Origin: a virus
Virus record (IMG/VR): IMGVR_UViG_3300010401_000033
Coordinates: 70,940-134,939 of that record
Reading direction: 5' to 3' (one strand)
DNA length: 64,000 nucleotides
Below, one piece after another: positions 1-64,000 of this stretch. Positions within the stretch are counted from its first letter, which is position 1. Each line of letters opens with the position of its first letter. The notes below the pieces were generated by a model. It was not told where the DNA came from and did no database searches. It saw only the letters and a program-made list of their open reading frames with translations. The position numbers and the translations under genes are program-made.

Positions 1-293
1 CGAAGGTCAAACATGTTCACACTGGATGCCGAATCATCAAATGGAAGCACCCCAGTCACTCCGACGATCTTATCAGGCACTAAGAGGTATTTTCGTGCAA
101 TATCCTGATCGGTGATCTGGTGCTTGAGATACAACTTCTCTGTCCCATCAAAGTGATAGTCGGTCCAAAACTCCAAGGCTTCATCAACACGGTCATCTAC
201 CTGGTCATCGTCAACGTTGACTTCAATGACTGGGTGCCCAAGTCTGCGCTTGCAGTAATCAATGTACTGTTGTCTAGTGGCTGGTGCCGACAT
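1..293 (-). CDS. gp13: T4 gp13-like neck protein (N-terminal part, runs off the window)
   Basis: Manual translation from ATG at 293: MSAPATRQQYIDYCKRRLGHPVIEVNVDDDQVDDRVDEALEFWTDYHFDG, the typical gp13 N-terminus; late promoter just upstream. Confidence 0.9.
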   Translation of the reverse strand, partial: MSAPATRQQYIDYCKRRLGHPVIEVNVDDDQVDDRVDEALEFWTDYHFDGTEKLYLKHQITDQDIARKYLLVPDKIVGVTGVLPFDDSASSVNMFDL

Positions 294-311
294 AGTGTTC
301 TCCTGTGCCTC

Positions 312-319
312 TATTTATG
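312..319 (-). promoter_or_regulatory. T4-type late promoter CATAAATA
   Basis: Match to the gp55 TATAAATA consensus, about 20 nt upstream of the gp13 ATG. Confidence 0.75.
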
Positions 320-467
320 TGATAATCATGATCCTGCGGCGGGCAGGCAAAGACTCATCCAGCAATTCTTTATCCCACCAACCATCTTGACTAACCTCAG
401 ACGTGAACCATGTGTTGGCTCGAACTTCTGGGTCAAACCATCCTTCGGCAACCGATCCTGCTGGCAT
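315..467 (-). CDS. small hypothetical protein, 50 aa (not in the ORF track)
   Basis: MPAGSVAEGWFDPEV...RRRIMIIT*; AAAGGTGA SD; fills the gap in the operon. Confidence 0.6.
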   Translation of the reverse strand: MPAGSVAEGWFDPEVRANTWFTSEVSQDGWWDKELLDESLPARRRIMIIT

Positions 468-476
468 ACATCACCT

Positions 477-1364
477 TTACCCTGTTGGTTCCCACACATG
501 AAGCCACGTACAACCGTCATGAATAAGGTGTGCTTGTAAGAGGTCTGCCTCTGCTGACCCATAGATGTTGACAAACCCATCCGCGTTCGTGGTAAACCAG
601 CCAGAGAGAATGGTCAATTGACGCACCGAGGTATCACTGGTACCCACGCCATTGTTGAAGAATCCTTCGGCGGAGGCCGCCCCGGCTTCCAACGTAGCAG
701 CGGTCACGCTGGTTGTCACGACACCAATTTCACCAATTTGCACGGCACTAGTGCAGCCGGTACCATCACCCGCACCGTTATCCGATGTACGAGAACTAAG
801 GAACTGAAACGACAATCCATTGGTTGTAGCACTACCACCCAGATGAGTGATGTGTGCCAAGAAATTGTACGTGCGGTTATTCATCACTCTGACAGAGAGC
901 CCCGGAATAATCTGACTAGTTAACTCCGAAAAACGAAGTCCCGAACTGCCGGCCCTCGCTCCGCGATTCATGACCACCTTTACGTTCAATGGTGCCACAC
1001 CTAACAACGGTTCATACTTCCAACCGATGCCCTCGGAGTATGATAGACTCTCCCCTGCCTTAAGTGTCGCACAGTAGAGTTCATAGATAGTGCCGTTCGC
1101 ATCATACTGAATATGCACCGTCATGGTGACAGTGGCATGGGCATTACGAACATGAATCGTCTTGACGTTGCGGGTCGTGGTGGCGGCTGGTGGATCAACG
1201 AGCCCTGTGTTACCGTTTCCAATGTTAATAAGTTGCCTACCCGCGGCCCCAATGGCACCAGTGGTTTGGTTCCTATCTGCATAGGTGGCCACACCGAAGA
1301 TGTTGCCCCCAGTCTCATCAAGAACAATTTTAATTCTATCTGTGGTGCTTGTAAGTAATAACAC
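477..1364 (-). CDS. putative virion/fibre-associated protein, paralog of 1377-2198
   Basis: Shares the N-terminus (ML.LT..TD.I, TTRN.K.I, YE.Y..TL.AGE.L.Y..G.G) and C-terminal WL.VW.PT with its neighbour. Confidence 0.65.
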   Translation of the reverse strand: MLLLTSTTDRIKIVLDETGGNIFGVATYADRNQTTGAIGAAGRQLINIGNGNTGLVDPPAATTTRNVKTIHVRNAHATVTMTVHIQYDANGTIYELYCATLKAGESLSYSEGIGWKYEPLLGVAPLNVKVVMNRGARAGSSGLRFSELTSQIIPGLSVRVMNNRTYNFLAHITHLGGSATTNGLSFQFLSSRTSDNGAGDGTGCTSAVQIGEIGVVTTSVTAATLEAGAASAEGFFNNGVGTSDTSVRQLTILSGWFTTNADGFVNIYGSAEADLLQAHLIHDGCTWLHVWEPTG

Positions 1365-1376
1365 AATTCTCTGCCT

Positions 1377-2198
1377 TTATGTTGTGGGTTGCCAAACACG
1401 TAGCCAGGAACCCTTTTTCACAATCAGTCCTGAGGCCACGGTCACCTCTGAGGTGGCTCGCATAGAGAATGTACCATCGGCACTTGGAATGATGAACCCT
1501 GAAATAATCGCTGGAACAATGGCGGTTGCCCCTGTGGTTTGTGCTGTGATGGCGGTATCTCGCGCAGTCACGGAACCGGCAGAATGGGCTGAGGCAGTCA
1601 CACTTCCTGTGACCGTGTCAATGGTGGAGATACGAGAATCGGAGGGCGCGTTTCCGATATTGTAGCCGAATTGTGAACCTGTGGTTGTGGCATTGTTGAT
1701 ATGATACAGGTGACACAAGAAATTATAGAGGACGCCGCTCAACATGGGAACTTGCAACCCTGTGATATCCGCAAACGTTGCGGCTGTGGCGTGTGTAGAA
1801 TCTGCTGTAACATACACCGTGCGTTCAAGACGTTGCGAGTTTGTTAAGTGAATAAACCCCATTCCATCAATGTATTCAAGTGTCTCTCCTGCTAACAATG
1901 TACATTTGTACATTTCATACAATGTTGCGTTTTGATCCAATTGTACGGTCAAGTCATTGGATACCGAGGCATCCAAATTCTTCATGAAAATTGACTTGAT
2001 ATTACGGGTGGTGCCAGTTGCGGGCCCGCCAACAATTGTTGTGGTTGTGGCAGTGAGGGGTTTTGACAATTGACGATCTGCCACTCCAACGGCGCCGCTC
2101 GTACTATCGCGTTCAATGTAACTCGCCACAACGGCAATATCTGCTCCTGAACTTGTGATGAGTGAAATTTTATCTGTATTGGCAGTTAGGACTAACAT
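1377..2198 (-). CDS. putative virion/fibre-associated protein, paralog of 477-1364
   Basis: Thr/Ala-rich; paralogous to its neighbour; GAGGA SD. Confidence 0.65.
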   Translation of the reverse strand: MLVLTANTDKISLITSSGADIAVVASYIERDSTSGAVGVADRQLSKPLTATTTTIVGGPATGTTRNIKSIFMKNLDASVSNDLTVQLDQNATLYEMYKCTLLAGETLEYIDGMGFIHLTNSQRLERTVYVTADSTHATAATFADITGLQVPMLSGVLYNFLCHLYHINNATTTGSQFGYNIGNAPSDSRISTIDTVTGSVTASAHSAGSVTARDTAITAQTTGATAIVPAIISGFIIPSADGTFSMRATSEVTVASGLIVKKGSWLRVWQPTT

Positions 2199-2223
2199 AG
2201 TAAATTCCTCTTAGTTGTATTTA

Positions 2224-2673
2224 TTATAGCATCGTGATGGCAATTTCGTTGACCGTACCAGTTACCACTGAGAATTGGAGTACCACATAATTGTTTGCCG
2301 GGATCGTGGCGTTCGTAAACGTTGTCGTGATTACTCCATTTGTTGTATTGGCACACACGGTGCTGCCTGTTATGTCCGTTCCGACTGTTCCAGTTGCCCT
2401 TGTATTGGCATAGGTCAGATTGAAGGTCACATTAGGAGTGGTGCCCTGCACGACTGAGACAACTTTTCTCACTGTGAGGGCGGTGTCAGTGTAGAAAAAA
2501 GTGATATTATCAGTGATAACTGGACTGATGACCGATATGCTCTTGGATCGTGATTCTAATGTGGCAACGGTACCGCTGTTAGCCGGTAGGGTCAGCACCA
2601 CTGATCCCGCAATAGCAGGTGCCTGGAGATCAACATAGCCCGATGTATCACCCGCAATTCTTAGTGTGGACAT
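2224..2673 (-). CDS. tail fibre accessory protein
   Basis: N-terminal G.TSG...L.APAIAG...LTLPA..GT module shared with the next two genes. Confidence 0.6.
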   Translation of the reverse strand: MSTLRIAGDTSGYVDLQAPAIAGSVVLTLPANSGTVATLESRSKSISVISPVITDNITFFYTDTALTVRKVVSVVQGTTPNVTFNLTYANTRATGTVGTDITGSTVCANTTNGVITTTFTNATIPANNYVVLQFSVVTGTVNEIAITML

Positions 2674-2687
2674 CTACGAATTCCTTA

Positions 2688-4178
2688 TTAGTCTTTCCAA
2701 TAGGTGATAGTGCCACGAAGGACTAATGTTCCACCAGTTGGAAAAGAAGTTGGGGTCAATTGAGTGAATGCTTGAGCCGAGGCGCTGCCTCGTATATCCA
2801 TTGTATTTGAGTTGGCTTCAATGTTACAAGTTAGGTGCGAGAATGTGGCACTCGTGACCCCACTATAACCCAAGGACCCTTCATGTCCGAGGCTGGAGAG
2901 CACCTTTGATGTGAATGGTAACCCCGTTATCTGGGCAATTCCAGATGCCGTGCTATGCGTGAACGTGCTTGTGACAATTGTAAATGTGAGGTCGATCTTT
3001 TTATCTGATATGGTGCCCCAGCCAACTTGAACGGAATACACGATAGTCAGGTTTCCTGGTGTGGCAAAGGTGAACACCGGAGTCCAGGAGAATGACATGC
3101 TGCCATTGATTTGATTATCCTTGGTGGTAGAACTATCCGTCACCCCAGTATTGGCATCATTTTGTGGGATTGTAAATAAGTTTTTTGCTGCACTTGATCC
3201 GAGGGACAATCCCGTTGTGAGTGTCCCTTCGTTGCTTACGATGGACCCACGGAATTGATTATTCGCCCCATAACACAAGATACCCTGCGTGGTGCCCCCG
3301 GCACCCCATATATCCCCCTCAAACATGTTGGCATAAATGGATGTGGTGGACGCTTCACCAATTGCCACCCCTGTGGTTTTGCACTTGTGAATACGTCCGA
3401 GCCTAAACTTATTGCCTATGATACCAGCGGTGGGGTTGACAAGAATAACTCCCTTGGTGCCAGCCACATTACTTCCATTGACTTCTATGAATTCAAATGT
3501 CGTTCCGAGAACAGCCGCGTTCGTTGCGTCCACCTTTACACAAATAGGATTTGTTCCACCCACTGTGGCAATATGATTGATACGGATGTGACTGTCTAAG
3601 CAACCAGGAACAAGATCATATGGAACATTGGCTGTAGGCTTAAAGAGGACGGCGGCATTATTGCCTGTGTATACAATCTGACCACTCCAAATACAATAGA
3701 CCATCATGCAGGAGTCAAATGTGACTCCATTTCCTGAGACTGCCGCAGTGAAGTTAATAGAACATGCCCCGATTTCTATGCGTTTATTTTGCATCGCGGG
3801 GAATGTAATACCAGTGGTGCAATTGATAACTGCTACGTCTTGTATTGGTGTATTTCCTTGAATCCCACCGCCGTACACATACAAATCATACCCATTTGCA
3901 CAGGCTTCATTGATCGCTTCCTGCAATCCACTAGTTGTAGACGCACTGATGTTGATGGTGTTTCCATCCGTCTTTCTCACTGTCCAGGTGCCTACACCTG
4001 TTCGTAACATTAACACACGACCACTGGATGTGATGAGCGTACCATTCGCTGCCGGAATGGTGAGCGTGGATGCCCCCATCACTGCGTCAGGTTGTATTCT
4101 CATAGAACCAGAGGTCGTCCCTGGCAACGTCAAACTATTGGCAGTGACACCTAATGTTCCGTCTATCAGTACGCTCAT
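2688..4178 (-). CDS. tail spike/receptor-binding protein, probable beta-helix
   Basis: Same GTTSGS..I.P.A......TIPAANGT module, then a G/N/V-rich beta-helix-like body and a C-terminal WTP...I.GLPFT fibre domain. Confidence 0.65.
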   Translation of the reverse strand: MSVLIDGTLGVTANSLTLPGTTSGSMRIQPDAVMGASTLTIPAANGTLITSSGRVLMLRTGVGTWTVRKTDGNTINISASTTSGLQEAINEACANGYDLYVYGGGIQGNTPIQDVAVINCTTGITFPAMQNKRIEIGACSINFTAAVSGNGVTFDSCMMVYCIWSGQIVYTGNNAAVLFKPTANVPYDLVPGCLDSHIRINHIATVGGTNPICVKVDATNAAVLGTTFEFIEVNGSNVAGTKGVILVNPTAGIIGNKFRLGRIHKCKTTGVAIGEASTTSIYANMFEGDIWGAGGTTQGILCYGANNQFRGSIVSNEGTLTTGLSLGSSAAKNLFTIPQNDANTGVTDSSTTKDNQINGSMSFSWTPVFTFATPGNLTIVYSVQVGWGTISDKKIDLTFTIVTSTFTHSTASGIAQITGLPFTSKVLSSLGHEGSLGYSGVTSATFSHLTCNIEANSNTMDIRGSASAQAFTQLTPTSFPTGGTLVLRGTITYWKD

Positions 4179-4188
4179 ATCCTGTTCC

Positions 4189-4986
4189 TTACCTCATGCG
4201 CCTGGCGCGTAAAATCCCATACCCTTTGAGAGATGACACTGAAAAATTCGCAATGGCATTCAAATAATAGACCGTTGAACCCGTGAGATTGACTTGTTGA
4301 GGTGCTAAGGTAAAAATAATACCTTCTCCGTTTGACCATGTGAGATTGACTGGGAATCGTGCTCCCCCATCGGCGCTTGGACTCTGAGCCGATACCGTTG
4401 AGAAGTTCCCTGCTAGCAATGTGGTCGCGGTCCCTGTACCCGTGACGAACCCCACAAATCCTGATACATCCCAATCCCCCGCGGTCAATGTGAGGTTCGC
4501 AATTTCTTTGACTACTCCGGTCGACAACGTTAAGGCGGCACCTGAGCCCACAGTCACAATAAGCAATTCACCAATTTTTCCTGCGGTGGCTACATCGCTG
4601 GTAGCGGTGCCTGATATGTCATTGGAGGAAAGCGTCACCACTCCTGATCTTCCAGCGACAGAAATGACATTGGCTGTGCTCACTAATGCTATTGTTCCGT
4701 TCGTAGCCGGGAGGGTAATGGTGGTCGCCCCAGCAATGGCAGTAGGAATCAATGTGATGGAACCGCTCGTGGCGCCCAACAGGATCAACCCATTGGCATT
4801 AACACCTGCGCCAGAGGACGTACCAATCATCTGCGTCATGCCATTGGTGAACTTGACACTTAAAATTGTATTCCCGGTGCTATCTAAGGTTGTATAGAAA
4901 ATCGCCTGGTTCGCCGTAGGTGCCGCGGGTGCGCTCGCCTGAATGTTAGGGATTAAAATTGTTTCAACAGAAAGTTGTCCTGGCAT
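4189..4986 (-). CDS. tail fibre protein
   Basis: GATSGSITLIPTAIAG module, V.SVAGRSGVVTL motif, C-terminal A.AG.IGE...LTAGDWDV...ARRMR fibre domain. Confidence 0.7.
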   Translation of the reverse strand: MPGQLSVETILIPNIQASAPAAPTANQAIFYTTLDSTGNTILSVKFTNGMTQMIGTSSGAGVNANGLILLGATSGSITLIPTAIAGATTITLPATNGTIALVSTANVISVAGRSGVVTLSSNDISGTATSDVATAGKIGELLIVTVGSGAALTLSTGVVKEIANLTLTAGDWDVSGFVGFVTGTGTATTLLAGNFSTVSAQSPSADGGARFPVNLTWSNGEGIIFTLAPQQVNLTGSTVYYLNAIANFSVSSLKGYGILRARRMR

Positions 4987-4995
4987 AAAATCTCC

Positions 4996-7900
4996 TTACA
5001 GAATCACCCAACGTGACCCTGATGGAACTGTCACAATGACGTTTGTATTTATGGTGATCGGGCCCGTAGACATCGCGGATCGCCCTGTGGCAATCGCATA
5101 ATTCGCTGTCACATTTTGGTCATTTTCATAGAACACCCTGTCTGTGCCTGTTCCCTTCGCGCCTGCTTCAAAGGTCACGGTATCTGTGGTAGCATTCGTG
5201 GTGATCGTCATACCGTTTGCTGCCACGATAGTCAGTGTGTCTGTATTAGAATCTGCTACAACATCTGATTGCCCTGCTACCGTGATCGTGACAAAGGAAT
5301 TCTGTGCTGCCCCGTTGGCTTTATCACGCGCATATTGATCCGTGGAAGTCACAGTGGAAGCAATCGTGATGGAGCCTTTGTCATTGGTAATAGCGATGCC
5401 TGTGCCCTGACTGAGTGTATTCAGATCATAACCACCGGAGACCGTGTTGCCAATGAGGATTGCGCCGTTGACTAAGGAGGCGGCGGTTTGACCAGTACCT
5501 CCACGTCCGACGGCTAATGTGCCCGAGGTTATAGCCGCAGCAGAAATGGCAATCGCAGTATTCGTAACGCTCGTGACGTGCCCATTGGAGTCCACCACAA
5601 CTTTAGGTACGGTTGCAGCATCACCGTAACCAGAAGCCGTGACCCCTGAGGTGGCATGAGAAATGACCCCAGTGGTGGAATCGTAATTGATTGGTGCCGT
5701 GTTAGAAATGTTGGCACGGATTTGTGCCGCGGTGTAAATTGCGGTGTTGCCATTGGCATAGGCAGCGTTGGCGCGAGCGAATGCAGCATCAGCATTAGTG
5801 GTCGCAATGTTCGCTTTTGCAAAGGCGGCGTTGGCTTGCGCTTGAGCAAAGGCATCGGAGGAGGCAATCGTGATTGAGCCTTTATCATTTGTGATCGTGA
5901 TGTTGGTGCCTGGGGTGATCGCATTGACATCAAACCCACCAGAGACCGTGTTCCCAATTAAGAGGGACCCATTCACTGTGATCGCAGTTTGCCCAGTACC
6001 CCCACGTCCGACGGCTAACGTACCAGACGTAATGGCGGCCGCAGAAATAGCAATAGACGTGTTGGTGACACTTGTGACATGTCCTTTATCATCTACCACA
6101 ACTTTTGCGACTGTCGCAGCATCACCATATCCTGACGTTACAGCGCCAGAGAGCGCATGGGAGATGACTCCCGTTGTCGGCTCGTAGTTGATCGGAGCCG
6201 TGTTAGAAATGTTGGCACGGATTTGTGCAGCAGTATAGATGGCGCCATTGGCTTTGTCAAATGCCGCCTGTCCGGTCGTTGTAGCACTATTCGCAGTGTC
6301 CCTGGCGAATTGATCTCCAGTTGATGCAATCGTGATGGTATCATTTGGAGCATCAGTGATAATTGACGTGTAGGTACCCGCTACAAGAATTAAGGTATCA
6401 GCATTTGAGTCGGCAATAACATTGTTCTGCCCAGCGACATTGATCGTGACGAAGGAGAGTTGCGCCGCCCCATTGGCTTTCGCAAAAGCAGCGTCGGCAT
6501 TCGTGGTCGCAATGTTGGCTTGATTATACGCAGAGGCAGCAATGATCCCATCGGTGTTCGCCTTATCAAACGCCGCCTGACCAGTCACGGAGGCACTGTT
6601 GGCAGTATCACGGGCAAACTGATCGCCTGTGGATGAGATTGTGATGGTATCGTTGGCATCATCAGTGGTGATAGAGGTGTATGTGCCAGCAACCAAGATG
6701 AGTGTGTCGGAATTTGAATCCGCTACAATGTTATTTTGTCCAGCGACATTGATCGTGACGAAGGAGAGTTGTGCTGACCCGTTGGCTTTATCAAATGCTC
6801 CTTGAGCAAGATTATTTGAAGAATTGGCTTTGTCAAATGCAGCGTTTGCCTGATCCCTTGCAAATTGGTCCAGTGCCGATCCACCTGTCGCCGCAATCGT
6901 GATGGAGCCCTTGTCATTCGTAATAAGAATTCCGGTGCCCTGGGTCAATGGGTTAACATCAAACCCACCAGACACGGTGTTACCAATGAGCAGTGAGCCA
7001 TTGACGGTGATGGCAGTTTGTCCTGTTCCCCCTCTATTCACCCCCAAGGTACCCGAGGTGATCTGCGATGCACTAATGGCAATAGCAGTGTTCGTGACAC
7101 TTGTGACGTGCCCATTGGAGTCCACCACAACCTTTGCCACCGTTGCTGCATCACCGTAGCCAGATGCCGTGGCACCAGATAAGGCGTGACTAATAACTCC
7201 TGTTGAAGGATCATAATTGATTGGTGCGGTGTTGGAAATGTTCGCACGAATCTGTGCCGCGGTGTAGATCGCGCCATTGGCTTTATCAAAGGCGGCGTTT
7301 GCCTGATCCCTCGCAAATTGATCGGAGGAGGCACCTCCTGTTGCGGTAAATGTGATGGTGTCGTTGGCATCGTCTGTCGTAATGACCATGCCTGTTCCCG
7401 CCACCAAAACTAACGTGTCGGTGTTGGAATCTGCTATGACATTGTTCTGACCCGCTACATTAACAGTGAGGAAGGTATTTTGTGCCGCTCCATTGGCTTT
7501 GTTGCGAGCATACGTATCAATTGAGGAGAAACCATTTATCCCAACGGGGCGCCAATTGGCTTTGAGGCGAATGTTCCAGTTTGTGAGGGTGCCTAGTACG
7601 TTTGGGTTCCCTGACGATTTTGTTGGAACGATAAGATTGCCCCCCGCAGCACTGATAAAGAAGTACGCATTGGCAGCATCCACCGCCATGTAATTGAGTG
7701 CATAGGTTGAGGAGTGAAAGTTACCCTTTGCTTGAATAACATCCCCGATAGACCACCCGAACAACCCTTCACCTGTATCCGCCACGGCAACCAAGTCTGC
7801 ATCGTAAGAAGTTGGAATACCTCCAAGTCCATGAGGCACCGAGATAACAAATAATCCGCTACTGAATGCTTGCAATGAGGATACGAAATCCCAGTCACCA

Positions 7901-9681
7901 TTAGAAAGGGCAGGTGAGGTGACCGCAATCGTAATGGTATCATTTGGTGCATCAGTTATTATAGAAATCCCGTTACCACCAACCAATACGAGTGTGTCAT
8001 TATTTGAATCCGCGACGATATCGGATTGCCCTGCGACATTGATTGTGACAAAAGAATTCTGTGCTGCTCCATTGGCTTTGTCACGCGCATATTGATCTGT
8101 GGACGATCCGCCGGTCGCGGCAATGACAATAGAACCTTTGTCGTTCGTGATGGCAATACCAGTGCCCTGTGTCAAGGTGTTGACATCAAACCCACCAGAG
8201 ACCGTGTTGCCAATTAAGAGGGAACCATTCACCGTAATAGCGGTCTGTCCTGTTCCACCTTTGGAGACCGGTACTGTCGTGAGTGAGATGACGCCCGATG
8301 CAGGGTCATAGAGGATCGGAGTGGTGTTGGAGATATTCGCTCGGATTTGTCCTGCCGTATAGATCGCGGTATTCGCGTTTGCGTAGGCAGCATTGGCTCT
8401 GTCAAAGGCACCTTGTGCCAAGGTTCGGTCGATGGCAACATTAGTTACCGCAGTGACATGCCCGTTTGAATCTACCGAGATAGAAGGTACAAAATTTGTA
8501 TTGCCGTAGGTTGTCGCGGTGACTCCTGAGAGAGCATGGGAAATTATGCCTGTAGAAGGGTCATAATTGATCGGAGCGGTGTTTGAAATGTTGGATCGTA
8601 TCTGCGCTGCGGTGTAAATCGCACCATTGGCTTTGTCAAATGCCGCCTGGCCAGTGACGTTTGCGGTATTTGCCTGATTAAATGCAGCGTTAGCAATATC
8701 CCTCGCAAATTGATCCGTGGCGCCTGCCCCGGTTTGGACTGCTACGTTGCTCACCGAGGTAACATGTCCGTTTGCATCCACCACAAACACAGGGATATGG
8801 GACGCATCACCGTAGCCTGATGGGGTCACCCCGGACGTAGCGTGACTGATAACTCCTGTGGAGGAATCGTAATTGATTGGTGCGGTATTAGAAATGTTGG
8901 ATCGTATCTGCTCGGCAGTATAGATTGCGGTATTCGCATTCGCATACGCGGCGTTGGCTTTGGCAAAGGCAGCGTCGGCATTGGTGGTCGCTATGTTCGC
9001 CTGAGCATAGGCTGACGCCGCAACAATTCCATCAGTATTGGCTTTATCAAATGCGGCTTGGGCGGTGACGTTCGCAGAGTTGGCTTTGGCAAAGGCAGCG
9101 TCGGCGTTCGTGGTCGCTATGTTGGCTTGATTGTACGCTGAGGCAGCAACCGTATTGGCAGTAGTGGCTAATGTAAAATCTGTATTGGCTTTATCAAACG
9201 CAGCCTGGCCAATGACGTTCGCGGTATTTGCCTGATTAAATGCAGCGTTGGCTTGATCTCTGGCGAACTGGTCAAAACTTGGAGGGAGCGCAATGGCTGT
9301 ATTGGTGATAGACGTGACATGACCCTTGGCATCCACCGTGATGGTCGGAACAAAGGTCGTATTCCCATAGGTCGCCGGGGTAACTGTAGAATCTGCGTGG
9401 CTGATAACCCCAGTGGTTGGGCTGTAATTGATTGGTGCCGTGTTAGAAATGTTGGCACGGATTTGCGCCGCGGTGTAGATCGCGGTATTTGCCTCAGCAA
9501 AGGCAGCGTTGGCAGTGTCATAGGCAGCATTCGCCTGATCAAATGCACCAGCAGCCACATGGCGAGCATATTGATCGTCGCCTGCACCGGCGCTCGCTGA
9601 TGTGGTAACAGAAGTAGGTTTTCCCCCCTTCACCTGAACAAGAATAGGTGGTGGGTTAGTGATTATGATTTTATCTGGCAT
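4996..9681 (-). CDS. long repeat-built tail fibre, 1561 aa
   Basis: 7x AIYTA.QIR.NISNT.PI.Y, 5x VAGQ...ADSN.DTL, 4x GGTGQTA modules, ANAAFDKAN coiled linkers; C-terminal DRVFYEN...GPITI...VPSGSRW motif. Confidence 0.85.
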   Translation of the reverse strand: MPDKIIITNPPPILVQVKGGKPTSVTTSASAGAGDDQYARHVAAGAFDQANAAYDTANAAFAEANTAIYTAAQIRANISNTAPINYSPTTGVISHADSTVTPATYGNTTFVPTITVDAKGHVTSITNTAIALPPSFDQFARDQANAAFNQANTANVIGQAAFDKANTDFTLATTANTVAASAYNQANIATTNADAAFAKANSANVTAQAAFDKANTDGIVAASAYAQANIATTNADAAFAKANAAYANANTAIYTAEQIRSNISNTAPINYDSSTGVISHATSGVTPSGYGDASHIPVFVVDANGHVTSVSNVAVQTGAGATDQFARDIANAAFNQANTANVTGQAAFDKANGAIYTAAQIRSNISNTAPINYDPSTGIISHALSGVTATTYGNTNFVPSISVDSNGHVTAVTNVAIDRTLAQGAFDRANAAYANANTAIYTAGQIRANISNTTPILYDPASGVISLTTVPVSKGGTGQTAITVNGSLLIGNTVSGGFDVNTLTQGTGIAITNDKGSIVIAATGGSSTDQYARDKANGAAQNSFVTINVAGQSDIVADSNNDTLVLVGGNGISIITDAPNDTITIAVTSPALSNGDWDFVSSLQAFSSGLFVISVPHGLGGIPTSYDADLVAVADTGEGLFGWSIGDVIQAKGNFHSSTYALNYMAVDAANAYFFISAAGGNLIVPTKSSGNPNVLGTLTNWNIRLKANWRPVGINGFSSIDTYARNKANGAAQNTFLTVNVAGQNNVIADSNTDTLVLVAGTGMVITTDDANDTITFTATGGASSDQFARDQANAAFDKANGAIYTAAQIRANISNTAPINYDPSTGVISHALSGATASGYGDAATVAKVVVDSNGHVTSVTNTAIAISASQITSGTLGVNRGGTGQTAITVNGSLLIGNTVSGGFDVNPLTQGTGILITNDKGSITIAATGGSALDQFARDQANAAFDKANSSNNLAQGAFDKANGSAQLSFVTINVAGQNNIVADSNSDTLILVAGTYTSITTDDANDTITISSTGDQFARDTANSASVTGQAAFDKANTDGIIAASAYNQANIATTNADAAFAKANGAAQLSFVTINVAGQNNVIADSNADTLILVAGTYTSIITDAPNDTITIASTGDQFARDTANSATTTGQAAFDKANGAIYTAAQIRANISNTAPINYEPTTGVISHALSGAVTSGYGDAATVAKVVVDDKGHVTSVTNTSIAISAAAITSGTLAVGRGGTGQTAITVNGSLLIGNTVSGGFDVNAITPGTNITITNDKGSITIASSDAFAQAQANAAFAKANIATTNADAAFARANAAYANGNTAIYTAAQIRANISNTAPINYDSTTGVISHATSGVTASGYGDAATVPKVVVDSNGHVTSVTNTAIAISAAAITSGTLAVGRGGTGQTAASLVNGAILIGNTVSGGYDLNTLSQGTGIAITNDKGSITIASTVTSTDQYARDKANGAAQNSFVTITVAGQSDVVADSNTDTLTIVAANGMTITTNATTDTVTFEAGAKGTGTDRVFYENDQNVTANYAIATGRSAMSTGPITINTNVIVTVPSGSRWVIL

Positions 9682-10014
9682 TTAGTGGGTGGCTCCAGGG
9701 TTCACCACGACAATACCTTGGATCAATCGTTGGCGAATTCCCGCATTTGAGGTTGAAACTACATCATAGACGTAACGACCTGGGGTGAGTAGTCCAGTGT
9801 TTGCCGCAGTCATAGAAAGGGTAATTTCTCCATTACCTGCATCAGTGAGTACTGTGGTGATGGTGTTGGATTTTGCAGAAAAGAATGATTTGCGAAGTTC
9901 AGTGTTGGCATAGAACCCAAGAAGGTTCTGTGCGGCTCCGTTGGCAGTCCGAACCGTGATGACCCGTGTAAAATCCGAGAATTGTTCAAGTTCTAAGGGA
10001 ACGTATCCAGCCAT
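9682..10014 (-). CDS. conserved small T4-like virion structural protein
   Basis: L.LEQ.SDF...ELRKS..S...G.ITLS.TA..T..L.PGRYVYDV pattern typical of large myoviruses. Confidence 0.7.
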   Translation of the reverse strand: MAGYVPLELEQFSDFTRVITVRTANGAAQNLLGFYANTELRKSFFSAKSNTITTVLTDAGNGEITLSMTAANTGLLTPGRYVYDVVSTSNAGIRQRLIQGIVVVNPGATH

Positions 10015-10039
10015 CGTACACCTCGTTGGTTATTCAGTC

Positions 10040-10047
10040 TATTTATG
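10040..10047 (-). promoter_or_regulatory. late promoter CATAAATA
   Basis: Intergenic, upstream of the 10014 start. Confidence 0.7.
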
Positions 10048-10057
10048 TGTTCATTGA

Positions 10058-11974
10058 TTAGAAGGTGATGCTTGTCACATACGCATAGTAGCCCAGCCCC
10101 TGGGGGTTGCAGTATACAAAATTCCAACCATCCTGTGTAATCAACCCACTATATGTCAATTGGAACGCACTACCAGGCACCCCACACGGAGTTTGACCTC
10201 GGCTGAGGGTGTCGTTTCCAGAATTTCCAAAATTCATCTCAAAGGAATATCGGCCCCCAATGGCAAAGTTTCCTCCAAAGGTAGCGTTATAACTTCCTCC
10301 AAAGAATTGTATCGTGCAGGGAATTGGAGGGACACATGATTGGAGAGGCATCGGTTGGAGTCCTGTTGTCGCCGTCGAAGTAAACACCAGCCAATCAGGA
10401 TCAAATCCTGTCACCATTGTTCTATTCTGCTGGTGATATTCCTTAAAATTACTTGATGCGTTATTGTTGACATAACTAATGAGACAGTATTGATTATACC
10501 CGCTTGGTAGAACAAGTCCAGTATTATTTTCCTCCATACTGATCTGAAAAAATAGGTCTTGGGGCCCGGCTCCAACTCCTGTCGCATTCGCCGCAACCTT
10601 CCAGGTGCTGGTCACCACATTCCAGATACGACAATCTCCATATCCAGAATTGATTGTCAGATTTCCGCTGGTGTATCCAACGTTCGCCATCCAGTTTTGT
10701 TGCCCAGGTCCAAGAGGTGCCGTGTTTCCTGTGAAGGCAATGGAATTGGCAGTATCAGCCACCGCGGTTCCAAAATCTCCCTCTGCCACGATATGATAAC
10801 GATTTCCTGCACCGAGTGTGGCAGTCGTATCAAAAACAAATCTGAATTGAAATGGGGAAGTGGGAACAGTCTGTACAGATAGTCTCTGTGAAGTGCAAAG
10901 AATACCTCCATCCGCATTACCTGTTCCATCATCCCCCTCAATAGAAACCCACACATTACCCGTTGGGGTCAGGACTTTCTGGATTCTCACGTCTACAGAA
11001 GCCAAATTGCCAGTTCTGGATGGAACAAAACTTTGCGTAACTTTTGTGCAATACCTCATGGCAGGAATGGTCAGGGCGGTGTCACCTCTCCTCAGATACA
11101 CCAGTTGCGAATCTGTGGCAGGCCAATTAGCATCCAGCACCCTATCAAGCATACGGTGGAGGAGCAGAGCCCTTGCGCCTGTACTGCTATTCCGAATGGC
11201 ATAAACCTCATACCACGTACTGGCGGCCTCTACACTGTTAGCATCACGCCCCCCGGCACCGGAGATGGTAATGTCGGCCACGAGGTTATTCCAATCAGGG
11301 ATATATTCCCCATCCTGCATCGTGATGCCGTCAGCGTGTTTCAACAACACCTGGGAGGATTTTTTCGTTGGATCGTAGTGTGTTCCAATGAATACTCCGG
11401 TGGCCCTCTGACTACCGGACACGGCAAACCAACTCTGCTTCACAGAAGAACTTGCATTCACGCTCAACACTTGACCATCACTTCCCACAGGAAGCCGATG
11501 GGCCGTATTCGCAGCAAACCCTACCAGCAAATCTCCTGTGGTGACGAAAATGTTTGCTGTGTTGTCTGGACCCGTACCTCCCGAAATTGTGGCGACAGCA
11601 TTATCCACATAGAATTTTGATGCGATGCCACTATTTGTGGTTGGGCTTCCTGTCACATACCCAAAGGTGATTGTGGCATTCGTGATAATGGCGGTGTTGA
11701 TCGTGGCGATACCGATATTCGCTACATTGATGAGTGCAGTGGAAATGTTCGCAGTGTCAAAGAACCCATTCTCAAACACTCCATTGGTGACATTCAATGA
11801 TTCAAATTCATATACCACATCATAGGATGAATTGGCCGTGTTATAACGAACGGTTCCACCATAATCTACGGTGTTTGCCACAGTATGTACGGCATAAGTC
11901 ACCTCGCCGGCTGGTACCGGAACGGGAAGGATAGGAATTGGAGTCGTAGGTTTATTTTGCCAGACAAATCCCAT
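10058..11974 (-). CDS. fibre/spike paralog 4 of 4
   Basis: GDLLVG..RLPVG.DGQ, WYEVYAIRNSS, Q.F.P, LP.GY.Q.CLISY motifs shared by four tandem genes. Confidence 0.75.
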   Translation of the reverse strand: MGFVWQNKPTTPIPILPVPVPAGEVTYAVHTVANTVDYGGTVRYNTANSSYDVVYEFESLNVTNGVFENGFFDTANISTALINVANIGIATINTAIITNATITFGYVTGSPTTNSGIASKFYVDNAVATISGGTGPDNTANIFVTTGDLLVGFAANTAHRLPVGSDGQVLSVNASSSVKQSWFAVSGSQRATGVFIGTHYDPTKKSSQVLLKHADGITMQDGEYIPDWNNLVADITISGAGGRDANSVEAASTWYEVYAIRNSSTGARALLLHRMLDRVLDANWPATDSQLVYLRRGDTALTIPAMRYCTKVTQSFVPSRTGNLASVDVRIQKVLTPTGNVWVSIEGDDGTGNADGGILCTSQRLSVQTVPTSPFQFRFVFDTTATLGAGNRYHIVAEGDFGTAVADTANSIAFTGNTAPLGPGQQNWMANVGYTSGNLTINSGYGDCRIWNVVTSTWKVAANATGVGAGPQDLFFQISMEENNTGLVLPSGYNQYCLISYVNNNASSNFKEYHQQNRTMVTGFDPDWLVFTSTATTGLQPMPLQSCVPPIPCTIQFFGGSYNATFGGNFAIGGRYSFEMNFGNSGNDTLSRGQTPCGVPGSAFQLTYSGLITQDGWNFVYCNPQGLGYYAYVTSITF

Positions 11975-11982
11975 GATGTTCC

Positions 11983-13791
11983 TTAGAATAAAACCGCAGT
12001 GGTGTAGAGTCTACAATTGACGTTTTGCATACGAGCGAGCACAACTTGTTCTTCAACTACAATCATCCCGTAGGGGCCTAGGGTCGGATTGGCTACTGTA
12101 GTCAATTGATTTCGTGTGTTACAGGTGACTGAACCAGGGGTGCCGCTTCCAGCGATTTCAATGATGGGCATATCTGTGGATGCCACCCCTCCAACAGGCA
12201 CATGAGTTTTTGGACTTCCTCCGGTGAGCCAGTGATAGAATTGTACCGAGCATGTCACTGGGGGCACGTACCCCGACAAATCAACCGCCTCAATGAGCCC
12301 TGTGAGGGAGGTAAAGCATCGCCAATCAGAGGAGACCCCCATAACCATTGTGCGGTTTTTCTGGACGTATTGTTTGAATTTTCCGTTACTGTCATTATAA
12401 ACATAACTGATAAGGCATCGCTGGTCGTACCCAGTAGGAAGCGTCACGGCCGTAATTGGAGTGCTGCGTATGAATGTTTTGAACCAGAAATCACTTGCTC
12501 CCCCAAGGGCTGATCCTGTTGCCCATGTGAGGGTGCTGGCCTCTTGTTCACTGGCTATTCCACTGGCATATCCACCGGCAGCAAGACCACTTAAGGATGT
12601 ATAGTTCGTGTCGCTCGCAGTATAATTTCCATGATAGACAATGTGATACGTGGTGCCGATGGACACACTGGTATTGGTGTCAAATAAGAACCGCATTCGG
12701 GCTTTATCCGTAGGCAGCCGAGACACATCCATCACACGACTCGTTGCCAGGACGGTGCCGCTAGGAAATGGGGTATTATCCGATTCAAGCGTGACCCAGA
12801 TCAATCCTGTTGGGCTCCCCGTTCTTGCCACTTCCAATTCAACGCTGGTAAGAGGACCATTGGCAGCCGGGACAAAACTCTGCGCCAATAGTGATTTCCC
12901 ACCAGTGATTTTATTCAATGGTCGTGAGGTGTCAGAAGCAACCACAAAGGATTGATCCAGGAGCACCTCCGTAGCGCGATGGAGGATAAGGCTATTCGCA
13001 CCATTACTACTATTCCGAATGGCATGGACCTCATACCAATGCGAGGCACCTTCAACCCCTGTATCCAATCCCCCTGCACCAGAAATTTCAATATCCGCAG
13101 TCTTATTTTGCCATCCAGATGTACGAGTGCCATCATTCATGATGATTTCTCCGGCATAACGAAGAATCACAACATGATCGTTTCCAGAAAGATCGTAGTG
13201 AGTTTGAACCCAGAGATTATTGAATACCTCTTGCCCAGCCACATCAATCCAACGTAACCCAGTATTGGGAATCGTGCTATCAGCGATAAGGATTTGTCCA
13301 TCAGTTCCCACAGGTAATCGTGTGGCGGTGTTTGGACCCGTACCCACTAGCAAATCACCTTTAGCGTCAATGATATTTTGCAGATCACTGCCTCCCGATG
13401 GAACGTTTGCCATCGCCGCATCCACATAATGCTTTGAGGCGATGCCAAGATTTGATGTAGGATCGGACCCTACAAAACCATAGAGGATGTTGGCATTCAT
13501 GATATTGGCTGTGGTGATACGTGCGACATTGATCGTCGCGGTAGAAATGTGTGCCGTGTTGATCGTCATGTTGTTGAATTCAACATTTGTGAATGTGGCG
13601 ACATTGATATTGGCGGTTGGCAACTCATACACAATGTCGTATGACACATTTGGAGTATTGTACGAGAGAGTGCCCCCGGCATTCACCAGATTAGCAACGG
13701 CTTTTTGCTCATAGGTGATCTCTCCCGGTGGGACTGGGATGGGAAGATCGGTTGATGGAGGATTTGGTTTATCTGTCCATTTGAAAGGCAT
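11983..13791 (-). CDS. fibre/spike paralog 3 of 4
   Basis: Same shared architecture. Confidence 0.75.
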   Translation of the reverse strand: MPFKWTDKPNPPSTDLPIPVPPGEITYEQKAVANLVNAGGTLSYNTPNVSYDIVYELPTANINVATFTNVEFNNMTINTAHISTATINVARITTANIMNANILYGFVGSDPTSNLGIASKHYVDAAMANVPSGGSDLQNIIDAKGDLLVGTGPNTATRLPVGTDGQILIADSTIPNTGLRWIDVAGQEVFNNLWVQTHYDLSGNDHVVILRYAGEIIMNDGTRTSGWQNKTADIEISGAGGLDTGVEGASHWYEVHAIRNSSNGANSLILHRATEVLLDQSFVVASDTSRPLNKITGGKSLLAQSFVPAANGPLTSVELEVARTGSPTGLIWVTLESDNTPFPSGTVLATSRVMDVSRLPTDKARMRFLFDTNTSVSIGTTYHIVYHGNYTASDTNYTSLSGLAAGGYASGIASEQEASTLTWATGSALGGASDFWFKTFIRSTPITAVTLPTGYDQRCLISYVYNDSNGKFKQYVQKNRTMVMGVSSDWRCFTSLTGLIEAVDLSGYVPPVTCSVQFYHWLTGGSPKTHVPVGGVASTDMPIIEIAGSGTPGSVTCNTRNQLTTVANPTLGPYGMIVVEEQVVLARMQNVNCRLYTTAVLF

Positions 13792-15707
13792 TAGAATTCA
13801 ATTCCTGCGATATATAATTCACCCAACGTACTGCCTCCGCCATGATTAACATGGGCATTAAACTCCACAAGGATCGGCCCAAGGGCTTTTGGTTCTCCAC
13901 TACCTATTGATGCACTCAATGAGCCACTGATTTCTGATACCAAAGGTTGGACGGGCAATTCAGTACACGCAAGATTGCCGTGCCCGAACACCGCTTCTCC
14001 AGATGCCGCAGTCAATTTATAAATCCACACCAGGCATGGTACTGGTGGGACATATTCCCCCATGTGGATGGGTTCAGGGAAAGCAACCTGAGCAGAATTA
14101 TTCGCCCCAGGACTTTCTGCTCTTAGGGCATTTGACCCACCATTCTGATAATACATCCACTCATAGTGATAGGACATGGACATTTTATAATCACGCTGAT
14201 GATACTCACGGAGCGTTGAGTGAAATGTTGTGGAGCAATAACTTACTAAACATTTCTGATCGTAACCGGCCGGCATGGTTACTGAGGTGCTGTTGGCTTC
14301 CACAAACGTTCTGAAATAGAGATTGGACGGACCCTGGGTTCCGTCAATTCCGGCTCCACTGTTAGACATCGCCCATCCGTTGGTATTTGCATTGAAGAAC
14401 TTACAAACACCATTGGCATACGGAAACGAGGGGGTGGCGCTATCTCCAAAAATTTTAATATAATTTATATTCGTTTGTACGTTGCCTTGTGTATAATCTG
14501 CATGAACAACCGCCCAGTAGGTGGTGTTAGAGGTGACATTGGCAGTGGTGTCAAAGGGGAACCGTGTCCTCACAGAATCCGATGTGAGATTGCCAATACG
14601 TCCCGCTGAGACTCTTCGGCTGGTTGCCAGGATCGTTCCACTAGCGTTATTGGTTGCATCGTTGGTTTCCAGCGTTACCCACAGATTCCCCACTGGGGCA
14701 CCTGTGCGGCCGATCGTGAGGTCAATACCCAAGAATGGTCCGTTGGATTGGGCGATAAATTTTTGCGCGACATTGATTGTGACGCTTTGGGTGGCCCCAT
14801 AGACAAAATTGATGCTTCGTGAAACGGCTGCTGTAGGTGCATAATGAATATCAACTCGTGTATCCTTCGCACGATGCAACAAGAGGGCCTGGGCACCGGA
14901 GGAACTATTGCGAATGGCATAAATTTCATAACAGGTATTCGGAAGAATGGTGCCCGTATCAATGCCTCCGGCACCTGAGAGCGAGGTATCCGCTACAAGA
15001 CCATTCCATCCAGTTGAGATTCTTTGCCCATCATCCATCACAATTTCATCAGTTTGAAGGAGAACAATTTGACTGTTCCTTGATCCTCCAGACCAGTTCG
15101 TTCCAATTACCATACCTCGGTGAGAAGAGGTGGAGCCTATTGGACCCGTCCAACGCATACCGGTATTTCCAGAACTTGATTCCGCCATAAGCACCTGCTT
15201 GTCAGTGGTGCCCACAGGAAATCGTTCGGCGGTATTATCCGAGACTCCGACAAGCAAATCACCCGCAGCGAGAATCAATAATTGGAGATTGCCACCAGTC
15301 GGTGTGGAATTGGCAGCGAGGGCATCAACATATTCCTTTGTGGCAATCTGATCGTTTGAAGAGGGATTAACGCCCATCACTCCATTGGCAATCGTGGCAC
15401 TCACGATATTGGCAGTGTTGATTGTGGCTACATTGATCGTGGCAGTGTTGATGGAAGCGTTGAGGTGAACCTGCACATTATCAGCCTCGAGGTGCGTCAC
15501 ATGAAGATCATGGACGTTGAGGCTTGGGAGGGTATAGAGAACATCGTACCCGACATTGCGGGTGTTGTAGGAGACCGTACCCAGGATAGGGCTCACGTTG
15601 ACGGTGTTAGCGACAACGTGAACCTCGGTGGAGACTTCCGTGGGCCCAATAACGGGCGCTTCAACGGCTTCGGGAATGCGTGGATCGTTCACCCATACAA
15701 ATGGCAT
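13791..15707 (-). CDS. fibre/spike paralog 2 of 4
   Basis: Same shared architecture. Confidence 0.75.
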   Translation of the reverse strand: MPFVWVNDPRIPEAVEAPVIGPTEVSTEVHVVANTVNVSPILGTVSYNTRNVGYDVLYTLPSLNVHDLHVTHLEADNVQVHLNASINTATINVATINTANIVSATIANGVMGVNPSSNDQIATKEYVDALAANSTPTGGNLQLLILAAGDLLVGVSDNTAERFPVGTTDKQVLMAESSSGNTGMRWTGPIGSTSSHRGMVIGTNWSGGSRNSQIVLLQTDEIVMDDGQRISTGWNGLVADTSLSGAGGIDTGTILPNTCYEIYAIRNSSSGAQALLLHRAKDTRVDIHYAPTAAVSRSINFVYGATQSVTINVAQKFIAQSNGPFLGIDLTIGRTGAPVGNLWVTLETNDATNNASGTILATSRRVSAGRIGNLTSDSVRTRFPFDTTANVTSNTTYWAVVHADYTQGNVQTNINYIKIFGDSATPSFPYANGVCKFFNANTNGWAMSNSGAGIDGTQGPSNLYFRTFVEANSTSVTMPAGYDQKCLVSYCSTTFHSTLREYHQRDYKMSMSYHYEWMYYQNGGSNALRAESPGANNSAQVAFPEPIHMGEYVPPVPCLVWIYKLTAASGEAVFGHGNLACTELPVQPLVSEISGSLSASIGSGEPKALGPILVEFNAHVNHGGGSTLGELYIAGIEF

Positions 15708-15715
15708 AGTAAGGG

Positions 15716-15723
15716 TATTTATG
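15716..15723 (-). promoter_or_regulatory. late promoter CATAAATA
   Basis: 8 nt upstream of the 15707 ATG. Confidence 0.65.
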
Positions 15724-15730
15724 AGTCACT

Positions 15731-18040
15731 TTAGAAGGTGAATGACGAAATATAAAACTTGGTTATCGCAACTCCTACGTGAACCATCATGGCTTGCTGC
15801 TCAATCCAAATTGGAGGTGTTGGCATGTAACCGATTGAACCTTGCGTCCCTGCCCCTCCATACACAAACCCTCTATTTTCCATACCAGCGTTGGTGTTAT
15901 TTGGAATATCCAAAGCGTCCAACGAACCATAATTTGCAAAATTGATACCCCCGGAGGCTTGTATGGCAATGAATACAACTTCACAATGAATTGGAGGAAC
16001 AACATTTGTGAGATCAGCCACCTCTGGATTTGCAATTTGTTTGGTAGCAAACCCCATCCACTGATAACTAGTGAAGGTATTGATGGTTCGGTCGCGTTGA
16101 CGGAATTCTCGTAATTTACTATTACCGTCTGTGGCAACGTACCCAATCAGGCATTTCTGATCGTAGCCAGTCGGGAACGTAACACTGGTACTATTGGCTT
16201 CCTGATATGTCTTAAATGTCAATACTCCAATACCAGGGGTCAGCGTCACATACGAACCACCATTAAAACCTTTAACAACCCCTGTTGTGTATGCCGTCGT
16301 TGATCCCTCAAGAGTTGTGAAATTGGTATCGCTCGCAGAGTAATCAGTTTGGTAGACCCAGAAATATGAGTTACCAGCAACTACGTTTGCTGTGGCGTCA
16401 AATACAAATCTCACGTTCATATGTGCTGTTTGTGCTTTGGCCACATCATATTTTCGGCTAGTGGCTAATGCGACACCACTCGGCGCCTGTGCGGTGTTGG
16501 CTTCCAAGGTGAGCCAGACGTTACCCACTGGGGTGCCTGTCTTGAACATCTGAATTTCAAGGCTGGTGAGTGGCCCAGAAACATTCGGTGTAAAACTCTG
16601 AGCAACCTTCACATTTGGACTGGTGGTTTTGTTCACCGCTAGCGTGGTATTATATGCGAATACAACAGTGTTTGTGGTATTCTGATCCACATTACGGTCA
16701 AGCGCACGGTGGAGGATAAAATTCTTCGTTCCATCTGAACGCTTACGAATTGCGTATACTTCGTACCAAGTGTTTGCGAGAACCACACCCGTATCAAGGA
16801 ACCCTGCGCCGTTTGAAGTGATATCAATGGTTGCTGGCACCGTCCAACCCGTCACCACTTCCCCATCGTCCATCGTGGCTTCGTCCAGTTTATACACGAT
16901 GATTTGGTTTCCGTTTGCCACTTTGTCGGCTTGAGATGTACCCATAGAAAGACCGCGGAATCCTTGCGCTGGTCGTCCTGAATAACGCATCCCTGTTGTT
17001 TGGGTGGTGTCAACGATTAGGACTTGTCCGTTTGATCCTGCAACGAGTGTTGCATAGGTATTGGCGCCAGTACCAAGAATCACGTCACCCTTGGCATTGA
17101 AGGAGAGTTTGTTAACCAGATTCGCCCCTGCCCCAGTGTCCACATAATTTTTCGTGGCGACTTGTAGGTTTGACGTTGGGTTTGCGGTGACTGAGATGGA
17201 ACCTGATGTGATGTTCGTGGAAGCGATGTTCACAGATACAAGGTTCGCCACATTCGCAAAGAGATTGGTGATGTTTGCCGTAGAGATATTCGCGGTGCCC
17301 ACGGTCTCTGTGGTGATGTTGGCAAATGTGGTGCTGAGAGATACCAACCCAGTCAACGTGGTGATGTTCGCCGTAGAGATATTCTGTGTGCCGACGGTCA
17401 AACTGGTGATATTCGCAACGCTAGCATTCAATGTTGCCACAAATGAATTGCTGATGTTTGCCGATGAGACGTTGATGATTCTGGCATTAGCATTGTCTGT
17501 GGTGACCAATGTTGCAATCAAGGCTTGGTGTTGTGAGGTACCCGACACAGACAAATCTGTGACATTGGCAAAACTGACATTCAACACAGGAACCGTGAGT
17601 TCCGATACAGACAATGACGTGATGGCTACTGTTCCGATGTTCGCGTATTGGATATTCGCCGAATACACATTTGCACGGTCACTGACCTGTAGCAATCCAG
17701 TGATGTTCGCATTGGCAGAGAGATGATCGGTGCTGATGACGTTGGTGATCGTCGCTCCAACGATGTTGGCAACGGTGACATTGGCAGTAGAGATGTTGGA
17801 TCGTCCTACAGTCTCATTCGTGACATTGGCTTGCGAAGCATTAAGCAGGCTGATATTCCCGGTGCTAATCAGCGCCGTGTTGCCGACGTTGATCCCGACC
17901 CCTGGGTTCGAGAAGGTCCAGGCAGCATTCGTGACTACTTGTGGACCATCGGTCAAGTTATTGGCAACCGCAATCATCGCCGACACCGCGGTGACTAACT
18001 GACCAAAGGTATTCGCTGTAGAAATCTGATTGATAGACAT
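15731..18040 (-). CDS. fibre/spike paralog 1 of 4, with a long ANIT pentapeptide stalk
   Basis: Distinct N-terminus (ANTFGQL...), about 250 aa of AN(I/V)xx repeats, shared C-terminal domains. Confidence 0.75.
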   Translation of the reverse strand: MSINQISTANTFGQLVTAVSAMIAVANNLTDGPQVVTNAAWTFSNPGVGINVGNTALISTGNISLLNASQANVTNETVGRSNISTANVTVANIVGATITNVISTDHLSANANITGLLQVSDRANVYSANIQYANIGTVAITSLSVSELTVPVLNVSFANVTDLSVSGTSQHQALIATLVTTDNANARIINVSSANISNSFVATLNASVANITSLTVGTQNISTANITTLTGLVSLSTTFANITTETVGTANISTANITNLFANVANLVSVNIASTNITSGSISVTANPTSNLQVATKNYVDTGAGANLVNKLSFNAKGDVILGTGANTYATLVAGSNGQVLIVDTTQTTGMRYSGRPAQGFRGLSMGTSQADKVANGNQIIVYKLDEATMDDGEVVTGWTVPATIDITSNGAGFLDTGVVLANTWYEVYAIRKRSDGTKNFILHRALDRNVDQNTTNTVVFAYNTTLAVNKTTSPNVKVAQSFTPNVSGPLTSLEIQMFKTGTPVGNVWLTLEANTAQAPSGVALATSRKYDVAKAQTAHMNVRFVFDATANVVAGNSYFWVYQTDYSASDTNFTTLEGSTTAYTTGVVKGFNGGSYVTLTPGIGVLTFKTYQEANSTSVTFPTGYDQKCLIGYVATDGNSKLREFRQRDRTINTFTSYQWMGFATKQIANPEVADLTNVVPPIHCEVVFIAIQASGGINFANYGSLDALDIPNNTNAGMENRGFVYGGAGTQGSIGYMPTPPIWIEQQAMMVHVGVAITKFYISSFTF

Positions 18041-18279
18041 TAGCCTCTACTCCTCAAGACGCTCAATTCACCCACAATCTTTTTCAATGTTGCCATTTCC
18101 AGTTCAATACTCTCAAGACGTTGCTTCGTCTCTTGAAATTCTTTACGTTGTGCCAGAACTCTTCGTCTCTGTGCTTGATAGGTCTGTAACCCCTGAACAT
18201 CCGTATTGAGCACGGCTTGCGTGTTCATATCCCGTACCAGTTCAGTGTTTTCAATCTTGACAGTATTTAGCATTGACAT
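18040..18279 (-). CDS. small conserved coiled-coil protein of T4-like phages
   Basis: VKIE...LVRD..T.AVLNTD pattern typical of the gene next to the large virion protein. Confidence 0.6.
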   Translation of the reverse strand: MSMLNTVKIENTELVRDMNTQAVLNTDVQGLQTYQAQRRRVLAQRKEFQETKQRLESIELEMATLKKIVGELSVLRSRG

Positions 18280-18286
18280 GTTAGCC

Positions 18287-21200
18287 TTACGAGAGTGCCG
18301 GGAGGGCCACTACTCTGAAATCTCTCACTCGCGGTACCTTTGTGGTATCCGTTGAAGAGAGGACAACCTTGATGGCGAAATACTTGAAACTGACGAATGA
18401 ACCATATTGCACACGGTCGTCTGCGATATTGTTTGAACCTGGGGCGTACACGAAATCCTTAAAGTCTAGTTGGTTCTGAGAGACATTATTCTGCCCCTGG
18501 ATGATCGTCATGCGCTGGTAACTCTTGTTATCAAACGTATCGGCATCATCGGCAGAGAGAATCTTGTAATACACATCAATGTTTGCGTTGATTGGCGCAT
18601 AGGCTGAGAAGTAGACGCGGAAATCTCCGGCGTCCAATCCATCTGCCAACGTCACCATGCGGGTGATGTAACGTGCCACAGAAGGTCCACCAAATGGATG
18701 ATCTTCTCCTGCACAACTGATATTTGCAGTCAGTGAAGTGTTGCCCGAGAGCGTGACCGTCGGTGCTGTCGTGTAACGGCTACCCTCTGAATCCACCACC
18801 ACATTTGCGAGGACTCGGTTGTTACTATCAATCTGCGTGTTTGCCACATACGCATTCGCACCACTTCCACCACCCCCTGAGATTGTCAAGGTGAGGTTAG
18901 CCGCCGTCTGCCAATTGGCGCTTGAACTGAGGACGACCATGAGGCTATTTGAGAGCCCCAAGTTATTCACAAGATTTTCTACTGCCAACACTGAGAGACG
19001 ATCCATGTCAATGACTGGTGCTACGTCAATGTTGGTGGTTGAGAGGAGGATTCTCAACTTGAACGAAGCATTGTCGCTGGTGCAGACTCGGCGACCCAAA
19101 AGGTCGTCAAAGTAGACATTTTCTCCCATTTCAAATTCCTTGGCATTTTCCTTGACTCCGGCAGCCGTCGTGGTTGCAAAGAAGGATTGAATATCTGTGT
19201 TTGGCAACAAGAGGTTGCCAGAAGTGATATAGAATGTGTCCAGCGCCACATTCGAGGTGATGCCGTTACCATCGGATAACTGGAATTCCACATTGGCAGT
19301 CACCGTGGTATCAAACTGAGCGTAAAGGATACGCATGGTCAAGTCTTGTTCCTGGATTGGGTTCCAAGTGGTGGAGTTCTGAGACTTGAACAAGACACCC
19401 AGATATGGTTGCTCTGAGATCAGTCGGTTCGTACCAATGATCTTGCTGCCCATGTTAGACACGTAGACTTCATACTTCACTGAGTTGGCGAGCAACACGA
19501 TGCAGTATTCCGCTCCTGGCTGCAAGTAGACCGGTCCCACGAAATTGATTTCGGTGTACATCGTCGCATCGTCCATCGGATTGCGTCCCGCGGCATATGC
19601 GGCACCCAACGTGGTTTCATCCACAAGGGTGATATCACTTGGGTTCACAGCGATGTTGGTGCCCGGAACAATCTGTGAGGAGTGTGGGAAACCATTGACC
19701 ACTGGTCGTAATTGCACTTCCACAGGGATGTTGGCATCCTTGTCCTTGAACAAGAGACGGACCCCTGTCAACATGACACCAGATGGATGGAATTGCTGGT
19801 CCACTAAGAATGTTTGAGCGAGAGGATCGTAGTAGCCGATGTTCTTTTGCCCAATGACTGCACTGGTCACCTTGTCTGTTACGACGGTGCGGTTATCCGT
19901 GACCGAAGTTTGTTGGATACTTGGTGAACGAGTTGAGACGATAGTGTTTTCTACAGTCTGCAAGAGACCGGAAGCAAAATACTTCACTGATCCATTGGTG
20001 CCTGAACCTTCAAGCGTTCCAGAGGACGAGTCCACCAGGGTAAATTGACGTTCTCCTGTACGGAAACTGATATTCTCTGTGGAAGGAATAATGAAGATAC
20101 CTGCCACTTCCCCGCGGTAGTCACTGGCAAACTGACCAATTGAATAGGAGGTCTGGGTGTTCGGTGTTACACTGACAGATGGAGTAAAATGCACATTGCG
20201 TGTCGTGAAATCATAAGAATCAATTGTCGCACTCTGTCCAAGTCCATTGGCAGAGGTAAAGTAAATGGTCTGTCCAAGGATTGTGGTATTGGAAATACCA
20301 ACATTGGAATTCGCAATGTCATGTGACAAGAGGATGCTGCTCACGTTCGGGTTCGTGACGAATCCTGAACGGTGGTAGTATCCAGAGATACGAGAGTTCG
20401 CGCCACTGGTTTCTCCCACTAAGAATGTCGCATTGCTGCTGTGGATGAAGTACGCATTGGCCACGTTGGAATCATCGCCACCCTGCACACTCACGATGCT
20501 GACGTTGGTACCGTCCGTTTCATTACGGCTGAGAACCACGACCCCTGTTGCGGTATTCGCGCCACGGGCTGGATCATACACACGAACGGTTTCCCCCTGC
20601 TGATAGGTGTCTGTGTAGACAATGGTGTTGTCCGATACCTTAACGATGTTTGGTCTGTTGCAGTAAGAGGTCACGGCACTATCGTCAAAGAACGCATAAA
20701 GGTTCGTGTTTGGACGGAATAGTTTGCCAGTGAACAAGACACCACGCGAGCGCATACGTGCAATCACAGATGAATCAATGATCTTGTCACCAATAGAAGT
20801 CTGGATTGTTTCAGGTGCAAAGGCAGTTTGGATACCCGTGCGAACCTGCTTTTGTGTTGTTTCAGTCGTGGTACGCTTTACTACGTTGCCGTAGGCTTGA
20901 ACAACGTGGCCAGGACCAGGCATGTGTCCGACATAGGTTGGGTTAATGATCGTGCTGGATTGCTGCACCCCAGTCCAAGTGGTCTGCCATGAGTTCCACT
21001 GGGTACCAAAAATCTTCCCTGGGTTAATCTGATTGACGGCCGCAGTTAACGCTGCCCAACCATCGTTATCCCCTTCAAGGTTCACATGCACATCTGGCGC
21101 ACGGTTCGTATCCACCCAAGTATCAGAAGAAGGATCAAGTTTGATCTGTCCAATGAAGGAAATGGTGTTGAATGGGTTCACATTGATTGCCAGTGCAGCC

Positions 21201-24200
21201 CAAGGTTGATCTATCAAGGTTGTGACGGTGTATGGAGGCGTAACCATCGCACCAGTACGCTGATAATTTGAAGAATCTGTGGTGCTCAAATCAAGCAAGA
21301 GGTTCAACAAGGTGAACGGTGGACGCATTTCCTGGTTCTGAGTGTCCATCGCGCAATGATAATCAGGATTGAGCACGTCACCGATCTTGTGTCCAGTGAA
21401 TGGGTCAACCAAGATACCATTCTTGAATCGGTTGGCACCTGTATCATCCACGATTTCCTTGCTCTTCGCGGCTTGCTCAAGCAAGTTCAAAGACGTATAG
21501 TATTCAAGGTTCGTGATACGCTTTTCCAATGTCCCGATATCACGCATCGTGTAGCGACGGTTATCGGTGTAACGTTGACGGATATCCGCGGTGTTAGCCG
21601 TGAACGCTGGCAACTGTAGAGTGTACAGTGTCATGGCGTTGTCTTTGTCTGGCGGTGGAACAGGGTTCAATGAAGAAATGCCCTGCAACACTTCAAAGGT
21701 CTTATCCTTCGTCAAGACCACTTTGTCCTGTCGTGCGAGGAAGTAAGAGAAGTCTGTCTGGAATGCTGTACCTGAAATACCGAAGATTTCTTCCGCGTAG
21801 ACACCAGCAAAATCTCCATCCTGTCGGCGCGGGCGGAAATCAATGCAGTCACGCAACTGGTATACATCCCCGGTGGTTGCAGAGATGTAGGCTGGAATGT
21901 TGGCATAACCAATGTTAGCAGAGGTGTAGGAATCCACTGTGAGGTATCCCAATCCTGAGTGGGAGAGATAGTCCACATAGACGACCACGTTACCCGTTGG
22001 TCCTGAGAACCCTGGCTTGAGGGTGATGGACCCGTGATCGTAAGCATTGTCACGCTGTCCACTGTCAAGAGTATAGTGGGAGGTGATATCCTGAGCGATA
22101 GCCACATTACCATCTTCAATCAAGTTCGTCCCAACGTCATAGACTTTGCGAAGTGCGATAACATCGGATGTAAAGATGGATTGGCTAACGGTTGGGTTCT
22201 TAAGGTTCAACCAGGCAGCCGAGTTCGCATAGAATGTGATCTGAGCACCGTTGGCTCCACCCGCTTGTGAATACCACTGAACTAATCCACTGTTGGCATC
22301 AGGAATTTGGACACCACCGGAATTTAATCCGCTCGCTACGTTTGCGATACGCGCTGTTTTGGTGCGGAGTAACGATCCGATTTGATCGGCGTATGGGAGG
22401 TTCACCTTCACATAGACATCGGCAGCCGAGGCGCTGTTCATTCCAGGAACCGTGATGGTCCAGGTTGAGGTGTTGCTGACACTGGTGATGGAGACGCTGT
22501 TGCCTGCTGGATTGCCAGAAGAGAAGTTGACGACTTGGTTGTTGCCAAGGCTGGCACCCGTAGCATTACGCACAACCACAAGAATGTTGTCTACTGCATC
22601 CGATCCAGACAATGGTGAACCATTGATAACGGAAGTGATGCCCGCGGCACTTGTAATACTAGTGACGTTTTGTGTGAAACTCTGTCCTGTGTAGGCTTTG
22701 CGACCAAAGTATTCACTTGCCGAAAGAGGAATACCACCGACCACACCCTGAGGGGCGGTCCAATCATACGGCAACTGCATGATGGCTCGGTTGAAATTCG
22801 TATCCGTGAGGAAGGCGCCTTGGTATTGATCCACCAAGAAGGCATCCTTGCTGGAATCGGCTACATCCATTGACGTTGAGAATAGGTGTTGAGATGCCGT
22901 GTTCGCATAGACCAACGAATCTGTATCCTTCAATTCAAAGTCAAGACGGATTTGTGTTGCTGGACTTGGAGTACCAAAGGCAAAGGTTTCTGTCCCTTGA
23001 AGGGTGGCTTTGTTATTTGGACCATCGTAACTTCCGATAGTGTGGTGTTCATTGACAGTCACGCCTGCGTGGGTGGTGATGGTGAACTTGACACCCGCAT
23101 AGGCATTGCTGATTGGGGAGAACATGACTGGTAAGTAGATGGTGTTCGCGGTACCTGTTCCGTTGCTGTTGCCTGTCACGCTGTTTCCAACGGTGACACC
23201 CTGGACATAGGCTCTCCACACGGCCGTTTGCATAGAAGAACTATTCGCACCACTCTCATATTCCAATGCTCGGATGCTCATGGTTCCGATGGTGGTGTTG
23301 CTGGCAACCGCAGTGTTTGAGAGGGAGATACTTGCTACGTTGACGCAATGCAACAACCCTGCTTGGAGGGTCTTGAATGGAATTGGACCATTCATATTGG
23401 TCATTTCAATCCAGTTCTGGAAATCAATAGCGGTGTTGTATTGATGAACGTTGGCGGTATCACGCGCACGTTCAGCCTTCAAATAGAGGGGAGCGATTGT
23501 TTCAAATTCATACCCCTGAATGTAGGCTTTCCCGGCTTCCACCACGATGCTATACGCATTGGCGAAGTCTGGGTCAGAGTCAAACGCAATCTTGAATGGG
23601 CGAACGGTGAACGAACCAGATTGGTCATTCATGCGTCGGGCCATGGTGGCTTCAATGTTGGAATAGGTTGGATAGATGATCTTCTTCGTCAGGTTGCCGT
23701 TGACAACACGGAGCAATTCAATAAACTTTGTATCGTCAGTGGATTCAAGAGTACGCTTAGTGAAGGTCAATGAGATTTTGTAGCGAGTCGCCCCAGGTGC
23801 CTGGAAGTTTGTGGCATCCTGAGCAGGGTCAAGTAACGAGGCATCCATTGTTTCGTCTACAATGGAATCCTCTGTCTCAAGACCAACGCGGAACGAAGGG
23901 GTAGTGTCAAACGCATCAAGAATGATCGTTTGCGGTTCAACTTGAACGAAGTAGCCATTAACAAAGAACACCCCGCTATCAATACTGCAAATAGAAGAAT
24001 CGCCTGTGGTGTTCCCGCTTGTGACATCAGTGAAATTGATCGGGGAAGTTACGCTTGGAAGAATGGTTGCGCTGTACGCTCCATCTTCGGTCGCAATAGG
24101 CTGAATGCTTGCTGGGTTGAAAGGAAGTCCAGACGTGTACTTGACCACTAAGACTGTTGGGGCGGTCAAGGTGGATTGAGCACCTGCAATGACGTAGGCG

Positions 24201-24520
24201 CGAATTCCCGCACCATCGCCGTCAACAACAAACTGACCGATGAAATTATCTACGTCAACGGCACTACCATTTGGATCGGTGTCCTCAAGGCAGACATAAT
24301 GCACTTGATTATTTTCAAGTGTGGTCAACCCACCAGTGACGATGGAACCATTCTGAAAAATGTTATTACCGAACTTTGTGATTTGATCCTGGAGGATGGT
24401 CTGACTCTGAGTGAGTTCTCTGGCTTGGACAGCGTAACTCGGGCGATACAGAATCTTGTGGAAGTGTTTTGTTGGATCAAAGTCGTCAAAGTACGGATTT
24501 TGTGTTAGGTCAATAGCCAT
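18287..24520 (-). CDS. large virion structural protein (DUF4815/VrlC-like), 2077 aa
   Basis: N-terminal PYFDDFD..K.F.KILYRP..AVQARELTQ.Q; RYTMRDIG.LEKRI..LEYYTSL; DPLAQTF. Confidence 0.85.
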   Translation of the reverse strand: MAIDLTQNPYFDDFDPTKHFHKILYRPSYAVQARELTQSQTILQDQITKFGNNIFQNGSIVTGGLTTLENNQVHYVCLEDTDPNGSAVDVDNFIGQFVVDGDGAGIRAYVIAGAQSTLTAPTVLVVKYTSGLPFNPASIQPIATEDGAYSATILPSVTSPINFTDVTSGNTTGDSSICSIDSGVFFVNGYFVQVEPQTIILDAFDTTPSFRVGLETEDSIVDETMDASLLDPAQDATNFQAPGATRYKISLTFTKRTLESTDDTKFIELLRVVNGNLTKKIIYPTYSNIEATMARRMNDQSGSFTVRPFKIAFDSDPDFANAYSIVVEAGKAYIQGYEFETIAPLYLKAERARDTANVHQYNTAIDFQNWIEMTNMNGPIPFKTLQAGLLHCVNVASISLSNTAVASNTTIGTMSIRALEYESGANSSSMQTAVWRAYVQGVTVGNSVTGNSNGTGTANTIYLPVMFSPISNAYAGVKFTITTHAGVTVNEHHTIGSYDGPNNKATLQGTETFAFGTPSPATQIRLDFELKDTDSLVYANTASQHLFSTSMDVADSSKDAFLVDQYQGAFLTDTNFNRAIMQLPYDWTAPQGVVGGIPLSASEYFGRKAYTGQSFTQNVTSITSAAGITSVINGSPLSGSDAVDNILVVVRNATGASLGNNQVVNFSSGNPAGNSVSITSVSNTSTWTITVPGMNSASAADVYVKVNLPYADQIGSLLRTKTARIANVASGLNSGGVQIPDANSGLVQWYSQAGGANGAQITFYANSAAWLNLKNPTVSQSIFTSDVIALRKVYDVGTNLIEDGNVAIAQDITSHYTLDSGQRDNAYDHGSITLKPGFSGPTGNVVVYVDYLSHSGLGYLTVDSYTSANIGYANIPAYISATTGDVYQLRDCIDFRPRRQDGDFAGVYAEEIFGISGTAFQTDFSYFLARQDKVVLTKDKTFEVLQGISSLNPVPPPDKDNAMTLYTLQLPAFTANTADIRQRYTDNRRYTMRDIGTLEKRITNLEYYTSLNLLEQAAKSKEIVDDTGANRFKNGILVDPFTGHKIGDVLNPDYHCAMDTQNQEMRPPFTLLNLLLDLSTTDSSNYQRTGAMVTPPYTVTTLIDQPWAALAINVNPFNTISFIGQIKLDPSSDTWVDTNRAPDVHVNLEGDNDGWAALTAAVNQINPGKIFGTQWNSWQTTWTGVQQSSTIINPTYVGHMPGPGHVVQAYGNVVKRTTTETTQKQVRTGIQTAFAPETIQTSIGDKIIDSSVIARMRSRGVLFTGKLFRPNTNLYAFFDDSAVTSYCNRPNIVKVSDNTIVYTDTYQQGETVRVYDPARGANTATGVVVLSRNETDGTNVSIVSVQGGDDSNVANAYFIHSSNATFLVGETSGANSRISGYYHRSGFVTNPNVSSILLSHDIANSNVGISNTTILGQTIYFTSANGLGQSATIDSYDFTTRNVHFTPSVSVTPNTQTSYSIGQFASDYRGEVAGIFIIPSTENISFRTGERQFTLVDSSSGTLEGSGTNGSVKYFASGLLQTVENTIVSTRSPSIQQTSVTDNRTVVTDKVTSAVIGQKNIGYYDPLAQTFLVDQQFHPSGVMLTGVRLLFKDKDANIPVEVQLRPVVNGFPHSSQIVPGTNIAVNPSDITLVDETTLGAAYAAGRNPMDDATMYTEINFVGPVYLQPGAEYCIVLLANSVKYEVYVSNMGSKIIGTNRLISEQPYLGVLFKSQNSTTWNPIQEQDLTMRILYAQFDTTVTANVEFQLSDGNGITSNVALDTFYITSGNLLLPNTDIQSFFATTTAAGVKENAKEFEMGENVYFDDLLGRRVCTSDNASFKLRILLSTTNIDVAPVIDMDRLSVLAVENLVNNLGLSNSLMVVLSSSANWQTAANLTLTISGGGGSGANAYVANTQIDSNNRVLANVVVDSEGSRYTTAPTVTLSGNTSLTANISCAGEDHPFGGPSVARYITRMVTLADGLDAGDFRVYFSAYAPINANIDVYYKILSADDADTFDNKSYQRMTIIQGQNNVSQNQLDFKDFVYAPGSNNIADDRVQYGSFVSFKYFAIKVVLSSTDTTKVPRVRDFRVVALPALS

Positions 24521-24542
24521 GAATTATTCCCACCTTTTGATC

Positions 24543-24550
24543 TATTTATG
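24543..24550 (-). promoter_or_regulatory. late promoter CATAAATA
   Basis: Intergenic, upstream of the 24520 start. Confidence 0.7.
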
Positions 24551-24559
24551 CACGATTTC

Positions 24560-25897
24560 TTAGAAGTTCAAAACAATCTTGATGAATTCGGCTTGACCAA
24601 CGGTCCTAGTGACTGGCGCACGATTTTCTGTGTAGACCAGGTCACCAGATTCTTCATCAAGGTCTGGATTCGTAGAATGCACCACGGTGCGTGAAATGCC
24701 TGATGTATTGCCAATTAGGAGGTCGCCAGGGATGATTGTACCATGACGATGGGAAGTCTCAATGGCATTCGTGAATACATCCGATACATTGGCTGAGAAA
24801 GTCGCGTTCGCCACACTATTTCCCTGATACACCAATTCATCCTTAAGATAGGATGGTCCAGAAGTCAGAACGATTTGGGTGACCATTGTAACCGCGATGT
24901 TGGCATTTGCCGTGGTGACTGCGGTGTTCTCTCCATATTTATGTGGGTTTAACAAGACCCCTAGTTGTCGGAAGTCATTGTTCGCGGTGATCTTCCCATC
25001 CTCAGTAGAATCCACTTCACCAATCTTGACAGAAATCATGACGGCATTAGCACCCAGTTCTCTGGCTGGGTTGAATCCGTGACCGCCATATGGAGAAAGA
25101 ACCGTGCGAATTGTAGCATTTGCCCCGGACCCAACCACCATAACTCGGTTGTTATTTCGGAGATATCCTGATCCACGGTCATTTAAGGTGATCGCAATAA
25201 CATTGCCATTGGCATTGACATTGGCTGTGGCATTTGCCGAAGTTCCTGATCCAGTGATTGAAATAGTGGTGTTGGTATTTGAGTACCCTGCGCCACCGGC
25301 TGTGAGGATCAAACGCGAGATCGTTCCAGATAATAGGTTGTTAGCAAATCCAAAGTAGGCAGAAGTCTGGGTCAAGGGCACAGGCATCCAGGCTGTTGTG
25401 AGGAACTTGCTGCTGCTCGGAACCTTGTACATATACTTCCAGGTGTACCCGTCTCCTGGACTGGTGAAACCATTCGCACTTGTATAATTATTGGCTGGTT
25501 CAATAGTGGAGTACGAGCCATTCGCATTATCCAAGCACTTGTAAACATTGCCCCCTGAGGTGTAGATGTACATGGAATTGGCAGAGGAGAAGAGGGTATT
25601 GCTCTCATCGTCATATTGCGTCCAAACCACATTTGCTTGCCAATTTACGCGAGGGATCACCAAATAGACATCGTTTCCAGTGATCTTCTTTCCCCCAAGG
25701 AAATTGTTGTAGGTATCAAAAATGCTGTTCTCGGTATCGTAAATAGCGGGAACGGTATCGTTCGCATCCCAGGCGATGTTACGGCCGATCATGATGTACC
25801 CTACTGGTGCATCATTGGCGGTCGTGAGAAAGCCATTGAAGAAATTCAATGCGCGTTCAAATCCAAGGCGGCGCGAGACGTTAGCAAAATTCGGCAT
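24560..25897 (-). CDS. gp8: baseplate wedge subunit gp8
   Basis: VIPRVNW, VYKCLDN, DGYTWKYMY, NDFRQLG, C-terminal ENRAP..R...Q.E.IKIVL.F. Confidence 0.88.
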   Translation of the reverse strand: MPNFANVSRRLGFERALNFFNGFLTTANDAPVGYIMIGRNIAWDANDTVPAIYDTENSIFDTYNNFLGGKKITGNDVYLVIPRVNWQANVVWTQYDDESNTLFSSANSMYIYTSGGNVYKCLDNANGSYSTIEPANNYTSANGFTSPGDGYTWKYMYKVPSSSKFLTTAWMPVPLTQTSAYFGFANNLLSGTISRLILTAGGAGYSNTNTTISITGSGTSANATANVNANGNVIAITLNDRGSGYLRNNNRVMVVGSGANATIRTVLSPYGGHGFNPARELGANAVMISVKIGEVDSTEDGKITANNDFRQLGVLLNPHKYGENTAVTTANANIAVTMVTQIVLTSGPSYLKDELVYQGNSVANATFSANVSDVFTNAIETSHRHGTIIPGDLLIGNTSGISRTVVHSTNPDLDEESGDLVYTENRAPVTRTVGQAEFIKIVLNF

Positions 25898-25923
25898 AAA
25901 GTTCCTCAGTTACACAAGTGTTC

Positions 25924-25931
25924 TATTTATA
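25924..25931 (-). promoter_or_regulatory. late promoter TATAAATA
   Basis: Exact T4 consensus, overlapping the gp7 stop, upstream of gp8. Confidence 0.7.
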
Positions 25932-28275
25932 CGCTCGCCTGGTAGGTGTTGGCGACATTGGCTGTGAGCCCACTGGACCCTGGAATATCTGATTCCACCA
26001 CATATTCTCCCCATAACTGTACTCCCGCTGGATGCACAAGGTCTTTCAAGATACTCTTATACTTAACCAATTCTGTTTGGGAACGAACCACATAGGAGAA
26101 ATTTGTATAGTATCCCTGGCTCTGGAGTTTCTGGTCGGCGCTCAAGAATCCCTTGGTGCTCTGGAATCGCCCCGGCGCATTAAAAATGTTGCTCAACATG
26201 ACAGCAATCGCATTGGCTTTTCCGTTACCACTACCAGTCAAGTCAATCACTGGAGGCGTTTGGTACCCGTATCCATGATTCGTGATTCTGATACTCTTGA
26301 TCTTTCCCACTGGCTCCTCAGTCTGTGAAGCGAGTAAGAATTCTGCACCTCCTGAGAGTACCAATTCCACCACAATGTTTGCACCCGTGGCCGTTGGACT
26401 ACCGGAACTGACTGTCACGGTGGGAAGAGAATTCTGACGATAGTTCATACCACCAACAAAGTACATCCCATAGCGTCCCAATTTCCTGCTTGTGGAATCC
26501 CTGGTGAAGGCAGTGTTCACGATCAAATGATTGTTATTGGTGATGCTAGTGACATACGTGGACTCGCTGTTGACTTCAATGTGATCGTTCGCCAGCAATT
26601 CTGTGGTGAAGGATGTACCCACTCCGATGATCTCAACATTGGAGACACCGGTGTTGATCGTCACATTTCCACTGATACGCGCTGGGCGCCAGTTCACGCT
26701 CTTGATGCCTGAGTTGGCAAGATGGACACTCGTAACTTCTCCCGCTGCTCCAATACCAAATCCTACACCAGGGATGTTCTCAAACTGGAGTTCATCACCA
26801 ACTTGATAATTACTTCCCCCAAACTGCACATTCATGCGACCCATGATCCCGAAGTAATCCAGAGGGACGTTGGCTGTAGCCACGTTACCATTCGCGGTAT
26901 TCCCTGTCACGACAATGATCGGTGGATCAACATGGAGCGTTGGCGGGGGATTAAAGACCGCGGTGCTTGATGTAATCACTAAGGTTGAAATCGGACCGAC
27001 GCGCTCAATAGGTTCTCGCCCTAAGAGAAAATCAGTGAACGCGATTGACATGAGCGTATTGACATTCTCTGAGACCCCTGGGGTAAAGTAGAAGTCGGGG
27101 TCCGACATTGCCACGTTTCCCCACAACGAGATTACGTCTTGGTTGATCGGATAATTATTCGGGTGGATGGCTTCGGACGTATCAACGCTCAGGACGAATA
27201 CGTTAAGACCTGTATTTGGTGTTGAAGTAATGTACGCTCGCTGACCTGGCTGATACCCCACTCCACCATCCAGCACCGTAATGTTAGAAATCAATGCAGA
27301 GAAAATAGAATCCACAACTGCGGTGGCAGTATTCGCTGGTGAGCCCCCAGTGATAATCACCGGATCACCCACGTTGTAACCGAGTCCACCATCAATCAAT
27401 GTAATAGAAGAAAGATAGGAAACGAGACGCCCGTAGATATCAACATACGCACCGCTGTCTATATCATACACCCAACGACCCTTCACCACTTCATATTGTG
27501 TGAAGGTTCCGCGAGGAGAAGAAACACGTAAATCCACTTGGGTGATCGTATCCGCAATGATGGACTGTAATGTTTCTGAGACGGCTGATGCACCGGAAGT
27601 CTGCCCAACGAATCGTGCGACAATCGTATTGGTGTCAAATACACCCGAAAGTTCACTCCCCACATAATTGACCTTGACTTCCACTCCCGCCCCAGGTGCA
27701 GTATCAAAGATTATCCACGGTTCATTGGGGGAATGACGATAGCCAGAGGATTGCAATACACCATCCAGGTACACCACTGGGGTGACCACTAGGGCAGTCT
27801 CTAAGGCACGAAATCGTGTCGTGGTGGCATCCCCGAATGCAATCGTCCACATGGTTGGGTCAAGACGAAGTGAAGGAGTTTTTGCCCATTCGCTTGTCGA
27901 GGCTCGAAGGACGGCATCCTTGGGATAGAATACATCAATATCCTGGTCATAGAGCAATCGGAAGAAGAGACGTACTGCCTTTGCTGTACCCTTCGTGCGA
28001 TAGAATTCTTTCGCGTGTTGAATAAAGAACGCAGGGTTCGTTAAACGATCCGGTGGAAACAAGGGGAGAAATTGCTTCGTGAAGAATTGGATAAATTCAT
28101 TCAACGAAGTATCCAGGTCCATATAGGACGGAATGTTTTTGCTCAGATCAATAGCGTTCCCTGTCTGGTCCATCCAAGCGTAGTACGCCTCAACGAACGT
28201 GACAAAGGTATCAAAATCTGAACGAATGAATTCTGGTAGTTGCTGCCGTACCAGTAATGAAACGGTGTTTGCCAT
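25927..28275 (-). CDS. gp7: baseplate wedge initiator, gp7-like
   Basis: QLPEFIR..F.TFV.F..AYY, KEFYRTKGT...LFFRLLY, C-terminal YY..FSYVVRS...LVHPAG. Confidence 0.8.
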   Translation of the reverse strand: MANTVSLLVRQQLPEFIRSDFDTFVTFVEAYYAWMDQTGNAIDLSKNIPSYMDLDTSLNEFIQFFTKQFLPLFPPDRLTNPAFFIQHAKEFYRTKGTAKAVRLFFRLLYDQDIDVFYPKDAVLRASTSEWAKTPSLRLDPTMWTIAFGDATTTRFRALETALVVTPVVYLDGVLQSSGYRHSPNEPWIIFDTAPGAGVEVKVNYVGSELSGVFDTNTIVARFVGQTSGASAVSETLQSIIADTITQVDLRVSSPRGTFTQYEVVKGRWVYDIDSGAYVDIYGRLVSYLSSITLIDGGLGYNVGDPVIITGGSPANTATAVVDSIFSALISNITVLDGGVGYQPGQRAYITSTPNTGLNVFVLSVDTSEAIHPNNYPINQDVISLWGNVAMSDPDFYFTPGVSENVNTLMSIAFTDFLLGREPIERVGPISTLVITSSTAVFNPPPTLHVDPPIIVVTGNTANGNVATANVPLDYFGIMGRMNVQFGGSNYQVGDELQFENIPGVGFGIGAAGEVTSVHLANSGIKSVNWRPARISGNVTINTGVSNVEIIGVGTSFTTELLANDHIEVNSESTYVTSITNNNHLIVNTAFTRDSTSRKLGRYGMYFVGGMNYRQNSLPTVTVSSGSPTATGANIVVELVLSGGAEFLLASQTEEPVGKIKSIRITNHGYGYQTPPVIDLTGSGNGKANAIAVMLSNIFNAPGRFQSTKGFLSADQKLQSQGYYTNFSYVVRSQTELVKYKSILKDLVHPAGVQLWGEYVVESDIPGSSGLTANVANTYQASV

Positions 28276-28277
28276 AG

Positions 28278-30317
28278 TTACCTAATCACAACAGAGATGT
28301 TGATGGCGCTGGCGTCATCTTCGTCAAGGAAGAGGAGTTGGTTCTGCTGAGTCTCAATGATTGAGGCTTCCGGTTCGACACTGATTCTGATATCATCTGT
28401 GTCCGTAAGCGATTGCACAACTGTCAGATCGGAAATAATGAGTTCACCTTTGAAGTAGTCAATGGTTCCGATGGTGGGGTTGATATCAACCTTCTCAGAA
28501 TTGCTGTTGTAATAGAACAAACGTAGGGTGCCATACTTGGACTGGACCACAGCGGATGCTGCACCAGCCTGGCCTCCACCTCCTGAAATCGTGACCAACG
28601 CAGAGGTATATCCCGTTCCACGCTTTGTGATTGTGATGGTATCAATACGACCATTGACGATTGTGGCAACCGCTGTCGCTCCGGTTCCATCACCGGTGAC
28701 GGTCACGGTTGGAGGATCAATATAATTGTACCCAGGGTTCGTGATGGAAATAGAATCCACCCCGGTTGAGGAGTTGAATACTTCTTCCAGGTATGCCGTG
28801 CGTAACACATTTGAGGAGTCGTGCACCGTGAACGCAGAGGACTTGAGCGCACGTTGAATTGGTGCATGGCGTAATTCAGTGGCAAAACTGACCGTGTACG
28901 TTGAACGCACATTGAATGAAGGACTGATACGTTTCTCCAAACGAATTTGTGTGTCTGATCCCACGATGGCTGCAAGCGAATCATCAACAGCACGACTGAA
29001 TTTGGATGCGGTGAAGATCGCACCAAACTGATTGAAGGTCGCCGCGGCATACGCAACAATGGCAGTTCTCACGGTTGAGGCAATCTGTGGAGAAGTCAAG
29101 AGTGTGAGTTTTCCGTCCACCTCAACTGTAGTCGCAAACTTGAGGTACACATAATCTGGATCAACCAACTCTGGTGTAATAGTGAGTACGGCAATTGGAC
29201 CGAGAATCTCTGAGGCAATTCTAACCTTCTCGGCATCATTGATAATCACACCCAACTTTGGAGCAATGGACACAAAAACTTTTCCAAACACTGGTGGAAT
29301 GTTATCTTCGCCACCCCACACAAAGATACTCTGGATGTTTGGATAGAGTGCCTTGAGAAGGGATTCGTAGTCTTTCTGCGTTACGGCGCGATTCTGAGAT
29401 GTATACGCTAATGGCGCATGAACTCGGATAGAATCATCAGACTCACGTTCCGCTCCACCCGAGGCGGAGGAGACTGAGGCGATAGCGACATTTGAGAAGC
29501 CCCCAATTGATCCAGTGGCAAAAGAATTGGCTTTGTTGGCATCAGGACCCGCGGTCGACAAGTAACTGGCAATCACAATGTTACCATTTGAGAGTGCGAG
29601 GGAGATGGCATCATCACCAAAAGTCAATTGATATTTGTTGCTAGTGGAGGTGCTCAGGTAGTAGACGGCGCTGTTAGAATCGGACTCTGTGATATCATTA
29701 GAGAGAGTGAACACCTGTGAGGAGGTATTTGTACTGGATTCTTGTACTGTCACAAGAAGTGTACTAGTGTCAATATCATCATTTGGCAACTCAAACTTAG
29801 ATGTTGGATTGCTGGTCGCATCATAGGTGAAGGTGGTGACTTGAGGAGTGCCCGCCACAATTTCCAAGGATGAGAATGTGAATACACCCGCCTCCTTATA
29901 CACAGTATGCGCCCCAGTGGTAACGAAAGTGTAGTTCACACCATCAATGGCTTGGGATTGAAATTCTGTGAAACGATCCATTGTCAGGACGGCTTGGTTG
30001 TTTCCCCCAGGAGGTGTGACCACGAGGTCCACAATGGCAACTGGTGCACGACGGCTGACAGGCGTATAGTTCAAGGCTTTCGCATGGGAGAGCAGTGAGT
30101 TACGCACCTGTGCAGAGTCAATGAACAACTCGTTGGCAACCATGTTGGTGTAGTACGCATTGTAATACGTGTTGTAGGCGAGCAAGTTGATGAGGATTGA
30201 CAATGCAGAACCCTCAAAGTTATAATCCAGGAATGTGCTTTGAGAACTCAAGAAGGTTTTGAGGTTCGTCTTGATCGTCTCAAATTCTAAGTCGGTGATA
30301 ATTAGTTTCTCAGCCAT
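28278..30317 (-). CDS. gp6: baseplate wedge subunit gp6
   Basis: LEFE.IK.NLK.FL, DYNFEGSALS, QNRAVT..DY, WGGEDN.PP.FGKV. Confidence 0.93.
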   Translation of the reverse strand: MAEKLIITDLEFETIKTNLKTFLSSQSTFLDYNFEGSALSILINLLAYNTYYNAYYTNMVANELFIDSAQVRNSLLSHAKALNYTPVSRRAPVAIVDLVVTPPGGNNQAVLTMDRFTEFQSQAIDGVNYTFVTTGAHTVYKEAGVFTFSSLEIVAGTPQVTTFTYDATSNPTSKFELPNDDIDTSTLLVTVQESSTNTSSQVFTLSNDITESDSNSAVYYLSTSTSNKYQLTFGDDAISLALSNGNIVIASYLSTAGPDANKANSFATGSIGGFSNVAIASVSSASGGAERESDDSIRVHAPLAYTSQNRAVTQKDYESLLKALYPNIQSIFVWGGEDNIPPVFGKVFVSIAPKLGVIINDAEKVRIASEILGPIAVLTITPELVDPDYVYLKFATTVEVDGKLTLLTSPQIASTVRTAIVAYAAATFNQFGAIFTASKFSRAVDDSLAAIVGSDTQIRLEKRISPSFNVRSTYTVSFATELRHAPIQRALKSSAFTVHDSSNVLRTAYLEEVFNSSTGVDSISITNPGYNYIDPPTVTVTGDGTGATAVATIVNGRIDTITITKRGTGYTSALVTISGGGGQAGAASAVVQSKYGTLRLFYYNSNSEKVDINPTIGTIDYFKGELIISDLTVVQSLTDTDDIRISVEPEASIIETQQNQLLFLDEDDASAINISVVIR

Positions 30318-30318
30318 G

Positions 30319-30708
30319 TTAGCGCACCCTTTCGAGGATAAAGTCTACTTGCAATGGATTAGCAGAAGAGTTGATGAACACTCTCAACTTAATGTTGTAG
30401 AGGTTATGATCTTCGTCCGGTGTCACGATCAATGACTGAATGGTGCATCGTGGTTCAAAGTTCTCAATCGTCTCTTGGATGAAACGTGATAAGTCACGAG
30501 CGGTAAACTCCGTGACATTCTCAAACAATAACTTACGGATGTTACACCCAATTTCAGGATGAAACGGCACCTCATAGTGGTTCGTCTGGAGCAAATTTTT
30601 GATCGCACCAACCACCGAATCGGCGTTTTGCTTCAACACCAAATCCTTACGGATCGGGTGAATGGTGAAATCTAATGGGAAATCTTGGTAAACAATTGCA
30701 GTAGCCAT
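30319..30708 (-). CDS. gp25: baseplate wedge subunit gp25
   Basis: AIKNLLQT...E.PFHPEIG, I...IENFEPR. Confidence 0.9.
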   Translation of the reverse strand: MATAIVYQDFPLDFTIHPIRKDLVLKQNADSVVGAIKNLLQTNHYEVPFHPEIGCNIRKLLFENVTEFTARDLSRFIQETIENFEPRCTIQSLIVTPDEDHNLYNIKLRVFINSSANPLQVDFILERVR

Positions 30709-30716
30709 AGTTCCTG

Positions 30717-30724
30717 TATTTATG
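30717..30724 (-). promoter_or_regulatory. late promoter CATAAATA
   Basis: Immediately upstream of gp25. Confidence 0.7.
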
Positions 30725-30729
30725 CGCTC

Positions 30730-31509
30730 TTAAATGATGGGCTTACTCAAGATGTTCATGAGCCCACCGGGGTTCCTGTTGGAAATCTGATCCAAGACAA
30801 AGTGAGCACAGGGATTGGAGTTTAGGGCTTCCAGCGTCAACGCGACTGCCGCAGACTGCAATTGATTCACGCAGTTCTGGAGAAATTGACTATCCTTGCT
30901 GGCAATCCCTTTGATAAGGTTTGAGACTTGGACCATCGTGTTCGCAATATCCGCAATCGTGGCAGCCCCGCGTTCCATCTTGGCGAGGACTCCCTCAACG
31001 GAGCCTGTGAAACTATTAAAAGCATCCTGAGAGAAGAGTCCGGTGCATCCACCAATCACAGGCAAACACCCCTTTCCGGCTTCCAAGAGTGTCATCATAT
31101 TCTGCATCTGTGTGCCGATTGACATGATCTGTTGGAGTCCAGGCGCCTGAATCCCCTGGCTCTTGAGGAGCCCAGAGAGACGGTCTGTGTGCATCATGAA
31201 ATTACCCATTGACGTGCGAACGTCCTGCAAGGGATCGGTGGAGAGATATTGTGACGCATCGGCTTGAGTGATTGATTCATCAGTTAAATCCCCACTTGAA
31301 ATACTCTTGAGTCTCGTTTCCACACGACCAATACTGTCACCGAGGACGTTGACGGAGTTAATCATTGGGTTCGCAAACAAACTCCCTGGGTCTGTGGTAA
31401 TCTTATCTACCAAAGATTTTGAGATATCAGAGATACCTGTGGGTGATGATGGTAGCGTAGGTATCGGAAGGGTAGACGATATGTGTGAGAAGTCCAAATC
31501 AAACGCCAT
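30730..31509 (-). CDS. hypothetical helical protein between PAAR and gp25
   Basis: Start reassigned to MAFDLDF at 31509 (AAGGAG SD); no recognised family. Confidence 0.6.
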   Translation of the reverse strand: MAFDLDFSHISSTLPIPTLPSSPTGISDISKSLVDKITTDPGSLFANPMINSVNVLGDSIGRVETRLKSISSGDLTDESITQADASQYLSTDPLQDVRTSMGNFMMHTDRLSGLLKSQGIQAPGLQQIMSIGTQMQNMMTLLEAGKGCLPVIGGCTGLFSQDAFNSFTGSVEGVLAKMERGAATIADIANTMVQVSNLIKGIASKDSQFLQNCVNQLQSAAVALTLEALNSNPCAHFVLDQISNRNPGGLMNILSKPII

Positions 31510-31517
31510 AATACTCC

Positions 31518-31820
31518 TTATCCTGCAAAGACTGTTGCCGACCCCATCAAGGCAACGGAACCACAATCAATAGGGTCCGTGACGCGCATGAGGGGTGCGC
31601 CATTGACCAACACAGTTGGCGATCCTCCAACTCCTGTACCAGGATGCACATTGATAAGATTGGTGTGGGGGGCCCAAAGGTCGCCGACACGTACCACAGG
31701 AATCCCTTCGCAGAATACATCAGGCGATCCCCCGACCGCTGGGCGAGGGGTGAAATACGTGGGTCCTGCTGGATGCCCACTACACAAATCAATGCCAATT
31801 CTGACAACAGGCAGTCCCAT
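31518..31820 (-). CDS. PAAR spike-tip protein (gp5.4-like)
   Basis: D.CSGH, GSPDVF, GSPTVLVNG.P..RV.D...CG; follows gp5. Confidence 0.9.
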   Translation of the reverse strand: MGLPVVRIGIDLCSGHPAGPTYFTPRPAVGGSPDVFCEGIPVVRVGDLWAPHTNLINVHPGTGVGGSPTVLVNGAPLMRVTDPIDCGSVALMGSATVFAG

Positions 31821-31827
31821 GTGATCC

Positions 31828-32787
31828 TTAGTTCAACGTGATAGGTATACCCTTGAGTGCTACGCCTGCTGGCCCCGTATGTGACTGAGAGGTGCCTGCA
31901 AGTGTGGTAATCCCGGCACCCGCAGTGACCTTATATTCAAGCCCCGCTTCTATGGTGATGTTTTTGGCTGAGAAAATGTTGATGTCATCCAATGAGGTGA
32001 TATTCAGTTTCCCCTTCACAAGGATGTTCTTGTCCGAGAGAACAATCTCATAGGCATCGTTATTGATTCGGGTGACCATCGTTCCATCTGGGTGCATTTC
32101 CTGAAATGTCCCTGAACGATGGTAGATATGCACACGTTCGGCACCTGGAGTATCATCAAATTCAAGGACATGTCCAGACTCCGTTTCCATCACACGATTA
32201 TACGGATAGACGGTTGCGTACGGCGTCTTGGGTTCCGTCCATGATCCTCCGCCCGCAGTCACCGCAGTAGAGACAGAGGATTTCTTTGATTCTATAATCG
32301 TCTCGCTAATCTTTTCGTTTCGTGCGAGTCGTGAGAAGGTCGGTTCATTCAAGATTGCTGGATAACGAGTTGGCACACCGTCAACAATTTTTACTCCACC
32401 TGGAACAGGCGAAAGGGATGAAGGCTTTCGTGGTGCAGATGATAGTTCTCCATCGGTGCGCGGGTCACTGAATCCCTCCGAGGGTGCGGCTTTGACCTTT
32501 GGAATACCAGGAAGAATACCCATCACCACGGGCACCTGTTCTTCTTCACCGTCCAGATAGAACCCCATCACATAGTCACCTTCTTTGATTTGAAGGGATG
32601 CACTACTGCTGAGAGGGATCAAGCACTGGGCCCATGGGAGATTTTCAGTTGGCACATGTGATTTATTTTCTGAATGTGACCCGACGATACGGACGCGGCA
32701 TCGCCCGACCTTCAATGGGTCTTGACGATCCTCCACCACACCAATCCACCACAAAAAATTTGCACCAAGGTTGTTTTCCATCGCCAT
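31828..32787 (-). CDS. gp5: baseplate hub/spike gp5, no lysozyme domain
   Basis: WWIGVVEDRQDPLKVGRCRVRI.G.H, LPWA, YPYN.V.ETESGH..EFDDTPG.ER.H.YHRSG. Confidence 0.93.
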   Translation of the reverse strand: MAMENNLGANFLWWIGVVEDRQDPLKVGRCRVRIVGSHSENKSHVPTENLPWAQCLIPLSSSASLQIKEGDYVMGFYLDGEEEQVPVVMGILPGIPKVKAAPSEGFSDPRTDGELSSAPRKPSSLSPVPGGVKIVDGVPTRYPAILNEPTFSRLARNEKISETIIESKKSSVSTAVTAGGGSWTEPKTPYATVYPYNRVMETESGHVLEFDDTPGAERVHIYHRSGTFQEMHPDGTMVTRINNDAYEIVLSDKNILVKGKLNITSLDDINIFSAKNITIEAGLEYKVTAGAGITTLAGTSQSHTGPAGVALKGIPITLN

Positions 32788-34100
32788 TAGGATTGCCTCA
32801 ACTTATTCATCGTGGGGTTACCCTCAAGAGGACCAGGGAGGGGGTTATCCAACGAATCCTTTGAGAGTTCAACGATACAGGAGTATTTTACACGGTCGAT
32901 CTTGTGACGAATCGCTGTAATGAGGTAATTGCCAGAATACAAACGATCCATTGGTTTCTCTTCTCTACGACCGATTGACGCTGCGGGAAGGTTGAGTGTA
33001 ATCACCTGACCCACGCGCATGTTCATGTTTCCTGGAAGAGATACCTGCACCTGGAAGGCATGAAGTGCAGCAAGATACGCATTGCGCTGGAGCATCCAGG
33101 TTTCCACTTTGTTATTATCCACCGCAACACGATAATACGCATCATGTTGTTCGGATTGAAGCAAATTCAAACGATTCTTTGGGTCAAGCAGGAACGTATT
33201 TCTATTAGGGTGATTCGTCGTATTAAAGAAGTCCACACCAGCCAACACAGATTCTTTCACCTGTTGGTCGAGAATGTTCACCCGCATGAGTTTGCTAGCG
33301 AACTGTCCAGTGTTAATTCCGTTCAAGGTATCCGGGGTCTGAGTGAGTTCAATATCCTCGGCTGATTGCAAACGAATTTCTGTATCTGAGTTATCTTCCT
33401 TTTCCCCAGTTTGTCCCGCCATATTCATCGGGGCAAAGTTAATCACCTGGATAGGCTCCTGGGTGACCATTGACTCAATGGAATTGAAGTGAAACCCGCG
33501 ACTATCCTCAAAGAACACAAACGAACAACCTGGGAAGTTGGCAGTTCGTGCCATACGTGCCAGCCAATTGATCGTAAAGAATGGGTCCCAAAACGGAACC
33601 ACCACATCAAAGTTGCCGGTGGTTTCAATCAGTTCGGACGCCGGAAACTTCTTTGGATCAATTTTCATGAAGTTCAGCGTGATATCTTTAATCATCGCAG
33701 ATATCTTCATTTGCTTGTAGGACGTGGAAATCTTGATTGACTGATTCAGGATCACTTCTTCGGAACAGAAATGCAGGACGTAATCTTCTGCACCCGGGGT
33801 GTTCTTTCGGCGGTCTGAAATCTTATAAATGCGGAAGGTCTTTTGAATTCTCCATGTGGTAGAAGGTTTCACTAATGTCAGCACCAGATATTCGTTACCT
33901 GTGATGGGTAGCAGGTTGATTAAGTCCTGCGTGTCATTCATGAACACACTACCCGTCATAGCGTTGCTAAACAAATCCTCATAGATGTTCACTTCGCGCA
34001 TAATTTCACGAATGTCTACTGTACCCCCGCTTGCACTAACGATAGTGAGGGAGTCCAGTTGAAATTGCGCTGCGTATTGAAGTCCATCAGATTGTGGCAT
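32787..34100 (-). CDS. baseplate hub protein (gp27-like)
   Basis: IYEDLF...MTG, LPITGNE, FFED..GFHF, SG.YLITAIRH; lies between gp53 and gp5. Confidence 0.75.
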   Translation of the reverse strand: MPQSDGLQYAAQFQLDSLTIVSASGGTVDIREIMREVNIYEDLFSNAMTGSVFMNDTQDLINLLPITGNEYLVLTLVKPSTTWRIQKTFRIYKISDRRKNTPGAEDYVLHFCSEEVILNQSIKISTSYKQMKISAMIKDITLNFMKIDPKKFPASELIETTGNFDVVVPFWDPFFTINWLARMARTANFPGCSFVFFEDSRGFHFNSIESMVTQEPIQVINFAPMNMAGQTGEKEDNSDTEIRLQSAEDIELTQTPDTLNGINTGQFASKLMRVNILDQQVKESVLAGVDFFNTTNHPNRNTFLLDPKNRLNLLQSEQHDAYYRVAVDNNKVETWMLQRNAYLAALHAFQVQVSLPGNMNMRVGQVITLNLPAASIGRREEKPMDRLYSGNYLITAIRHKIDRVKYSCIVELSKDSLDNPLPGPLEGNPTMNKLRQS

Positions 34101-34714
34101 TATGACGATAGGCTCTCAAGTTCAGTGACGATTTGTGGGAGGAAGTTTGGCTGCAAGAGTTGAATGCTACGCTTGGATTCGTTGAGGTCAATCTCATAGG
34201 TGTAATTATCCACCGTTGCCCGCGTGGTAGTAAGGGTCACAGTCGCGCCACTGGAGAACGTTGTCACCACAGGAGTTGGGGCACTGAGTGAGTCGTACTT
34301 GGTTACATCAATTATGTAGGTTGCGGTACTGGAGTTTCCGAGTGAATCTACCTTTGTTTCTGTCATGGTGTAGTGATGGATCGACCCTGCGGCACTAGCC
34401 ACGGACCCGTACTTGTTGACAATGAATCGCACCAGATTGGCATAACTCTTGGGCCAGTCCAGAAGAGGATCGGTGATGTTATTCAGGAGCGTGACGACCC
34501 AATGATATTTCGTTGATCCATAGACACGGTCCGCGATCATCTCAGGGGTTTCCCCATCCGCAATCAAGTAGGTATAGAATACCTGCTTATTCTTGAGGAG
34601 GTCAGTAATAGGAGCCGTGCGACGGAACACGTCCGTCACCCATTGAATGTCAGTGTTGGCCCCGGTTAACGAGTAGCCAAAATATGGAAAGTTATCAAAA
34701 TAGGCGGATGGCAT
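34100..34714 (-). CDS. gp53: baseplate wedge gp53
   Basis: YF..FP, DGETPEMIADRVYG...YHWVV...NNI.DP..DWP, YE..LNE.KR.I. Confidence 0.9.
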   Translation of the reverse strand: MPSAYFDNFPYFGYSLTGANTDIQWVTDVFRRTAPITDLLKNKQVFYTYLIADGETPEMIADRVYGSTKYHWVVTLLNNITDPLLDWPKSYANLVRFIVNKYGSVASAAGSIHHYTMTETKVDSLGNSSTATYIIDVTKYDSLSAPTPVVTTFSSGATVTLTTTRATVDNYTYEIDLNESKRSIQLLQPNFLPQIVTELESLSS

Positions 34715-35790
34715 TAGAATCCCTCGTTTATCAATTCTTTGGTGATGAATTCAAGTTCCTTGAATTGCAAGGTCATGCGGGTGTAGACCGGACGATCATT
34801 GGAATAGAACGCTGCGCCAGAGGACGCATAATCCAAGGTGATATTCTGGAGGACACATGTTGAGATGCGACCAATCGTGCTGACAGAGAATTCAATATCA
34901 AACTCGGATGGGGGCACAAAGTAACGACCAATGCCAATGCCACCACTCAACATTTCTGGTGCCGCATGGAACTTGAATTGCTTGACGATCTCTGCCACAT
35001 CCTCGGCTTCACCTTCTGAACGTGGAGCAAACAGGAAGTCAAACATAAATTCTCGCAACGATGGACTTTCATAAATCACATCCACCTGTGGGTTCAAGGC
35101 GACACCAATCGCAGAGAGGGCACCATTCACACCTAATTCAGGCACGGCTTGTCCCACGATTTCTGCTAATGGTCCAGATGCCGAACGCATGGCCGGCGAA
35201 TCAAGGCTTGCAAGCAATCCCATGATTGATCCATCCTGGTGGCTCTTGGTCATAGAATCGTGCAATGCAGGAATAGACGCAATGGCAGACGCAATTCCCA
35301 CACCAGGCAATCCAGAGAGGTTTACGTCCCTGAATGAGTTAGCAAAACTCCAACTGAGAGTATCAGGCATATAGAGGCGGATGGCAAGTGCCGTGCGGTG
35401 TGTTTTGCGTCCAAACCCAATCTTTGTATCCTTGATATTTTTTGCAAGCGTACGGCTCTTTCGTGCATTGATATCCACGGTGGAGAGAGGCGCTGGACCC
35501 TTGGAGGCTTCCTTCTTGAAATGGGACAAATCCTGTTGGTTGATATAGAACGTGATATAATATGGTTTGCGTTGTCCCTCAGCAAGGTCGGATGGGTATT
35601 GTAACACTTTATAGTCGTAATTGGTCTGTAAGGCTTTCTGCTCGTCCGCCCAACTCTTTGTCTCGGGTTGGGTGAGTTTATTCAAGGCACCTTCGGCCGC
35701 CTTTGAAAAGTTCTGCACGGTCGGATTCGTGAGGATGTTGGTTACCCCATCACTCAATGCTTGTCCTGGATTGAAGTCTAGCAGCCCCAT
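34714..35790 (-). CDS. gp48: baseplate tail tube cap gp48
   Basis: LQYP.DL, I.LYMP, NP....YE.P.LREF.F.F.FAPRS..EA, F.ELE.IT; start reassigned to 35790. Confidence 0.85.
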   Translation of the reverse strand: MGLLDFNPGQALSDGVTNILTNPTVQNFSKAAEGALNKLTQPETKSWADEQKALQTNYDYKVLQYPSDLAEGQRKPYYITFYINQQDLSHFKKEASKGPAPLSTVDINARKSRTLAKNIKDTKIGFGRKTHRTALAIRLYMPDTLSWSFANSFRDVNLSGLPGVGIASAIASIPALHDSMTKSHQDGSIMGLLASLDSPAMRSASGPLAEIVGQAVPELGVNGALSAIGVALNPQVDVIYESPSLREFMFDFLFAPRSEGEAEDVAEIVKQFKFHAAPEMLSGGIGIGRYFVPPSEFDIEFSVSTIGRISTCVLQNITLDYASSGAAFYSNDRPVYTRMTLQFKELEFITKELINEGF

Positions 35791-36437
35791 TAGTATTTCT
35801 CCTTCGAGTCTTTCCAAACTTGTTCTTTACGAATCTGCGCTACTCGCGCCTTATGGGCTTCCATCGCATCGTTGCGCTGCATCTTCTTCTGCTCTGCCAC
35901 AAAACTCTGCACAGGTAGCGCCGCGGCAATATCCCATTCTGTAGGAGGAATTTCAATGAAACGTGAACGAATATGACCCTTCAAGTATCGTTTAATGCAC
36001 GGTGTCGCACGATACGCAGTGTGCATCGCTTTGAGAATTGGATACGTGAGGCGCAATCGTGTTCGTTCGTCTCGCAATGACCCGGTGAGGGCTTGACTGA
36101 GTTGTTGCAAGAGAATCAAACGATCCTTGGGGTAAATATAATGCAAGTTTAGCCCAAGGAATCCATCATTGTGCGGCATAATAGGAATCACCATCGGGAA
36201 ACGATCCCAATATGGAAGCACCTCTTTCGTCTTAGCGTTATACATGAAAAAGTACATGCGCCCGAGCATAACTCTGTTTCGTTGTTGCTCCTGGTCACGG
36301 ATAATTTCCATACGATCTCGGTAGGTTGGACTGAGCCTTGCCATCTTTTGGAGTAGCCAGGACCGGCCGAACGCTGACGAGGTATCAACCTGTTTCGTGT
36401 CTGCTTGTTCTTTTATTCTCTGGATGATTGTAGGCAT
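35790..36437 (-). CDS. gp2: DNA end protector gp2
   Basis: GRMYFF.Y.AK.K..LPYWDRFP, GFLGLNLHY, PCIKRYL. Confidence 0.9.
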   Translation of the reverse strand: MPTIIQRIKEQADTKQVDTSSAFGRSWLLQKMARLSPTYRDRMEIIRDQEQQRNRVMLGRMYFFMYNAKTKEVLPYWDRFPMVIPIMPHNDGFLGLNLHYIYPKDRLILLQQLSQALTGSLRDERTRLRLTYPILKAMHTAYRATPCIKRYLKGHIRSRFIEIPPTEWDIAAALPVQSFVAEQKKMQRNDAMEAHKARVAQIRKEQVWKDSKEKY

Positions 36438-36442
36438 GTGTC

Positions 36443-36450
36443 TATTTATG
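36443..36450 (-). promoter_or_regulatory. late promoter CATAAATA
   Basis: Just upstream of the gp2 ATG. Confidence 0.65.
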
Positions 36451-36458
36451 CTGTCTTT

Positions 36459-36899
36459 CTAACAGAATGGATGATCCTTTTCTGTCACGATCTGGAACTC
36501 CCAGCCCTGGTCCTTACAAAACTTCTCAGCGGCCTCCCACTTCGCACGGTTCACCGCATAGGTTGCCACTTCGGTGAGATAGCGTTGGGTCTTTTTGGCA
36601 GGTACCCTGAGTTGCGTCTCCGCGTAGGGTTTAACCTCAATGAGGTAAGTGGTCACCTTTCCCTGCTTATCCTTGACTTTGATTGTGAAGTCTGGAAAAT
36701 AACGATGAATTTCTCCATCTACTGGAGAACAATAGGGAATCGCAAGTCCCTCTGAATTCCAGAGTATAACGGATTCTGTGGTGTCAAACTTAATCATGAG
36801 TTGTCGCTCCCACCCTGAGCGATAAACAATCTCCCCTGCATTGCCAGCATATTTCTTTGGATTGGTGGGAGTAAACCAGCCTTGGTGATATTTTCTCAT
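36459..36899 (-). CDS. gp4: head completion nuclease gp4
   Basis: P.NPKKY.G, YRS.WE, W.SE, IHRYFPDF, LIEVKP, N.AKW.AA. Confidence 0.93.
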   Translation of the reverse strand: MRKYHQGWFTPTNPKKYAGNAGEIVYRSGWERQLMIKFDTTESVILWNSEGLAIPYCSPVDGEIHRYFPDFTIKVKDKQGKVTTYLIEVKPYAETQLRVPAKKTQRYLTEVATYAVNRAKWEAAEKFCKDQGWEFQIVTEKDHPFC

Positions 36900-36915
36900 A
36901 GGTTCCTCAAGGTGA

Positions 36916-36923
36916 CATAAATA
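36916..36923 (+). promoter_or_regulatory. late promoter CATAAATA
   Basis: Upstream of the plus-strand gp54-26-51-29 operon. Confidence 0.7.
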
Positions 36924-36959
36924 AGCATCGTCTACTATTTATCGCGTGAAAGGAACCGT

Positions 36960-37622
36960 ATGTCAGGGGTATACACTGAATTTTTCGCACATCTGAATAA
37001 ACTTGGGGTGGCAAAAACCTCCCATTTCAGGTTCTCACTCCCTGTGGGTATCAAAGGAACTCGGTTTTCCGACATAGTGGGAAATGATAAGATTTTTGGA
37101 CTCCGTTGCGAAGCCACAGAACTCCCAGGGCGTCAATTGGTGTCAAACGACTCACGCACCTATGGTCCAACCTACAAGACACCGTACCAGTCACTCTATC
37201 AAGAATTCACCGTGAATTTCCTTGAAACCTCAGATTTTTTTGTGCGTGGATTTTTTGAAACCTGGATGAATCAGATTTTCAATTCAAGCACCAATCTCTT
37301 AGAGTACCCGGACAATTATCGTTTTGACACCACATTGACACAGTACGATGTCATGCTTAAGGATGAAAAAGACCCCGCGTCATCTCTCAGACAGGTTGCC
37401 GTCTGGACATTATTTAATACCTGGCCCACGGCCGTGAACCAGATGCCCGTGTCCTGGACAGAGGATGGATTGCATCGTACAACGGTCACCCTGGCATTTG
37501 AATGGTACTCGCTGTCAACCGCTGTAGAACCCTTACCGAAGGGCGCAGCACAGACCAAATCCGCAACAGTTCCACCAAAAGGTAGCAGTGGAGGATTTTT
37601 CGGTTCCCTTAATCCCTTTTAA
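36960..37622 (+). CDS. tail tube initiator (gp54/gp19-fold)
   Basis: CEATELPGR, FFE.WM..I, L.N.WPT.V....SW; lies before gp26. Confidence 0.75.
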   Translation: MSGVYTEFFAHLNKLGVAKTSHFRFSLPVGIKGTRFSDIVGNDKIFGLRCEATELPGRQLVSNDSRTYGPTYKTPYQSLYQEFTVNFLETSDFFVRGFFETWMNQIFNSSTNLLEYPDNYRFDTTLTQYDVMLKDEKDPASSLRQVAVWTLFNTWPTAVNQMPVSWTEDGLHRTTVTLAFEWYSLSTAVEPLPKGAAQTKSATVPPKGSSGGFFGSLNPF

Positions 37623-37633
37623 CAATGGAGTGA

Positions 37634-38383
37634 ATGATTATGTCTTTGCCTAAACTGGATGTCCCGTATTATGAAGTGGTGTGCCCATCAGGTCTGAAAG
37701 TGTCGTTTCGCCCGTTCCTGGTGAGAGAAGAGAAGTTACTCATGATTGCTTTGCAGTCCAATGAGTCTACTACAATTCTCCAAGCCGCCAAACAAATCCT
37801 TGAGAATTGTGTGGGGAAAGTCTCAAACATTGACATTGATAAATTGCCCTTATTTGATGTGGAATTTTTGTTCCTCAACCTTCGCGCCCGAAGCATTGGT
37901 GAAGAACTTGCTCTCAAGTATAAGTGCAATCAGCAAGTGTTGGACGCAAACACAGGAAACACAGTGGTCTGTAATGCGGTGTCAGAATACCCAGTTGACC
38001 TTCTGAGCATTAAGCCAACCTTCGCCGAGGGACACAACAAATACATACAACTCACGGATGAAGTCGGTGTGACATTACGTTACCCAACATTTAAGTCCTT
38101 CCGAAGCATCGCTCGAAAGGATTTGCCTGCTGAGGATGCTTTTGCGTTTTTGGTAGAATGTATTGAGTCAATCAACAACTCACAAGAGATAGTCATGACG
38201 AAGGATGTGCCAGCATCGGAGGTTGCCGAGTTCGTTGATGACCTTAGCAAAAAGCAAGTAGATAAAATGGATGCCTTCTTTGACACAATGCCAAAGATTG
38301 AAAAGGTGATTCAATTCAAATGTCCAAAGTGTAGGTATGAAGAGGAAATCAAGGTCAAGGGGCTAGACAATTTTTTCGTCTAA
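37634..38383 (+). CDS. gp26: baseplate hub assembly protein gp26
   Basis: LPK...P.Y, FRPFLVREEKLL, FDVEFLFL.LRARSIGE, C-terminal CPKC...GL.NFF. Confidence 0.9.
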   Translation: MIMSLPKLDVPYYEVVCPSGLKVSFRPFLVREEKLLMIALQSNESTTILQAAKQILENCVGKVSNIDIDKLPLFDVEFLFLNLRARSIGEELALKYKCNQQVLDANTGNTVVCNAVSEYPVDLLSIKPTFAEGHNKYIQLTDEVGVTLRYPTFKSFRSIARKDLPAEDAFAFLVECIESINNSQEIVMTKDVPASEVAEFVDDLSKKQVDKMDAFFDTMPKIEKVIQFKCPKCRYEEEIKVKGLDNFFV

Positions 38384-38577
38384 TCCTGTCCCATGATAAT
38401 TTGGCGAACTTCTACACCACACAGTTCGCTTTGGTTCAGGATCACAAATTCCCGCTCTCAGAACTGGAGAACTTGCTCCCCTGGGAACGTTTGATCTATT
38501 TGAGCCTAGTGACCCAGCGAGTTGAAAAAGAGAACGCACGAATCAAAGAACTCAACGCACAAAGGAATAAGCGATAA
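38371..38577 (+). CDS. gp51: gp51-like hub assembly chaperone in the -1 frame of gp26, with no ATG
   Basis: FRLILSHDNLANFYTTQFALVQDHKFPLSELENLLPWERLIY...KR*; frame is open from 38341 with no ATG; begins at T TTT TTC. Confidence 0.8.
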   Translation, partial: FFRLILSHDNLANFYTTQFALVQDHKFPLSELENLLPWERLIYLSLVTQRVEKENARIKELNAQRNKR

Positions 38578-40442
38578 TGGCTGAGGACAATATCCCTGAT
38601 ACACTGAAAGATTTGACCGACCAATTCAAGGAAATGCACGAAAGCCTTGACAAGTTGGCAGAGAGTCAAAAGCCTGTGGTGGAAGAGGCGAAGGTTCAAC
38701 TCGCCCGTACCCGCCGACCTGCTCATGCACCGACCCAGGCACCAAAGGTGGAATTTGGAAAAGAGACGCGCAAAGATATTCTCGCGGCTCTCAAGGGGAT
38801 TCGTCAACAGATCGTTGTCTCTCAGCGCAAGGAAAACACCGCAGCCGACGTGGCAGCCGAGCACCTGGCTGCTGGTGGGGGACTCGCAGGAGCCGCAGGT
38901 GAAGCCATCGCGTTCAAAGCGGGGAAGTTCAAAGCCGCATTCAAGCGTAAGTTTGACCCACTCAACATTGTCAATCGTATCAGCGGTGGATCAAAACTTG
39001 CGACTGCGCTTGCTGGCAGACTCATGGGTCGTTCAGAAAAATCTATTCGCGCTGCCTCTGGATTGGGTGGTGGACTTCCTGGAATGGAAATGCAGGATCA
39101 GTATAATCCATCTCCGTACACCCAACAGGACAATGCACCTTCTGCCGTCTCCTCTGAAAAAGCCACAGGGTTGTTGGAACAGATTTCCTCCACCATGTCT
39201 GCTATGTTAGACCAAATGACGGAATTGAATGCCTCCATTTCCAAGATAGAAGATTACTCAAAGGAAACCACTAAGTTTGCGGAGGATCAAGTCAAGAGTA
39301 CCGACCAATTAAAGGATGCAGAGGCAGCCGAACGGGTAAAGAAACAACAACCATCGCAAGTCCGTACTGCCATCGCTCCAACCACGAAAAAAGAAGAAGC
39401 GGGTGGTGGGCTCTTTGGTTCCTTCATGAAGGAACTATTTACACCACAGGGTCTTGCCATTGCCGCCGCGGTTACAGGTATTGTGGCAGCAATCTATTCG
39501 GTGGTGAAAAATTGGGAGGCACTCAAGGATGCAGTAGCGGATATCTACGAGTCCATCAAGTCTGGATTTATGGCAGTGAAGGATTGGATCGCCAATAAAA
39601 TCACTGGGGCTCTTGACTCGGCACTTGACACGGTGGATAGTGTCGTTGATAGTATCAAGGATATTGGTAACTCCATCAATCCATTTGCGGAGAAGGTCAC
39701 CCCTGAACAGCGAGCCAAGGAGAAACACACTAGACGAGTCCAGGCGGCCGCCGCGGGCTCGGGTCATGCTCAACGCGCATTGGAAAAGGAAGTTCGTTCA
39801 TCAGAAGATTCCAGTGAGGTACTCAAGAAACTTGCCCCAAACTACATCAGCAAAATTCCAAATGAGAACAGGGACGCATCGGTCGCCTCACTACGCAGTG
39901 GAGAATTAGTTGATTCTGCGATGAAGTCTCTGAAAGGTGAGGAACCGCCGAAGGGAACACCAGCACAAGTCTCAACTACGAATGCACTCACACAGATGGT
40001 GGGGAAAGCCTACGGAGAACTCTATAAGGATGCTCAGGGTAATGCTCTACGCCCATCACAGGACAAAAATGTTGAGGCACGGCTACCTTCACTCATGCAA
40101 TCTGCGTCACAGGCGCTGGCGGAAGCGACGACTCCACAGGGTTCCCCTGCTCGGACCTCTTCGGTAATTGGTGCACCAATGATGGCACCAGTACCCTCCG
40201 CCCCAATGATGCTACCTCCACCTCCCCCTCAGACTGGCCAACTCCTGAACCAGTCGGCGGAGAATCAGAGGAATGCCGCCGCCAGCGGAGCGGGAACAAA
40301 TAATGTGGTCGCCCCAGTCATCAATCAAAATAAAACGGTAAACAACACGTCACAAACCACCATCCATCAGAATATGCCCCCTGCCCGTAGCGGGGAATCC
40401 AGTTTTCTACGCTCTCAGGATGGTAGTTTCGCCCGTGCCTAA
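38577..40442 (+). CDS. probable tape measure / hub protein (gp29-like), 621 aa
   Basis: Ala-rich and helical; follows gp26/gp51; C-terminal N-rich NNVVAP...NN tail; size similar to T4 gp29. Confidence 0.6.
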   Translation: MAEDNIPDTLKDLTDQFKEMHESLDKLAESQKPVVEEAKVQLARTRRPAHAPTQAPKVEFGKETRKDILAALKGIRQQIVVSQRKENTAADVAAEHLAAGGGLAGAAGEAIAFKAGKFKAAFKRKFDPLNIVNRISGGSKLATALAGRLMGRSEKSIRAASGLGGGLPGMEMQDQYNPSPYTQQDNAPSAVSSEKATGLLEQISSTMSAMLDQMTELNASISKIEDYSKETTKFAEDQVKSTDQLKDAEAAERVKKQQPSQVRTAIAPTTKKEEAGGGLFGSFMKELFTPQGLAIAAAVTGIVAAIYSVVKNWEALKDAVADIYESIKSGFMAVKDWIANKITGALDSALDTVDSVVDSIKDIGNSINPFAEKVTPEQRAKEKHTRRVQAAAAGSGHAQRALEKEVRSSEDSSEVLKKLAPNYISKIPNENRDASVASLRSGELVDSAMKSLKGEEPPKGTPAQVSTTNALTQMVGKAYGELYKDAQGNALRPSQDKNVEARLPSLMQSASQALAEATTPQGSPARTSSVIGAPMMAPVPSAPMMLPPPPPQTGQLLNQSAENQRNAAASGAGTNNVVAPVINQNKTVNNTSQTTIHQNMPPARSGESSFLRSQDGSFARA

Positions 40443-40502
40443 CCTCTGACCCATCCTTCTCCCAACGACCCCTCTGAGACCCTTTTTGCCCCTCCAGAAG
40501 GT

Positions 40503-40541
40503 AAAAAAAGAGCCATGAAGTCCCGAAAGACCTCATGGCTC
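40503..40541 (-). terminator. intrinsic terminator after gp32
   Basis: GAGCCATGA/TCATGGCTC stem followed by T7 on the minus strand. Confidence 0.8.
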
Positions 40542-40574
40542 CAATTCCCCTCTCGTAAAGGTATGTACTGCTAC

Positions 40575-41498
40575 TTACTCTCCGTCGGCAGCCAATCCTT
40601 CAAAAAACTTCAAATCCGCATCCTCTTCGGGATCGGTAGAAGCGGCAACCACAGGTCCGGTTGCTGGTTTGGACTGGACTACGATGCCGGCATCAGGATC
40701 AGAATACGTCTGTCCCTCTGTCTGTGCGGCACTTGCGGCGAGCGGAGCGGAACCCAAGACCTTTGCCAAGCGTGACTTGGTTTGTTCGTGAGTCTTGAAA
40801 TTCTTGGCAGCAATGATCTCTGCCAACGAATGTTCCTGCTTCCAAATCTCTTCCAACTTCGCCTCATCGGCGCTGACGGCGCTGGGTGCTTGAAATTCAC
40901 TGGAATCGTAGTTGCGGTAATCGGCAACCTTACGGGCTCGAAGTTTGAAGTTCGCGCCTTCCCACAAATCAAACGGATTCATTGGCTGCTCACCAAAGGC
41001 TGGGTCTGGGTGCATCTTCTCAAACACCTTGTCCCAAATCTTCTTACCGAAGCGGAACAACTTGACCTTACCTTCGTTCTCTGGCTTTGCTGGATCAGAA
41101 ACCACAAGAATGTTCACAGTGTAAGACAACTTACGCTTGCGATCACGCGCAATTGCTTTGTTGGCTTCAATGCCTGAATTCCAGAGCAAACTATTCGCTT
41201 CGCAAATAGGACACTTCTGGTCTACCGTGGTAGAACACAAATCAATCAACCAGCCGCCTGGTCCACGAAATGCGTGTGAGAATGTACGCACCCAAGGCAA
41301 ACCATCTTCACCATCCTGCGGAGGAGCCGGAAGGAAACGAATAATGGCATGACCATTGCCAGCCTTATCAACTGACAATTCCCAAAAACGGTCATCTTCT
41401 CGCTTGGCTTGTGAGGATTGCTGGATTGCGGCAACTAAGTGCTCTGCGGTACCGCGGGAACGTTTAAGAGCGGAAAAACTGGTGGGTGTAACTGACAT
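40575..41498 (-). CDS. gp32: single-stranded DNA-binding protein gp32
   Basis: DDRFW.L..DKAGNG.AIIRFLPAP, CPICE.N..LWNSG, FD.WEGANFKL, acidic tail. Confidence 0.96.
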   Translation of the reverse strand: MSVTPTSFSALKRSRGTAEHLVAAIQQSSQAKREDDRFWELSVDKAGNGHAIIRFLPAPPQDGEDGLPWVRTFSHAFRGPGGWLIDLCSTTVDQKCPICEANSLLWNSGIEANKAIARDRKRKLSYTVNILVVSDPAKPENEGKVKLFRFGKKIWDKVFEKMHPDPAFGEQPMNPFDLWEGANFKLRARKVADYRNYDSSEFQAPSAVSADEAKLEEIWKQEHSLAEIIAAKNFKTHEQTKSRLAKVLGSAPLAASAAQTEGQTYSDPDAGIVVQSKPATGPVVAASTDPEEDADLKFFEGLAADGE

Positions 41499-41542
41499 AT
41501 AGAAACCTCCTGTTATATTATGGGAAACCCATATAAAGTGAT

Positions 41543-41571
41543 AGTATACACTTTATTTAGGCATTTGTCAA
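41543..41571 (-). promoter_or_regulatory. sigma70-type promoter for gp32
   Basis: TTGACA-17-TATACT. Confidence 0.75.
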
Positions 41572-42174
41572 CTTGGATTTTACCAATTCACGAACTTTTT
41601 TCTTATCAATGCCGAGGAAAGGTTCGTAGGCAAGACACTTGTGTTTGAATACCGGAAAGAGGATCGTGTCATTGAGTTTTTTCTCCCACACCGGCAAGAA
41701 GTTAATCGCGGTATTCAGAGCAATCAACGTCTCTACCGCAATGTCACGCTGCTGTGCCATTTCCAATAGTCTGGGTGCTTGACCATCACCAACTCGTACT
41801 ATTTCCTTCATTTGCTCCACGGCGCTGCTTTCATGGGAAATCAGATAGGCGAGGTCACCTGTCATGATATAATGCAGTGATTCTTTGACTCGGAGTTTTT
41901 CACGGTAGATATCCTCGGCTTCGTTGCCCAGGAGGTCGCGCACCCACAGTTTGTCGCGCTGAAACATGTTGGCGGCAATAAAAAAGGCACACTCAGATTC
42001 ATCCGAGTGTACCTTAGAAAGTTTATGAAAGAACCAGCGATCCTTGCGGGTCTCAAAGTTCTGCGGGGTGATGTTCTTGACTTTTCCGTGGTACTTGAAA
42101 AAATCGTAGGTGCCGGGCGTGAAATGTAATTTGAGCGCCGTGTACATGACGCACGTATCAAACCCTGTGAGCAT
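41557..42174 (-). CDS. gp59: helicase loader gp59
   Basis: Y.ALKLHFT...YDFFKY.GK, F..RKD..FF.KL, ETL..L. Confidence 0.9.
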   Translation of the reverse strand: MLTGFDTCVMYTALKLHFTPGTYDFFKYHGKVKNITPQNFETRKDRWFFHKLSKVHSDESECAFFIAANMFQRDKLWVRDLLGNEAEDIYREKLRVKESLHYIMTGDLAYLISHESSAVEQMKEIVRVGDGQAPRLLEMAQQRDIAVETLIALNTAINFLPVWEKKLNDTILFPVFKHKCLAYEPFLGIDKKKVRELVKSKLTNA

Positions 42175-42179
42175 AATTC

Positions 42180-42416
42180 CTAGATCGGTAAACGACCAGC
42201 CTTTCGTCCTCGCACCTTGAGGAGATTCATGTCTTGGACTTCCACGGTCAAATCTGCAAGCACGGCTTTCGTGAGGAGACTCGCGGCGACTTCCTGCTCC
42301 ATGCCCGTTGTCTCACAGTACAGCAAGAGCGCATCCCACAGGCTCAATTTCTTGTGTTCCGCGTACTCACGAAGCATTAGAGAGAAATTCTGTATCTCTT
42401 CTTTCGTAGGCATCAT
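42180..42416 (-). CDS. gp33: late transcription coactivator gp33
   Basis: FS...E, DALL.YCE, E...MNLLK....LPI; lies between dsbA and gp59. Confidence 0.8.
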   Translation of the reverse strand: MMPTKEEIQNFSLMLREYAEHKKLSLWDALLLYCETTGMEQEVAASLLTKAVLADLTVEVQDMNLLKVRGRKAGRLPI

Positions 42417-42532
42417 TTGCCTGCTTTCTTTTCGTTGTCCATCAAACGCTTCAATTGCCCGGTGAGCAATGCAAGCATCGCGGTCAATTGTTCAATCGTT
42501 TTCAGGATTTCCTTGACCGCGATGTTGCTCAT
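42413..42532 (-). CDS. small hypothetical protein, 39 aa
   Basis: MSNIAVKEILKTIEQLTAML...; translationally coupled to both neighbours. Confidence 0.45.
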   Translation of the reverse strand: MSNIAVKEILKTIEQLTAMLALLTGQLKRLMDNEKKAGK

Positions 42533-42533
42533 G

Positions 42534-42806
42534 TTACTTTACCACCGTCTTGTACATCTTCTCAAAGGCTTCGTGCTCTGCCACGACCTCATCAAAATTC
42601 TGTTTGTGGTAGGTTGCTGCGAGCGCCTTGACCAACTTCTTAGGAATTTTCAAATCCTCAGAAATCTTCTTGACCACTTCACTGAAATACTCAGTCTCCG
42701 CCTCGGAACGAAGTCGGCTGTCTGCGGCATCCTTCAATGCCTTCTTCAAACGCGACTGCTGTTCCTCGGTCAAATTTTCTGCATGAACTACTTTCACTGC
42801 CATCAT
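42534..42806 (-). CDS. dsbA: T4 DsbA-like double-stranded DNA-binding protein
   Basis: IPKKLV..LA.TYHKQNF.E...E.E.FE..Y; T4 synteny rnh-dsbA-33-59-32; GGAGG SD. Confidence 0.8.
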   Translation of the reverse strand: MMAVKVVHAENLTEEQQSRLKKALKDAADSRLRSEAETEYFSEVVKKISEDLKIPKKLVKALAATYHKQNFDEVVAEHEAFEKMYKTVVK

Positions 42807-42928
42807 AAACCTCCCATTGTTATCCGACACACATACTGAATCAGGGTCCAAATGCCCCACCCACTCACAACCACCATCACACCGACGATCACGTAGAATG
42901 CCCAATTTGTTACACGGTCATTTGGCAT
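42803..42928 (-). CDS. small membrane protein, 41 aa
   Basis: MPNDRVTNWAFYVIVGVMVVVSGWGIWTLIQY...; one hydrophobic segment. Confidence 0.45.
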   Translation of the reverse strand: MPNDRVTNWAFYVIVGVMVVVSGWGIWTLIQYVCRITMGGL

Positions 42929-42930
42929 GA

Positions 42931-43512
42931 TTAGTAAATCGCCTCTCCATAATGATCCACTTTAATAGTGGGATCACACCAAACAGAGAATCCAGAATTG
43001 CGTGACTGATTACAAAACCACGCATCCTCCGATTCAAGAACTTTGCCATCAGCACCCAAGATTACATGAAACCACGGCTGTTGAATTTTGGAAAATACTG
43101 ACATTTTAATTAACATACACCCTGTTGGACCGATCGCACACTCAAAAATCTCTTGTGGAAATTCATCAATAAGTTTTCCATCAAGACCCGTGACCAATGA
43201 CCTCTGTGTGGTAATGTGACGATTGTTATACTTCCCAAAAACAATATCCCTCTTGTGGGCGAAAAGCCTGCTGAGTGTATCGGGGGCAAACACCACGTCA
43301 TGATCCATGAAGAACATGTAATCCGCGCTTCTTTCAAGCGCCATTCGTGCGAGTTGTTCCCGATTACTCTGAATATACGCACCCTCAACCACATGTAAAG
43401 AAAAATCCACATCAGGCGTAGCGAACATGGTTCTGATAAGTGATATCACGGATTGCGACTTCATCGTATACATCGGCAACGAGACGGCAACTGTTGGCAT
43501 ATTCTGATACAT
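42931..43512 (-). CDS. glycosyltransferase, GT-A fold
   Basis: RE.LA..AL...ADY.FF.DHD (DxD), GCMLIK..VF, ED..FC, D..I...H.G. Confidence 0.8.
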   Translation of the reverse strand: MYQNMPTVAVSLPMYTMKSQSVISLIRTMFATPDVDFSLHVVEGAYIQSNREQLARMALERSADYMFFMDHDVVFAPDTLSRLFAHKRDIVFGKYNNRHITTQRSLVTGLDGKLIDEFPQEIFECAIGPTGCMLIKMSVFSKIQQPWFHVILGADGKVLESEDAWFCNQSRNSGFSVWCDPTIKVDHYGEAIY

Positions 43513-44057
43513 TATCGTTCTCTCTGTTCTCCGTAAAACAGGTGTCTATCAATCTTACCGAGGAACACTTTTGACTTACGCCACTTAGGGTGCACGTAGT
43601 CAGCATGATAATACAAAGCACTCTGATACTGGGATAGTATATCACGTTTCCAGTACGATTGCAAGACACGATGGGCGATTTTTTGTGACTCGTTCCATTG
43701 TTCCTTATTCGGTTTGTACTTGGGAGAGCACCAGAAGGAAAATTGGCAGATTTTACGATCATCTACGACATGGGCTTGAGCAATGACACCGCAGATCGTC
43801 TTTGGGCGCTTGTGAGCACCTACCCGATTGAGGACCACCAACGCCACTGCTTCCTTACCGATCTCGGATTGGTTACCGGCTTCGTAGTAAATGGCTTCCG
43901 TCAAACACTTCTCTTCCTTAAGGGTTGCCACGACTTTGTAGTTACGCTCAACCAATTGAGTGCGTGAGAGGTCAACCAGGACGGCTTGTTCGTCATGAAT
44001 GGATGGTCCCAAGAGGAACCCCGCACATAGAATCGCTGTAGAAAGTGTTTTTTTCAT
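43512..44057 (-). CDS. SleB-like cell wall hydrolase (Hydrolase_2)
   Basis: CL.EAIYYEA, AVA.VVLNRV, CQFSFW, YYHADYV.P.W, I..H.FY; N-terminal signal. Confidence 0.88.
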   Translation of the reverse strand: MKKTLSTAILCAGFLLGPSIHDEQAVLVDLSRTQLVERNYKVVATLKEEKCLTEAIYYEAGNQSEIGKEAVALVVLNRVGAHKRPKTICGVIAQAHVVDDRKICQFSFWCSPKYKPNKEQWNESQKIAHRVLQSYWKRDILSQYQSALYYHADYVHPKWRKSKVFLGKIDRHLFYGEQRER

Positions 44058-44737
44058 TTTGCCTCCTGCTCCATGTAATACTGAGCAATGCAATTATCCA
44101 ACACTGGGAGATAAGCGTCTTTCTTCTTCATGGTGATCGTGCCGTGCAACTCACCTTCAATGGCCGTCGCTAACACAACTTTATGAACCGGAATCCCTGT
44201 GCGTTCCTCAAACATTTCCGCATAGGCAGAGGTTTGAACAAAGTAGTTGAGAATCCACTCTTCGGGTTTCACGTAGCCTGCGGTTTTGATATCCAGGATG
44301 ACGATTTCCCCATCCCACACAACAATCGCGTCACAGCGACCGGCAAGACGGAGACGATCAGAGTACAGGGCTTGTTCAATGCAGTAGACCTCGGAAATGT
44401 GCAGGTCAAAAAACCTTTTAACTTGAAGGAAGAGTTCCTTCATGGAAGGCATCATGCCGAGGCGCTCTTGCATCGTCATGGTATTCAGGAGATATTTTTC
44501 GCACAAGAGGTGCACGTAGGTTCCGCGGTCCGCACCCTTCTTGGTTTTCTTGTCTGCGGCTTCGGCCCCCACTCGCGCTCGCCATTTCGCAATGGCTTCA
44601 CGGCTGAGCATCCCTGCAACGGTTGAAGCGGAGGGATAACGTTTCCCTGTCGGAGTCTCATACCAACGACCCATATCCGTAGTGACGGTGGGGAGTTGGT
44701 ATTCCAATCCAGGAATTTTAGTATGCTTAAACGCCAT
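44054..44737 (-). CDS. PD-(D/E)XK exonuclease (RecB/Cas4-like fold)
   Basis: R.Y.TP.G.RYPS..TV, RGT.VH, AGRCD, D.KT, Y..Q...YA.M. Confidence 0.85.
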   Translation of the reverse strand: MAFKHTKIPGLEYQLPTVTTDMGRWYETPTGKRYPSASTVAGMLSREAIAKWRARVGAEAADKKTKKGADRGTYVHLLCEKYLLNTMTMQERLGMMPSMKELFLQVKRFFDLHISEVYCIEQALYSDRLRLAGRCDAIVVWDGEIVILDIKTAGYVKPEEWILNYFVQTSAYAEMFEERTGIPVHKVVLATAIEGELHGTITMKKKDAYLPVLDNCIAQYYMEQEAK

Positions 44738-44997
44738 CAGACTTGTTGCTTCCGTTCGCTGAATTTGGACTCACGGCGCTTGCCGAAATAACGTTTCTCA
44801 ATAGGAGCAATGATATGGTTCACGAAGTCAGAAGGGGGACGCTGGACACCCAGAATCACTGGATCGCCAACCTGCATCTTGAGGAAGGTCACTTCATACT
44901 CCGGGTTCTCTGCCAGGAAGGTGTCTAACTGAGCAATCGTCATGAATCGCTCCGTTACTTCTCCCGTTGGCTTATGTAGGATATCGTAGTTAGGCAT
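44737..44997 (-). CDS. conserved small T4-like protein
   Basis: MP.Y.....TGEV.E.FM.I..LD.FL..NP. Confidence 0.65.
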   Translation of the reverse strand: MPNYDILHKPTGEVTERFMTIAQLDTFLAENPEYEVTFLKMQVGDPVILGVQRPPSDFVNHIIAPIEKRYFGKRRESKFSERKQQV

Positions 44998-45143
44998 TAG
45001 TACACCTTGACAAACGCAGGTGCCGTCACCACTTGCTTGTAGGTCGGATTGTCAGAGAGAAATTTCTGTAAATCTGTCCAAGACATTCGTGGAAGATCGC
45101 TTACGACTTTTGTTTCCGTATTCTCAACAACATACATTGGCAT
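44997..45143 (-). CDS. small paralog of 44737-44997, 48 aa
   Basis: MPMYVVENTETKVVSDLPRMSWTDLQKFLSDNP...; same MP.Y...L..FL..NP pattern. Confidence 0.55.
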   Translation of the reverse strand: MPMYVVENTETKVVSDLPRMSWTDLQKFLSDNPTYKQVVTAPAFVKVY

Positions 45144-45145
45144 GG

Positions 45146-45484
45146 TTATTTCTCCTTGTAACCTTTCTTCTTTTTGTCTGCAACTAACTTATTGAAAATT
45201 TCGTTCGCCTGAACGAGTCCGACTGGGGAATCATTCTTGATCCCCTTTTGGTGGGTGCCTCCAACACGACCATATTCAAACCGCACCTCGTAGAGACCCT
45301 TGACGGCCGCAATCTGCACGATGTACTCTTTGTTGGAACTACCCTCTTGAAAGACCAGGTGAGTCTTGCGAAACCCGGTCGTCTGAACATCGGGCATCTT
45401 GACTTTTTTGGCTGGTGCCGGAAACTTCTCCGGCATCAGTTTTTGAAGTTGTCTTTGGAGTGCTTGTGAAAGACTGTCGTTCAT
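45146..45484 (-). CDS. WGR-domain protein
   Basis: S.KEY, V.FEYGRVG, F.KLV..K.KKGY. Confidence 0.8.
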   Translation of the reverse strand: MNDSLSQALQRQLQKLMPEKFPAPAKKVKMPDVQTTGFRKTHLVFQEGSSNKEYIVQIAAVKGLYEVRFEYGRVGGTHQKGIKNDSPVGLVQANEIFNKLVADKKKKGYKEK

Positions 45485-46134
45485 AAATCAAACACCGTCA
45501 CAGGGTTGCTGGGCTGATAGTGAACATCACAAATACACACATTGTAGAACCGTGTGGTCCAGGTATCTCGGATGTATGATCCGTAGGCTTCGTGGATATG
45601 CCCGAAGATATGGACCCTCGGTAACCCACGTTTCACATGATACAAGAGATTCACGTCACCCACATGCGGGTCCTCACCCACATGAGGATCAAAGACCCGA
45701 TCCAGGATACCCTTTGGGGGTCCGTGTGTGATAAGAATATCTATGTTGTCTGGAATCTGTGACCAGATCGCTTCTGAGCGGGGTCCCTTTGGGTTATAAT
45801 CAAAGGACCAAGGGGAAGGCTCATAGATTGAACTGGAATACGGGGAACCAAACACACGATATCCATTGACTTCCTTCTCTTCGTGACAGAGGTAGGTTGC
45901 AGGGGCAAACTCCTCTCGCGCAAAGTGAGGGTCCGTTTCGCAATACACGTCATGGTTTCCAGGTACAATGACCTTGAACTGGTGTGGTTGCTTATTGAAC
46001 CATTCGGCGAACTGTGTCACCTCAAAGTTCTTGGCTCGCATTGAGAAATCACCGGCGCAAATGAGCATGTCCCCATCGGGAATACCCATACGGCGATGAA
46101 ATCCGTGGCTGTCTGAAAAGGCTACGATTCTCAA
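45481..46134 (-). CDS. metallophosphoesterase (MPPED-like)
   Basis: DSH, GD, GNHD, THGPP, GHIHE; TTG start after AGGAG. Confidence 0.9.
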   Translation of the reverse strand: MRIVAFSDSHGFHRRMGIPDGDMLICAGDFSMRAKNFEVTQFAEWFNKQPHQFKVIVPGNHDVYCETDPHFAREEFAPATYLCHEEKEVNGYRVFGSPYSSSIYEPSPWSFDYNPKGPRSEAIWSQIPDNIDILITHGPPKGILDRVFDPHVGEDPHVGDVNLLYHVKRGLPRVHIFGHIHEAYGSYIRDTWTTRFYNVCICDVHYQPSNPVTVFDL

Positions 46135-46149
46135 AATACTTCTCCTGTT

Positions 46150-46325
46150 GGACGGTCCGGTGAGAGGTTGCGGTACTTACTAAGTTGGCTATGCGCCTAT
46201 CCTATTTAATTTGCAACCCTCACCCGACTCCACCCGGTAGACGGTATCGTAGAATTTCACAATCCGAGTACGGACCGATGTTTGGACACTCAGCCGGAGG
46301 ATTGTGTTGTCTACGGGACTCTACC
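46150..46325 (-). ncRNA. two tandem structured RNA candidates
   Basis: GGTGAG(A)GGTTGC/GCAACCCTCACC stem; GGTAGA..CGTAGA..CACAATCC/GGATTGTG..TCTACG..TCTACC rod. Confidence 0.5.
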
Positions 46326-46330
46326 AAAGA

Positions 46331-46645
46331 TCAACCCGCGGCAACCATCAGGTCGCTAGCGGAAAGAACAACGGCTGGGGGAGCGATTAAACCACGTTCC
46401 TGCGCGTAGGCAGTCATGGCTTCAACGTTTACTAACTGGTATGAGACGATCTTGCGACCGACTCTATTGCGCTTGATCTCAGCACCGATCTGCTTCAAAT
46501 CCCATAGATAGGCAGAAAAACGATTGAGAACAATGTGGGAACTGAGGAGAGTTTCAATCTCTCCGACTGGGGCTTCATGCCCATCCAACAGCACAAGCAA
46601 AATCTTCTCTGCTTGAGCGGTCTTTTTATTTTTACCTCTGGCCAT
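46331..46645 (-). CDS. putative winged-helix-like DNA-binding protein
   Basis: EKILLVL, R.S.YLWDLK, G.....YQL.N; start at MARGK with GGAGA SD. Confidence 0.55.
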   Translation of the reverse strand: MARGKNKKTAQAEKILLVLLDGHEAPVGEIETLLSSHIVLNRFSAYLWDLKQIGAEIKRNRVGRKIVSYQLVNVEAMTAYAQERGLIAPPAVVLSASDLMVAAG

Positions 46646-46672
46646 GTCGATTGTCTCCATTATGAAGGTGAT

Positions 46673-46701
46673 AGTATAGCACAACTGCGGTACATTGTCA
46701 A
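46673..46701 (-). promoter_or_regulatory. sigma70-type early promoter
   Basis: TTGACA-17-TATACT with extended TG. Confidence 0.8.
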
Positions 46702-46704
46702 GAC

Positions 46705-46920
46705 TTACTTTTTCTTCTTTTTCTTTGCCACTGCCTTGACTTTTCGTGGCTTTCTGAGGTGCTTGGGTCGTAGAACCTTCGGCGTCTCAGGGCTTCGGAA
46801 GTTCAATGCGACACCCTCCGGGCATTGCGTGATCTTCCCACCATTCTTTTCCCATTCGTCCACTAACGCTTTCAATTCAGCGCGGGTGATTTCCTTGGGT
46901 GCTAACAAATCCTTATTCAT
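46705..46920 (-). CDS. small basic hypothetical protein
   Basis: W.K.GGKIT.CP motif; Lys-rich tail. Confidence 0.6.
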   Translation of the reverse strand: MNKDLLAPKEITRAELKALVDEWEKNGGKITQCPEGVALNFRSPETPKVLRPKHLRKPRKVKAVAKKKKKK

Positions 46921-47095
46921 CGTCTACTTCTCCTCGTTCATCGGCAGACTGCGCTGCCTTCTGGTCATGATAAGTTCGGTTGCCTTCACACCACGAACAA
47001 CGCCCGTGGTTGCGACAACTGCCGTCAAATGCCTTAGACTTGCGGTACGGCTTCCGCTGTTCCTTCTTGTGTTCTATCGCTTTGTCCAGGCTCAC
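46913..47095 (-). CDS. conserved small Cys/His protein
   Basis: GTG start; SLDKAI..KKE.RKPY..SKAFD.SCRNHG.C.WC..NR. Confidence 0.6.
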   Translation of the reverse strand: MSLDKAIEHKKEQRKPYRKSKAFDGSCRNHGRCSWCEGNRTYHDQKAAQSADERGEVDDE

Positions 47096-47258
47096 GGACG
47101 TTCTCCCTTCCTCTTCCAGCATACTCCTGCTGGATTGCAAGTTTCGCAGCGGTCGGCATGTGCGAATACTTTGTATAGGTCATGCCTTTCTTGGTTGAAA
47201 GCCACGATCCAAATACTGATCTCGTTCCTTTTCCCTGCGGAGAATCTGATTGTGCCAT
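47034..47258 (-). CDS. hypothetical protein
   Basis: ORF with SD; overlaps the next gene. Confidence 0.4.
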   Translation of the reverse strand: MAQSDSPQGKGTRSVFGSWLSTKKGMTYTKYSHMPTAAKLAIQQEYAGRGRENVREPGQSDRTQEGTAEAVPQV

Positions 47259-47261
47259 CCC

Positions 47262-47402
47262 TTACTCCTCTACTCGTTCACCGTCAATTAACACATCAAT
47301 GCTTCCAGCGGAAACATCGCATCCATCCTCTAACTCAGCCATCTTCGTAATCCACTCACGGTCAGTGAGTCTACGGGTTGGCTGTTCCTTGGGGTCTACC
47401 AT
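47262..47402 (-). CDS. small hypothetical protein, 46 aa
   Basis: MVDPKEQPTRRLTDREWITKMAELEDG...; fills the operon gap. Confidence 0.45.
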   Translation of the reverse strand: MVDPKEQPTRRLTDREWITKMAELEDGCDVSAGSIDVLIDGERVEE

Positions 47403-47596
47403 TCGGCTTCCCCAACACGACCAGAGACAATATCCTCAATATCGTCAATATCGTTCACGTCAAAGTCCCTACACAATTTGTCAACGTCCTCTTGACTTTC
47501 AAGGATCGCCAGCCGTTCTTTCTTCACAGGTCGCGGAGAAATCTTTGCGGCTTTCGGGAGTCTCTTACCGACGCCCCTCTTTACTGGCCTAGACAT
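47396..47596 (-). CDS. hypothetical protein
   Basis: Coupled ORF with a basic N-terminus and acidic C-terminus. Confidence 0.5.
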   Translation of the reverse strand: MSRPVKRGVGKRLPKAAKISPRPVKKERLAILESQEDVDKLCRDFDVNDIDDIEDIVSGRVGEAEW

Positions 47597-47792
47597 TTTT
47601 GATAATTCCCTTCACTCTGAGACGGGTTTTCAGTAACGGACTATCAAGATCAATCGTTTTGGACTTCACCTCATGCTTGGAAAGCCACACCTTCACACGT
47701 CCAATTCCATACCCGACGCCTATTCCCAAACCTGTACTCACCAATAACGCCATCCAAACCATCATGTCCTCCAAGTGAACTACCACGAACAA
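47589..47792 (-). CDS. small membrane protein
   Basis: Hydrophobic segment WMALLVSTGLGIGVGYGIG. Confidence 0.5.
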   Translation of the reverse strand: MFVVVHLEDMMVWMALLVSTGLGIGVGYGIGRVKVWLSKHEVKSKTIDLDSPLLKTRLRVKGIIKNV

Positions 47793-48292
47793 TTATTGTA
47801 GCAACGGACCCACAGGTCATGGTCGCCCTTTTTCAGCACTTGTAACAGTGCCAATTTCTCTCTCATGTAGACTTCTGCAAACTTCGGATCGTGCTGAACA
47901 ATTGACTTCGTATTGGAAATCAAATCAGCCAATTTGACTGTTTGGGCATCAGCGGGCGCTTGTGCCAAATACTCACGATCCAATTCCTTGCGAGCCTCGC
48001 GGTTTCCATGCTCCGCTTCCCCTACCTTCGTCAACCACAAAACAAGGTTAGCGACCTCAGGACCAAACTCTTCCACAAGCACCTCAAGGGTAACTTGCGT
48101 ATCCTCAATTACGTCATGGAGATAGGCAGCGGCAACCATTTCAACAGTATGCCCAGGCACACTCTCAACGATACCTGCCACCTCAATAGGATGGACGATA
48201 TAAGGCTCACCCGTATACTTACGCACTTGTCCCACCGCAGCATGAGCCGCAGTGGCAAACAGCAATGCTCGCTCTTTCGTGTTTCTCAACAT
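47780..48292 (-). CDS. HD-domain hydrolase, SpoT/Mesh1-like small alarmone hydrolase
   Basis: AH..Q.RK..GEPY..HP..VA, AA.LHDV.EDT, VKLAD..SN. Confidence 0.85.
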   Translation of the reverse strand: MLRNTKERALLFATAAHAAVGQVRKYTGEPYIVHPIEVAGIVESVPGHTVEMVAAAYLHDVIEDTQVTLEVLVEEFGPEVANLVLWLTKVGEAEHGNREARKELDREYLAQAPADAQTVKLADLISNTKSIVQHDPKFAEVYMREKLALLQVLKKGDHDLWVRCYNNCSW

Positions 48293-48298
48293 GATATA

Positions 48299-48345
48299 AT
48301 TATAGCATATCCCAGGGGATTGTCAAGTGTCTAAGTGGTTGATTT
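48299..48345 (-). promoter_or_regulatory. early promoter with upstream 14-mer; leaderless transcript
   Basis: AAATCAACCACTTA-N5-TTGACA-16-TATAAT, then TATATC-ATG. Confidence 0.75.
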
Positions 48346-48353
48346 GATTGGGG

Positions 48354-48578
48354 TTATGAAATAGTTTGGACCAAATACTCATAAAAATCGCCGTGATAGG
48401 TCTTTTTTAGGAGCGTGATATCCGCTAACTGGCAGAACCGAGCAAATTCATCGTGGAAGGTGTGATCGTCTGCAAGGATAACTAACTGATCGCCCTTGTG
48501 CATCAGGTTGAGTTTCAAGCGCACCTGGATGATGGGCATGGGACATACTAATCCGCGGCAGTCTAGGGTGGGTGTCAT
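48354..48578 (-). CDS. TusA/SirA-family sulfur carrier
   Basis: LDCRGLVCPMP (CPxP), G..L.ILADD. Confidence 0.85.
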   Translation of the reverse strand: MTPTLDCRGLVCPMPIIQVRLKLNLMHKGDQLVILADDHTFHDEFARFCQLADITLLKKTYHGDFYEYLVQTIS

Positions 48579-48669
48579 ATTGGAGTTCTTTTTCATGATA
48601 ATTTGCAATGGGCGTCACACGGGTCAACGCCCAAAGAACCCTCACCACACATGGTAGCGGGGCCAGCCT

Positions 48670-48852
48670 TTATCCGTTCAACAGGGTACGGGAATCTCCG
48701 GTGGATTCAGCGACACGTCTGCGCTTGATCTCTTCGTACTCACCTTCAAGACCTCGAAGCCATTCACGCTTACGCACCACTTCCAATTCGGCTTCTGCAA
48801 GGTTATCCTTGGCAGTCCGAATCATTTGACCTATCACTTCATCACTTCCCAT
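48670..48852 (-). CDS. small coiled-coil hypothetical protein
   Basis: ORF with GGAGG SD. Confidence 0.5.
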   Translation of the reverse strand: MGSDEVIGQMIRTAKDNLAEAELEVVRKREWLRGLEGEYEEIKRRRVAESTGDSRTLLNG

Positions 48853-49003
48853 AATTTTCATCCTCCCACATATCATAGCCACGTTTGGTGGCCATTTGCT
48901 TTTGCTGCTGCTTTTTTCTCTGCTTATCCCGTACTTCTTCTTCGGCTTGCTTTCTGAACTTCGTTTTCGGAGCGGGCTTCTCCAACTGTCTCGACTGAAA
49001 CAT
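48842..49003 (-). CDS. small basic hypothetical protein, 53 aa
   Basis: MFQSRQLEKPAPKTKFRKQ...; AGGAGG SD. Confidence 0.5.
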   Translation of the reverse strand: MFQSRQLEKPAPKTKFRKQAEEEVRDKQRKKQQQKQMATKRGYDMWEDENYGK

Positions 49004-49011
49004 ACATCCTC

Positions 49012-49668
49012 CTACAGGATTTTTGTGAGTATACCATCGGCTAACTTATACTTGATCGCTTCCTCTGCGGTCAGCCACGCATCGGATGGTTGTAACAATT
49101 TGTCCTTAATCTTCTTCTCGGTGATCCCACAACGTTTCGTGAGTAGGTTGTTCACACGGGCTCTGCAATATCCCAATTCAATCATAGAGGCTTTCAACTC
49201 GTGTTCCTTACCCTCCATGTCGGAATAGAATTCGTGCATCATGATCCCAGTGTGTTGCGCCACATAACGGTGTCCGGCTTCTCCACATGCGAAGATCAAT
49301 GCAGCGGCAGACATGATGTTACCAATACCCACGGTGTGAACAGGAATCGTACTTACCATCATCATATCGACCAGAGCGAAAGCGTTGTACAGGTCACCCC
49401 CTCCCGAATTGATGTATAAGGTCAGATGATCTGGTCGTTCGGTGTTCGTATGCTCAAAGACGATCCACTGGATGGCACGACTGATATTCTCATACCCAAT
49501 ATCCCCAGTGAGGAAGTGGGTGTGGTGTCCAAGTAACCCCTGGCCGATCATGTCGGCATCTGCCATAGGTTCTTGAACGATTATGGTTGTTTCAGAAGGT
49601 TCGGCGTTGTGGTTTGGTACAACCACTGTGTCGGCTTTTTGCTGATCGGGCTTCTTTGTTCGTGCCAA
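49012..49668 (-). CDS. clpP: ClpP-family protease
   Basis: LYINSGGG, MSAAAL (Ser), IMMHE (His), D.WLTAEEA..Y.LAD. Confidence 0.9.
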   Translation of the reverse strand: MARTKKPDQQKADTVVVPNHNAEPSETTIIVQEPMADADMIGQGLLGHHTHFLTGDIGYENISRAIQWIVFEHTNTERPDHLTLYINSGGGDLYNAFALVDMMMVSTIPVHTVGIGNIMSAAALIFACGEAGHRYVAQHTGIMMHEFYSDMEGKEHELKASMIELGYCRARVNNLLTKRCGITEKKIKDKLLQPSDAWLTAEEAIKYKLADGILTKIL

Positions 49669-50372
49669 GGGTACTTCCTCTCCCCAGTGTAGGCTTGTTC
49701 GGACAATTTATTACCATGCAGAAACATGTCTTGTGTTGCGCGACTCGTCTCACTACCTAACCGATAGTTCACGGTATGTTGCATGGTGCACCCAAACTCA
49801 GGTGCCGCGGCTTTGACGGCTGCAAAGAATTGTCTATCTGCACCCCATTGTCCATACCAATTATGTCCGACCTTCACTGCCAATTCTCTTGGGATCGCAA
49901 AACATCCTGTATCAATATGGTGTCGTGTTCCTCCGCTAAACGACACAGGCCAGTGACCCAGGCTTTCACAGTTATCAGGTCCAACTAACGTACCATTTGC
50001 ATTCACAATGTTTCGGAGCGTGTACGCCCACCGATATTTAGGATCAAAGAATACTCTCTGGAACTCCTCAATATAATTGGGTTCTGCGAAGTTATCTTCA
50101 TCCAGGTAACACAGCACGTCCTCGTTCACTAGGAATGAAGCCGCAGCATATACCCGATGCCCATACCATTCCTTCCCCACATTCTCATCTAGGGAAATGA
50201 TTTTCATTTGCTGAGTCACCCCAGCACGGATCAACACACGATTGATCTTGGCAAAATGTTCCCTGCCATCCATCACAATGTAATGTGTACAATCCTGGCC
50301 ACGAAGAGACAATACGTTCTCTCTGAGCGCATCCGACCCAATCGTGGGAGTAATAACAGCAAAGGACTTCAT
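49581..50372 (-). CDS. glycosyltransferase family 2
   Basis: VITPT.G, YLDEDN (DxD), IDT.C, WGADR.F. Confidence 0.8.
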   Translation of the reverse strand: MKSFAVITPTIGSDALRENVLSLRGQDCTHYIVMDGREHFAKINRVLIRAGVTQQMKIISLDENVGKEWYGHRVYAAASFLVNEDVLCYLDEDNFAEPNYIEEFQRVFFDPKYRWAYTLRNIVNANGTLVGPDNCESLGHWPVSFSGGTRHHIDTGCFAIPRELAVKVGHNWYGQWGADRQFFAAVKAAAPEFGCTMQHTVNYRLGSETSRATQDMFLHGNKLSEQAYTGERKYPWHEQRSPISKKPTQWLYQTTTPNLLKQP

Positions 50373-50373
50373 C

Positions 50374-50898
50374 TTAAACCTTGATCGTGGCGCCTTCTGT
50401 CTTAACAACCTTGGCTTCACCCTTTGGAGGAGACACAGGTTCCGTAGTGACTACTTCAAATGGCAATTCAGGGAAGGCTTCCTTGACCAACCGAGCGGTC
50501 AAATAACGGACTTCCAAATCTTTCTTAAAGCACTTCACCAAGAGGGCGGCTTCATCCTTATGGACTGATCCAAGCACAGCATTCAAGATTCGCGCTTCTT
50601 TCTTCGCGTCCAACTTTGCGGTACGCTTTGGGTGCCCGGAAATAAAGATGTAGAGACGGCGCATCTCATTACTGAGACTGGAGTAACACACTCCTGCTGG
50701 CTCAACGGCAGGCTTGTAGTTTGGAATCTGAGAGATATCAAAGTGAATTTTGGGATTGAACGCATAGTTCAGGAATTCCTTGAACCAGATATTTTTTCCG
50801 TACTTTTGGAGGACGGCAACCCTCTGCTCTCGGTTCCTGGCTTTGTCAAATTCCTCAATAATCTCATTAAACAATACACTGGCGTAATTCATGGTCAC
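50374..50898 (-). CDS. conserved T4-like hypothetical protein next to rnh
   Basis: EI.E, P.YKP, L..E.RRLY.F, LV.EAFP pattern. Confidence 0.65.
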   Translation of the reverse strand: MTMNYASVLFNEIIEEFDKARNREQRVAVLQKYGKNIWFKEFLNYAFNPKIHFDISQIPNYKPAVEPAGVCYSSLSNEMRRLYIFISGHPKRTAKLDAKKEARILNAVLGSVHKDEAALLVKCFKKDLEVRYLTARLVKEAFPELPFEVVTTEPVSPPKGEAKVVKTEGATIKV

Positions 50899-50906
50899 CT
50901 CATTGG

Positions 50907-51758
50907 TTAAAAATCTTGTACGGCCTCTGTCAGTTCCTTCAAACCACTTGCCACCAGGTATTGCATGAAAAATCCACGCCCCTTGGGAATAGCGGCCTCA
51001 TAGGAGGTATTTATCCTGCCTTTTATCTCTGCGGGAATCTGTTTGAGGTCAATCAACGTCTCATTGCGCCTAAAATTTCTGAGCATATCTCCGCTGGTGC
51101 AGAAGAGGTCAATCGGCATATTGATCCACTCAATTAACTTCTTTTCCATGATGGGCTTCTGGCGTCCACCAGTGACAAATACATCATCCGGTGAGAGGAT
51201 GTTCGGCACTCCATCGCCTGTGTCTCCTCGAATGATCTGCTGCTTGAGAGTCGCATTCGGGAACTTATCCACGATCATTTTCTTGAGAAGCGGGGAGTAT
51301 TGAGAGACGTTCTTGTACACCTGGAGTTGGGCGAAATCCTTGTCACCTGAGACAATCATGACCTTCTCAGATGGACCATGCACATGCGCCAGGTGACCGA
51401 TGATATCGTCGGCTTCACACCCCTCAGCGTACACTACTTTGTAGGGAAGGCTTTTTTGGAGTTCTTCTTTGAGTTCATCCAGACACAAAAAGATTGAAAC
51501 CCAATTGAATCCAGACTTCGCTCGGTTCTTTTTTCGGTTGGCTTTGTAGTAGGGGAAAATTTCAGTGCGCCAATAGGTTCGGGCATCGTAAGCGATAACC
51601 ACTTCTCCATACTCACGCTTGAAACGCTTGATATTGGCACGAAGAGAATTGAGAATGACATGGCGAACCATATCAATGTTGGCATCGGCTTGTTTGGTCT
51701 GAGCGAGGTGCTCAAGGATGCAGGCATAAGCGATCTGTGAAAAATCAATCAAAACCAT
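50907..51758 (-). CDS. rnh: T4 RNase H (5'-3' exonuclease)
   Basis: LID.SQI, YWR...FPYYKA.R, EADDIIG, SGDKDF.QL, GD.GDGVPN. Confidence 0.95.
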   Translation of the reverse strand: MVLIDFSQIAYACILEHLAQTKQADANIDMVRHVILNSLRANIKRFKREYGEVVIAYDARTYWRTEIFPYYKANRKKNRAKSGFNWVSIFLCLDELKEELQKSLPYKVVYAEGCEADDIIGHLAHVHGPSEKVMIVSGDKDFAQLQVYKNVSQYSPLLKKMIVDKFPNATLKQQIIRGDTGDGVPNILSPDDVFVTGGRQKPIMEKKLIEWINMPIDLFCTSGDMLRNFRRNETLIDLKQIPAEIKGRINTSYEAAIPKGRGFFMQYLVASGLKELTEAVQDF

Positions 51759-51814
51759 TATATAATTCCTTCTTAGATAACCGCATTGAAAGCATTTGCC
51801 AAGCAAGAAAATCT

Positions 51815-52918
51815 CTATGCAATGACTCTCACCAATAGGGTTTCTTTGTTGACTCGCCCAGTGACCTTCGCATCCTTCGTAGTGAGTCCATCAAACAGAT
51901 TCTTCAATGCCACTTTCCCACTCGACAACACTTGCGGAAGAATTTCTTCGGGTTTCCTAAGTTTCTTTGCGCGGGATTTTTGTTTGGAGTAGTTGAGAAT
52001 CGCGCATCCCTTGGCACCCAATCCATCCGCATTGTCTGCGGCATAGAATGTCAGCATACGATTACCACGATGATAGGTCCAAAGTCCTTCACTGCCTATC
52101 ATACGAGTCGCCGGAACGGATTTGAGTTTCATTGCCTTATCTTCTGTACAAAACTTGAAAGACTTGACTTGCTGTTCGGGGGTTCGGGTGCGTTTCTTGC
52201 GGGGGGCTTTGTCTGCGTTCAACTCACCCATGACGGTAAGTGTATCGGAAATGATCTGATCGTAAAGGGCTTCCATTTTCTTCATCTGAGGTTCGGTATA
52301 GTTGCTATACCCCTCATTGACCTGTTCATCGGTTCCAGCAATGGCAAGGCGGAATTCGTCTCTGCAACGCTTGAAATGGTTGACGATAGAAGGGCCTTGG
52401 AGGGCTTGTACGCCCTTTTCTCGCATAAGTTGGAGTGTATTGGGGACTTTCTTGAAATCTGACAAAATAAGGGAATCTACCGCACCTTCCAGCCATCCGA
52501 TACTTTCCCTTGATTTCTCTTTGAGACGGTCTTGGATTGTGACGGGCTTTGCTGGTTTTCCAATGGGTTTATCGGTATCAACCTTCTCTTCAACCAGGGT
52601 GCCTGACATAGATTTGAGGTGCTTGGAGAGCCAGGCCATGGATTTGTTATCCAGGATTGCGCCTCTGGAAAGCATACGGCAGACAAATCCCACTGTGGCG
52701 ACCTGCTGTTCAATCTGCTTGGCGCTGGCTTTAATCCCCTGTGACTTGCAGTATTCAGTGAGATATTTGTAGGAAACTTCCTTTTCCTTAAATTGGTTAT
52801 ACCAATTCAAAGCAAGGTTGAGTTCCGCTTGTGACAACTCCATGAAGCCGAACGTCGGTTCTTCCTTCGAGAGGAGTTCATTGACCCGCTGATTTGTAGT
52901 CTGGCGCTTGAGTTTCAT
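51815..52918 (-). CDS. conserved T4-like hypothetical protein
   Basis: ALNWYN, D....EGY, KLRKPEE.L, GR.N..T.L. Confidence 0.7.
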   Translation of the reverse strand: MKLKRQTTNQRVNELLSKEEPTFGFMELSQAELNLALNWYNQFKEKEVSYKYLTEYCKSQGIKASAKQIEQQVATVGFVCRMLSRGAILDNKSMAWLSKHLKSMSGTLVEEKVDTDKPIGKPAKPVTIQDRLKEKSRESIGWLEGAVDSLILSDFKKVPNTLQLMREKGVQALQGPSIVNHFKRCRDEFRLAIAGTDEQVNEGYSNYTEPQMKKMEALYDQIISDTLTVMGELNADKAPRKKRTRTPEQQVKSFKFCTEDKAMKLKSVPATRMIGSEGLWTYHRGNRMLTFYAADNADGLGAKGCAILNYSKQKSRAKKLRKPEEILPQVLSSGKVALKNLFDGLTTKDAKVTGRVNKETLLVRVIA

Positions 52919-52989
52919 AATACCTTTCAGGTTGCACGACTATTTAGTGAATAGTGTATCACACTGGACTCGGTAAAGCAAGAACTTTT

Positions 52990-53397
52990 TCAGAGCGGTA
53001 GGTCAGCATGGAATTTAGTGTAACGATCTCGAATCATGCGCTCAAGGTCTGGATCGCGGTACCTGTAGTTATCCGGTATCTGTAGACAGATTACTGGTGT
53101 CTTGAGTTTCGCCGCAAATAATCGTTCCTTGACCTCATCAGCCTGGTCGTCTGTCATACAGACGAATTCATCCGCCCATTCGAGTAGCACGTCATCCAAT
53201 GGAATAAGGGCAAACTCCGGCGTGATCACTGCGGCACGGGTATTGAAGTTCCAGGGTTCGCCAGCAAGCACGACGGCTGCGGTGGGGGACCGCAGCAATC
53301 CTGCCGAGCAGACACATACCACTCGCTTGTGTTCAGCGATATTTTGATATCGATTTTGGCAGTTGCCTAATCGATTCATCAGAAATGGGTCCATCAT
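52990..53397 (-). CDS. low-molecular-weight phosphatase-like protein
   Basis: CSAGLLRS (CX5R), L.IPD.Y.YRDP.L. Confidence 0.8.
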   Translation of the reverse strand: MMDPFLMNRLGNCQNRYQNIAEHKRVVCVCSAGLLRSPTAAVVLAGEPWNFNTRAAVITPEFALIPLDDVLLEWADEFVCMTDDQADEVKERLFAAKLKTPVICLQIPDNYRYRDPDLERMIRDRYTKFHADLPL

Positions 53398-53495
53398 TGT
53401 CCCTTTCCAAAATACTCTCGATAGACTGCTGAGAGCGCATAAAGTATAACCACAATGAATGCGGTGTTCACAACAAATTCAAGGAACAATCCCAT
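53394..53495 (-). CDS. small membrane peptide, 33 aa
   Basis: MGLFLEFVVNTAFIVVILYALSAVY...; coupled to both neighbours. Confidence 0.45.
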   Translation of the reverse strand: MGLFLEFVVNTAFIVVILYALSAVYREYFGKGQ

Positions 53496-53496
53496 G

Positions 53497-54669
53497 TTAT
53501 CCTTTCACGCACAAAATCTGGCGAAGTTGCGCGACGACCCTCACGAGGTCATTTTGATTTTCCATGACCCGGTCGATGTCCTTGTACGCCCCAGGCAATT
53601 CATCCAAGATACCTGCATCCTTACGACACACGATACCCGCCGTCTGCTTCTCAGCATCCTCTAAGGTAAAGGCTGACTTTGCCTTTGAGCGCGACTTGAC
53701 ACGACCTGCGCCGTGTGAGCACGAACAAAACGATTCAGGGTTTCCCAAACCTTCAACGATATAAGATCGGGTGCCCATCGATCCAGGAATAATACCAACA
53801 TCACCAATGCGAGCACGAACAGCCCCCTTACGGGTAACAATGACATTCTCGCCATAGTGATTTTCCTTTTCCGCATAGTTGTGGTGACAGTTCACCATGA
53901 GTTCAGGACCCATGTCGGCATCCTTGATATCCGTGCCAAAAATCGTCTTGGCCACTGCATCACGCACCAAGCGCATCATGAGTTCGCGGTTCTTCATCGC
54001 GTACCTCTGTGCCCACTGCAAATCACGCCAGTATTCATCATACAACACAGAACCCTCCGCAAGGTAGGCAAGGTTCGGGTCATGTAACTTTATCATATAC
54101 TGGTTCATGACTTCCTTCGCACGATCAATGTAGTAGTTCCCGATCTTGTTACCAATACCGCGGGAACCCGAGTGCAACATGATCCACACATTATCTTCCA
54201 AGTCAAGGCACACCTCAATGAAGTGGTTTCCGCCACCCAAGGTGCCTAACTGCTTCCCAATGCGCTCCGGGTTATCCTGAACCTTCTTCGGGAGGTGGCT
54301 CACGTCAACCAAATCAACCATAGAATGATTGTGCATATCCTGTCCAACGGGAACCGCCTTGCAAATCGCATCGTAGACTGCCTGAATGTTATCTGATACA
54401 CGCTTCCAGGGGCGCGGCATACGAGCCGCCATCATACCGCATCCAATATCCACACCCACACACGCCGGGACAATGGCACCCTTCGTGGCTACCACAGACC
54501 CTACAGTCGCCCCGATACCATAATGCACGTCCGGCATGACAGCCACATGCTTAAATATGAACGGGAGAGACGCCGTGTTGCGTAACTGATCTAACGCCGA
54601 CGATTCAACTTCGTGGATCGGCGACCAAATCTTAATTGGCTTATGAGTTCCGGTCTGTAAAACGTTCAT
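53497..54669 (-). CDS. rtcB: RtcB RNA ligase
   Basis: MPDVH.G.G, VGVDIGCG, GTLGGGNHF, HSGSRG, HHN, IPGSMG, SHGAGR. Confidence 0.96.
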   Translation of the reverse strand: MNVLQTGTHKPIKIWSPIHEVESSALDQLRNTASLPFIFKHVAVMPDVHYGIGATVGSVVATKGAIVPACVGVDIGCGMMAARMPRPWKRVSDNIQAVYDAICKAVPVGQDMHNHSMVDLVDVSHLPKKVQDNPERIGKQLGTLGGGNHFIEVCLDLEDNVWIMLHSGSRGIGNKIGNYYIDRAKEVMNQYMIKLHDPNLAYLAEGSVLYDEYWRDLQWAQRYAMKNRELMMRLVRDAVAKTIFGTDIKDADMGPELMVNCHHNYAEKENHYGENVIVTRKGAVRARIGDVGIIPGSMGTRSYIVEGLGNPESFCSCSHGAGRVKSRSKAKSAFTLEDAEKQTAGIVCRKDAGILDELPGAYKDIDRVMENQNDLVRVVAQLRQILCVKG

Positions 54670-54677
54670 GATACTCC

Positions 54678-54872
54678 TTAGAAAACGTAGTTCTTCTTCT
54701 TGCGCTTGTAATCTTCCTCAATCCACTTCACTTGTCGTGCTGAGAGGAGAGGGGAGACAAATCCTGTGACAGTGGAGTACAACAGCGTCCCCTCGGTCGT
54801 CACAACCTTAAGGTGCTCGCCTGTGCGGCTCCAATCCAGTAACATATCAATATCTGAAATTTTCTCTGCCAT
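54678..54872 (-). CDS. hypothetical protein
   Basis: Operonic ORF. Confidence 0.5.
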   Translation of the reverse strand: MAEKISDIDMLLDWSRTGEHLKVVTTEGTLLYSTVTGFVSPLLSARQVKWIEEDYKRKKKNYVF

Positions 54873-54873
54873 C

Positions 54874-55317
54874 TTATTTCTCCTTCGGTAACTGATTCAA
54901 AAACACGTCCATTTCATGCTTGTAGGCACCCTGTGCCCACTTCATTCTCTTACGACCCTGATCTGTAGACATGAAATAGGTCCATGACTCAGCCTTATTT
55001 AAGCGTACAACTTCCAGCAATGATAACGCCATAACTAGATCGGCATGAAGCGCCTGATACTTCGCCTGTTGTTCTGTGGCTCTCTTCTCAAGTTCATGCG
55101 AATGGTCTTGTGCTGCCCTCGCCTTGGACCTCGCATCCTCTACATGCAATTGAAGTTCAGTGAGCGCCTTTACTTCTTCGGGGGCAACCTTCGCCGGCTT
55201 GTCGGAATAGGCTTCTTGCAGTTCCCGTTCGAGCCGCGCAGTCTCTTTCTGTGCGTCGGCAAGGTCTGCCTTGAGGTCCGCAATCTCTTGAGCGGTTTCA
55301 TCCATGACGTTATTCAT
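54874..55317 (-). CDS. coiled-coil hypothetical protein
   Basis: Start reassigned to the ATG overlapping the ligase end. Confidence 0.55.
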   Translation of the reverse strand: MNNVMDETAQEIADLKADLADAQKETARLERELQEAYSDKPAKVAPEEVKALTELQLHVEDARSKARAAQDHSHELEKRATEQQAKYQALHADLVMALSLLEVVRLNKAESWTYFMSTDQGRKRMKWAQGAYKHEMDVFLNQLPKEK

Positions 55318-56467
55318 AATCACGTACAGCAATGCCGACAGGGAAAATCGGAATGCCATCGTCACTCAAACATTGATAGCGAACGGTCAGTTCCTTCCCA
55401 AAATAACTCTTACGATTCTGCCATTGTTCCTCACGGACTGAATCCTCGCCTTTGCATCGCACGTCAAATTCCTGCTTGTTCTTTGTTTGGCAACGGAAAA
55501 TGGCTTTCCCTTCATCCTTCCCTGTACCTTCTTTGCACCCGACAATCACGAATTCATCGTCAATGAAATCCTTATGCTTCTGCAATTGGTTATCACGGTA
55601 CTGAAAGTTGTAGGCTTCATTACCACCAGAGCGTATAATGGAACCTTCGTAGCCTGCTTGTGTGTAGGCACTGTGTACCTTGTCAATGTCCTTTGGAGAC
55701 AGAATCTTGATCGTCTCGACCAACCGGAGATAGTTCAACCCATTCGGAATCTGTGAACGATAACTGAGGTAACGGTCCGCAAATCCCCACTTGAGGGTGG
55801 TTGGACGATCATAACAATGGAACTTCACGTATCGCTTCAATTGCTCAACGTCCGGGTGCTTTTCATCCTTAATCAGCGACATAAGTTGCTGGAAGGTGAG
55901 TTCTCCGTGGTTATACATTTCCCCATCAAGGATATCCCCATCCTTCATGAAACTCAAAAACTCCTGCTCCATATAGAGATTGAAATTCTTGTACTTCTTT
56001 GCCTTGCGGGACCAGAAGGTAATTGTGTCACCTGTACGCTGAACGAGGCAACGGACTCCATTCAACTTCGGCTGAATGAAGGCTGGCCAGACGATATACT
56101 TGGCTCGTTCCTTGTACTTCTGTGCCAACATGGGCAGTAACTTGAGTTCAATCTTGGCATCCGCCGAAGGCTTTGTCTCCGTATAGTTCTTGTCGTGCTG
56201 TTTCTTCCACTTTGACTCTGCCTCTAAGAGCGCCTGCTCATAAGGGGTCGTCTCATTGGCTTTACCAGTGTTCTTTCCCTCACGAATCGTCTCAGGTGAC
56301 TCCTGAATCTTACCATCAAGTTGTCCATGACGAATCATGATAACCGGGGCATTGGAATGCTTCTGGACACTGATCTCCCATACCTTTATCACACCCTTTG
56401 AGGAAGTGCCATAGAGGGTGGGGAAGGTATCAACCGTTTTCGTCTTATTGCTTTTGTAAATCGTCAC
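55310..56467 (-). CDS. ATP-dependent DNA ligase
   Basis: PMLA, QPKLNGVR (motif I), LDGE.Y, EG..IR, K.K, P.FPV...RDYE. Confidence 0.9.
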   Translation of the reverse strand: MTIYKSNKTKTVDTFPTLYGTSSKGVIKVWEISVQKHSNAPVIMIRHGQLDGKIQESPETIREGKNTGKANETTPYEQALLEAESKWKKQHDKNYTETKPSADAKIELKLLPMLAQKYKERAKYIVWPAFIQPKLNGVRCLVQRTGDTITFWSRKAKKYKNFNLYMEQEFLSFMKDGDILDGEMYNHGELTFQQLMSLIKDEKHPDVEQLKRYVKFHCYDRPTTLKWGFADRYLSYRSQIPNGLNYLRLVETIKILSPKDIDKVHSAYTQAGYEGSIIRSGGNEAYNFQYRDNQLQKHKDFIDDEFVIVGCKEGTGKDEGKAIFRCQTKNKQEFDVRCKGEDSVREEQWQNRKSYFGKELTVRYQCLSDDGIPIFPVGIAVRDYE

Positions 56468-56859
56468 TTTGATTCTCCTGGAAAAAGGTTTCCACCTGTG
56501 AATATATTCAACAACTGTCTCTTAGCCTGTAGCAACTCTGCTTTGGCATCTAAGGCAGCATCTATCTCTTTCAAAAACCATGATATTTGGTGATTGTTGC
56601 GAGCCGTCAACTCCCCTTCAAGGAATCGCTTCTCAAGTTGCTGCATAAGGTGGTTATACTTTCCACCATCCCCACTTGGTCCGGTGACCGTCGCATACAA
56701 CCTATTCAAATCCTCAATACGTTGCCTCAAATCCGTGATGGCACGGCAGGCAATTTCATGAGTCGGGGTCGCCAACATTTGGTTAGCGACCTGTTTGCGA
56801 TATTCCGGGTCGTCGTATCGGCTCACATTTTGATCGACAAAAGGCATCTCATTACTCAC
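56464..56859 (-). CDS. hypothetical protein
   Basis: Operonic ORF. Confidence 0.55.
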   Translation of the reverse strand: MSNEMPFVDQNVSRYDDPEYRKQVANQMLATPTHEIACRAITDLRQRIEDLNRLYATVTGPSGDGGKYNHLMQQLEKRFLEGELTARNNHQISWFLKEIDAALDAKAELLQAKRQLLNIFTGGNLFPGESK

Positions 56860-57781
56860 ACTTCAAAAGATGTAACAACAGACTATCCACTAGTGCACCG
56901 TCTACCTCTTCGGGTAACGTAGAATTCTTGGAGAGCAATTCTACTTCTTCCATGAGGGTATCAAGTTTGGGGGCCACTTCGTTTACAAAATGCAGTGCCC
57001 CACTCTTTACAGCACGGAGAAATTCTGTCTCAGGCAACGGATAGGTGAAATCCCCATCCTTAAGGATACCGCGCACTTGATACGCCGCCCTGAACGCATG
57101 GCTTATGGCTTTCCAGTCTACCCCTTCGTTCGTCTCGGCTTGTTTGGCACGGGCGCCATAATTCTCCACAAAACGCTCCACCATAGATACATAATGTCCA
57201 GTGGTTGCATTCAGGGTCATTTTCTTTCCGCACATTTCATAGAACGTTACACCCTCAGCGGTCATGAGTCCACAATGCTCACCCGTAGGGAGCGTGAGAC
57301 GAACATCATTTACCTTTGTATCTGGGTGGTTCGCTTTGAGGATATCCAATACTGCCTTGGCTTCCGCAAGTCGTGAACCCTTCACCCCATACTTTGCGGC
57401 TTGCTTCCGAGCATAGCCTACCAATGAGGAGAGATTCTTGGTGTAGAACATCCTGCGGTTAGCAACCAAACATTCCCAATGCCAGGTATAGGATAACCAG
57501 GCAGACTTGGGTGCATGGAGCATATCCAGGGCAACGGTTTCCCCCTTCTTGGCTAACTCCAAAAAGTAGTGCAGGGAATACGTTTCCTTGTCGGTGTCCT
57601 CAGAGGTATTCTTTTCGTTGGAATTCAACTTAGTGTTTTCGTTGATAGACTTTGGGAACCTTCCCAAAAGCATATCATCAAAAGAAGGCATGTACACACC
57701 CTTGTAGTCTTTGTCGGACGAGGGGCTTGACGTGCCGTAGAGGTGGGAACCGAAAACCATTTCAACTAGATTCGTTCGCAT
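56852..57781 (-). CDS. Pol-beta-superfamily nucleotidyltransferase (T4 NrdC.11-like)
   Basis: FGSHLYGT....SD.D.KG, YA.KQA.KY..KGSRL, DWKA.SHA.R. Confidence 0.85.
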   Translation of the reverse strand: MRTNLVEMVFGSHLYGTSSPSSDKDYKGVYMPSFDDMLLGRFPKSINENTKLNSNEKNTSEDTDKETYSLHYFLELAKKGETVALDMLHAPKSAWLSYTWHWECLVANRRMFYTKNLSSLVGYARKQAAKYGVKGSRLAEAKAVLDILKANHPDTKVNDVRLTLPTGEHCGLMTAEGVTFYEMCGKKMTLNATTGHYVSMVERFVENYGARAKQAETNEGVDWKAISHAFRAAYQVRGILKDGDFTYPLPETEFLRAVKSGALHFVNEVAPKLDTLMEEVELLSKNSTLPEEVDGALVDSLLLHLLKCE

Positions 57782-57790
57782 TATGATATA

Positions 57791-57839
57791 AGTATAACAG
57801 ACTTAGAGGGAGTTGTCAAGTGGGTTAAGTGGTTGATTT
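57791..57839 (-). promoter_or_regulatory. early promoter with upstream 14-mer; near-leaderless transcript
   Basis: AAATCAACCACTTA-N6-TTGACA-17-TATACT, then TATATCATA-ATG. Confidence 0.75.
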
Positions 57840-57884
57840 TATTGAGCATATGGGGACGTATCGGATTAAATACATCAAAAGAGT

Positions 57885-57892
57885 TATAAATA
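57885..57892 (+). promoter_or_regulatory. late promoter TATAAATA
   Basis: Exact consensus upstream of the plus-strand fibre cassette. Confidence 0.75.
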
Positions 57893-57924
57893 GGAGAGTT
57901 TCGTTTTGGTTTGCTGAGGATACC

Positions 57925-58122
57925 ATGTCAAATGTTACCTACCGAGTATTCCTTGAGAAATTAGGCGGAACTGATCCACTCACCTTCATCGGAAATCATG
58001 GTGATCTTTTCTATGATCCCTTTGATGGGGTCCTGAGAGTATCAAACGGTGAGACCCAAGGCGGCACAACGATTAGTGGTGCCAACGCATCCATAACAGT
58101 AGTTGACGGAGGACTCTTCTAA
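57925..58122 (+). CDS. small fibre protein (Mtd_N/hyaluronidase-N-like), ending in DGGLF
   Basis: FIG..GDLFYD...LRVSNG.T.GG; start at 57925 with GAGGA SD. Confidence 0.65.
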   Translation: MSNVTYRVFLEKLGGTDPLTFIGNHGDLFYDPFDGVLRVSNGETQGGTTISGANASITVVDGGLF

Positions 58123-58676
58123 TGCAAATTCAAATTAAACATTCAGCAAATACCGGCAATACTCCTGTCTCTCTTGCAAACGGTGAATTGGCACTTAACT
58201 TTGCCGATCAAATTCTCTATTACAAACACGCCAACGGGTCTATCATCCAATTAGCGAATGGCGCTCAATTAGGTGTAGACGATTATGCTCGCCTCCGTGC
58301 AAACGGTGCGTTTGACACTGCCAATGCAGCCTACGACAAGGCGAATGGTGCCGCGCAGTTTTCATTCTCCACAATCAATGTGGCGGGGCAATCCGATATC
58401 GTCGCGGATTCAAACAATGACACACTGACTCTTGAAGCCGGAGCGGGTATCTCCATCACCACAGATGCCCCAAACGATACCATCGTCATTTCATCCACAG
58501 CGACCGCCCCAAACATTTTCCAGACCTTTGCGGTTGCTGGACAAAACAATGTGGTTGCAGACTCCAATACGGACACTCTAACCCTAGTGGCAGGAGAAAG
58601 TATCAGCATCATCACCGACCAAGCGAATGACTCAATCACCTTCGCGGTCACAACCATAGATGGTGGTACATTCTAA
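58122..58676 (+). CDS. short fibre protein sharing modules with 4996-9681
   Basis: IKHS...P.SL.NGELA.N N-terminus, two VAGQ..ADSN.DTL modules, DGGTF end. Confidence 0.75.
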   Translation: MQIQIKHSANTGNTPVSLANGELALNFADQILYYKHANGSIIQLANGAQLGVDDYARLRANGAFDTANAAYDKANGAAQFSFSTINVAGQSDIVADSNNDTLTLEAGAGISITTDAPNDTIVISSTATAPNIFQTFAVAGQNNVVADSNTDTLTLVAGESISIITDQANDSITFAVTTIDGGTF

Positions 58677-58756
58677 CACTTCATGGTCGTCAAAGTCAAG
58701 CATTCTTCCAACACCGGGAATACTCCTGTCTCTCTTGCAAACGGTGAATTGGCACT
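58158..58756 (+). repeat. 38-bp exact direct repeat (58158-58195 and 58719-58756)
   Basis: aatactcctgtctctcttgcaaacggtgaattggcact occurs in both fibre gene starts. Confidence 0.9.
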
Positions 58757-59297
58757 CAACGCCATTGACCAATTGCTGTACTACCGCCATGCGAACGGCG
58801 CCCTAGCGATCCTAGCGAACGGCGCCTCACTCCTCACCTTTGCCACCGCACAGGTGTCCAGCAATCAGAATCAAATCCCTGCAAATACTTCCGCCTATAA
58901 AGTCACATTCAACTCAAATGATTTGTTAATTGGTGTATCTCACACAATAGGTGACTCTCGCATATTTGTTTTGTCAAACGGGTGGTACAGAATTACAGCA
59001 TCGGGTAACTATCTTAAGAATACAGGGGGCACTACATTCAGGATCGTGGATTGCTGGGTGCGAAGAAATAATGTGGATGTAACAGGCACTACAACACGAA
59101 CCCCTATTCTTAATGCAATGGTGGATATTCCAATGAACATGGAGACATTATTGAGGTTAAATTCAAATGATTATATTGAATTGGTTCAGGCGATAGATTC
59201 TACAACAGGAGGGGCTGGTTTGAGAACTGCGGTTGGATTAAGTGGAGCACCGGACATACGATCTGCGTCTTTAAGTATTACAAAGATTGCGAATTAG
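58683..59297 (+). CDS. fibre tip protein with a C1q/TNF-like C-terminal domain
   Basis: Same N-terminus as 58122; V.FN, G.Y.I, W.R.N..D, L...DYIEL. Confidence 0.65.
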   Translation: MVVKVKHSSNTGNTPVSLANGELALNAIDQLLYYRHANGALAILANGASLLTFATAQVSSNQNQIPANTSAYKVTFNSNDLLIGVSHTIGDSRIFVLSNGWYRITASGNYLKNTGGTTFRIVDCWVRRNNVDVTGTTTRTPILNAMVDIPMNMETLLRLNSNDYIELVQAIDSTTGGAGLRTAVGLSGAPDIRSASLSITKIAN

Positions 59298-59300
59298 GTT

Positions 59301-59375
59301 TGGTGCACCGCCCAGGAATTGCACCCGGTTCCCCTGGTTAAAAGCCAGGTAATCATCTACTAAATTTTGCGGTGC
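59301..59375 (-). tRNA. tRNA-Lys(UUU)
   Basis: Cloverleaf; CCTGG-CTTTTAA-CCAGG; CCA encoded; T-loop TGCAATT. Confidence 0.85.
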
Positions 59376-59380
59376 GTATA

Positions 59381-59454
59381 TGGTCGACCCTACAGGTTAC
59401 GCTCCTGTCTCTCCACAATGTCAATGTGGCATCTTGCTAATGGACGAAGGGTCG
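59381..59454 (-). tRNA. tRNA-Val(GAC)
   Basis: CCACA-TTGACAT-TGTGG; CCA; T-loop AGCGTAA. Confidence 0.8.
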
Positions 59455-59457
59455 TCG

Positions 59458-59534
59458 TGGTCTCCCTGACAGGACTCGAACCTGCATAATCGCTGGGTCG
59501 AAACCAGCGTGGCTTCCATTGCCGTCACAGGGAG
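59458..59534 (-). tRNA. tRNA-Arg(UCG)
   Basis: GCTGG-TTTCGAC-CCAGC; canonical T-loop; CCA. Confidence 0.8.
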
Positions 59535-59535
59535 G

Positions 59536-59937
59536 TTAGATCAAAAAGTCTCTCCACTTGATATCAAAAATACAATTCTCAGGAGCCCCACGAAACATCG
59601 GGGCGATCTGTGCATCCGTATATCCTGCCAAGCCACAACCTATGCGGGTGACAAAAAATACCTCATGCTCGTAGTATCGTGCGTATTCTAAAAAATCCTT
59701 CACCTGATGGTGAATATACTCCAATGCCAAAACATCAAGGTCTGCGCCCTTGGTAGGAATCGCATAGGATTGCCCGGTGAGTCCAATCCCTACTCCGTTC
59801 TTTGCTCCATAGTTCTCACGGGCACACTTCGCGGCTCCCGCTCCATGACGCCCTGCGAGGTTCGAGCCAAACACAAAGATACAGTCCTTGTACGCGGAAG
59901 AATGCCTTGGATAATCTTCATCAAAAAATAACATCAC
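59536..59937 (-). CDS. conserved phage protein, possibly macrodomain-like
   Basis: IFVFGSNLAGRHGAGAA, SYAIPTK, VTRIGCGLAGY; function tentative. Confidence 0.65.
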   Translation of the reverse strand: MMLFFDEDYPRHSSAYKDCIFVFGSNLAGRHGAGAAKCARENYGAKNGVGIGLTGQSYAIPTKGADLDVLALEYIHHQVKDFLEYARYYEHEVFFVTRIGCGLAGYTDAQIAPMFRGAPENCIFDIKWRDFLI

Positions 59938-59945
59938 ATCCTTAA

Positions 59946-60022
59946 TGGTGCCACTGGTGGGATTCTAACCCACAATTTCCCGCTTAGGAGGCGAGCGCAT
60001 TGTACAGTTATGCTACAGCGGC
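59946..60022 (-). tRNA. tRNA-Arg(CCU)
   Basis: CTCGC-CTCCTAA-GCGGG; CCA; T-loop TTAGAAT. Confidence 0.88.
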
Positions 60023-60023
60023 G

Positions 60024-60227
60024 TTAGTCCTTCATCGTGGGCTTAAACCACATGAGCGATTCAACACACTCCTCAAACATTTCGTCCGTAATCAATCCCT
60101 GCAATTGCATGATATGAAACGCATTCATCAGGAATCCCCACTTCTGCCACTCCAAGTCCTCGCGGATACCTTCATCCGTAAAGTCCTGTGGGTTTCTGAT
60201 TTCACGTTTAATCTCGGTCAATCGCAT
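60024..60227 (-). CDS. hypothetical protein
   Basis: MRLTEIKREIRNPQDF...; AAGGA SD; lies between tRNAs. Confidence 0.55.
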   Translation of the reverse strand: MRLTEIKREIRNPQDFTDEGIREDLEWQKWGFLMNAFHIMQLQGLITDEMFEECVESLMWFKPTMKD

Positions 60228-60242
60228 AATGTTCCTTTGGTA

Positions 60243-60318
60243 TGGTCCCCCTGGCAGGAGTTTAACCTGCGGTCTCCTTGTTAGAAGCAAGGCATGTTGT
60301 ACGCTACACCACAGAGGG
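60243..60318 (-). tRNA. tRNA-Arg(UCU)
   Basis: CCTTG-CTTCTAA-CAAGG; CCA; T-loop TTAAACT. Confidence 0.88.
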
Positions 60319-60327
60319 ATAACTTAG

Positions 60328-60410
60328 ATGGTAGAGGTCATCACTCCTCACTTATCCCACCCCAGCCTCATCGACCAGACTATGGGCTTCGTAGATTGTA
60401 TCCTACCATC
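60328..60410 (-). ncRNA. unknown multibranched small RNA candidate
   Basis: GATGGTAG/CTACCATC closing stem with internal hairpins. Confidence 0.45.
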
Positions 60411-60420
60411 ATAAAAACGA

Positions 60421-60478
60421 TGCACAGAAGAGGAATCGAACCTCAATATGGGGCGCCCCATAATGCCCAGTCTGTGCA
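60421..60478 (-). ncRNA. mini tRNA-like RNA lacking an anticodon loop
   Basis: GCACAGA/TCTGTGC acceptor; GAGG-TTCGATT-CCTC T-arm; TATGGG-GCGC-CCCATA arm; no D-stem and no CCA. Confidence 0.65.
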
Positions 60479-60483
60479 ACGAT

Positions 60484-60557
60484 TGGTGCTCCCACCGGGT
60501 GCTGCCCCCGGCTCTCCAGATTGAGAATCTGGCGATCTACTGATAATCTATGGGAGC
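60484..60557 (-). tRNA. tRNA-Glu(CUC)
   Basis: CCAGA-TTCTCAA-TCTGG; CCA; T-loop GGCAGCA. Confidence 0.8.
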
Positions 60558-60625
60558 GTAATGCTAGGGGCCCCACTTGAGGACCCCGTATGCTCATTTC
60601 CTACACATGGTAGGTGAGCGGTGAT

Positions 60626-60960
60626 TGGTGGAGCCGCCGGGAATTGCACCCGGGTCCAAAAACAACGTCGAAGGGGATTTTCATGCTAGACGATCTAACT
60701 GGATTGCCAACAAGGATCGTCAACCTGTTGGATATCGGAGCGAACATCCATCTAACCGTCCACGTAAAGGATGGGAACTTTACGATTTGACCTATAATGA
60801 CGTTTCCCCACATATAGGTGTCTGTGGTTCAACGGGCGGGGATTATGCCGCCATTGCAAACTCGCGTTCGACAATTCTGGTTTTCTAAGTTTTTACAGGG
60901 CCCTAGTCCCTGGCATGTCCTGTGCTTCTCTGTACGTCTCTGTCGATCCTGTGCGACCCC
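60626..60960 (-). ncRNA. ssrA: tmRNA
   Basis: 5' GGGGTCG..TCGAC and 3' CCGGGTGCAATTCCCGGCGGCTCCACCA with a G3-U Ala pair; tag ORF VEREFAMAA* at 60843-60872. Confidence 0.92.
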
Positions 60961-61056
60961 TTTCTCTGATTAAATAATTCTTCTAACTTACCTTCGCGGT
61001 CGAGTCTATCACACAACTCTGTAATTTGATTCACTAGCGCAAAGTAAGTACCCATG

Positions 61057-61284
61057 TTACCAACTATCGTAATCCGTCAAATCAATTACCGCGCCAGTAA
61101 CAGTATTCTCAACCTTAAGCACGGTGCCTATCGACGTGGGGGTAAAGTGATACGTGTACGCCCCGCCTATCGCTCCGTAGTGAGGACACTCACAACCTTC
61201 TTTGGTGGCCTGCCAAATCTTGTCCTGCTCCTCTATAAATGCGTTAATCTTTTCCTGTTCCTCGGGCGTCACATGAAACTTCAT
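61057..61284 (-). CDS. conserved hypothetical phage protein
   Basis: GAIGG.Y.Y.FTPTSIG....V, DLTDY..W. Confidence 0.65.
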   Translation of the reverse strand: MKFHVTPEEQEKINAFIEEQDKIWQATKEGCECPHYGAIGGAYTYHFTPTSIGTVLKVENTVTGAVIDLTDYDSW

Positions 61285-61616
61285 AATAAATTCCTTCTTT
61301 GCTTCCTTCGTTTATTCCCCTCTTCTAATGCCACTTTCCAAGAAGGTAGTTTTGTCAAATCCAAAACATTTTCTCTCGGAGTACCCCAGTATAAATGCTT
61401 TGGGTTGCAACAGAGGCTATTATTACAAGCGTGGCATAGGTATACTCGACCCATTCCCTTTGGAATGGTTGTTCTCAACTCATACGCCAGAAGGGCCCTG
61501 TATTCCGTGGAACATCTACCACCCAGTTCGATACAAGGTTCACTAAGGTCAAGGTGCGCTTGTCGCTCCTTTAGTTCCCTTGTGATATAGGTATAAATGT
61601 TCTCAAAAATCAACAT
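61281..61616 (-). CDS. HNH-type (His-Cys) endonuclease-like protein
   Basis: CHACNN..CCNP.HLYWGT..EN..D. Confidence 0.75.
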   Translation of the reverse strand: MLIFENIYTYITRELKERQAHLDLSEPCIELGGRCSTEYRALLAYELRTTIPKGMGRVYLCHACNNSLCCNPKHLYWGTPRENVLDLTKLPSWKVALEEGNKRRKQRRNLL

Positions 61617-61624
61617 AATATGAG

Positions 61625-61715
61625 TGGCGGAGAGAAGAGGACTTGCACCCCAACGCTTTTTACACGTCGATCTGCTTTCAAAACAGTCCCAATACGCTTG
61701 CCTGGTTTTCTCTCC
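61625..61715 (-). tRNA. tRNA-Ser(UGA)
   Basis: Loop TTTGAAA; long variable arm; G73; CCA. Confidence 0.85.
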
Positions 61716-61717
61716 AT

Positions 61718-61807
61718 TTATTGCATTTTCAGAATTTCAGTGAGAGCCAACACCAATCCCATGAGCACCGCGGCTCCAAACCACACTAACACTTCTTTCC
61801 AACTCAT
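61718..61807 (-). CDS. small membrane peptide, 29 aa
   Basis: MSWKEVLVWFGAAVLMGLVLALTEILKMQ; AAGGA SD. Confidence 0.5.
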   Translation of the reverse strand: MSWKEVLVWFGAAVLMGLVLALTEILKMQ

Positions 61808-61815
61808 TATATCCT

Positions 61816-61903
61816 TGGCGGAAGAGACAGGATTTGAACCTGCGTGGCTGTTACACCGCATCGCTTTCCAAGCGAGCACCATTAGCCTCTCGGTCACTCT
61901 TCC
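61816..61903 (-). tRNA. tRNA-Ser(GGA)
   Basis: Loop TTGGAAA; long variable arm; CCA. Confidence 0.92.
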
Positions 61904-62311
61904 TTAAAATCGTTTCTGATACACTCGCCAAATCTTTTGTGCCACATCCAAATTAAAATGGGGCTTCTTATCTCTTACTTGCTTTTCATCTTCATCTGTC
62001 AACAGATATCGTGCCAATCCGACGGCGATGCCTGCGGATCGTGACATGCCTGCTTCACAGTGAATCACAATTCTATCAGAATCTAACAACCACTTCTCAA
62101 CGAAGTCTGCCACTTCAACCGCTTGGGCGTCTGAGAACCCCTGTTCATGCACTTCGTACCGCATCGTGTCTTTGAAGTGAAGATTCAGCCGTGCCAAACA
62201 ATCAACAGACTGGCGCGGGTGCTCTCTTCCAGGTGATACAATAGAAATCACGATATCACGGTTCGTGATGGGCTCAACACGAAATTCCTGCTCTGATAAC
62301 ACTCGAATCAT
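61904..62311 (-). CDS. PTP/dual-specificity phosphatase-like protein
   Basis: IHCEAGMSRS (CX5R). Confidence 0.8.
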   Translation of the reverse strand: MIRVLSEQEFRVEPITNRDIVISIVSPGREHPRQSVDCLARLNLHFKDTMRYEVHEQGFSDAQAVEVADFVEKWLLDSDRIVIHCEAGMSRSAGIAVGLARYLLTDEDEKQVRDKKPHFNLDVAQKIWRVYQKRF

Positions 62312-62323
62312 AATGTATCCTGC

Positions 62324-62411
62324 TGGCGGAAGGCTGAGGTCTTGATCCCCACGGTGTTACCCGCGATTCGCTTTCGAGGCGATCCCGACGCGCCCGTTCG
62401 GTTAACCTTCC
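62324..62411 (-). tRNA. tRNA-Ser(CGA)
   Basis: Loop CTCGAAA; long variable arm; CCA. Confidence 0.85.
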
Positions 62412-62418
62412 AAATACA

Positions 62419-62484
62419 GACCGCGTAGCAAGGTTCCTCTGGTCCCCTTTGCCGCATTCTCCTGTTCGGCGTGAACCCGCGGTC
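62419..62484 (-). ncRNA. unknown small structured RNA candidate
   Basis: Nested GACCGCG/CGCGGTC, GGTTC/GAACC and GCCG/CGGC stems. Confidence 0.5.
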
Positions 62485-62489
62485 ATTTA

Positions 62490-62576
62490 TGGCGGAAGAG
62501 AGAGGACTCGAACCCCACGGTGTTACCCGCGATCCGATTAGCAATCGGTCCAGTTACCCTGCACTGGTTCTCTTCC
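62490..62576 (-). tRNA. tRNA-Ser(GCU)
   Basis: Loop TTGCTAA; long variable arm; CCA. Confidence 0.9.
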
Positions 62577-62579
62577 AAG

Positions 62580-62656
62580 TGGTCTCCTCGGGTGGACTCG
62601 AACCACCGATCTCCACCTTCGCAGGGTGGCGTCTTATCCATCTGGACTACGAGGAG
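62580..62656 (-). tRNA. tRNA-Arg(GCG)
   Basis: CCACC-CTGCGAA-GGTGG; A20; CCA. Confidence 0.9.
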
Positions 62657-62668
62657 GTATGTGCTGAC

Positions 62669-62715
62669 AAGAGTAGCAATTATTTACCGGTGTCGTTATC
62701 ACACCCGCTACTCTT
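62669..62715 (-). ncRNA. small hairpin RNA candidate
   Basis: AAGAGTAGC/GCTACTCTT stem enclosing a GGTGT/ACACC hairpin. Confidence 0.45.
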
Positions 62716-62718
62716 ATA

Positions 62719-62793
62719 TGGTGCACCGCGTAGGAATCAAACCTACTTGATCCTGCTTGTAAAACAGGCGCCTATTCAATCGGCCTGCGGTGC
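62719..62793 (-). tRNA. tRNA-Val(UAC)
   Basis: CCTGT-TTTACAA-GCAGG; CCA; T-loop TTTGATT. Confidence 0.85.
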
Positions 62794-62798
62794 GTATA

Positions 62799-62874
62799 TG
62801 GAGCCCCCTGTCAGAATTGCACTGACCATCTCGACCTTACCAAGGTCTTGCCCCGCTCACTGGGCCTAGAGGGC
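62799..62874 (-). tRNA. tRNA-Thr(GGU)
   Basis: Loop TTGGTAA; CCA; T-loop TGCAATT. Confidence 0.85.
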
Positions 62875-62880
62875 GAATTT

Positions 62881-62950
62881 GTGATAAGTTGCTAAGTTAG
62901 ATTACTTTTGCCCGTTAGGGATTAGAGTTGCCAAAATAACAACTTATCAT
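62881..62950 (-). ncRNA. small structured RNA candidate
   Basis: 13-bp TGATAAGTTGTTA/TAGCAACTTATCA stem with inner TTTTG/CAAAA and CCC-TAAC-GGG. Confidence 0.45.
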
Positions 62951-62958
62951 ATTTAATA

Positions 62959-63236
62959 GGACAAACGATAAGCGGCGTTCTGTCGTGAACTAACATTTAT
63001 CTAGGAGTGTAATTACTCACACCCTCCAGCCTCCTACCCGCCAGATCGTATGCGAACAGCACACTGGCTTATTTGGAGTTGCACCGGATAGAGATTGCTG
63101 GTTTCACTTCCCCCTTGCGGGTTCTTCCTCACTGTGGCTCTAATCCTCGGATTACTCCGGGTGGTCGTTAGCCACTATCCTGTTCTCTGGTGCGCCGACT
63201 TTCCTCTGGCTTGCGCCAGCGTTAGTTTGTTTCTCC
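62959..63236 (-). ncRNA. rnpB: RNase P RNA (compact bacterial type-A-like)
   Basis: GAGGAAAGTCGGCG ... ACAGAACGCCGCTTA (P4); P2 CTAACG/TGTTAG; P3 with GCAA loop; P6 GAACAG/CTGTTC; L15 GGU; P18 with GTAA loop. Confidence 0.92.
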
Positions 63237-63242
63237 TATATG

Positions 63243-63320
63243 TGGTGCCGAAGGTGGGACTCGAACCCACAAGAAACTGGTTTTGAATCAGTTATGTCTG
63301 CCAATTGCAATCACTTCGGC
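63243..63320 (-). tRNA. tRNA-Leu(CAA), short variable loop
   Basis: Loop TTCAAAA; D-loop AATTGGCAGA; A73; CCA. Confidence 0.85.
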
Positions 63321-63562
63321 GGTAAAACTGTTGTGACATACTCACAACCTAATCCGTAGACAACGGTGATAATTCGTCCTCGTAATTCAACTTGAACAAT
63401 CTTTTGTTTCTTCTCCCCTAATGCTTCGAGGAGCCCATTACCTAATTTGGCACATCTACAGAGGTGCTCATAATCTGCCTTTGAGAGAACCATGCTGTAG
63501 CGTTCCTGCAAACGCTGCTTCGTGTGCTCAAATGAGTAGGCTCTGTCTTTCTTCGTTTTCAT
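63311..63562 (-). CDS. hypothetical protein; stop codon lies inside tRNA-Leu(CAA)
   Basis: MKTKKDRAYSFEH..RL.ERY....TTVLPPK*. Confidence 0.6.
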   Translation of the reverse strand: MKTKKDRAYSFEHTKQRLQERYSMVLSKADYEHLCRCAKLGNGLLEALGEKKQKIVQVELRGRIITVVYGLGCEYVTTVLPPK

Positions 63563-63563
63563 A

Positions 63564-63641
63564 TGGTGCCAGAGAAGGGACTCGAACCCCCAGGCGCTTC
63601 GTTTTAAGTGAAGCAGGTCTGCCAATTGCACTCACTCTGGC
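63564..63641 (-). tRNA. tRNA-Leu(UAA), short variable loop
   Basis: Loop CTTAAAA; D-loop AATTGGCAGA; CCA. Confidence 0.85.
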
Positions 63642-63645
63642 GTCA

Positions 63646-63720
63646 TGGAGCCCTTTACTGAACTTGCATCAGCCTATCCTGCTTACGAAACAGGCGCCTC
63701 GCTATCTAGGCTTAAAGGGC
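63646..63720 (-). tRNA. tRNA-Thr(CGU)
   Basis: CCTGT-TTCGTAA-GCAGG; CCA; T-loop TGCAAGT. Confidence 0.85.
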
Positions 63721-63724
63721 ATTA

Positions 63725-63802
63725 TGGTCAGGGAGGTGGGATTTGAACCCACAATCACTCGCTTCCGAAGCGAGTAGAGTAACCAGATTCTCCTACTCCC
63801 TG
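63725..63802 (-). tRNA. tRNA-Pro(CGG)
   Basis: CTCGC-TTCGGAA-GCGAG; C1-G72; CCA. Confidence 0.9.
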
Positions 63803-63813
63803 TTATTCTCGGT

Positions 63814-63893
63814 TCCCCCTCCTGTTACTAGCGGATGCAAGTTTCCTTGCCATGCAAACCTCCGCGCGGTCGGCACTCCTTACAGGAAGGGGA
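63814..63893 (-). ncRNA. unknown small structured RNA candidate
   Basis: TCCCCTTCCTGT/ACAGGAGGGGGA stem; GCGGA/TCCGC; GCAAG-GAAA-CTTGC GNRA hairpin. Confidence 0.55.
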
Positions 63894-63895
63894 TA

Positions 63896-63969
63896 TGGAG
63901 CGAGCACCGGATTCTGCCACCGGGACTGCGGGTTGGAAGCCCGCGGTTTTTCTTGTAAACTATGCTCGC
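63896..63969 (-). tRNA. tRNA-Gly(UCC)
   Basis: GCGGG-CTTCCAA-CCCGC; U73; CCA; T-loop GGCAGAA. Confidence 0.82.
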
Positions 63970-63976
63970 GTATGTA

Positions 63977-64000
63977 TGGAGCGGGTGACGGGTAACGCTC
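63977..64000 (-). tRNA. 3' part of a tRNA, probably Gly, truncated by the window edge
   Basis: ...AGCGTTACCCGTCACCCGCTCCA; Gly-type acceptor end. Confidence 0.6.

Follow-up and report, generated by a model that had tools for sequence, protein, structure and literature searches.

All RNA genes in the window, the 64,000-nucleotide stretch of viral DNA analysed here, lie on the minus strand between 59.3 and 64.0 kb. ARAGORN with default settings recovered 10 tRNAs, and 5 further tRNAs (60487-60557, 62802-62874, 63567-63641, 63649-63720 and 63899-63969) score at or above the Rfam gathering score. ARAGORN and Rfam together give 15 firm and 2 probable tRNAs; the array described in the initial annotation is real, and its count of 18 or more was slightly generous. 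CCA stands 3' of 17/17 tRNAs, and the spacers within the array measure only 3-8 nt. The start of the array is missing, cut by the contig end.

63899..63969, minus strand: tRNA-Gly(UCC), last gene before the contig end, T-loop non-canonical (Rfam 39.2 bits; anticodon from sequence; CCA)
63725..63802, minus strand: tRNA-Pro(CGG) (ARAGORN; Rfam 62.1 bits)
63649..63720, minus strand: tRNA-Thr(CGU), followed by CCA (Rfam 43.1 bits with alignment)
63567..63641, minus strand: tRNA-Leu(UAA) by anticodon, variable arm short (Rfam 36.9 bits; ARAGORN at relaxed threshold)
63243..63320, minus strand: tRNA-Leu(CAA), with the RNase P RNA 4 nt downstream (ARAGORN; Rfam 42.3 bits)
62953..63238, minus strand: compact class-A RNase P RNA, 286 nt
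62802..62874, minus strand: tRNA-Thr(GGU), TGCAA-type T-loop (Rfam 41.3 bits; ARAGORN at relaxed threshold)
62719..62793, minus strand: tRNA-Val(UAC) (ARAGORN; Rfam 46.6 bits)
62580..62656, minus strand: tRNA-Arg(GCG) (ARAGORN; Rfam 60.7 bits)
62490..62576, minus strand: tRNA-Ser(GCU) (ARAGORN; in Rfam only as tRNA-Sec, 31.3 bits, same clan)
62324..62411, minus strand: probable tRNA-Ser(CGA) (ARAGORN at relaxed threshold only: cloverleaf, long variable arm, CCA)
61816..61903, minus strand: tRNA-Ser(GGA) (ARAGORN; Rfam 47.4 bits)
60626..60960, minus strand: one-piece tmRNA with G3-U acceptor pair and encoded CCA
60487..60557, minus strand: tRNA-Glu(CUC), T-loop non-canonical (Rfam 46.9 bits with alignment)
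60421..60478, minus strand: unconfirmed 58-nt tRNA-like hairpin set without CCA
60243..60318, minus strand: tRNA-Arg(UCU) (ARAGORN; Rfam 56.9 bits)
59946..60022, minus strand: tRNA-Arg(CCU) (ARAGORN; Rfam 63.7 bits)
59458..59534, minus strand: tRNA-Arg(UCG) (ARAGORN; Rfam 35.7 bits)
59381..59454, minus strand: tRNA-Val(GAC) (ARAGORN)
59301..59375, minus strand: borderline tRNA-Lys(UUU), followed by CCA (Rfam 28.1 bits, cut-off 29; ARAGORN at relaxed threshold only)

The probable tRNA-Ser(CGA) has copies 88-90% identical in two related loci (L074 and L076). The ORFs that overlap it are probably spurious.

Both larger RNAs named by the initial annotation were recovered. The RNase P RNA matches RF00010 over the full model (positions 1-367) at 191.5 bits (cut-off 100; E 2e-60), with two stretches of the consensus, 12 and 43 nt long, shrunk to 2 and 0, and compensatory change is seen in 31 of its 76 predicted pairs across four clade copies. 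We found no paper on a phage RNase P RNA in the literature. The tmRNA aligns to RF00023 at 78.6 bits (cut-off 47) and encodes a tag ending in VEREFAMAA followed by a stop; the tag frame, of the type FA(M/L)AA, is kept in 9/9 aligned clade copies. The element at 60421..60478, described as a mini-tRNA, is unsupported: it folds (-21.7 kcal/mol), its sole Rfam match is to tRNA-Sec (20.8 bits, E 1.3), and it has no counterpart in 80 related loci or in the complete relative G001.

Protein-coding genes and predicted promoters

The tRNA cluster adjoins DNA-replication genes, and the block that extends from it holds the following features.

45481..46134, minus strand: MPPED2-like metallophosphoesterase (Pfam Metallophos 39.2 bits; PDB MPPED2 chain 3rl4, E 2e-34)
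46673..46701, minus strand: sigma70-like promoter upstream of orf117 (11/12 hexamer matches plus extended TG)
47780..48292, minus strand: hydrolase-only RelA/SpoT homologue, small-alarmone-hydrolase-like HD_4 protein, 170 aa (Pfam HD_4 61.5 bits)
48299..48326, minus strand: perfect sigma70-like promoter immediately 5' of the HD_4 gene (12/12 hexamer matches plus extended TG)
48354..48608, minus strand: TusA-family sulfur carrier (Pfam TusA 60.7 bits, cut-off 28.6)
49012..49668, minus strand: ClpP-family serine protease (Pfam CLP_protease 107.2 bits)
50907..51806, minus strand: T4-type RNase H / 5'-3' flap exonuclease, a replication gene (Pfam 5_3_exonuc_N 68.9 bits, RNaseH_C 42.2 bits)
52990..53397, minus strand: orf135, divergent LMW-PTP-like phosphatase, putative (CX5R-S motif CSAGLLRS)
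53497..54669, minus strand: RtcB RNA ligase (Pfam RtcB 425.9 bits; PHROG 1075, E 1e-140)
55310..56467, minus strand: ATP-dependent, T4-type DNA ligase, a replication gene without RNA function (Pfam DNA_ligase_A_M 52.3 bits)
56852..57781, minus strand: RlaP-family Pol-beta nucleotidyltransferase (Pfam RlaP 59.7 bits, cut-off 23; PHROG 388, E 1e-84)
57791..57819, minus strand: sigma70-like promoter immediately 5' of the RlaP gene (11/12 hexamer matches plus extended TG)
57829..59297, plus strand: three ORFs, two with tail-fibre-like N-termini (PHROG tail-fibre matches)
59536..59937, minus strand: A1S_2505-family phage non-structural protein, flanked by two Arg tRNAs (NCBIfam NF049995 146.5 bits; PHROG 2072)
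61281..61616, minus strand: HNH homing-endonuclease-like ORF within the array, a weak match (Pfam HNH_3 E 5.6e-4, 19.9 bits, below the cut-off of 24.8)
61904..62311, minus strand: dual-specificity-phosphatase-like (HCX5R) protein within the array (motif HCEAGMSRS; Pfam DSPc 28.1 bits, below the cut-off of 33.5)

The ClpP, RtcB, TusA-like, SpoT-like HD and Pol-beta proteins of the initial annotation each have a Pfam match, and the roles assigned to the gene families mostly hold. RtcB joins 5'-OH ends to 3'-phosphate or 2',3'-cyclic-phosphate ends; this RtcB matches proteins in 710 phage records. RlaP, a homologue of T4 NrdC.11 (46.5% identity to RB16 nrdC.11), has matches in 1511. The catalytic triad of ClpP is intact, its Ser, His and Asp aligning with ClpP chain 6hwm. 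The head protease is another protein, a T4 gp21-type prohead protease encoded separately at G000:C1:56899-57351. The CPMP of TusA lines up with the CPEP of its E. coli counterpart (chain 1dcj), conserving the cysteine. The HD_4 protein matches the hydrolase domain of Rel (1vj7, E 2.6e-20), with its HD and ED motifs aligned, and MESH1 and SAH chains as well.

Three phosphatases had been proposed. The metallophosphoesterase stands and matches the PADLOC candidate-defence model PDC-S10 over its full length (222.6 bits); both CX5R motifs are present as well, one protein having the sub-cut-off DSPc match and the other, orf135, no Pfam match. The former has 38 weak PDB matches, nearly all to dual-specificity or tyrosine phosphatases. 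For orf135, the sole PDB profile matches are two LMW-PTP family chains (E 0.19 and 0.44), the Atlas lead is LMWPc (0.92), and the CSAGLLRS motif is invariant in 13/13 clade homologues; judged by motif and profile, it is probably a divergent LMW-PTP-like phosphatase.

The genes of the initial annotation are interspersed with the ATP DNA ligase, the T4-type RNase H, the HNH endonuclease, the A1S_2505-family gene, the three plus-strand ORFs and about 10 unknown ORFs, all absent from that annotation. The plus-strand cassette splits the region, carries the motif TATAAATA (57885-57892, plus strand) and has many tblastn matches in the fibre region of G001; its ORFs are probably late genes with no part in RNA function. 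Promoter prediction indicates that the block is served by at least three separate, strong sigma70-like early promoters.

Possible roles during infection

The families present suggest several ways in which translation could be kept going in the infected cell. The array would be transcribed as long precursors and, because its spacers are so short, an RNase P cut would be needed at every junction; the phage RNase P RNA, probably with host RnpA, could raise or secure this processing capacity. The phage tmRNA, with host alanyl-tRNA synthetase and host SmpB, would release ribosomes stalled on broken messages, and the tagged products would pass to Clp proteases, of which phage ClpP could be an extra supply dependent on docking to a host ATPase. 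Neither SmpB nor RnpA nor AAA_2 ATPases were found in G000 or in either complete relative, so host partners are needed.

Transfer RNAs cut by anticodon nucleases may be resealed by RtcB, and RlaP could restore 3' nucleotides ahead of sealing; RlaP is described as adding 1-2 NMP to damaged RNA 3' ends (bioRxiv 10.64898/2025.12.29.696909). The HD_4 enzyme may clear (p)ppGpp or (p)ppApp, or pyrophosphate added by toxSAS to tRNA CCA ends, a modification that small alarmone hydrolases are described as undoing (bioRxiv 10.1101/2021.04.30.441581). Each helper gene would be beneficial by itself. For jumbo phages, a published proposal combines tRNA provisioning with RNA repair (PMC7824862).

Distribution among related phages

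The region had been called integrated. If this means a prophage, it is unsupported: IMG/VR classes the source record as linear and 80% complete, so that about 20% of the genome is missing, and the genomes of two relatives, G001 and G021, are complete and have direct terminal repeats. Baseplate and tail are T4-like, and the gp6-like protein is 42% identical to its counterpart in pelagiphage HTVC008M. The source is a contig of an uncultured lytic T4-like soil phage.

In 23 related viral contigs the genes follow one another in the same order, and the succession RtcB, ClpP-TusA-HD_4 and metallophosphoesterase is held at 55-78% protein identity. Such persistence despite sequence divergence could reflect selection for the gene combination, beyond shared descent, and it is matched by retention at covered loci within the clade that is almost equal for TusA (15/15), ClpP (14/16) and HD_4 (12/14) and for the replication genes (ligase 17/17, RNase H 23/23). 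Other parts of the block are gained and lost: RNase P RNA, RlaP and the CX5R pair come and go even where the order is syntenic. The reading given in the initial annotation is partly supported. The metallophosphoesterase was found in 9/12 covered loci, orf135 in 13/23, RlaP in 7/13 and the A1S_2505-family gene in 6/11; the HNH ORF is absent from 5/5 covered relatives. From the complete G001, RNase P RNA, RlaP and the two CX5R proteins are missing; the remainder is kept. The dual-specificity-phosphatase-like gene is an optional cassette, absent from all five covered relatives (G001, G021, G016, G010 and G014), and in a near-identical strain, on a contig from an independent soil run, 61906 is joined to 62323 without it.

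RNase P RNA occurs in 3/23 related records (L073, L074 and L079), at the same array site as here, and lies between tRNA-Leu(CAA) and tRNA-Arg(GCG) in 4 of the 6 genomes that cover the site. We regard it as the region's most novel feature.

Beyond the clade, the set of neighbours is shared by 0 of 57 RtcB loci. Among 34 larger RtcB records of other lineages, RlaP occurs in 4, HD_4 in 4, TusA in none and tmRNA in 2. The co-occurrence counts are raw, uncorrected for phylogeny and mostly from fragments, and distant homologues may escape the tblastn neighbour test (E < 1e-5, at least 50% coverage). The proposal of a single system of cooperating genes is not supported: components vary among close relatives, partners are rare in other RtcB lineages, the block is broken up by replication genes and opposite-strand late genes, and it has at least three promoters. 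We therefore favour, with moderate confidence, reading the region as the accessory, early part of the genome of a lytic T4-like myovirus from soil, a neighbourhood of separately promoted translation-maintenance helpers and not one interdependent system. We infer that their clustering reflects a shared early-expressed, gain- and loss-prone region inherited in one phage lineage.

Among 17 other viral records that carry RNase P RNA, RtcB is present in 4 and a full tmRNA in 4, and the four that are at least 90% complete have neither. In G042, G049 and G062, which apparently form a second, separate phage lineage, RNase P RNA and tmRNA lie within about 10-21 kb of each other and of a longer RtcB, which hints at some recurrent association.

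A T4-like phage with an RNase P RNA among its tRNA genes

New at this locus is an RNase P RNA gene carried by a T4-like lineage, in which it is syntenic, structurally conserved and demonstrably optional. All RNA genes of the block lie on the minus strand between 59.3 and 64.0 kb of the window, two of them being:

62953-63238, minus strand, class-A RNase P RNA (RF00010), 286 nt, 191.5 bits against a cut-off of 100, E 2e-60, model positions 1-367
60626-60960, minus strand, one-piece tmRNA (RF00023), 78.6 bits against a cut-off of 47

The RNase P RNA resembles its bacterial class-A counterparts in matching the full model, in its conserved core and in its compensated helices, but differs from them in being a lytic-phage gene inside a tRNA array, in having no RnpA gene at its side and in its length of only 286 nt. 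It is this short because consensus stretches of 12 and 43 nt have shrunk to 2 and 0 nt, respectively; both fall in the specificity-domain region and correspond to P12 and P13/P14. The E. coli counterpart is M1 RNA (rnpB). When the four copies from the clade (23 related viral contigs with a syntenic block) were aligned with MAFFT, 31 of the 76 pairs predicted by RNAalifold were altered on both sides with pairing kept. The window and three further viral loci (L073, L074 and L079) have the gene at one and the same site, with tRNA-Leu(CAA) just before it and tRNA-Arg(GCG) after it; in L068 and in L047, the latter part of the complete related record G001, this site spans just about 200 nt and the RNase P RNA is missing.

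The tmRNA has a G3-U pair in a tRNA-Ala-like acceptor, an encoded CCA and a tag ending in VEREFAMAA, and a tag end of the form E.(E/Q)FA(M/L)AA followed by a stop is kept in 9/9 aligned clade copies. Tagging by tmRNA followed by Clp degradation is an established pathway, and the block also encodes a ClpP (PF00574, 107.2 bits) with Ser, His and Asp triad residues that align with ClpP chain 6hwm; we regard it as a divergent member, since it scores under the NCBIfam equivalog cut-offs. A role as head-maturation protease, in view of the families listed by PHROG and NCBIfam, was considered and rejected, a T4 gp21-type protease being encoded elsewhere in the source contig (G000) and in the complete related records G001 and G021. 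In these three genomes we found neither RnpA (PF00825, with a control that was found in 10 bacteria), nor SmpB (PF01668), nor a ClpX/ClpA-type ATPase (AAA_2, PF07724), and the phage RNAs and ClpP would therefore need host proteins: host RnpA for the RNase P RNA, whose cleavage of 5' leaders is predicted, host SmpB as the only protein that could serve the tmRNA, and a host ATPase for ClpP.

Phage tmRNAs are known from Melnitz-like phages and pelagimyophages (Buchholz et al., 2022; PMC9004378) and from huge phages (Al-Shayeb et al., 2020; PMC7162821), with proposed roles in maintaining the translation apparatus taken over from the host or in marking proteins for breakdown. The present case is like that of the Melnitz-like phages in that ssrA is carried by a distant T4-like relative. 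It differs in being one-piece rather than two-piece and permuted, in lying inside a tRNA array, in having no riboswitch noted and in lacking the SmpB that some huge phages encode; here, moreover, the ClpP gene lies about 11 kb from the tmRNA gene.

The initial annotation counted 18 or more tRNAs. The array is real, and the count comes to 17: ARAGORN at its default setting reports 10, Rfam adds five above the gathering score, and the total includes a borderline tRNA-Lys(UUU) (28.1 bits, Rfam) and a tRNA-Ser(CGA) that appears only at a relaxed ARAGORN threshold and has 88-90% identical copies in two relatives. All 17 are directly followed by CCA. Spacers of only 3-8 nt separate the genes at many junctions, so that an RNase P cut is needed at each. 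Several tRNAs were missed by default ARAGORN because their T-loops are non-standard. A TGCAA-type T-loop, with G at the usual U55, occurs in the tRNAs at 59301-59375, 62802-62874 and 63649-63720 and in the tmRNA, and other unusual T-loops occur in tRNA-Gly(UCC) and tRNA-Glu(CUC). Since the tmRNA of G001, a genome without RNase P RNA, has the same TGCAA loop, the loop is independent of the phage RNase P. Bacterial tRNA-Leu is a class-II tRNA; the two tRNAs with Leu anticodons in the array (63243-63320, CAA; 63567-63641, UAA) measure 75-78 nt and have a short variable arm, and the same short 'Leu' tRNA genes are found in relatives.

Three smaller candidates in the array fared less well. The 58-nt mini-tRNA of the initial annotation is able to fold, yet as a gene it is backed neither by Rfam nor by any copy in relatives, and it stays unconfirmed. 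The ORFs at 62274-62486 and 62308-62544 are probably not real genes, because they overlap tRNA-Ser genes and, for the first, the sole tblastn match is to a G001 tRNA.

The source of the window is part of the genome, about 170 kb in length, of a lytic soil myovirus of T4-like type. The window makes up the last 64 kb of one contig of 134,939 bp (G+C about 48%, terminal repeat absent) with nearly all genes on the minus strand, which IMG/VR classes as a 'linear' virus rather than a provirus and for which CheckV estimates a completeness of 80%, the start of the tRNA array lying in the missing part. T4-type baseplate, tail and tape measure proteins are encoded in the first 40 kb of the window, among them a gp6-like wedge protein that shares 42% identity with its counterpart in Pelagibacter phage HTVC008M and 38% with the one in methylophage Melnitz. 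Among the relatives, G001 (178,609 bp) and G021 (168,076 bp) have direct terminal repeats and are complete genomes. The word 'integrated' in the initial annotation does not hold in the sense of a prophage, a reading that we dropped in view of the record class, the T4-like gene content and the terminal repeats of the complete relatives.

Public runs containing the tRNA region are soil metagenomes, with no RNA run among those listed. One run from a different soil study contains 60% of the sampled words, and its contigs fell on 26 of the 30 bins of the tRNA stretch; these independent contigs cover all bins that span the RNase P RNA, one of the pieces listed reaching only the last 40 nt of that RNA. 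Parts of the array left uncovered in runs X2-X4 were kept out of the evidence. Against 50,697 phage records, a set outside which near-identical records possibly lie, megablast with the whole 18.5 kb gave no match, nor did blastn with the RNase P region.

Enzymes of the block and the genes between them

Pfam and PHROG matches confirmed the metallophosphoesterase (MPE), HD_4, TusA, ClpP, RtcB and RlaP families named in the initial annotation. RtcB, a ligase of established activity, matches over its full length (PF01139, 425.9 bits against a cut-off of 27; PHROG 1075, E 1e-140). TusA (PF01206, 60.7 bits against 28.6) has a CPMP motif that aligns with CPEP of chain 1dcj, cysteine kept, with an NCBIfam equivalog score of 55.5 against a cut-off of 78. 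RlaP (PF10127, 59.7 bits against 23) is 46.5% identical over 98% of its length to RB16 nrdC.11. Members of this family, to which T4 NrdC.11 has been assigned, add nucleotides at damaged RNA 3' ends (Carruthers et al., bioRxiv 10.64898/2025.12.29.696909). The same preprint describes bacterial RtcB-RlaP-RtcA operons, which the phage block resembles in having RtcB and PF10127 genes as neighbours. Here, however, the two genes are 2.2 kb apart with a DNA ligase and small ORFs between them, RlaP has a promoter-like site of its own, and RlaP is absent in 6 of the 13 covered relatives that retain RtcB.

In T4, Pnkp/Rnl1 is the answer to the anticodon nuclease PrrC. The ligase here is RtcB instead; an Rnl1 search of G000, G001 and G021 was silent, as was its control. 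Pairing of tRNA supply with RNA repair against host attack on translation has been proposed for jumbo phages (Iyer et al., 2021; PMC7824862), and the present phage shares with them tRNAs, an RNA ligase and ClpP, which is patchy there and was proposed to act against the host. It differs in being represented by a 135-kb contig of a T4-like genome of about 170 kb, and in adding RNase P RNA and tmRNA, neither word occurring in the available text of that paper.

The HD_4 protein (PF13328, 61.5 bits, 170 aa) has no synthetase domain, its HD and ED motifs align with the hydrolase domain of 1vj7, and it also matches MESH1 and small alarmone hydrolase structures. It is thus like the hydrolase-only enzymes MESH1 and ATfaRel, except that it is phage-borne, solitary and without a toxSAS toxin gene as partner. 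Small alarmone hydrolases undo the pyrophosphorylation of tRNA CCA ends made by toxSAS (bioRxiv 10.1101/2021.04.30.441581).

Less secure is the phosphatase family of the two proteins annotated as CX5R types, both of which do have the loop. That at 61904-62311 has an HCX5R-S loop, scores 28.1 bits for DSPc (PF00782), under the cut-off of 33.5, and gives weak PDB matches, nearly all to DSP or PTP chains; from these matches it appears DSP-like, with membership unproven. In an independent soil run (X2), one contig leads from position 61906 to 62323 through no more than 4 other letters, which points to a near-identical strain without this gene, so that the gene behaves as an insertion/deletion cassette in the tRNA array. 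The other protein (orf135, 52990-53397, a candidate LMW-PTP-like phosphatase) has a CX5R-S loop and a later DP motif that are invariant in 13 homologues; it has no match in Pfam, PF01451 included, and its sole PDB profile matches are two chains of the LMW-PTP family (E 0.19 and 0.44), with an Atlas lead of 0.92.

The MPE (45481-46134) gave a full-length match to the PADLOC candidate-defence model PDC-S10 (222.6 bits) and also resembles mammalian MPPED2 (E 2e-34). MPPED2 is an enzyme of the cyclic-nucleotide phosphodiesterase type. On these resemblances the MPE may have cyclic nucleotides rather than RNA ends as substrates, or may serve in exclusion between phages, and it would suit a translation theme less well than the other genes. 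Among the ten ORFs scanned with PADLOC it alone gave a strong match, coiled-coil matches of orf163 not being meaningful.

The elements of the block are nearly all as the initial annotation listed them, but the list passed over genes interspersed among them: an ATP DNA ligase, a T4-type RNase H, an HNH-endonuclease-like ORF, an A1S_2505-family gene, fibre-like ORFs and about 10 ORFs without assignment. One of these neighbours, a 367-aa protein (51815-52918, PHROG 11903), was weighed as an RNA-repair part and rejected. Pfam, Atlas and PDB profiles gave it no meaningful match, the best in PDB being a designed repeat protein. The trio of PHROG 11903, RNase H and DUF6433 (50374-52918 in the window) is also adjacent in L134-L138, loci of a different RtcB-carrying lineage. 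Because of this recurrence we take the 367-aa protein as replication-linked, and the arrangement suggests that the trio is a replication-linked module.

Four features bear on how the block is transcribed:

57829-59297, plus strand, three fibre-like ORFs separating RlaP from the tRNA array, with a TATAAATA motif (57885-57892) ahead of them
57819-57791, sigma70-like site exactly upstream of RlaP
48326-48299, sigma70-like site exactly upstream of HD_4, 12/12 match
46701-46673, sigma70-like site exactly upstream of orf117

Two of the three plus-strand ORFs have tail-fibre-type N-termini related to repeats in fibre genes of G001, and the cassette is also present in L074 and L075. The TATAAATA motif before it is the sole exact T4-type late motif in the region and lies on the opposite strand. 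The three sigma70-like sites are among the best matches of the region in a consensus scan, which overall found 27 promoter-like sites, a number not above the 21.8 ± 4.7 of shuffled sequence. Because there are promoter-like sites inside the block as well as the opposed late-motif cassette, the block looks like several early units split by a late cassette, as judged from pattern scans.

Conservation of the neighbourhood

With RtcB as anchor, 80 viral loci with 10-kb flanks were compared, of which 23, with RtcB identity of at least 63%, form the clade. Gene order in the clade, with variable members in brackets, is as follows:

First half: tRNA array (with or without tmRNA and RNase P RNA), (A1S_2505), (RlaP), DNA ligase, orf64, RtcB, (orf135), PHROG 11903
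Second half: RNase H, DUF6433, GT2-like gene, ClpP, TusA, HD_4, small ORFs, orf117, MPE

Retention of block genes among clade loci (present/covered position)
RNase H: 23/23
DNA ligase: 17/17
TusA: 15/15
ClpP: 14/16
HD_4: 12/14
MPE: 9/12 (one absence is probably a truncation)
orf135: 13/23
RlaP: 7/13
A1S_2505: 6/11
DSP-like protein: 0/5
HNH: 0/5

The stable core of the neighbourhood is RtcB, TusA, ClpP and HD_4, and RNase P RNA, RlaP, the phosphatases and HNH are optional cassettes. Over whole records, most of them small fragments, RF00010 exceeds its cut-off in 3 of the 23 relatives and RF00023 in 8. The complete genome G001 has the array (25 tRNAs by ARAGORN), tmRNA, RtcB, ClpP, TusA, HD_4 and MPE, and in it RNase P RNA, RlaP, orf135 and the DSP-like protein are all absent; G021, also complete, has RNase P RNA, tmRNA and RlaP and neither CX5R protein. 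L068 and L071 retain tmRNA and have no ClpP.

The neighbour set of the clade recurs in none of the 57 RtcB loci outside it, where a ClpP-like gene occurs in 2, HD_4, MPE and RlaP in 1 each and TusA in 0, and at least 10 tRNAs lie inside the locus in 5. Among the 34 of these loci on contigs of at least 42 kb, whole records contain RlaP in 4, HD_4 in 4, tmRNA in 2 and TusA in 0.

A second comparison started from the RNase P RNA: among 2.9 million viral contigs, 44 stretches fitted a degenerate core pattern. Of the pattern-bearing IMG/VR records, 42 were searched with RF00010, and 35 scored above the cut-off. Ten of these 42 are of provirus class, and the RNase P RNA in them, full-length and high-scoring, is probably the rnpB of the host. 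An Rfam scan placed the RNA in 17 of 18 loci, mostly among tRNA genes, and it recurs in other large uncultured phages. Of the non-clade records with RNase P RNA, a full tmRNA is present in 4/17 and RtcB in 4/17, falling to 0/4 for each in records at least 90% complete. In a second lineage (G042, G049 and G062, with loci L019, L027 and L041) RNase P RNA, a full tmRNA and an RtcB with a longer open frame (471-491 aa) lie within about 10-21 kb, a modest hint that the association recurs.

Readings of the neighbourhood

The block is probably a set of translation-maintenance genes, each useful by itself, that lie together in the early region of this particular phage lineage. For each of them there is a fitting activity on tRNA or stalled translation, either established or demonstrated of late, though the MPE suits this theme less well. 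Three other explanations and one wider view deserve consideration.

First, the tRNAs, RNase P RNA and tmRNA could simply serve the codon usage of the phage and its surge of translation where the host differs in base composition, with no link to defence and with the neighbouring enzymes as unrelated host-takeover genes. The phage (G+C about 48%, GC3 0.52) has tRNAs for TTG (27% of its Leu codons), CGA and AGA (16% and 11% of Arg) and GGA (28% of Gly), and the short spacers, with an RNase P cut for every junction, also suit a need for capacity. These codon figures are for the phage side alone. Plain capacity, however, leaves no obvious part for RtcB, RlaP or a hydrolase-only Rel homologue, and four Arg tRNAs together with repair enzymes suit the replacement of damaged tRNAs at least equally. 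We regard this explanation as unlikely.

Second, the initial annotation proposed one coordinated counter-defence system, with tRNA supply, RNase P, repair by RtcB and RlaP, thiolation by TusA, tmRNA with ClpP, and alarmone removal co-selected against anticodon nucleases, toxSAS and PARIS-type shutdown of translation. The order kept in 23 contigs and the good retention of TusA, ClpP and HD_4 speak for it, as do the established roles of all named families in tRNA or stalled translation and the second lineage with RNase P RNA, tmRNA and RtcB nearby. Bacterial RtcB and RlaP are operon partners (bioRxiv 10.64898/2025.12.29.696909), and tRNA-pyrophosphorylating toxSAS are detoxified by small alarmone hydrolases (bioRxiv 10.1101/2021.04.30.441581). 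The co-occurrence comparison suggested with that proposal was run, and its data do not support a single co-inherited system: in counts that carry no correction for phylogeny, content varies within the clade, the partners are rare in RtcB phages of other lineages, and G001 retains the block without four of its parts. The tmRNA, moreover, persists without ClpP in L068 and L071, several promoters, an opposed late cassette and replication genes break up the block, and the MPE is nearer to a cyclic-nucleotide phosphodiesterase or candidate defence protein than to an RNA end-healing enzyme. Coordination of this kind is quite unlikely.

A more ambitious view, which we consider distinctly doubtful, is that the phage encodes a near-complete line of tRNA production and rescue that uses host protein partners as a multi-layer answer to translation-targeting immunity, with RNase P RNA as an undescribed class of auxiliary gene. 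The slimmed RNase P RNA would capture host RnpA so that phage pre-tRNAs are matured first or, alternatively, so that they remain mature during the shut-off of host RNA synthesis. RtcB and RlaP, with the Rel-type hydrolase, would mend tRNA bodies and CCA ends hit by defence nucleases and toxSAS, and phage tmRNA with the extra ClpP would free ribosomes stalled on cleaved host messages and recycle the products.

Finally, that the RNase P RNA and tmRNA are dead host-gene fragments taken up with tRNAs, or a misassembly, is largely refuted and has very little probability left: tmRNA fragments acquired through imprecise prophage excision have been discussed (PMC9004378) and the provirus-class records show what is probably host rnpB in viral data, but four phage genomes that have diverged from one another, including a complete one with terminal repeats, share the RNase P site, compensatory changes maintain the helices of the RNA, the tag frame is conserved in all nine aligned tmRNAs, and independent soil contigs cover most array bins, those of RNase P RNA included.

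Phage tRNA arrays, RNA ligases and tmRNAs have already been interpreted as keeping translation going during infection; the new element is a ribozyme gene inherited at a fixed position of the tRNA array in a T4-like lineage. Should the RNA prove active, 5' maturation of tRNAs would be one more host process that phages supplement, and naturally minimised RNase P RNAs would become available for study. The comparison also sorts stable genes (RtcB, TusA, ClpP and HD_4) from optional ones (RNase P RNA, RlaP and the phosphatases) and so indicates pairs worth joint tests. In the open full-text literature, including a 2024 RNase P review (PMC11143913) and the main texts of PMC7162821 and PMC7824862, we found no description of a phage-encoded RNase P RNA.

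An additional small element was seen in four other phage records, where about 75 nt located some 85-145 nt downstream of the RNase P RNA match only the two ends of the tmRNA model, at 33-41 bits and under the cut-off:

G029:C1:306275-306350
G033:C1:32043-32118
G044:C1:33788-33863
G051:C1:9344-9417

By these partial matches, the element could be a tRNA-Ala-like gene or a tag-less mini-tmRNA gene.

Follow-up and report, generated by a model that had tools for sequence, protein, structure and literature searches.

The universal signature of the tRNA elbow is U54-U55-C56 in the T-loop with G18-G19 in the D-loop; the anatomy of the region is described in PMC4810234. T-loops as a class consist of a U:A trans Watson-Crick:Hoogsteen handle and a UNR or GNR turn, and C:A, A:A, G:A and G:G handles have also been described (PMC2615604). 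RNase P, T-box leaders and the ribosomal L1 stalk are reported to read the elbow by stacking, in a manner that is not sequence-specific (PMC4919913), so that any Watson-Crick 19-56 pair should look much alike to them. In the staphylococcal genes for non-proteogenic tRNA-Gly, the TTC of the T-loop is replaced by TGC or TGT, and these tRNAs are described as lacking pseudouridine (PMC7826273) and G18G19 (PMC4574755). Here, we describe a soil phage in which over half of the tRNA genes appear to form the elbow from matched substitute bases and not from the textbook 'universal' ones. We found no description of such rewired, compensated elbows in the published literature.

The tRNA array and its elbow classes

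The window (the whole 64,000-nucleotide stretch of DNA that was analysed) contains 18 complete tRNA genes, all on the minus strand between 59301 and 63969. The end of the window is also the end of the virus record. T-loop and D-loop assignments were taken from a cloverleaf parse, with the exception of Ser-UGA, Ser-GCU and both Leu tRNAs, which were read by hand; for these the parser failed (Ser-UGA), was off by one base (Ser-GCU) or gave a low score. The features are as follows.

59301-59375, minus: tRNA-Lys(UUU), variant; T-loop UGCAAUU, D-loop UAGUAGAU (A18 G19); ARAGORN at lowered threshold and parse
59381-59454, minus: tRNA-Val(GAC), variant; T-loop AGCGUAA (A54 G55 C56 G57 U58), D-loop AUUAGCA (A18 G19); ARAGORN and parse
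59458-59534, minus: tRNA-Arg(UCG), canonical elbow; ARAGORN and parse
59946-60022, minus: tRNA-Arg(CCU), variant; T-loop UUAGAAU (A56), D-loop AACUGUACA (G18 U19); ARAGORN and parse
60243-60318, minus: tRNA-Arg(UCU), variant; T-loop UUAAACU (A56), D-loop AGCGUACA (G18 U19); ARAGORN and Rfam alignment
60484-60557, minus: tRNA-Glu(CUC), variant; T-loop GGCAGCA, D-loop AUCAGUA (A18 G19); Rfam alignment and parse
60626-60960, minus: phage tmRNA; G55-type T-loop UGCAAUU; Rfam RF00023, 78.6 bits
61625-61715, minus: tRNA-Ser(UGA), class II, variant; T-loop UGCAAGU; hand-read
61816-61903, minus: tRNA-Ser(GGA), canonical elbow; ARAGORN, Rfam and parse
62324-62411, minus: tRNA-Ser(CGA), canonical class; T-loop AUCAAGA (A54, U55, C56, A60), GG; ARAGORN at lowered threshold and parse
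62490-62576, minus: tRNA-Ser(GCU), class II, canonical; T-loop UUCGAGU, aligned to the Rfam consensus, D-loop with GG; ARAGORN, hand-read
62580-62656, minus: tRNA-Arg(GCG), canonical elbow; ARAGORN, Rfam and parse
62719-62793, minus: tRNA-Val(UAC), variant; T-loop UUUGAUU (U56), D-loop AUUGAAU (G18 A19); ARAGORN and Rfam alignment
62799-62874, minus: tRNA-Thr(GGU), variant; T-loop UGCAAUU, D-loop AGUGAGCG (A18 G19); Rfam 41.3 bits, ARAGORN at lowered threshold and parse
62953-63238, minus: phage RNase P RNA of bacterial class A; 286 nt; matches Rfam RF00010 over the whole model at 191.5 bits
63243-63320, minus: tRNA-Leu(CAA), canonical elbow; 5-nt short variable loop; ARAGORN and Rfam
63564-63641, minus: tRNA-Leu(UAA), canonical elbow; 5-nt short variable loop; Rfam, and ARAGORN at lowered threshold
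63646-63720, minus: tRNA-Thr(CGU), variant; T-loop UGCAAGU, D-loop AGAUAGCG (A18 G19); Rfam alignment and parse
63725-63802, minus: tRNA-Pro(CGG), canonical elbow; T-loop UUCAAAU, GG; ARAGORN, Rfam and parse
63896-63969, minus: tRNA-Gly(UCC), variant; T-loop GGCAGAA (G54 G55 C56 A57 G58), D-loop ACAAGAA (A18 G19); Rfam 39.2 bits
63977-64000, minus: 3' end only of a 19th tRNA, truncated where the contig stops; G55-type T-loop AGCGUUA, CCA encoded

Canonical U55-C56 with GG in the D-loop is found in eight of the 18 (Pro-CGG, Leu-UAA, Leu-CAA, Arg-GCG, Ser-GCU, Ser-GGA, Arg-UCG and Ser-CGA, the last of which has A54 yet retains both elements). Seven have G55-C56 with AG and without GG at 18-19 (Gly-UCC, Thr-CGU, Thr-GGU, Ser-UGA, Glu-CUC, Val-GAC and Lys-UUU); in Ser-UGA the AG lies at the same D-loop index as the GG of Ser-GGA. 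Arg-UCU and Arg-CCU combine U55-A56 with GU, and Val-UAC combines U55-U56 with GA. The variant elbows thus amount to 10/18, with a matching D-loop dinucleotide in each. In the parse, tRNA-Lys(UUU) has A8 with U14. An element like tRNA-Ser(CGA) is present, unannotated, in Caulobacter phages.

The first-pass annotation of this DNA had given the same division into four elbow classes, and had reported covariation of positions 54 and 58; this was confirmed, with A54/U58 for Val-GAC and G54/G58 for both Gly and Glu. Its placement of AG, GU and GA at positions 18-19 fared somewhat less uniformly. Alignment to the Rfam tRNA model covers seven of the ten variants (Val-GAC, Ser-UGA and Thr-GGU are not among them), and in six of these, Glu, Val-UAC, Thr-CGU, Arg-UCU, Gly and Lys, the dinucleotide falls under the G18G19 columns; the Lys-UUU match among these scores 28.1 bits, slightly below the cut-off. 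Arg-CCU is aligned one column off with low posterior; its combination of A56 and GU also occurs in four clade orthologues.

The variant-elbow tRNAs are half missed by standard gene finders. Ser-UGA was found neither by ARAGORN, at default or lowered threshold, nor by Rfam, Gly-UCC and Glu-CUC were missed by ARAGORN at default settings, and Val-GAC has no match to the Rfam tRNA model. The same is true of Ser-CGA, from the canonical class.

Covariation and matched switches among related phages

Pooling the window with viral contigs, seven of which belong to the same phage clade, gave 183 distinct well-parsed tRNAs; 9 unparsed candidates, 15 low-score rows and 2 mis-registered rows were left out. 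The dinucleotide at 18-19 predicted by positions 55-56 was found in 183/183, where 18-19 is assigned by position along a loop whose length varies, and the allowed place was set, at 2-4 bases before the D-loop end, after the window had been inspected. When T-loops were shuffled among the pooled tRNAs (20,000 trials) the mean was 94.6 matches and the maximum 113. By class, U55-C56 occurs with GG (119/119), G55-C56 with AG (48/48, and GG in 0/48), U56 with GA (6/6), A56 with GU (6/6), G55-A56 with AU (2/2) and G56 with GC (2/2). The 19-56 Watson-Crick pair is retained as G-C, U-A, A-U or C-G, A always replaces G at position 18 when G replaces U at position 55, and positions 54, 58 and 60 vary in concert. 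AG without GG separates the G55 class (48/48) from the U55-C56 class (0/119) with a Fisher p of 4.6e-43, relatedness being ignored. In the variants the predicted dinucleotide lies 3-5 bases into the D-loop with 2-3 bases after it, inside the canonical range. Variant T-loops are present in three of the omitted low-score rows, of which two are Met-CAU and the third has a UAU anticodon, and in these poor parses with short D-loops the predicted dinucleotide is present only outside the allowed place.

The sole statistic that addresses relatedness is the number of elbow-state switches within same-anticodon groups across eight clade contigs, a count which treats same-anticodon genes as orthologues. 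There are at least 17, all matched in the D-loop, with 0 mismatches. Four elbow states are found for Arg-UCU, and Arg-GCG occurs in C56/G19, U56/A19 and G56/C19 forms. Between two of the contigs (L002 and L003), Lys-UUU differs by C56 to A56 along with G19 to U19.

Several features relate to function. Among the pooled tRNAs, 182/183 carry a purine at position 57 and 171/183 have an encoded CCA, and G3.U70 and A73 are present in 8/8 tRNA-Ala, of which six are variant. Because the variants have clean cloverleaves and encoded CCA, and G3.U70 is found in every tRNA-Ala, they appear to be working genes and not products of decay. Contigs from another soil run over 59301-60668 show eight differences, 0 of them within the six tRNA genes there, a conservation that may lend weak support to function.

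We give almost no credence to the suggestion that short loops yield AG, GU and GA by chance or that the genes are decaying pseudogenes. The D-loops are indeed short and A/G-rich, AG occurs at the allowed place in 10/119 canonical D-loops, and several variant genes are below the Rfam threshold or undetected, but this reading is contradicted by the pooled covariation, which far exceeds the shuffle maximum, by the matched switches, by the clean cloverleaves and encoded CCA and by the identity marks of tRNA-Ala. The earlier proposals of an exceptionless 18-55/19-56 covariation, of selection and not decay, and of an L-shape kept through compensated changes are supported by these same data, and the rule extends to the tRNAs of related phages.

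RNase P RNA, tmRNA and possible reasons for variant elbows

The RNase P RNA lies inside the tRNA array. It lacks 43 positions, which we take to be P13/P14, that would follow the conserved GUGAAA motif. Homologues are found in three further clade contigs (L004/G001, L081 and L083), all rich in variant elbows, and the four copies are compact (284-330 nt). G55-type T-loops are present in 7/8 tmRNAs examined and in 6/7 of those from the clade. In five of the seven G55-type tmRNAs the D-loop analogue has AGG, exactly as in L078, the only clade tmRNA with a canonical T-loop, and AG without GG is seen in only two (L081 and L032); the A18 rule is therefore not clearly obeyed in tmRNAs. The RNase P RNA copies and the G55-type T-loops of the tmRNAs could be explained if the tRNAs were adapted to the phage's own RNase P RNA and tmRNA, forming a partly self-contained subsystem in which the ribozyme takes on substrates that are poorly processed by the host enzyme. 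We consider this unlikely. The complete 225-kb genome G002 is without RNase P RNA, yet two of its six tRNAs have variant elbows; RNase P protein is encoded neither in G000 nor in the complete G001, so the ribozyme would still need a host subunit; and RNase P is described as recognizing the elbow by stacking and not by base identity (PMC4919913).

Our best single guess, held tentatively, is that a tRNA pool without the universal T-loop may be unaffected by host or competitor factors that target it. The RNA-repair genes RtcB and RlaP adjoin the array, and a bacterial toxin is reported to cleave the T-loop between T and pseudouridine (PMC9086364); both bear on plausibility only. No anti-phage nuclease aimed at the T-loop was traced in the literature, and neither 'T-loop' nor 'elbow' appears in the publications that describe PARIS AriB, bacterial Schlafens and Cas12a3. 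A simple self-versus-host code is argued against by the 8/18 tRNAs that are still canonical, by the stacking readout without sequence specificity (PMC4919913) and by the 8-14 pair, which departs in 19/64 variant and 14/119 canonical tRNAs, so that the variants diverge beyond the elbow surface as well.

Neutral compensated drift is about as likely as this escape motive, a serious contender that falls a little short of probable, and nothing here favours evasion of host tRNA-targeting defences or of host modification enzymes, the motive put forward in the first-pass annotation, over drift. If selection on these fast-evolving auxiliary tRNAs acts on pair geometry, tertiary pairs included, and not on base identity, the elbow would drift like a stem. 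Consistent with this, same-anticodon clade tRNAs differ in all four stems too, the 8-14 pair also varies, many solutions coexist, with 29 different sequences among the variant T-loops, and the stacking readers are not sequence-specific. However, large phage tRNA sets elsewhere are canonical, namely 39/39 annotated tRNAs of the control Microbacterium phage Pumpernickel, 16/16 in L038 and, in the control array of Caulobacter phage BL57, U55-C56 T-loops in all 24 cleanly parsed tRNAs; relaxed constraint alone does not explain the enrichment in this clade. Drift also sits poorly with the recurrence of the same few designs (UGCRA, GGCRG and AGCRU) in unrelated T-stems, and with the finding of no G19.U56 wobble intermediate among the six pooled U55-U56 tRNAs and no uncompensated state among the 64 variants.

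Comparison with known elbows and T-loops

Whatever the motive, the most consistent interpretation of the sequences is that these are probably working phage tRNAs with a normal L-shape, formed through alternative D-loop/T-loop contacts that are held in step by compensating substitutions. From the published anatomy of T-loops, A18 would assume the stacking and contact role of G18. The G55 tRNAs would be unable to carry pseudouridine 55, and the G54 and A54 forms unable to carry m5U54. The universal signature would then be hidden from base-reading proteins, while the variant elbows should remain acceptable to the stacking readers, RNase P and the ribosomal L1 stalk.

The staphylococcal tRNA-Gly genes, with their TGC or TGT T-loops and no G18G19, raise the question of whether the phage variants similarly bypass the ribosome and deliver their amino acids to other acceptors. 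We regard such a non-translational role as very unlikely, as the variant design spans at least 21 anticodons and many amino acids in the clade, and nine anticodon groups are found in variant form only. The staphylococcal tRNAs have U18U19 or C18U19, whereas the phage variants retain a Watson-Crick 19-56 pair. The G55 loops would be ordinary T-loop motifs in which a GNR turn ('G-clamp') replaces the UNR turn of tRNA, as in the T-loops of rRNA, RNase P RNA and riboswitches.

The tRNA array and its elbow states

The window forms the final 64 kb of a virus record with a length of 134,939 bases and a completeness of about 80%, and from 59301 to the contig end all of its RNA genes lie on the minus strand. 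They include 18 complete tRNA genes and the 3′ end of a 19th, which is interrupted by the contig end. Small open reading frames lie between the array RNA genes, one of them phosphatase-like (under the Pfam cut-off) and one HNH-like. The principal neighbours of the tRNA genes are as follows.

53497-54669, minus strand: RtcB RNA ligase, just downstream of the array
55310-56467, minus strand: ATP-dependent ligase, just downstream of the array
56852-57781, minus strand: RlaP-family nucleotidyltransferase, just downstream of the array
59536-59937, minus strand: 133-aa protein without a Pfam match; 75 viral loci contain relatives, many of which adjoin tRNA genes
60626-60960, minus strand: tmRNA (78.6 bits)
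61904-62311, minus strand: phosphatase-like protein of 135 aa (DSPc match, under the Pfam cut-off)
62953-63238, minus strand: RNase P RNA, bacterial class A (191.5 bits)

The first three genes, which span 53497-57781 on the minus strand and adjoin the tRNA array, look like an RNA-repair module. The DSPc-like gene is missing in a near-identical strain from a different soil run, in which two contigs fuse 61906 or 61910 to 62323, and no relatives were found when they were sought via its protein. Directly after tRNA-Glu there is a 58-nt tRNA-like element (60421-60478, minus strand) which has an acceptor stem and a canonical T-arm and is without normal D and anticodon arms; one of the between-strain differences falls within it.

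By the standard account, residues G18, G19, pseudouridine 55 and C56 do not vary in cytoplasmic tRNA, and numerous enzymes and RNAs are believed to rely on these bases. We parsed the window tRNAs by base pairing alone, ignoring loop sequence. The parser placed 14 of the 18 (scores 18.7-21.4, maximum about 21.8) and gave the two tRNA-Leu low scores (16.5-17.3); the loops of both Leu, of Ser-GCU (where the parser was off by one base) and of Ser-UGA (where it failed) were read by hand. The window tRNAs have a 7-bp acceptor stem, 5-bp anticodon and T stems, a 3-4-bp D stem and 7-base anticodon and T loops. U33 and a purine at position 37 are present in all window parses, and CCA is encoded after the discriminator in all 18 genes.

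Eight tRNAs (Pro, both Leu, Arg-GCG, Arg-UCG, Ser-GCU, Ser-GGA and Ser-CGA, the last with A54) are canonical, with U55-C56 and GG. Seven (Gly, both Thr, Ser-UGA, Glu, Val-GAC and Lys) have G55-C56 with AG and no GG at 18-19, two (Arg-UCU and Arg-CCU) have A56 with GU, and one (Val-UAC) has U56 with GA. The conserved G18 G19/U54 U55 C56 signature is thus broken in ten of the 18, and every departure is matched by its partner. These class counts are exactly those of the first-pass annotation, which had proposed rewired and compensated elbows, and its remarks on positions 54 and 58 were also correct. Its reading depended on the variant dinucleotides lying at positions 18-19, and the Rfam tRNA model does set them under G18G19 in six of the seven printed variant alignments. 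The Rfam alignment of Arg-CCU has a one-column shift with low posterior probability; four clade orthologues of this tRNA likewise combine A56 with GU, in the same position of the loop.

We note some further peculiarities of individual genes. Three bases, not two, separate the acceptor and D stems in Arg-UCG (59458-59534), Ser-CGA (62324-62411) and Ser-UGA (61625-61715), all on the minus strand, and the linker of Arg-UCG (UGA) recurs in L001/L002, L004, L078, L081 and L083. The T-loop of Ser-CGA is AUCAAGA, with A54 and A60; phiCbK-like phages of Caulobacter have a similar element (AUCGAGA, 74-79% identity), without annotation, in their tRNA arrays (compare 6001-6094 of viral locus L076). Both tRNA-Leu (63564-63641 and 63243-63320, minus strand) have 5-nt variable loops, as opposed to the usual long bacterial Leu arm, and an A31.C39 mismatch. 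In clade contigs L004, L081 and L083, too, every Leu tRNA is short, with a variable loop of 5-6 nt. Short Leu tRNAs are not unique to the window phage, as those of the cultured Microbacterium phage Pumpernickel are 75-76 nt.

Standard gene finders recover this set poorly. ARAGORN at default settings and Rfam at its own threshold each found ten of the 18 genes, so tRNA repertoires and codon-supply analyses of phages based on such tools will be incomplete. Scores above 29 bits, the RF00005 gathering cut-off, were reached by 13 of the 18 (Lys scored 28.1), Ser-GCU matched only the tRNA-Sec model (31.3 bits against a cut-off of 47), and Val-GAC, Ser-UGA and Ser-CGA had no Rfam match. Genes with variant elbows account for most of the Rfam shortfall, which is what a model trained on canonical loops would be expected to give. 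An RF00005 search of the window's own genome, which listed 12 tRNAs and missed three above the cut-off, was not used for counts. We also built covariance models: R1, made from three G55 tRNAs and used at E values up to 0.002, and R2, which favours variant tRNAs and overlooked the canonical Pro of the window. As the detection models are biased in opposite directions, every count uses the hits of R2, ARAGORN and Rfam combined.

Covariation in related phages

Relatives were gathered through the 133-aa array protein (75 viral loci), and further clade members through two DNA patterns (L078, L080, L081 and L083; L082 and L004 are one contig). Merging the ARAGORN, Rfam and covariance-model hits gave 241 candidates. 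Nine could not be parsed, 200 distinct sequences remained, and removal of 15 low-score and two mis-registered rows left 183 tRNAs, 64 variant and 119 canonical.

Table. D-loop dinucleotide at the allowed place for each T-loop state among the 183 pooled tRNAs
T-loop state; 18-19 dinucleotide; tRNAs
U55-C56; GG; 119/119
G55-C56; AG; 48/48 (GG in 0/48)
U56; GA; 6/6
A56; GU; 6/6
G55-A56; AU; 2/2
G56; GC; 2/2

As shown in the table, the 18-19 dinucleotide fits the prediction from 55-56 in all 183 tRNAs, compared with 94.6 matches on average and never more than 113 when the T-loops are shuffled among the tRNAs; the allowed D-loop place was chosen after inspection of the window, and p-values ignore kinship. 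Three of the dropped low-score rows have variant T-loops; they are poorly parsed, with short D-loops, and the dinucleotide that the rule predicts occurs in them only away from the allowed place. Three of the unparsed candidates fit the rule when loosely re-parsed. Elbow bases described as universally conserved are replaced in 64 of the 183 pooled tRNAs, as in ten of the 18 in the window. Position 55 is U or G throughout, and all but one of the 183 tRNAs have a purine at position 57. Position 60 is linked to position 54: it is a pyrimidine in all 140 tRNAs with U54, and A in all 19 with G54 and in 18 of the 20 with A54, examples of the last being Ser-CGA and the Glu tRNAs with AUCGAUA. The 8-14 tertiary pair varies too (A8/U14, A8/A14 and G8/G14), in 19 of the 64 variant-elbow and 14 of the 119 canonical tRNAs.

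Because related sequences inflate such counts, we grouped the tRNAs of the eight clade contigs by anticodon. The 38 groups show at least 17 switches of 55-56 state, presuming that same-anticodon genes are orthologues, and each is accompanied by the matching D-loop change. Arg-UCU, for example, has A56/U19 in the window, U56/A19 in L002 and L083, G55-A56/A18-U19 in L003 and the canonical state in L004 and L081. Arg-GCG is found as canonical, as U56/A19 (L004) and as G56/C19 (L081), and between the Lys-UUU genes of L002 and L003 C56 changes to A56 together with G19 to U19. Nine anticodon groups occur in the clade in variant form only.

The variant genes have the marks of working tRNAs. Base pairing in their stems is unbroken, with compensating changes between relatives, 171 of the 183 pooled genes encode CCA, and all eight pooled tRNA-Ala, six with variant elbows, have G3.U70 and A73 (the window itself has no tRNA-Ala). 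G3.U70 is the classical identity mark for AlaRS and bears indirectly on the predicted aminoacylation and translational use of the variant tRNAs. Contigs from a different soil run that span 59301-60668 show eight differences, none inside the six tRNA genes of this stretch, which gives weak support. We considered whether the genes might be pseudogenes; the intact stems, the lack of any uncompensated elbow state in 183 tRNAs and the retention of orthologues across eight clade contigs make this very improbable.

As a reason why the clade keeps such elbows, neutral compensated drift fits the general divergence of these tRNAs, the 8-14 pair included. Drift, however, leaves unexplained why other phages with large tRNA sets keep canonical elbows: all 39 annotated tRNAs of Microbacterium phage Pumpernickel are canonical, and all 24 cleanly parsed tRNAs in the array of Caulobacter phage BL57 have a U55-C56 T-loop. 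A whole-array blastn search against cultured phages returned only short matches, all of them to canonical tRNAs for Ser, Pro and Arg; no G55 tRNA was matched.

Proposed structure and possible reasons for its retention

PMC4810234 describes residue 56 in a Watson-Crick pair with residue 19, residue 18 stacked between 57 and 58, and G18 making a single hydrogen bond to pseudouridine 55. In PMC2615604 the T-loop in general consists of a trans Watson-Crick:Hoogsteen handle and a UNR or GNR turn; the handle is U:A in 92% of cases, C:A, A:A, G:A and G:G also occur, and tRNA is the case with a 'U-clamp' instead of a 'G-clamp'. Loop positions 2-4 of the phage tRNAs (tRNA 55-57) have the UNR or GNR form. 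Judged from sequence, their putative 54-58 handles U/A (140), G/G (18), A/A (10) and C/A (4) are among the pairs that this source lists, while A/U (10) and G/U (1 of 183) fall outside them.

We propose that the variant loops UGCRA, CGCRA and GGCRG adopt the G-clamp form with the fold kept, and that A18 would take the place of G18 as the partner of G55. With G55 a pseudouridine at this position is impossible, and the G54 and A54 forms would be without m5U54, and the outer face of the elbow would present changed base identities. All of these structural statements take covariation as their basis. According to PMC4919913, RNase P, T-box leaders and the L1 stalk contact the elbow by stacking and in a sequence-nonspecific manner; since that is so, the flat Watson-Crick platform that they use should be preserved.

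Compact RNase P RNAs of 284-330 nt lie inside the tRNA arrays of four clade contigs:

window, 62953-63238, minus strand
L004, 6202-6531
L081, 5410-5721
L083, 8848-9131

The window RNA is without a 43-position stretch following the conserved GUGAAA motif. We found no paper on a phage-encoded RNase P RNA in the open-access literature. The co-occurrence in four contigs suggests that the variant elbows are tied to the phage's own RNase P RNA, but the suggestion is weakened by a complete 225-kb phage genome (G002), which has variant elbows and no RNase P RNA; this genome rules out the RNA as a requirement. Genes for the RNase P protein (PF00825) and for TruB (PF01509) are absent from the window's own phage genome (about 80% complete) and from the complete clade genome G001. 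Of eight tmRNAs, seven, including that of the window (UGCAAUU), have a T-loop of the G55 type, in some cases with an apparent length of 8 bases; the eighth (L078) is canonical. The D-loop analogue of the seven reads AGG in five and AG without GG in two, and so tmRNAs do not clearly follow the A18 rule.

Another plausible reading, about as likely as neutral drift and suggested in part by the first-pass annotation, is that the variant tRNAs escape factors which read the universal T-loop, whether host defences or modification enzymes. The array has RNA-repair genes beside it, and defences directed at tRNA are by now known in large number. Cleavage between T and pseudouridine is also documented, for the contact-dependent inhibition toxin CdiA-CT E479 (PMC9086364); this is the only T-loop nuclease that we could confirm, and it is not a phage-defence protein. 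Against escape, eight of the 18 window tRNAs remain canonical and we found no anti-phage T-loop nuclease in the open-access literature; papers on PARIS AriB, bacterial Schlafens and Cas12a3 make no mention of the T-loop or elbow. An extended version, which we consider improbable, treats the clade's RNase P RNA, tmRNA and roughly 40 tRNAs, of which between a third and a half lack the T-pseudouridine-C/GG signature, as a partly orthogonal system that supports translation. Phage protein synthesis could then outlast the destruction or disabling of signature-bearing tRNAs, be it by a host abortive-infection T-loop nuclease or by a phage-made host-shutoff enzyme that spares its own pool, and RtcB and RlaP would repair the remaining hits. 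If escape is the correct explanation, it points to an undescribed class of T-loop-directed tRNA attack in phage-host conflict, and the variants would be ready-made tRNA scaffolds beyond TruB and TrmA modification.

Comparison with known systems

The T-loop of the eukaryotic initiator tRNA has A54 and A60. The phage tRNAs that combine A54 with A60 resemble it in this pairing but are bacterial-type elongators that keep U55-C56 and GG. The canonical elongator elbow (RF00005; PMC4810234) comprises G18-pseudouridine 55, G19-C56 and T54-A58. The phage tRNAs share its cloverleaf, 7-base T-loop, place of 18-19 in the D-loop, Watson-Crick 19-56 pair and purine 57, and differ in combining G55 with A18 and A56, U56 or G56 with U19, A19 or C19.

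The closest published natural case that we found is the staphylococcal non-proteogenic tRNA-Gly, which shares with the phage G55 tRNAs a T-loop TGC in place of TTC and the lack of G18G19. Two sources describe its T-loop as TGC or TGT without pseudouridine (PMC7826273) and its D-loop as U18U19 or C18U19 (PMC4574755), and thus there is neither a matched A18 nor a Watson-Crick 19-56 pair. By these accounts it serves one amino acid in cell-wall synthesis and is kept from translation, whereas the phage tRNAs have compensated contacts and many anticodons, with A18 G19 in 48 of 48 G55 D-loops. The UGCRA, CGCRA and GGCRG loops match the make-up of the generic G-clamp T-loops of rRNA, RNase P RNA and riboswitches, but those described in PMC2615604 are non-tRNA T-loops, and the A54/U58 (10/183) and G54/U58 (1/183) handles of the phage tRNAs are outside its list.

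The phage tRNAs that escape anticodon nucleases (PMC10264068) offer a common theme, namely tRNAs that are unlike those of the host at the sites which hostile enzymes read, and the RNA-repair genes adjoining the array suggest the same kind of conflict. That paper, however, concerns changes in the anticodon loop, with no mention of the T-loop, D-loop or elbow, and an elbow-directed defence is hypothetical. We found no paper on elbow variation or compensated elbow variants in phage tRNAs in the open-access literature; older phage tRNA sequence papers could hold cases.

To these systems the window locus and its clade add the richest set of 19-56 swaps found here, with all four Watson-Crick pairs and a double change, together with switches within a single clade and RNase P RNA, tmRNA and RNA-repair genes as neighbours. 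In our view, the matched switches, at least 17 in number, amount to a natural experiment on the elbows that evolution accepts: A18 with G55, any Watson-Crick pair at 19-56, and linked changes at 54, 58 and 60. The clade thereby provides evidence from natural covariation for tertiary contacts whose strong conservation elsewhere leaves no variation.

Follow-up and report, generated by a model that had tools for sequence, protein, structure and literature searches.

Several non-decoding RNAs of tRNA shape are known, among them the t-elements of mitochondria, the mammalian mascRNA, and tmRNA. The MALAT1-associated mascRNA is a tRNA-like molecule of ~60 nt whose anticodon arm is reduced, and it is released by tRNA-processing enzymes without serving in decoding. 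It is eukaryotic and nuclear-encoded, and it gets a CCA end, as has been shown experimentally. In prokaryotes, fragments of tRNA genes stay behind at integration sites as 5′ or 3′ pieces. In plant mitochondria, the tRNA-like folds called t-elements are proposed to be cut by RNase P and/or RNase Z (Forner et al. 2007, PMC1920247).

We analyzed a 64,000-nt stretch of phage DNA, hereafter the window; it forms the final 64 kb of an IMG/VR virus record of 134,939 bases with an estimated completeness of ~80%. Its minus strand carries a short tRNA-like element with no anticodon loop, hereafter the mini-tRNA, for which the t-elements of plant mitochondria are the closest described analogues. The t-elements and mitochondrial tRNA punctuation resemble it in being codon-less tRNA-like folds at gene boundaries in polycistronic transcripts (in the phage, a probable one). 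The t-elements are organellar, flank mRNAs, and have transcript ends mapped by experiment, whereas the mini-tRNA occurs in a phage, lies between two tRNA genes, and is known from sequence alone.

The tRNA-like domain (TLD) found in tmRNA and the TLD-only RNA encoded by mycobacteriophage DS6A (locus L190, positions 179-261; 83 nt, with a G3·U70 pair) share with the mini-tRNA an acceptor stem, a stemless D loop, a helix in the place of the anticodon arm, a UUCGAUU T-arm, and the lack of an anticodon, and the DS6A RNA is, like the mini-tRNA, phage-encoded. The DS6A RNA differs in its G3·U70, its tmRNA-type D loop, and its greater length, whereas in the mini-tRNA the pair is A3-U70, the D region is shorter, and Rfam gives no match to tmRNA. 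Between mascRNA and the mini-tRNA there is no sequence relation. The preliminary description of this DNA had likened the shape to mascRNA and the tmRNA TLD, and as a structural reading this was right and has been strengthened by look-alikes in other phages. Prokaryote tRNA gene fragments are also tRNA-derived and are not functional adaptors; in the mini-tRNA, however, both acceptor strands are present and the loss is internal. We found no description of anticodon-less phage tRNA genes in the literature on phage tRNA look-alikes and fragments or on tRNA punctuation in phages.

An anticodon-less mini-tRNA in a phage RNA-gene array

The final 5 kb of the window hold a dense RNA-gene array on the minus strand, in which ARAGORN called 10 tRNAs and Rfam added tRNAs missed by ARAGORN, a tmRNA, and an RNase P RNA. 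The features of this region to which we refer are as follows.

53497..54669, minus strand: RtcB RNA ligase, tRNA repair module (Pfam PF01139, E 2.8e-127)
56852..57781, minus strand: RlaP-family Pol-beta nucleotidyltransferase, RNA repair (Pfam PF10127, E 4.7e-16)
60243..60318, minus strand: tRNA-Arg(UCU), which directly follows tRNA-Glu in relatives (ARAGORN, synteny)
60421..60478, minus strand: mini-tRNA, U(-1) to discriminator A73 (sequence, folds, weak tRNA-clan match, acceptor/T-arm scan)
60484..60557 (Rfam 60487-60557), minus strand: tRNA-Glu(CUC) with encoded CCA and T-loop GGCAGCA (Rfam 46.9 bits; missed by ARAGORN)
60626..60960, minus strand: phage-encoded tmRNA (Rfam 78.6 bits)
62953..63238, minus strand: phage-encoded RNase P RNA of bacterial type A, in the same array (Rfam 191.5 bits, E 2e-60)

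The mini-tRNA thus occupies a gene-boundary position, between tRNA-Glu and tRNA-Arg and on their strand. The upstream tRNA-Glu(CUC) is separated from it by a spacer that we measured as 6 nt after the CCA, where about 5 nt had been proposed, and the phage tmRNA lies 150 nt upstream. A simple sequence scan listed neither a promoter nor a terminator at the mini-tRNA. RtcB and RlaP, whose genes lie a few kb from the array, have been described together as an RNA/tRNA repair pair (bioRxiv 10.64898/2025.12.29.696909; PMC7824862). Searches of the 135 kb, which represent a genome ~80% complete, found no CCA-adding enzyme; the same 135 kb gave no SmpB gene, no match to Ro60/TROVE, and no integrase.

Read on the minus strand, the mini-tRNA is composed of the following parts.

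60471..60477, minus strand: acceptor 5′ strand GCACAGA (sequence)
60463..60470, minus strand: stemless D region CUGGGCAU, which contains GGG (sequence, fold)
60447..60462, minus strand: hairpin UAUGGG-GCGC-CCCAUA, a 16-nt perfect palindrome (sequence, palindrome search)
60429..60445, minus strand: T-arm UGAGG-UUCGAUU-CCUCU, with U·U plus 4 bp and the loop UUCGAUU (sequence, fold)
60422..60428, minus strand: acceptor 3′ strand UCUGUGC; A73 and UCGUUUUU come next, without CCA (sequence)

The element is 57 nt long counted from G1, with U(-1) at 60478 and A73 at 60421. All 7 acceptor pairs are Watson-Crick, and U-1:A73 may form an eighth, in agreement with the perfect stem of 7 to 8 bp that had been proposed. 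The stemless D region, the short hairpin in place of the anticodon arm, the UUCGAUU T-loop, and the absence of an encoded CCA were all found as the preliminary description had them. The hairpin has 6 bp and a 4-nt GCGC loop, as against the 7-nt loop of a canonical tRNA, and a single U joins it to the T-arm. In the T stem, 4 of the 5 pairs are Watson-Crick and one is U·U, and the loop conforms to UUCRANN. The 3′ tail is AUCGUUUUU, and in contrast to the mini-tRNA, all 17 neighboring tRNA-type genes encode CCA. The claim that the element keeps a canonical elbow that most of its neighbors have lost also held, in that the UUCRA T-loop is missing from 10 of these 17 genes, which have noncanonical loops such as UGCAAUU and GGCAGCA. 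Nor does the tmRNA of the phage share the T-loop of the mini-tRNA.

The tRNA-like fold has an energy of -21.4 kcal/mol, 0.3 kcal/mol from the minimum free energy (MFE) of -21.7, and the z-score for the fold of the whole sequence is only -2.0. An alternative in which a GGGC/GCCC stem forms a D-arm is possible but less stable (-19.9 kcal/mol versus -21.4 for the hairpin reading). When the whole insertion described below was folded, the 5′ side of the mini-tRNA paired with sequence downstream, which we judged to be incidental. ARAGORN made no call at 60421-60478, and Rfam reported no match to RF00005 there. The best Rfam match was to tRNA-Sec at 20.8 bits (E 1.3), against a gathering score of 47, and the tmRNA covariance model gave no match at E up to 10; the mini-tRNA thus has no matching family in Rfam 15. 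Its base pair 3:70 is A3-U70 and not the G3·U70 of alanine identity. It is present in one copy in the 135 kb.

The mini-tRNA is apparently a recent, strain-variable insertion

We compared the locus with seven syntenic loci fetched via neighboring proteins (L003, L004, L078, L083, L084, L086, and L087), which represent 3 sequence types. The order tmRNA, tRNA-Glu(CUC), tRNA-Arg(UCU) is kept in all 7 contigs, with a gap of 5-12 nt between tRNA-Glu and tRNA-Arg(UCU), and none of them contains an ortholog of the mini-tRNA. BLAST similarity of the relatives to the window ends exactly where tRNA-Glu ends; therefore, the window carries an insertion of ~165 nt, which consists of the mini-tRNA and about 100 nt more.

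60319..60420, minus strand: remainder of the lineage-specific insertion, which lacks a significant fold (z -0.79), a convincing ORF, and relatives

These other 100 nt look like filler. The preliminary description had regarded the lack of both a stable RNA and conserved homologs as indicating a decayed tRNA pseudogene; orthologs are indeed absent from the seven relatives' contigs, yet analogous elements are conserved in another lineage, as described below.

An independent soil metagenome run (X2) contains a 334-nt contig that spans 60335-60668 with two differences from the window, and since it confirms the insertion junction, this junction is not an assembly artifact. The only change that X2 shows inside the mini-tRNA is A5 to G (60473), which keeps the pair as G·U. 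For X2 and X5 contigs matching 60000-60318, similarity breaks off precisely where tRNA-Arg has its 5′ end and unrelated sequence follows, and close strains therefore differ upstream of tRNA-Arg(UCU). Runs X3, X4, and X5 have no cover over 60374-60611, and no RNA run contains the mini-tRNA; we drew no inference from either. In L078, the 5′ half of a tRNA-Glu is fused to a gene fragment at the same junction; L083 is a metagenome locus with the same arrangement of tRNAs. The tRNA-Glu/tRNA-Arg junction is, by this comparison, rearrangement-prone, and the mini-tRNA copy is apparently a recent, strain-variable insertion in a soil phage.

Its source was sought in several collections. The exact 23-mer comprising the T-arm and acceptor had 0 matches in IMG/VR, a BLAST search of GenBank phages with the 166-nt insertion yielded nothing but noise at E ≥ 2, and the 4.7-kb array matched GenBank phages only within single tRNAs. 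Among the ARAGORN tRNAs of the fetched loci, no full-length parent sharing the acceptor was found, the best having 4 mismatches. The tRNA-Leu(UAA) of L083 was considered as a relative and set aside because its 16-nt identity in the T-arm is too generic.

Short tRNA look-alikes recur in other phage loci

We scanned 2.19 Mb of phage loci with a search of our own for a T-arm followed directly by a 7-bp acceptor strand match, using reversed sequences as decoys. The scan gave 647 hits in real sequence versus 3 in decoys, and 26 versus 1 in the class of 45-66 nt. On account of these ratios, the mini-tRNA is evidently tRNA-derived and no chance match. Among the protein-fetched loci, L060 and L068 each gave a 60-nt element in the scan. 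The two copies are identical at 59 of 60 positions, whereas their flanks are 54% and 66% identical. An IMG/VR pattern for one acceptor type with a short body matched 11 stretches of 57-66 nt (8 unique sequences), and a looser version matched prokaryote genomes (596 Gb) only 3 times, each time in a MAG contig; the chance expectations for the IMG/VR patterns were estimated roughly by hand.

Short elements with other acceptors were also found. L095/L096 have a second one, so that two flank a tRNA array, L098 likewise has a second, and L132, L121, and L034 have one each. Four elements lie directly after a tRNA gene, namely those of the window, L068/L100, L105, and L098. In L097, L102, L169, and L185, the acceptor and T-arm are identical and the middle is wholly different in both sequence and length.

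A (U)GCAC start occurs in 3 of the 4 unique short elements but in only 2 of the 96 unique full-length hits in the protein-fetched loci, an enrichment that is suggestive and that rests on two lineages. The UGCACA acceptor was rejected as a mark of a family; with normal spacing, it occurs in at least 81 stretches (42 unique), which are ordinary tRNAs. Among the matches listed, ordinary tRNAs with this acceptor pattern include those for Met (19 rows), Trp (13 rows), and Leu (21 rows), plus others. Since our census of the class requires intact stems, and its members were thus selected for them, stem covariation across the class cannot serve as evidence.

No neighboring protein is common to the mini-tRNA loci; a 133-aa protein that appeared to be an exception was the bait used for retrieval. 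Neither flanking direct repeats nor a U run was found at the other mini-tRNAs. Taken on its sequence features, the window element belongs to a kind of phage mini-tRNA that recurs and is uncatalogued.

The hairpin resembles an anticodon stem without its loop

The design of the window element is repeated in L098 (4103-4163, minus strand), 28 nt after a tRNA-Gly. Here the acceptor begins with UGCAC, the D region has GG but no stem, the hairpin has 7 bp (GCCUUAU-GCGC-AUAAGGC), and the T-arm again carries UUCGAUU. In L034 (1050-1115), a complete tRNA body has its 17-nt anticodon arm replaced by UGUGCGCACA. GCGC-centered palindromes are thus common to the window, L098, and L034, the latter two being unrelated phage tRNA-like genes. 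A pattern for the whole architecture (UGCAC-N4-UGG...GCGC...T-loop) found only L098 and a partial look-alike, L189.

Exact removal of a 7-nt anticodon loop would join positions 30, 31, 39, and 40. When we tallied this junction in the 530 unique ARAGORN tRNAs of the fetched loci, GCGC was the commonest (98/530). Because GCGC is the commonest junction left by loop removal, we read the GCGC-centered hairpins as loop-less anticodon stems, and the hairpin of the mini-tRNA may accordingly be described as an anticodon stem minus its 7-nt loop. The apparently exact loop removal in the window and in two unrelated phage elements is hard to explain by decay. As an example of the class, the window copy is weak, being single, restricted to one lineage, and available only as sequence; the specific point that it adds is the resemblance to loop-removed anticodon stems of the hairpins in three elements.

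A tentative role as an RNase P substrate and competing explanations

The explanation that we favor, tentatively and with a little less than even confidence, is that the mini-tRNA is a non-decoding tRNA look-alike that serves as an RNase P substrate and is cut from the array transcript. RNase P recognizes the acceptor/T-arm half of tRNA, and this half is intact in the mini-tRNA, with U at -1 and G at +1. Cotranscription with the tRNA/tmRNA/RNase P RNA array is probable because the mini-tRNA has the same orientation and lies 6 nt after tRNA-Glu. Since the half that the enzyme recognizes is present, RNase P should cut at U-1/G+1. The cut would free an RNA of ~57 nt without decoding ability, and the same cut would trim the tRNA-Glu trailer to 6 nt, a task that would be done directly by tRNA-Arg(UCU) in the relatives without the 165-nt insertion. 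The preliminary description had already raised the possibility of an RNase P cutting guide, and this idea fits the context because the same array encodes RNase P RNA. With the fold given above, the mini-tRNA cannot read codons, as it has no anticodon loop, and it is probably never charged, as it has no CCA. What the analysis shows is the anatomy of the element, its tRNA ancestry, the insertion specific to its lineage, and the recurrence in other loci; its transcription, its cleavage by RNase P, and any benefit that it brings are what we infer here.

In assessing the RNase P explanation, we counted in its favor the intact acceptor/T-arm, the fold near the MFE, the RNase P RNA of the array, the pairing-preserving A5G change, the separation of such elements from chance by the scan, the recurrence of the design in L098 and L034, the frequency of the GCGC junction, the 11 IMG/VR stretches versus 3 in prokaryote genomes, the four elements directly after a tRNA gene, the 59/60 identity in L060/L068, and the analogy to t-elements. 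Counted against it were the absence from the 7 relatives' contigs, the strain difference, the rearrangement-prone junction, the lack of CCA and of a CCA-adding enzyme, the absence of the element from the RNA runs, the z-score of -2.0, the bias of the class census, and the filler-like remainder of the insertion.

A serious rival explanation, somewhat less probable, is that the element is an inert relic with no selected role. Recombination, which reshuffles the array, would have mangled a tRNA gene and brought it in with ~100 nt of filler. Any processing would then be incidental, and the relic would still be foldable because it is young. Such an origin agrees with its absence from 7 of 7 syntenic relatives' contigs, with the differences between close strains at the junction, and with the half tRNA-Glu remnant at the same place in L078. 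It would also account for the missing CCA, which 17 of 17 neighbors have, for the adjoining 100 nt without fold or ORF signal, and for the fact that neither a full-length parent nor a homolog was found (IMG/VR 23-mer, fetched loci, GenBank phages). Less in keeping with a relic are the 7 of 7 acceptor pairs and the intact T-arm, and an exact loss of a 7-nt loop that leaves a perfect 16-nt palindrome is unlike random decay. The same design is found in unrelated phages, and another lineage keeps such elements as conserved islands (59/60 identity versus 54-66% in the flanks); the sole substitution seen keeps pairing, which is weak evidence. We regard as unlikely a role as decoy or sponge, which the preliminary description had raised for elbow-binding host factors. 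In this proposal, a tRNA body that is neither charged nor able to decode would tie up a tRNA-binding factor of the host and act alongside the RtcB-RlaP repair genes, with SmpB (as proposed for the DS6A TLD-only RNA), an acceptor-end toxin, or a defense sensor as candidates. Its architecture is that of the tRNA-like domain of tmRNA and of the DS6A RNA, with a stemless D loop, a helix for the anticodon arm, and a T-arm, the phage tmRNA is 150 nt upstream, and RtcB plus RlaP implies conflict over tRNA. A precedent comes from a TLD-like molecule that is reported to inhibit tmRNA strongly, perhaps via SmpB titration (PMC4131195). However, the mini-tRNA has A3-U70 instead of G3·U70, lacks the tmRNA-type D-loop motif and any tmRNA match in Rfam, and has a T-loop unlike that of the phage's own tmRNA, while the 135 kb contain neither an SmpB nor a Ro60/TROVE gene and the mini-tRNA loci have no conserved protein neighbor in common. 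Anticodon nucleases, for their part, read the anticodon loop, so that a loop-less body is not expected to bind them.

Far less probable is an element that acts at the DNA level, where it would mark a site of protein binding or of recombination, or else a tiny mobile element, with the tRNA shape being secondary. It contains a 22-bp near-palindrome (11+11 nt, one mismatch), a 6-nt direct repeat, ATCGTT, flanks its inverted ends (GCACAGA...TCTGTGC), and the location is a recombination hot spot. Yet the element is single-copy in the 135 kb, which have no integrase; the direct repeats are absent from the other mini-tRNAs; ATCGTT is nearly self-complementary, and the repeat therefore doubles as a stem extension; and the canonical T-loop and stem geometry point to tRNA ancestry. 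We give hardly any credence to the ideas that the resemblance is due to chance or that the hairpin is an intrinsic terminator. The fold z-score of only -2.0 and a U5 run that begins 3 nt past the stem would suit either, but the scan gave 3 decoy hits versus 647 real ones, 60421-60478 contains no site in the terminator scan, and the other mini-tRNAs have no U run. A further functional reading, which we consider improbable, is that tRNA bodies lacking a loop or an arm form an uncatalogued small-RNA class of their own, which phages of many lineages carry on purpose, and that the window copy is a working, uncleavable, and unchargeable mimic, made by exact loop removal. It would occupy a host tRNA-binding factor (SmpB, an acceptor-end toxin, or a tRNA-sensing defense protein) in concert with the RNase P RNA, the tmRNA, and RtcB-RlaP.

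If the mini-tRNAs are real RNAs, phage tRNA arrays would encode more than adaptors and could hold processing punctuation or decoys in a fight over host tRNA. If the mini-tRNA of the window is instead a young relic, it would document the reshuffling of tRNA arrays at exact tRNA boundaries.

Two further candidates were considered and rejected. A YrlA-type Y RNA was dismissed, as the 135 kb have no TROVE match, Rfam gave no match to a Y RNA family, and the 5′ and 3′ ends of the mini-tRNA lie in an acceptor stem rather than in a Ro-binding stem. A miniature mobile element was dismissed, as the mini-tRNA is single-copy and the flanking repeats are unique to the window copy. As a minor observation, a 67-aa ORF has relatives P0002, P0003, and P0004, at 84, 82, and 72% identity, respectively.

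Exchange of array modules at tRNA boundaries

Close strains exchange modules of the array at tRNA boundaries. Contigs from two sequencing runs, X2, an independent soil metagenome, and X5, follow the window until 60318, precisely where tRNA-Arg(UCU) has its 5′ end, and beyond that point carry unrelated sequence; another X2 contig links window 60324-60364 to a different neighbour. The syntenic relative L078 (1265-1400) carries a half tRNA-Glu(CUC), from the 5′ end up to and including the anticodon loop, joined to the 3′ end of a small ORF that is also seen in another such relative, L004; an inserted ORF comes next, and after it a complete tRNA-Glu. A third relative, L083, matches L078 in its tRNA layout.

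Mini-tRNAs and altered tRNA bodies in other contigs

Four diverged phage contigs were compared with one another, and their elements (L097 10726-10789, L102 2681-2746, L169 11580-11663, and L185 606-685) were found to have identical acceptor stems, T-arms, and short flanks, while the 29 to 49 nt between acceptor and T-arm had no related sequence and varied in length. These elements also have conserved promoter-like blocks in their vicinity. Two further contigs, L095 and L096, carry mini-tRNAs in pairs, one on each side of a three-tRNA array:

L095 228-284 and 862-917, two mini-tRNAs, 56-57 nt
L096 8835-8891 and 9623-9680, two mini-tRNAs, 56-57 nt

The D arms and connectors of the pair are similar; the acceptor and T stems differ and are fully paired.

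Elsewhere, the anticodon arm is replaced or absent. At L034 1050-1115, a 10-nt palindrome, UGUGCGCACA, stands in place of the anticodon arm of a tRNA that is otherwise normal in its acceptor, D arm, variable loop, and T-arm. A 63-nt element with an encoded CCA, located 2 nt downstream of tRNA-Ser on a MAG contig (L105 4596-4658, minus strand), matches a full-length phage tRNA-Tyr(GUA) (L186 3516-3604, minus strand) at the start of the acceptor and in the D arm, but has neither an anticodon arm nor a variable arm. Separately, L081 has at 3914-3990, just 3′ of tRNA-Arg(UCU), a stretch of 67 nt shaped like a tRNA, with a T-loop of the GAUCGAUAC type; ARAGORN makes no call there.

RNA and protein genes in and near the array

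Non-canonical T-loops were found in 10 of the 17 tRNA-type genes of the window, tmRNA counted (59305-63969, minus strand). UGCAAUU is common to three of them, and the others are UGCAAGU, GGCAGCA, GGCAGAA, AGCGUAA, UUAGAAU, UUAAACU, and UUUGAUU. Of the 16 array tRNAs, 6 went uncalled by ARAGORN, as did the tmRNA; Rfam recovered these. Two more Ser-like tRNA-shaped genes with a GCCA 3′ end, listed by neither program, were spotted by eye on the minus strand (61620-61715 and 62330-62425).

The array also contains an RNase P RNA (Rfam, 191.5 bits) and two protein genes, one CX5R phosphatase-like and one HNH-like; the gene of a 133-aa protein is listed with them:

62953-63238, minus strand, compact (286 nt) bacterial type A RNase P RNA
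61904-62311, CX5R phosphatase-like gene
61281-61616, HNH-like gene
59536-59937, minus strand, 133-aa protein with no Pfam match

A literature search found no description of a phage-encoded RNase P RNA. An RNA-repair gene set (53497-57781, minus strand) comprises RtcB, an RlaP nucleotidyltransferase, and the following ligase:

55310-56467, minus strand, ATP-dependent ligase

The 133-aa protein is common in phage contigs, being found at 75 IMG/VR loci with 42-65% identity.
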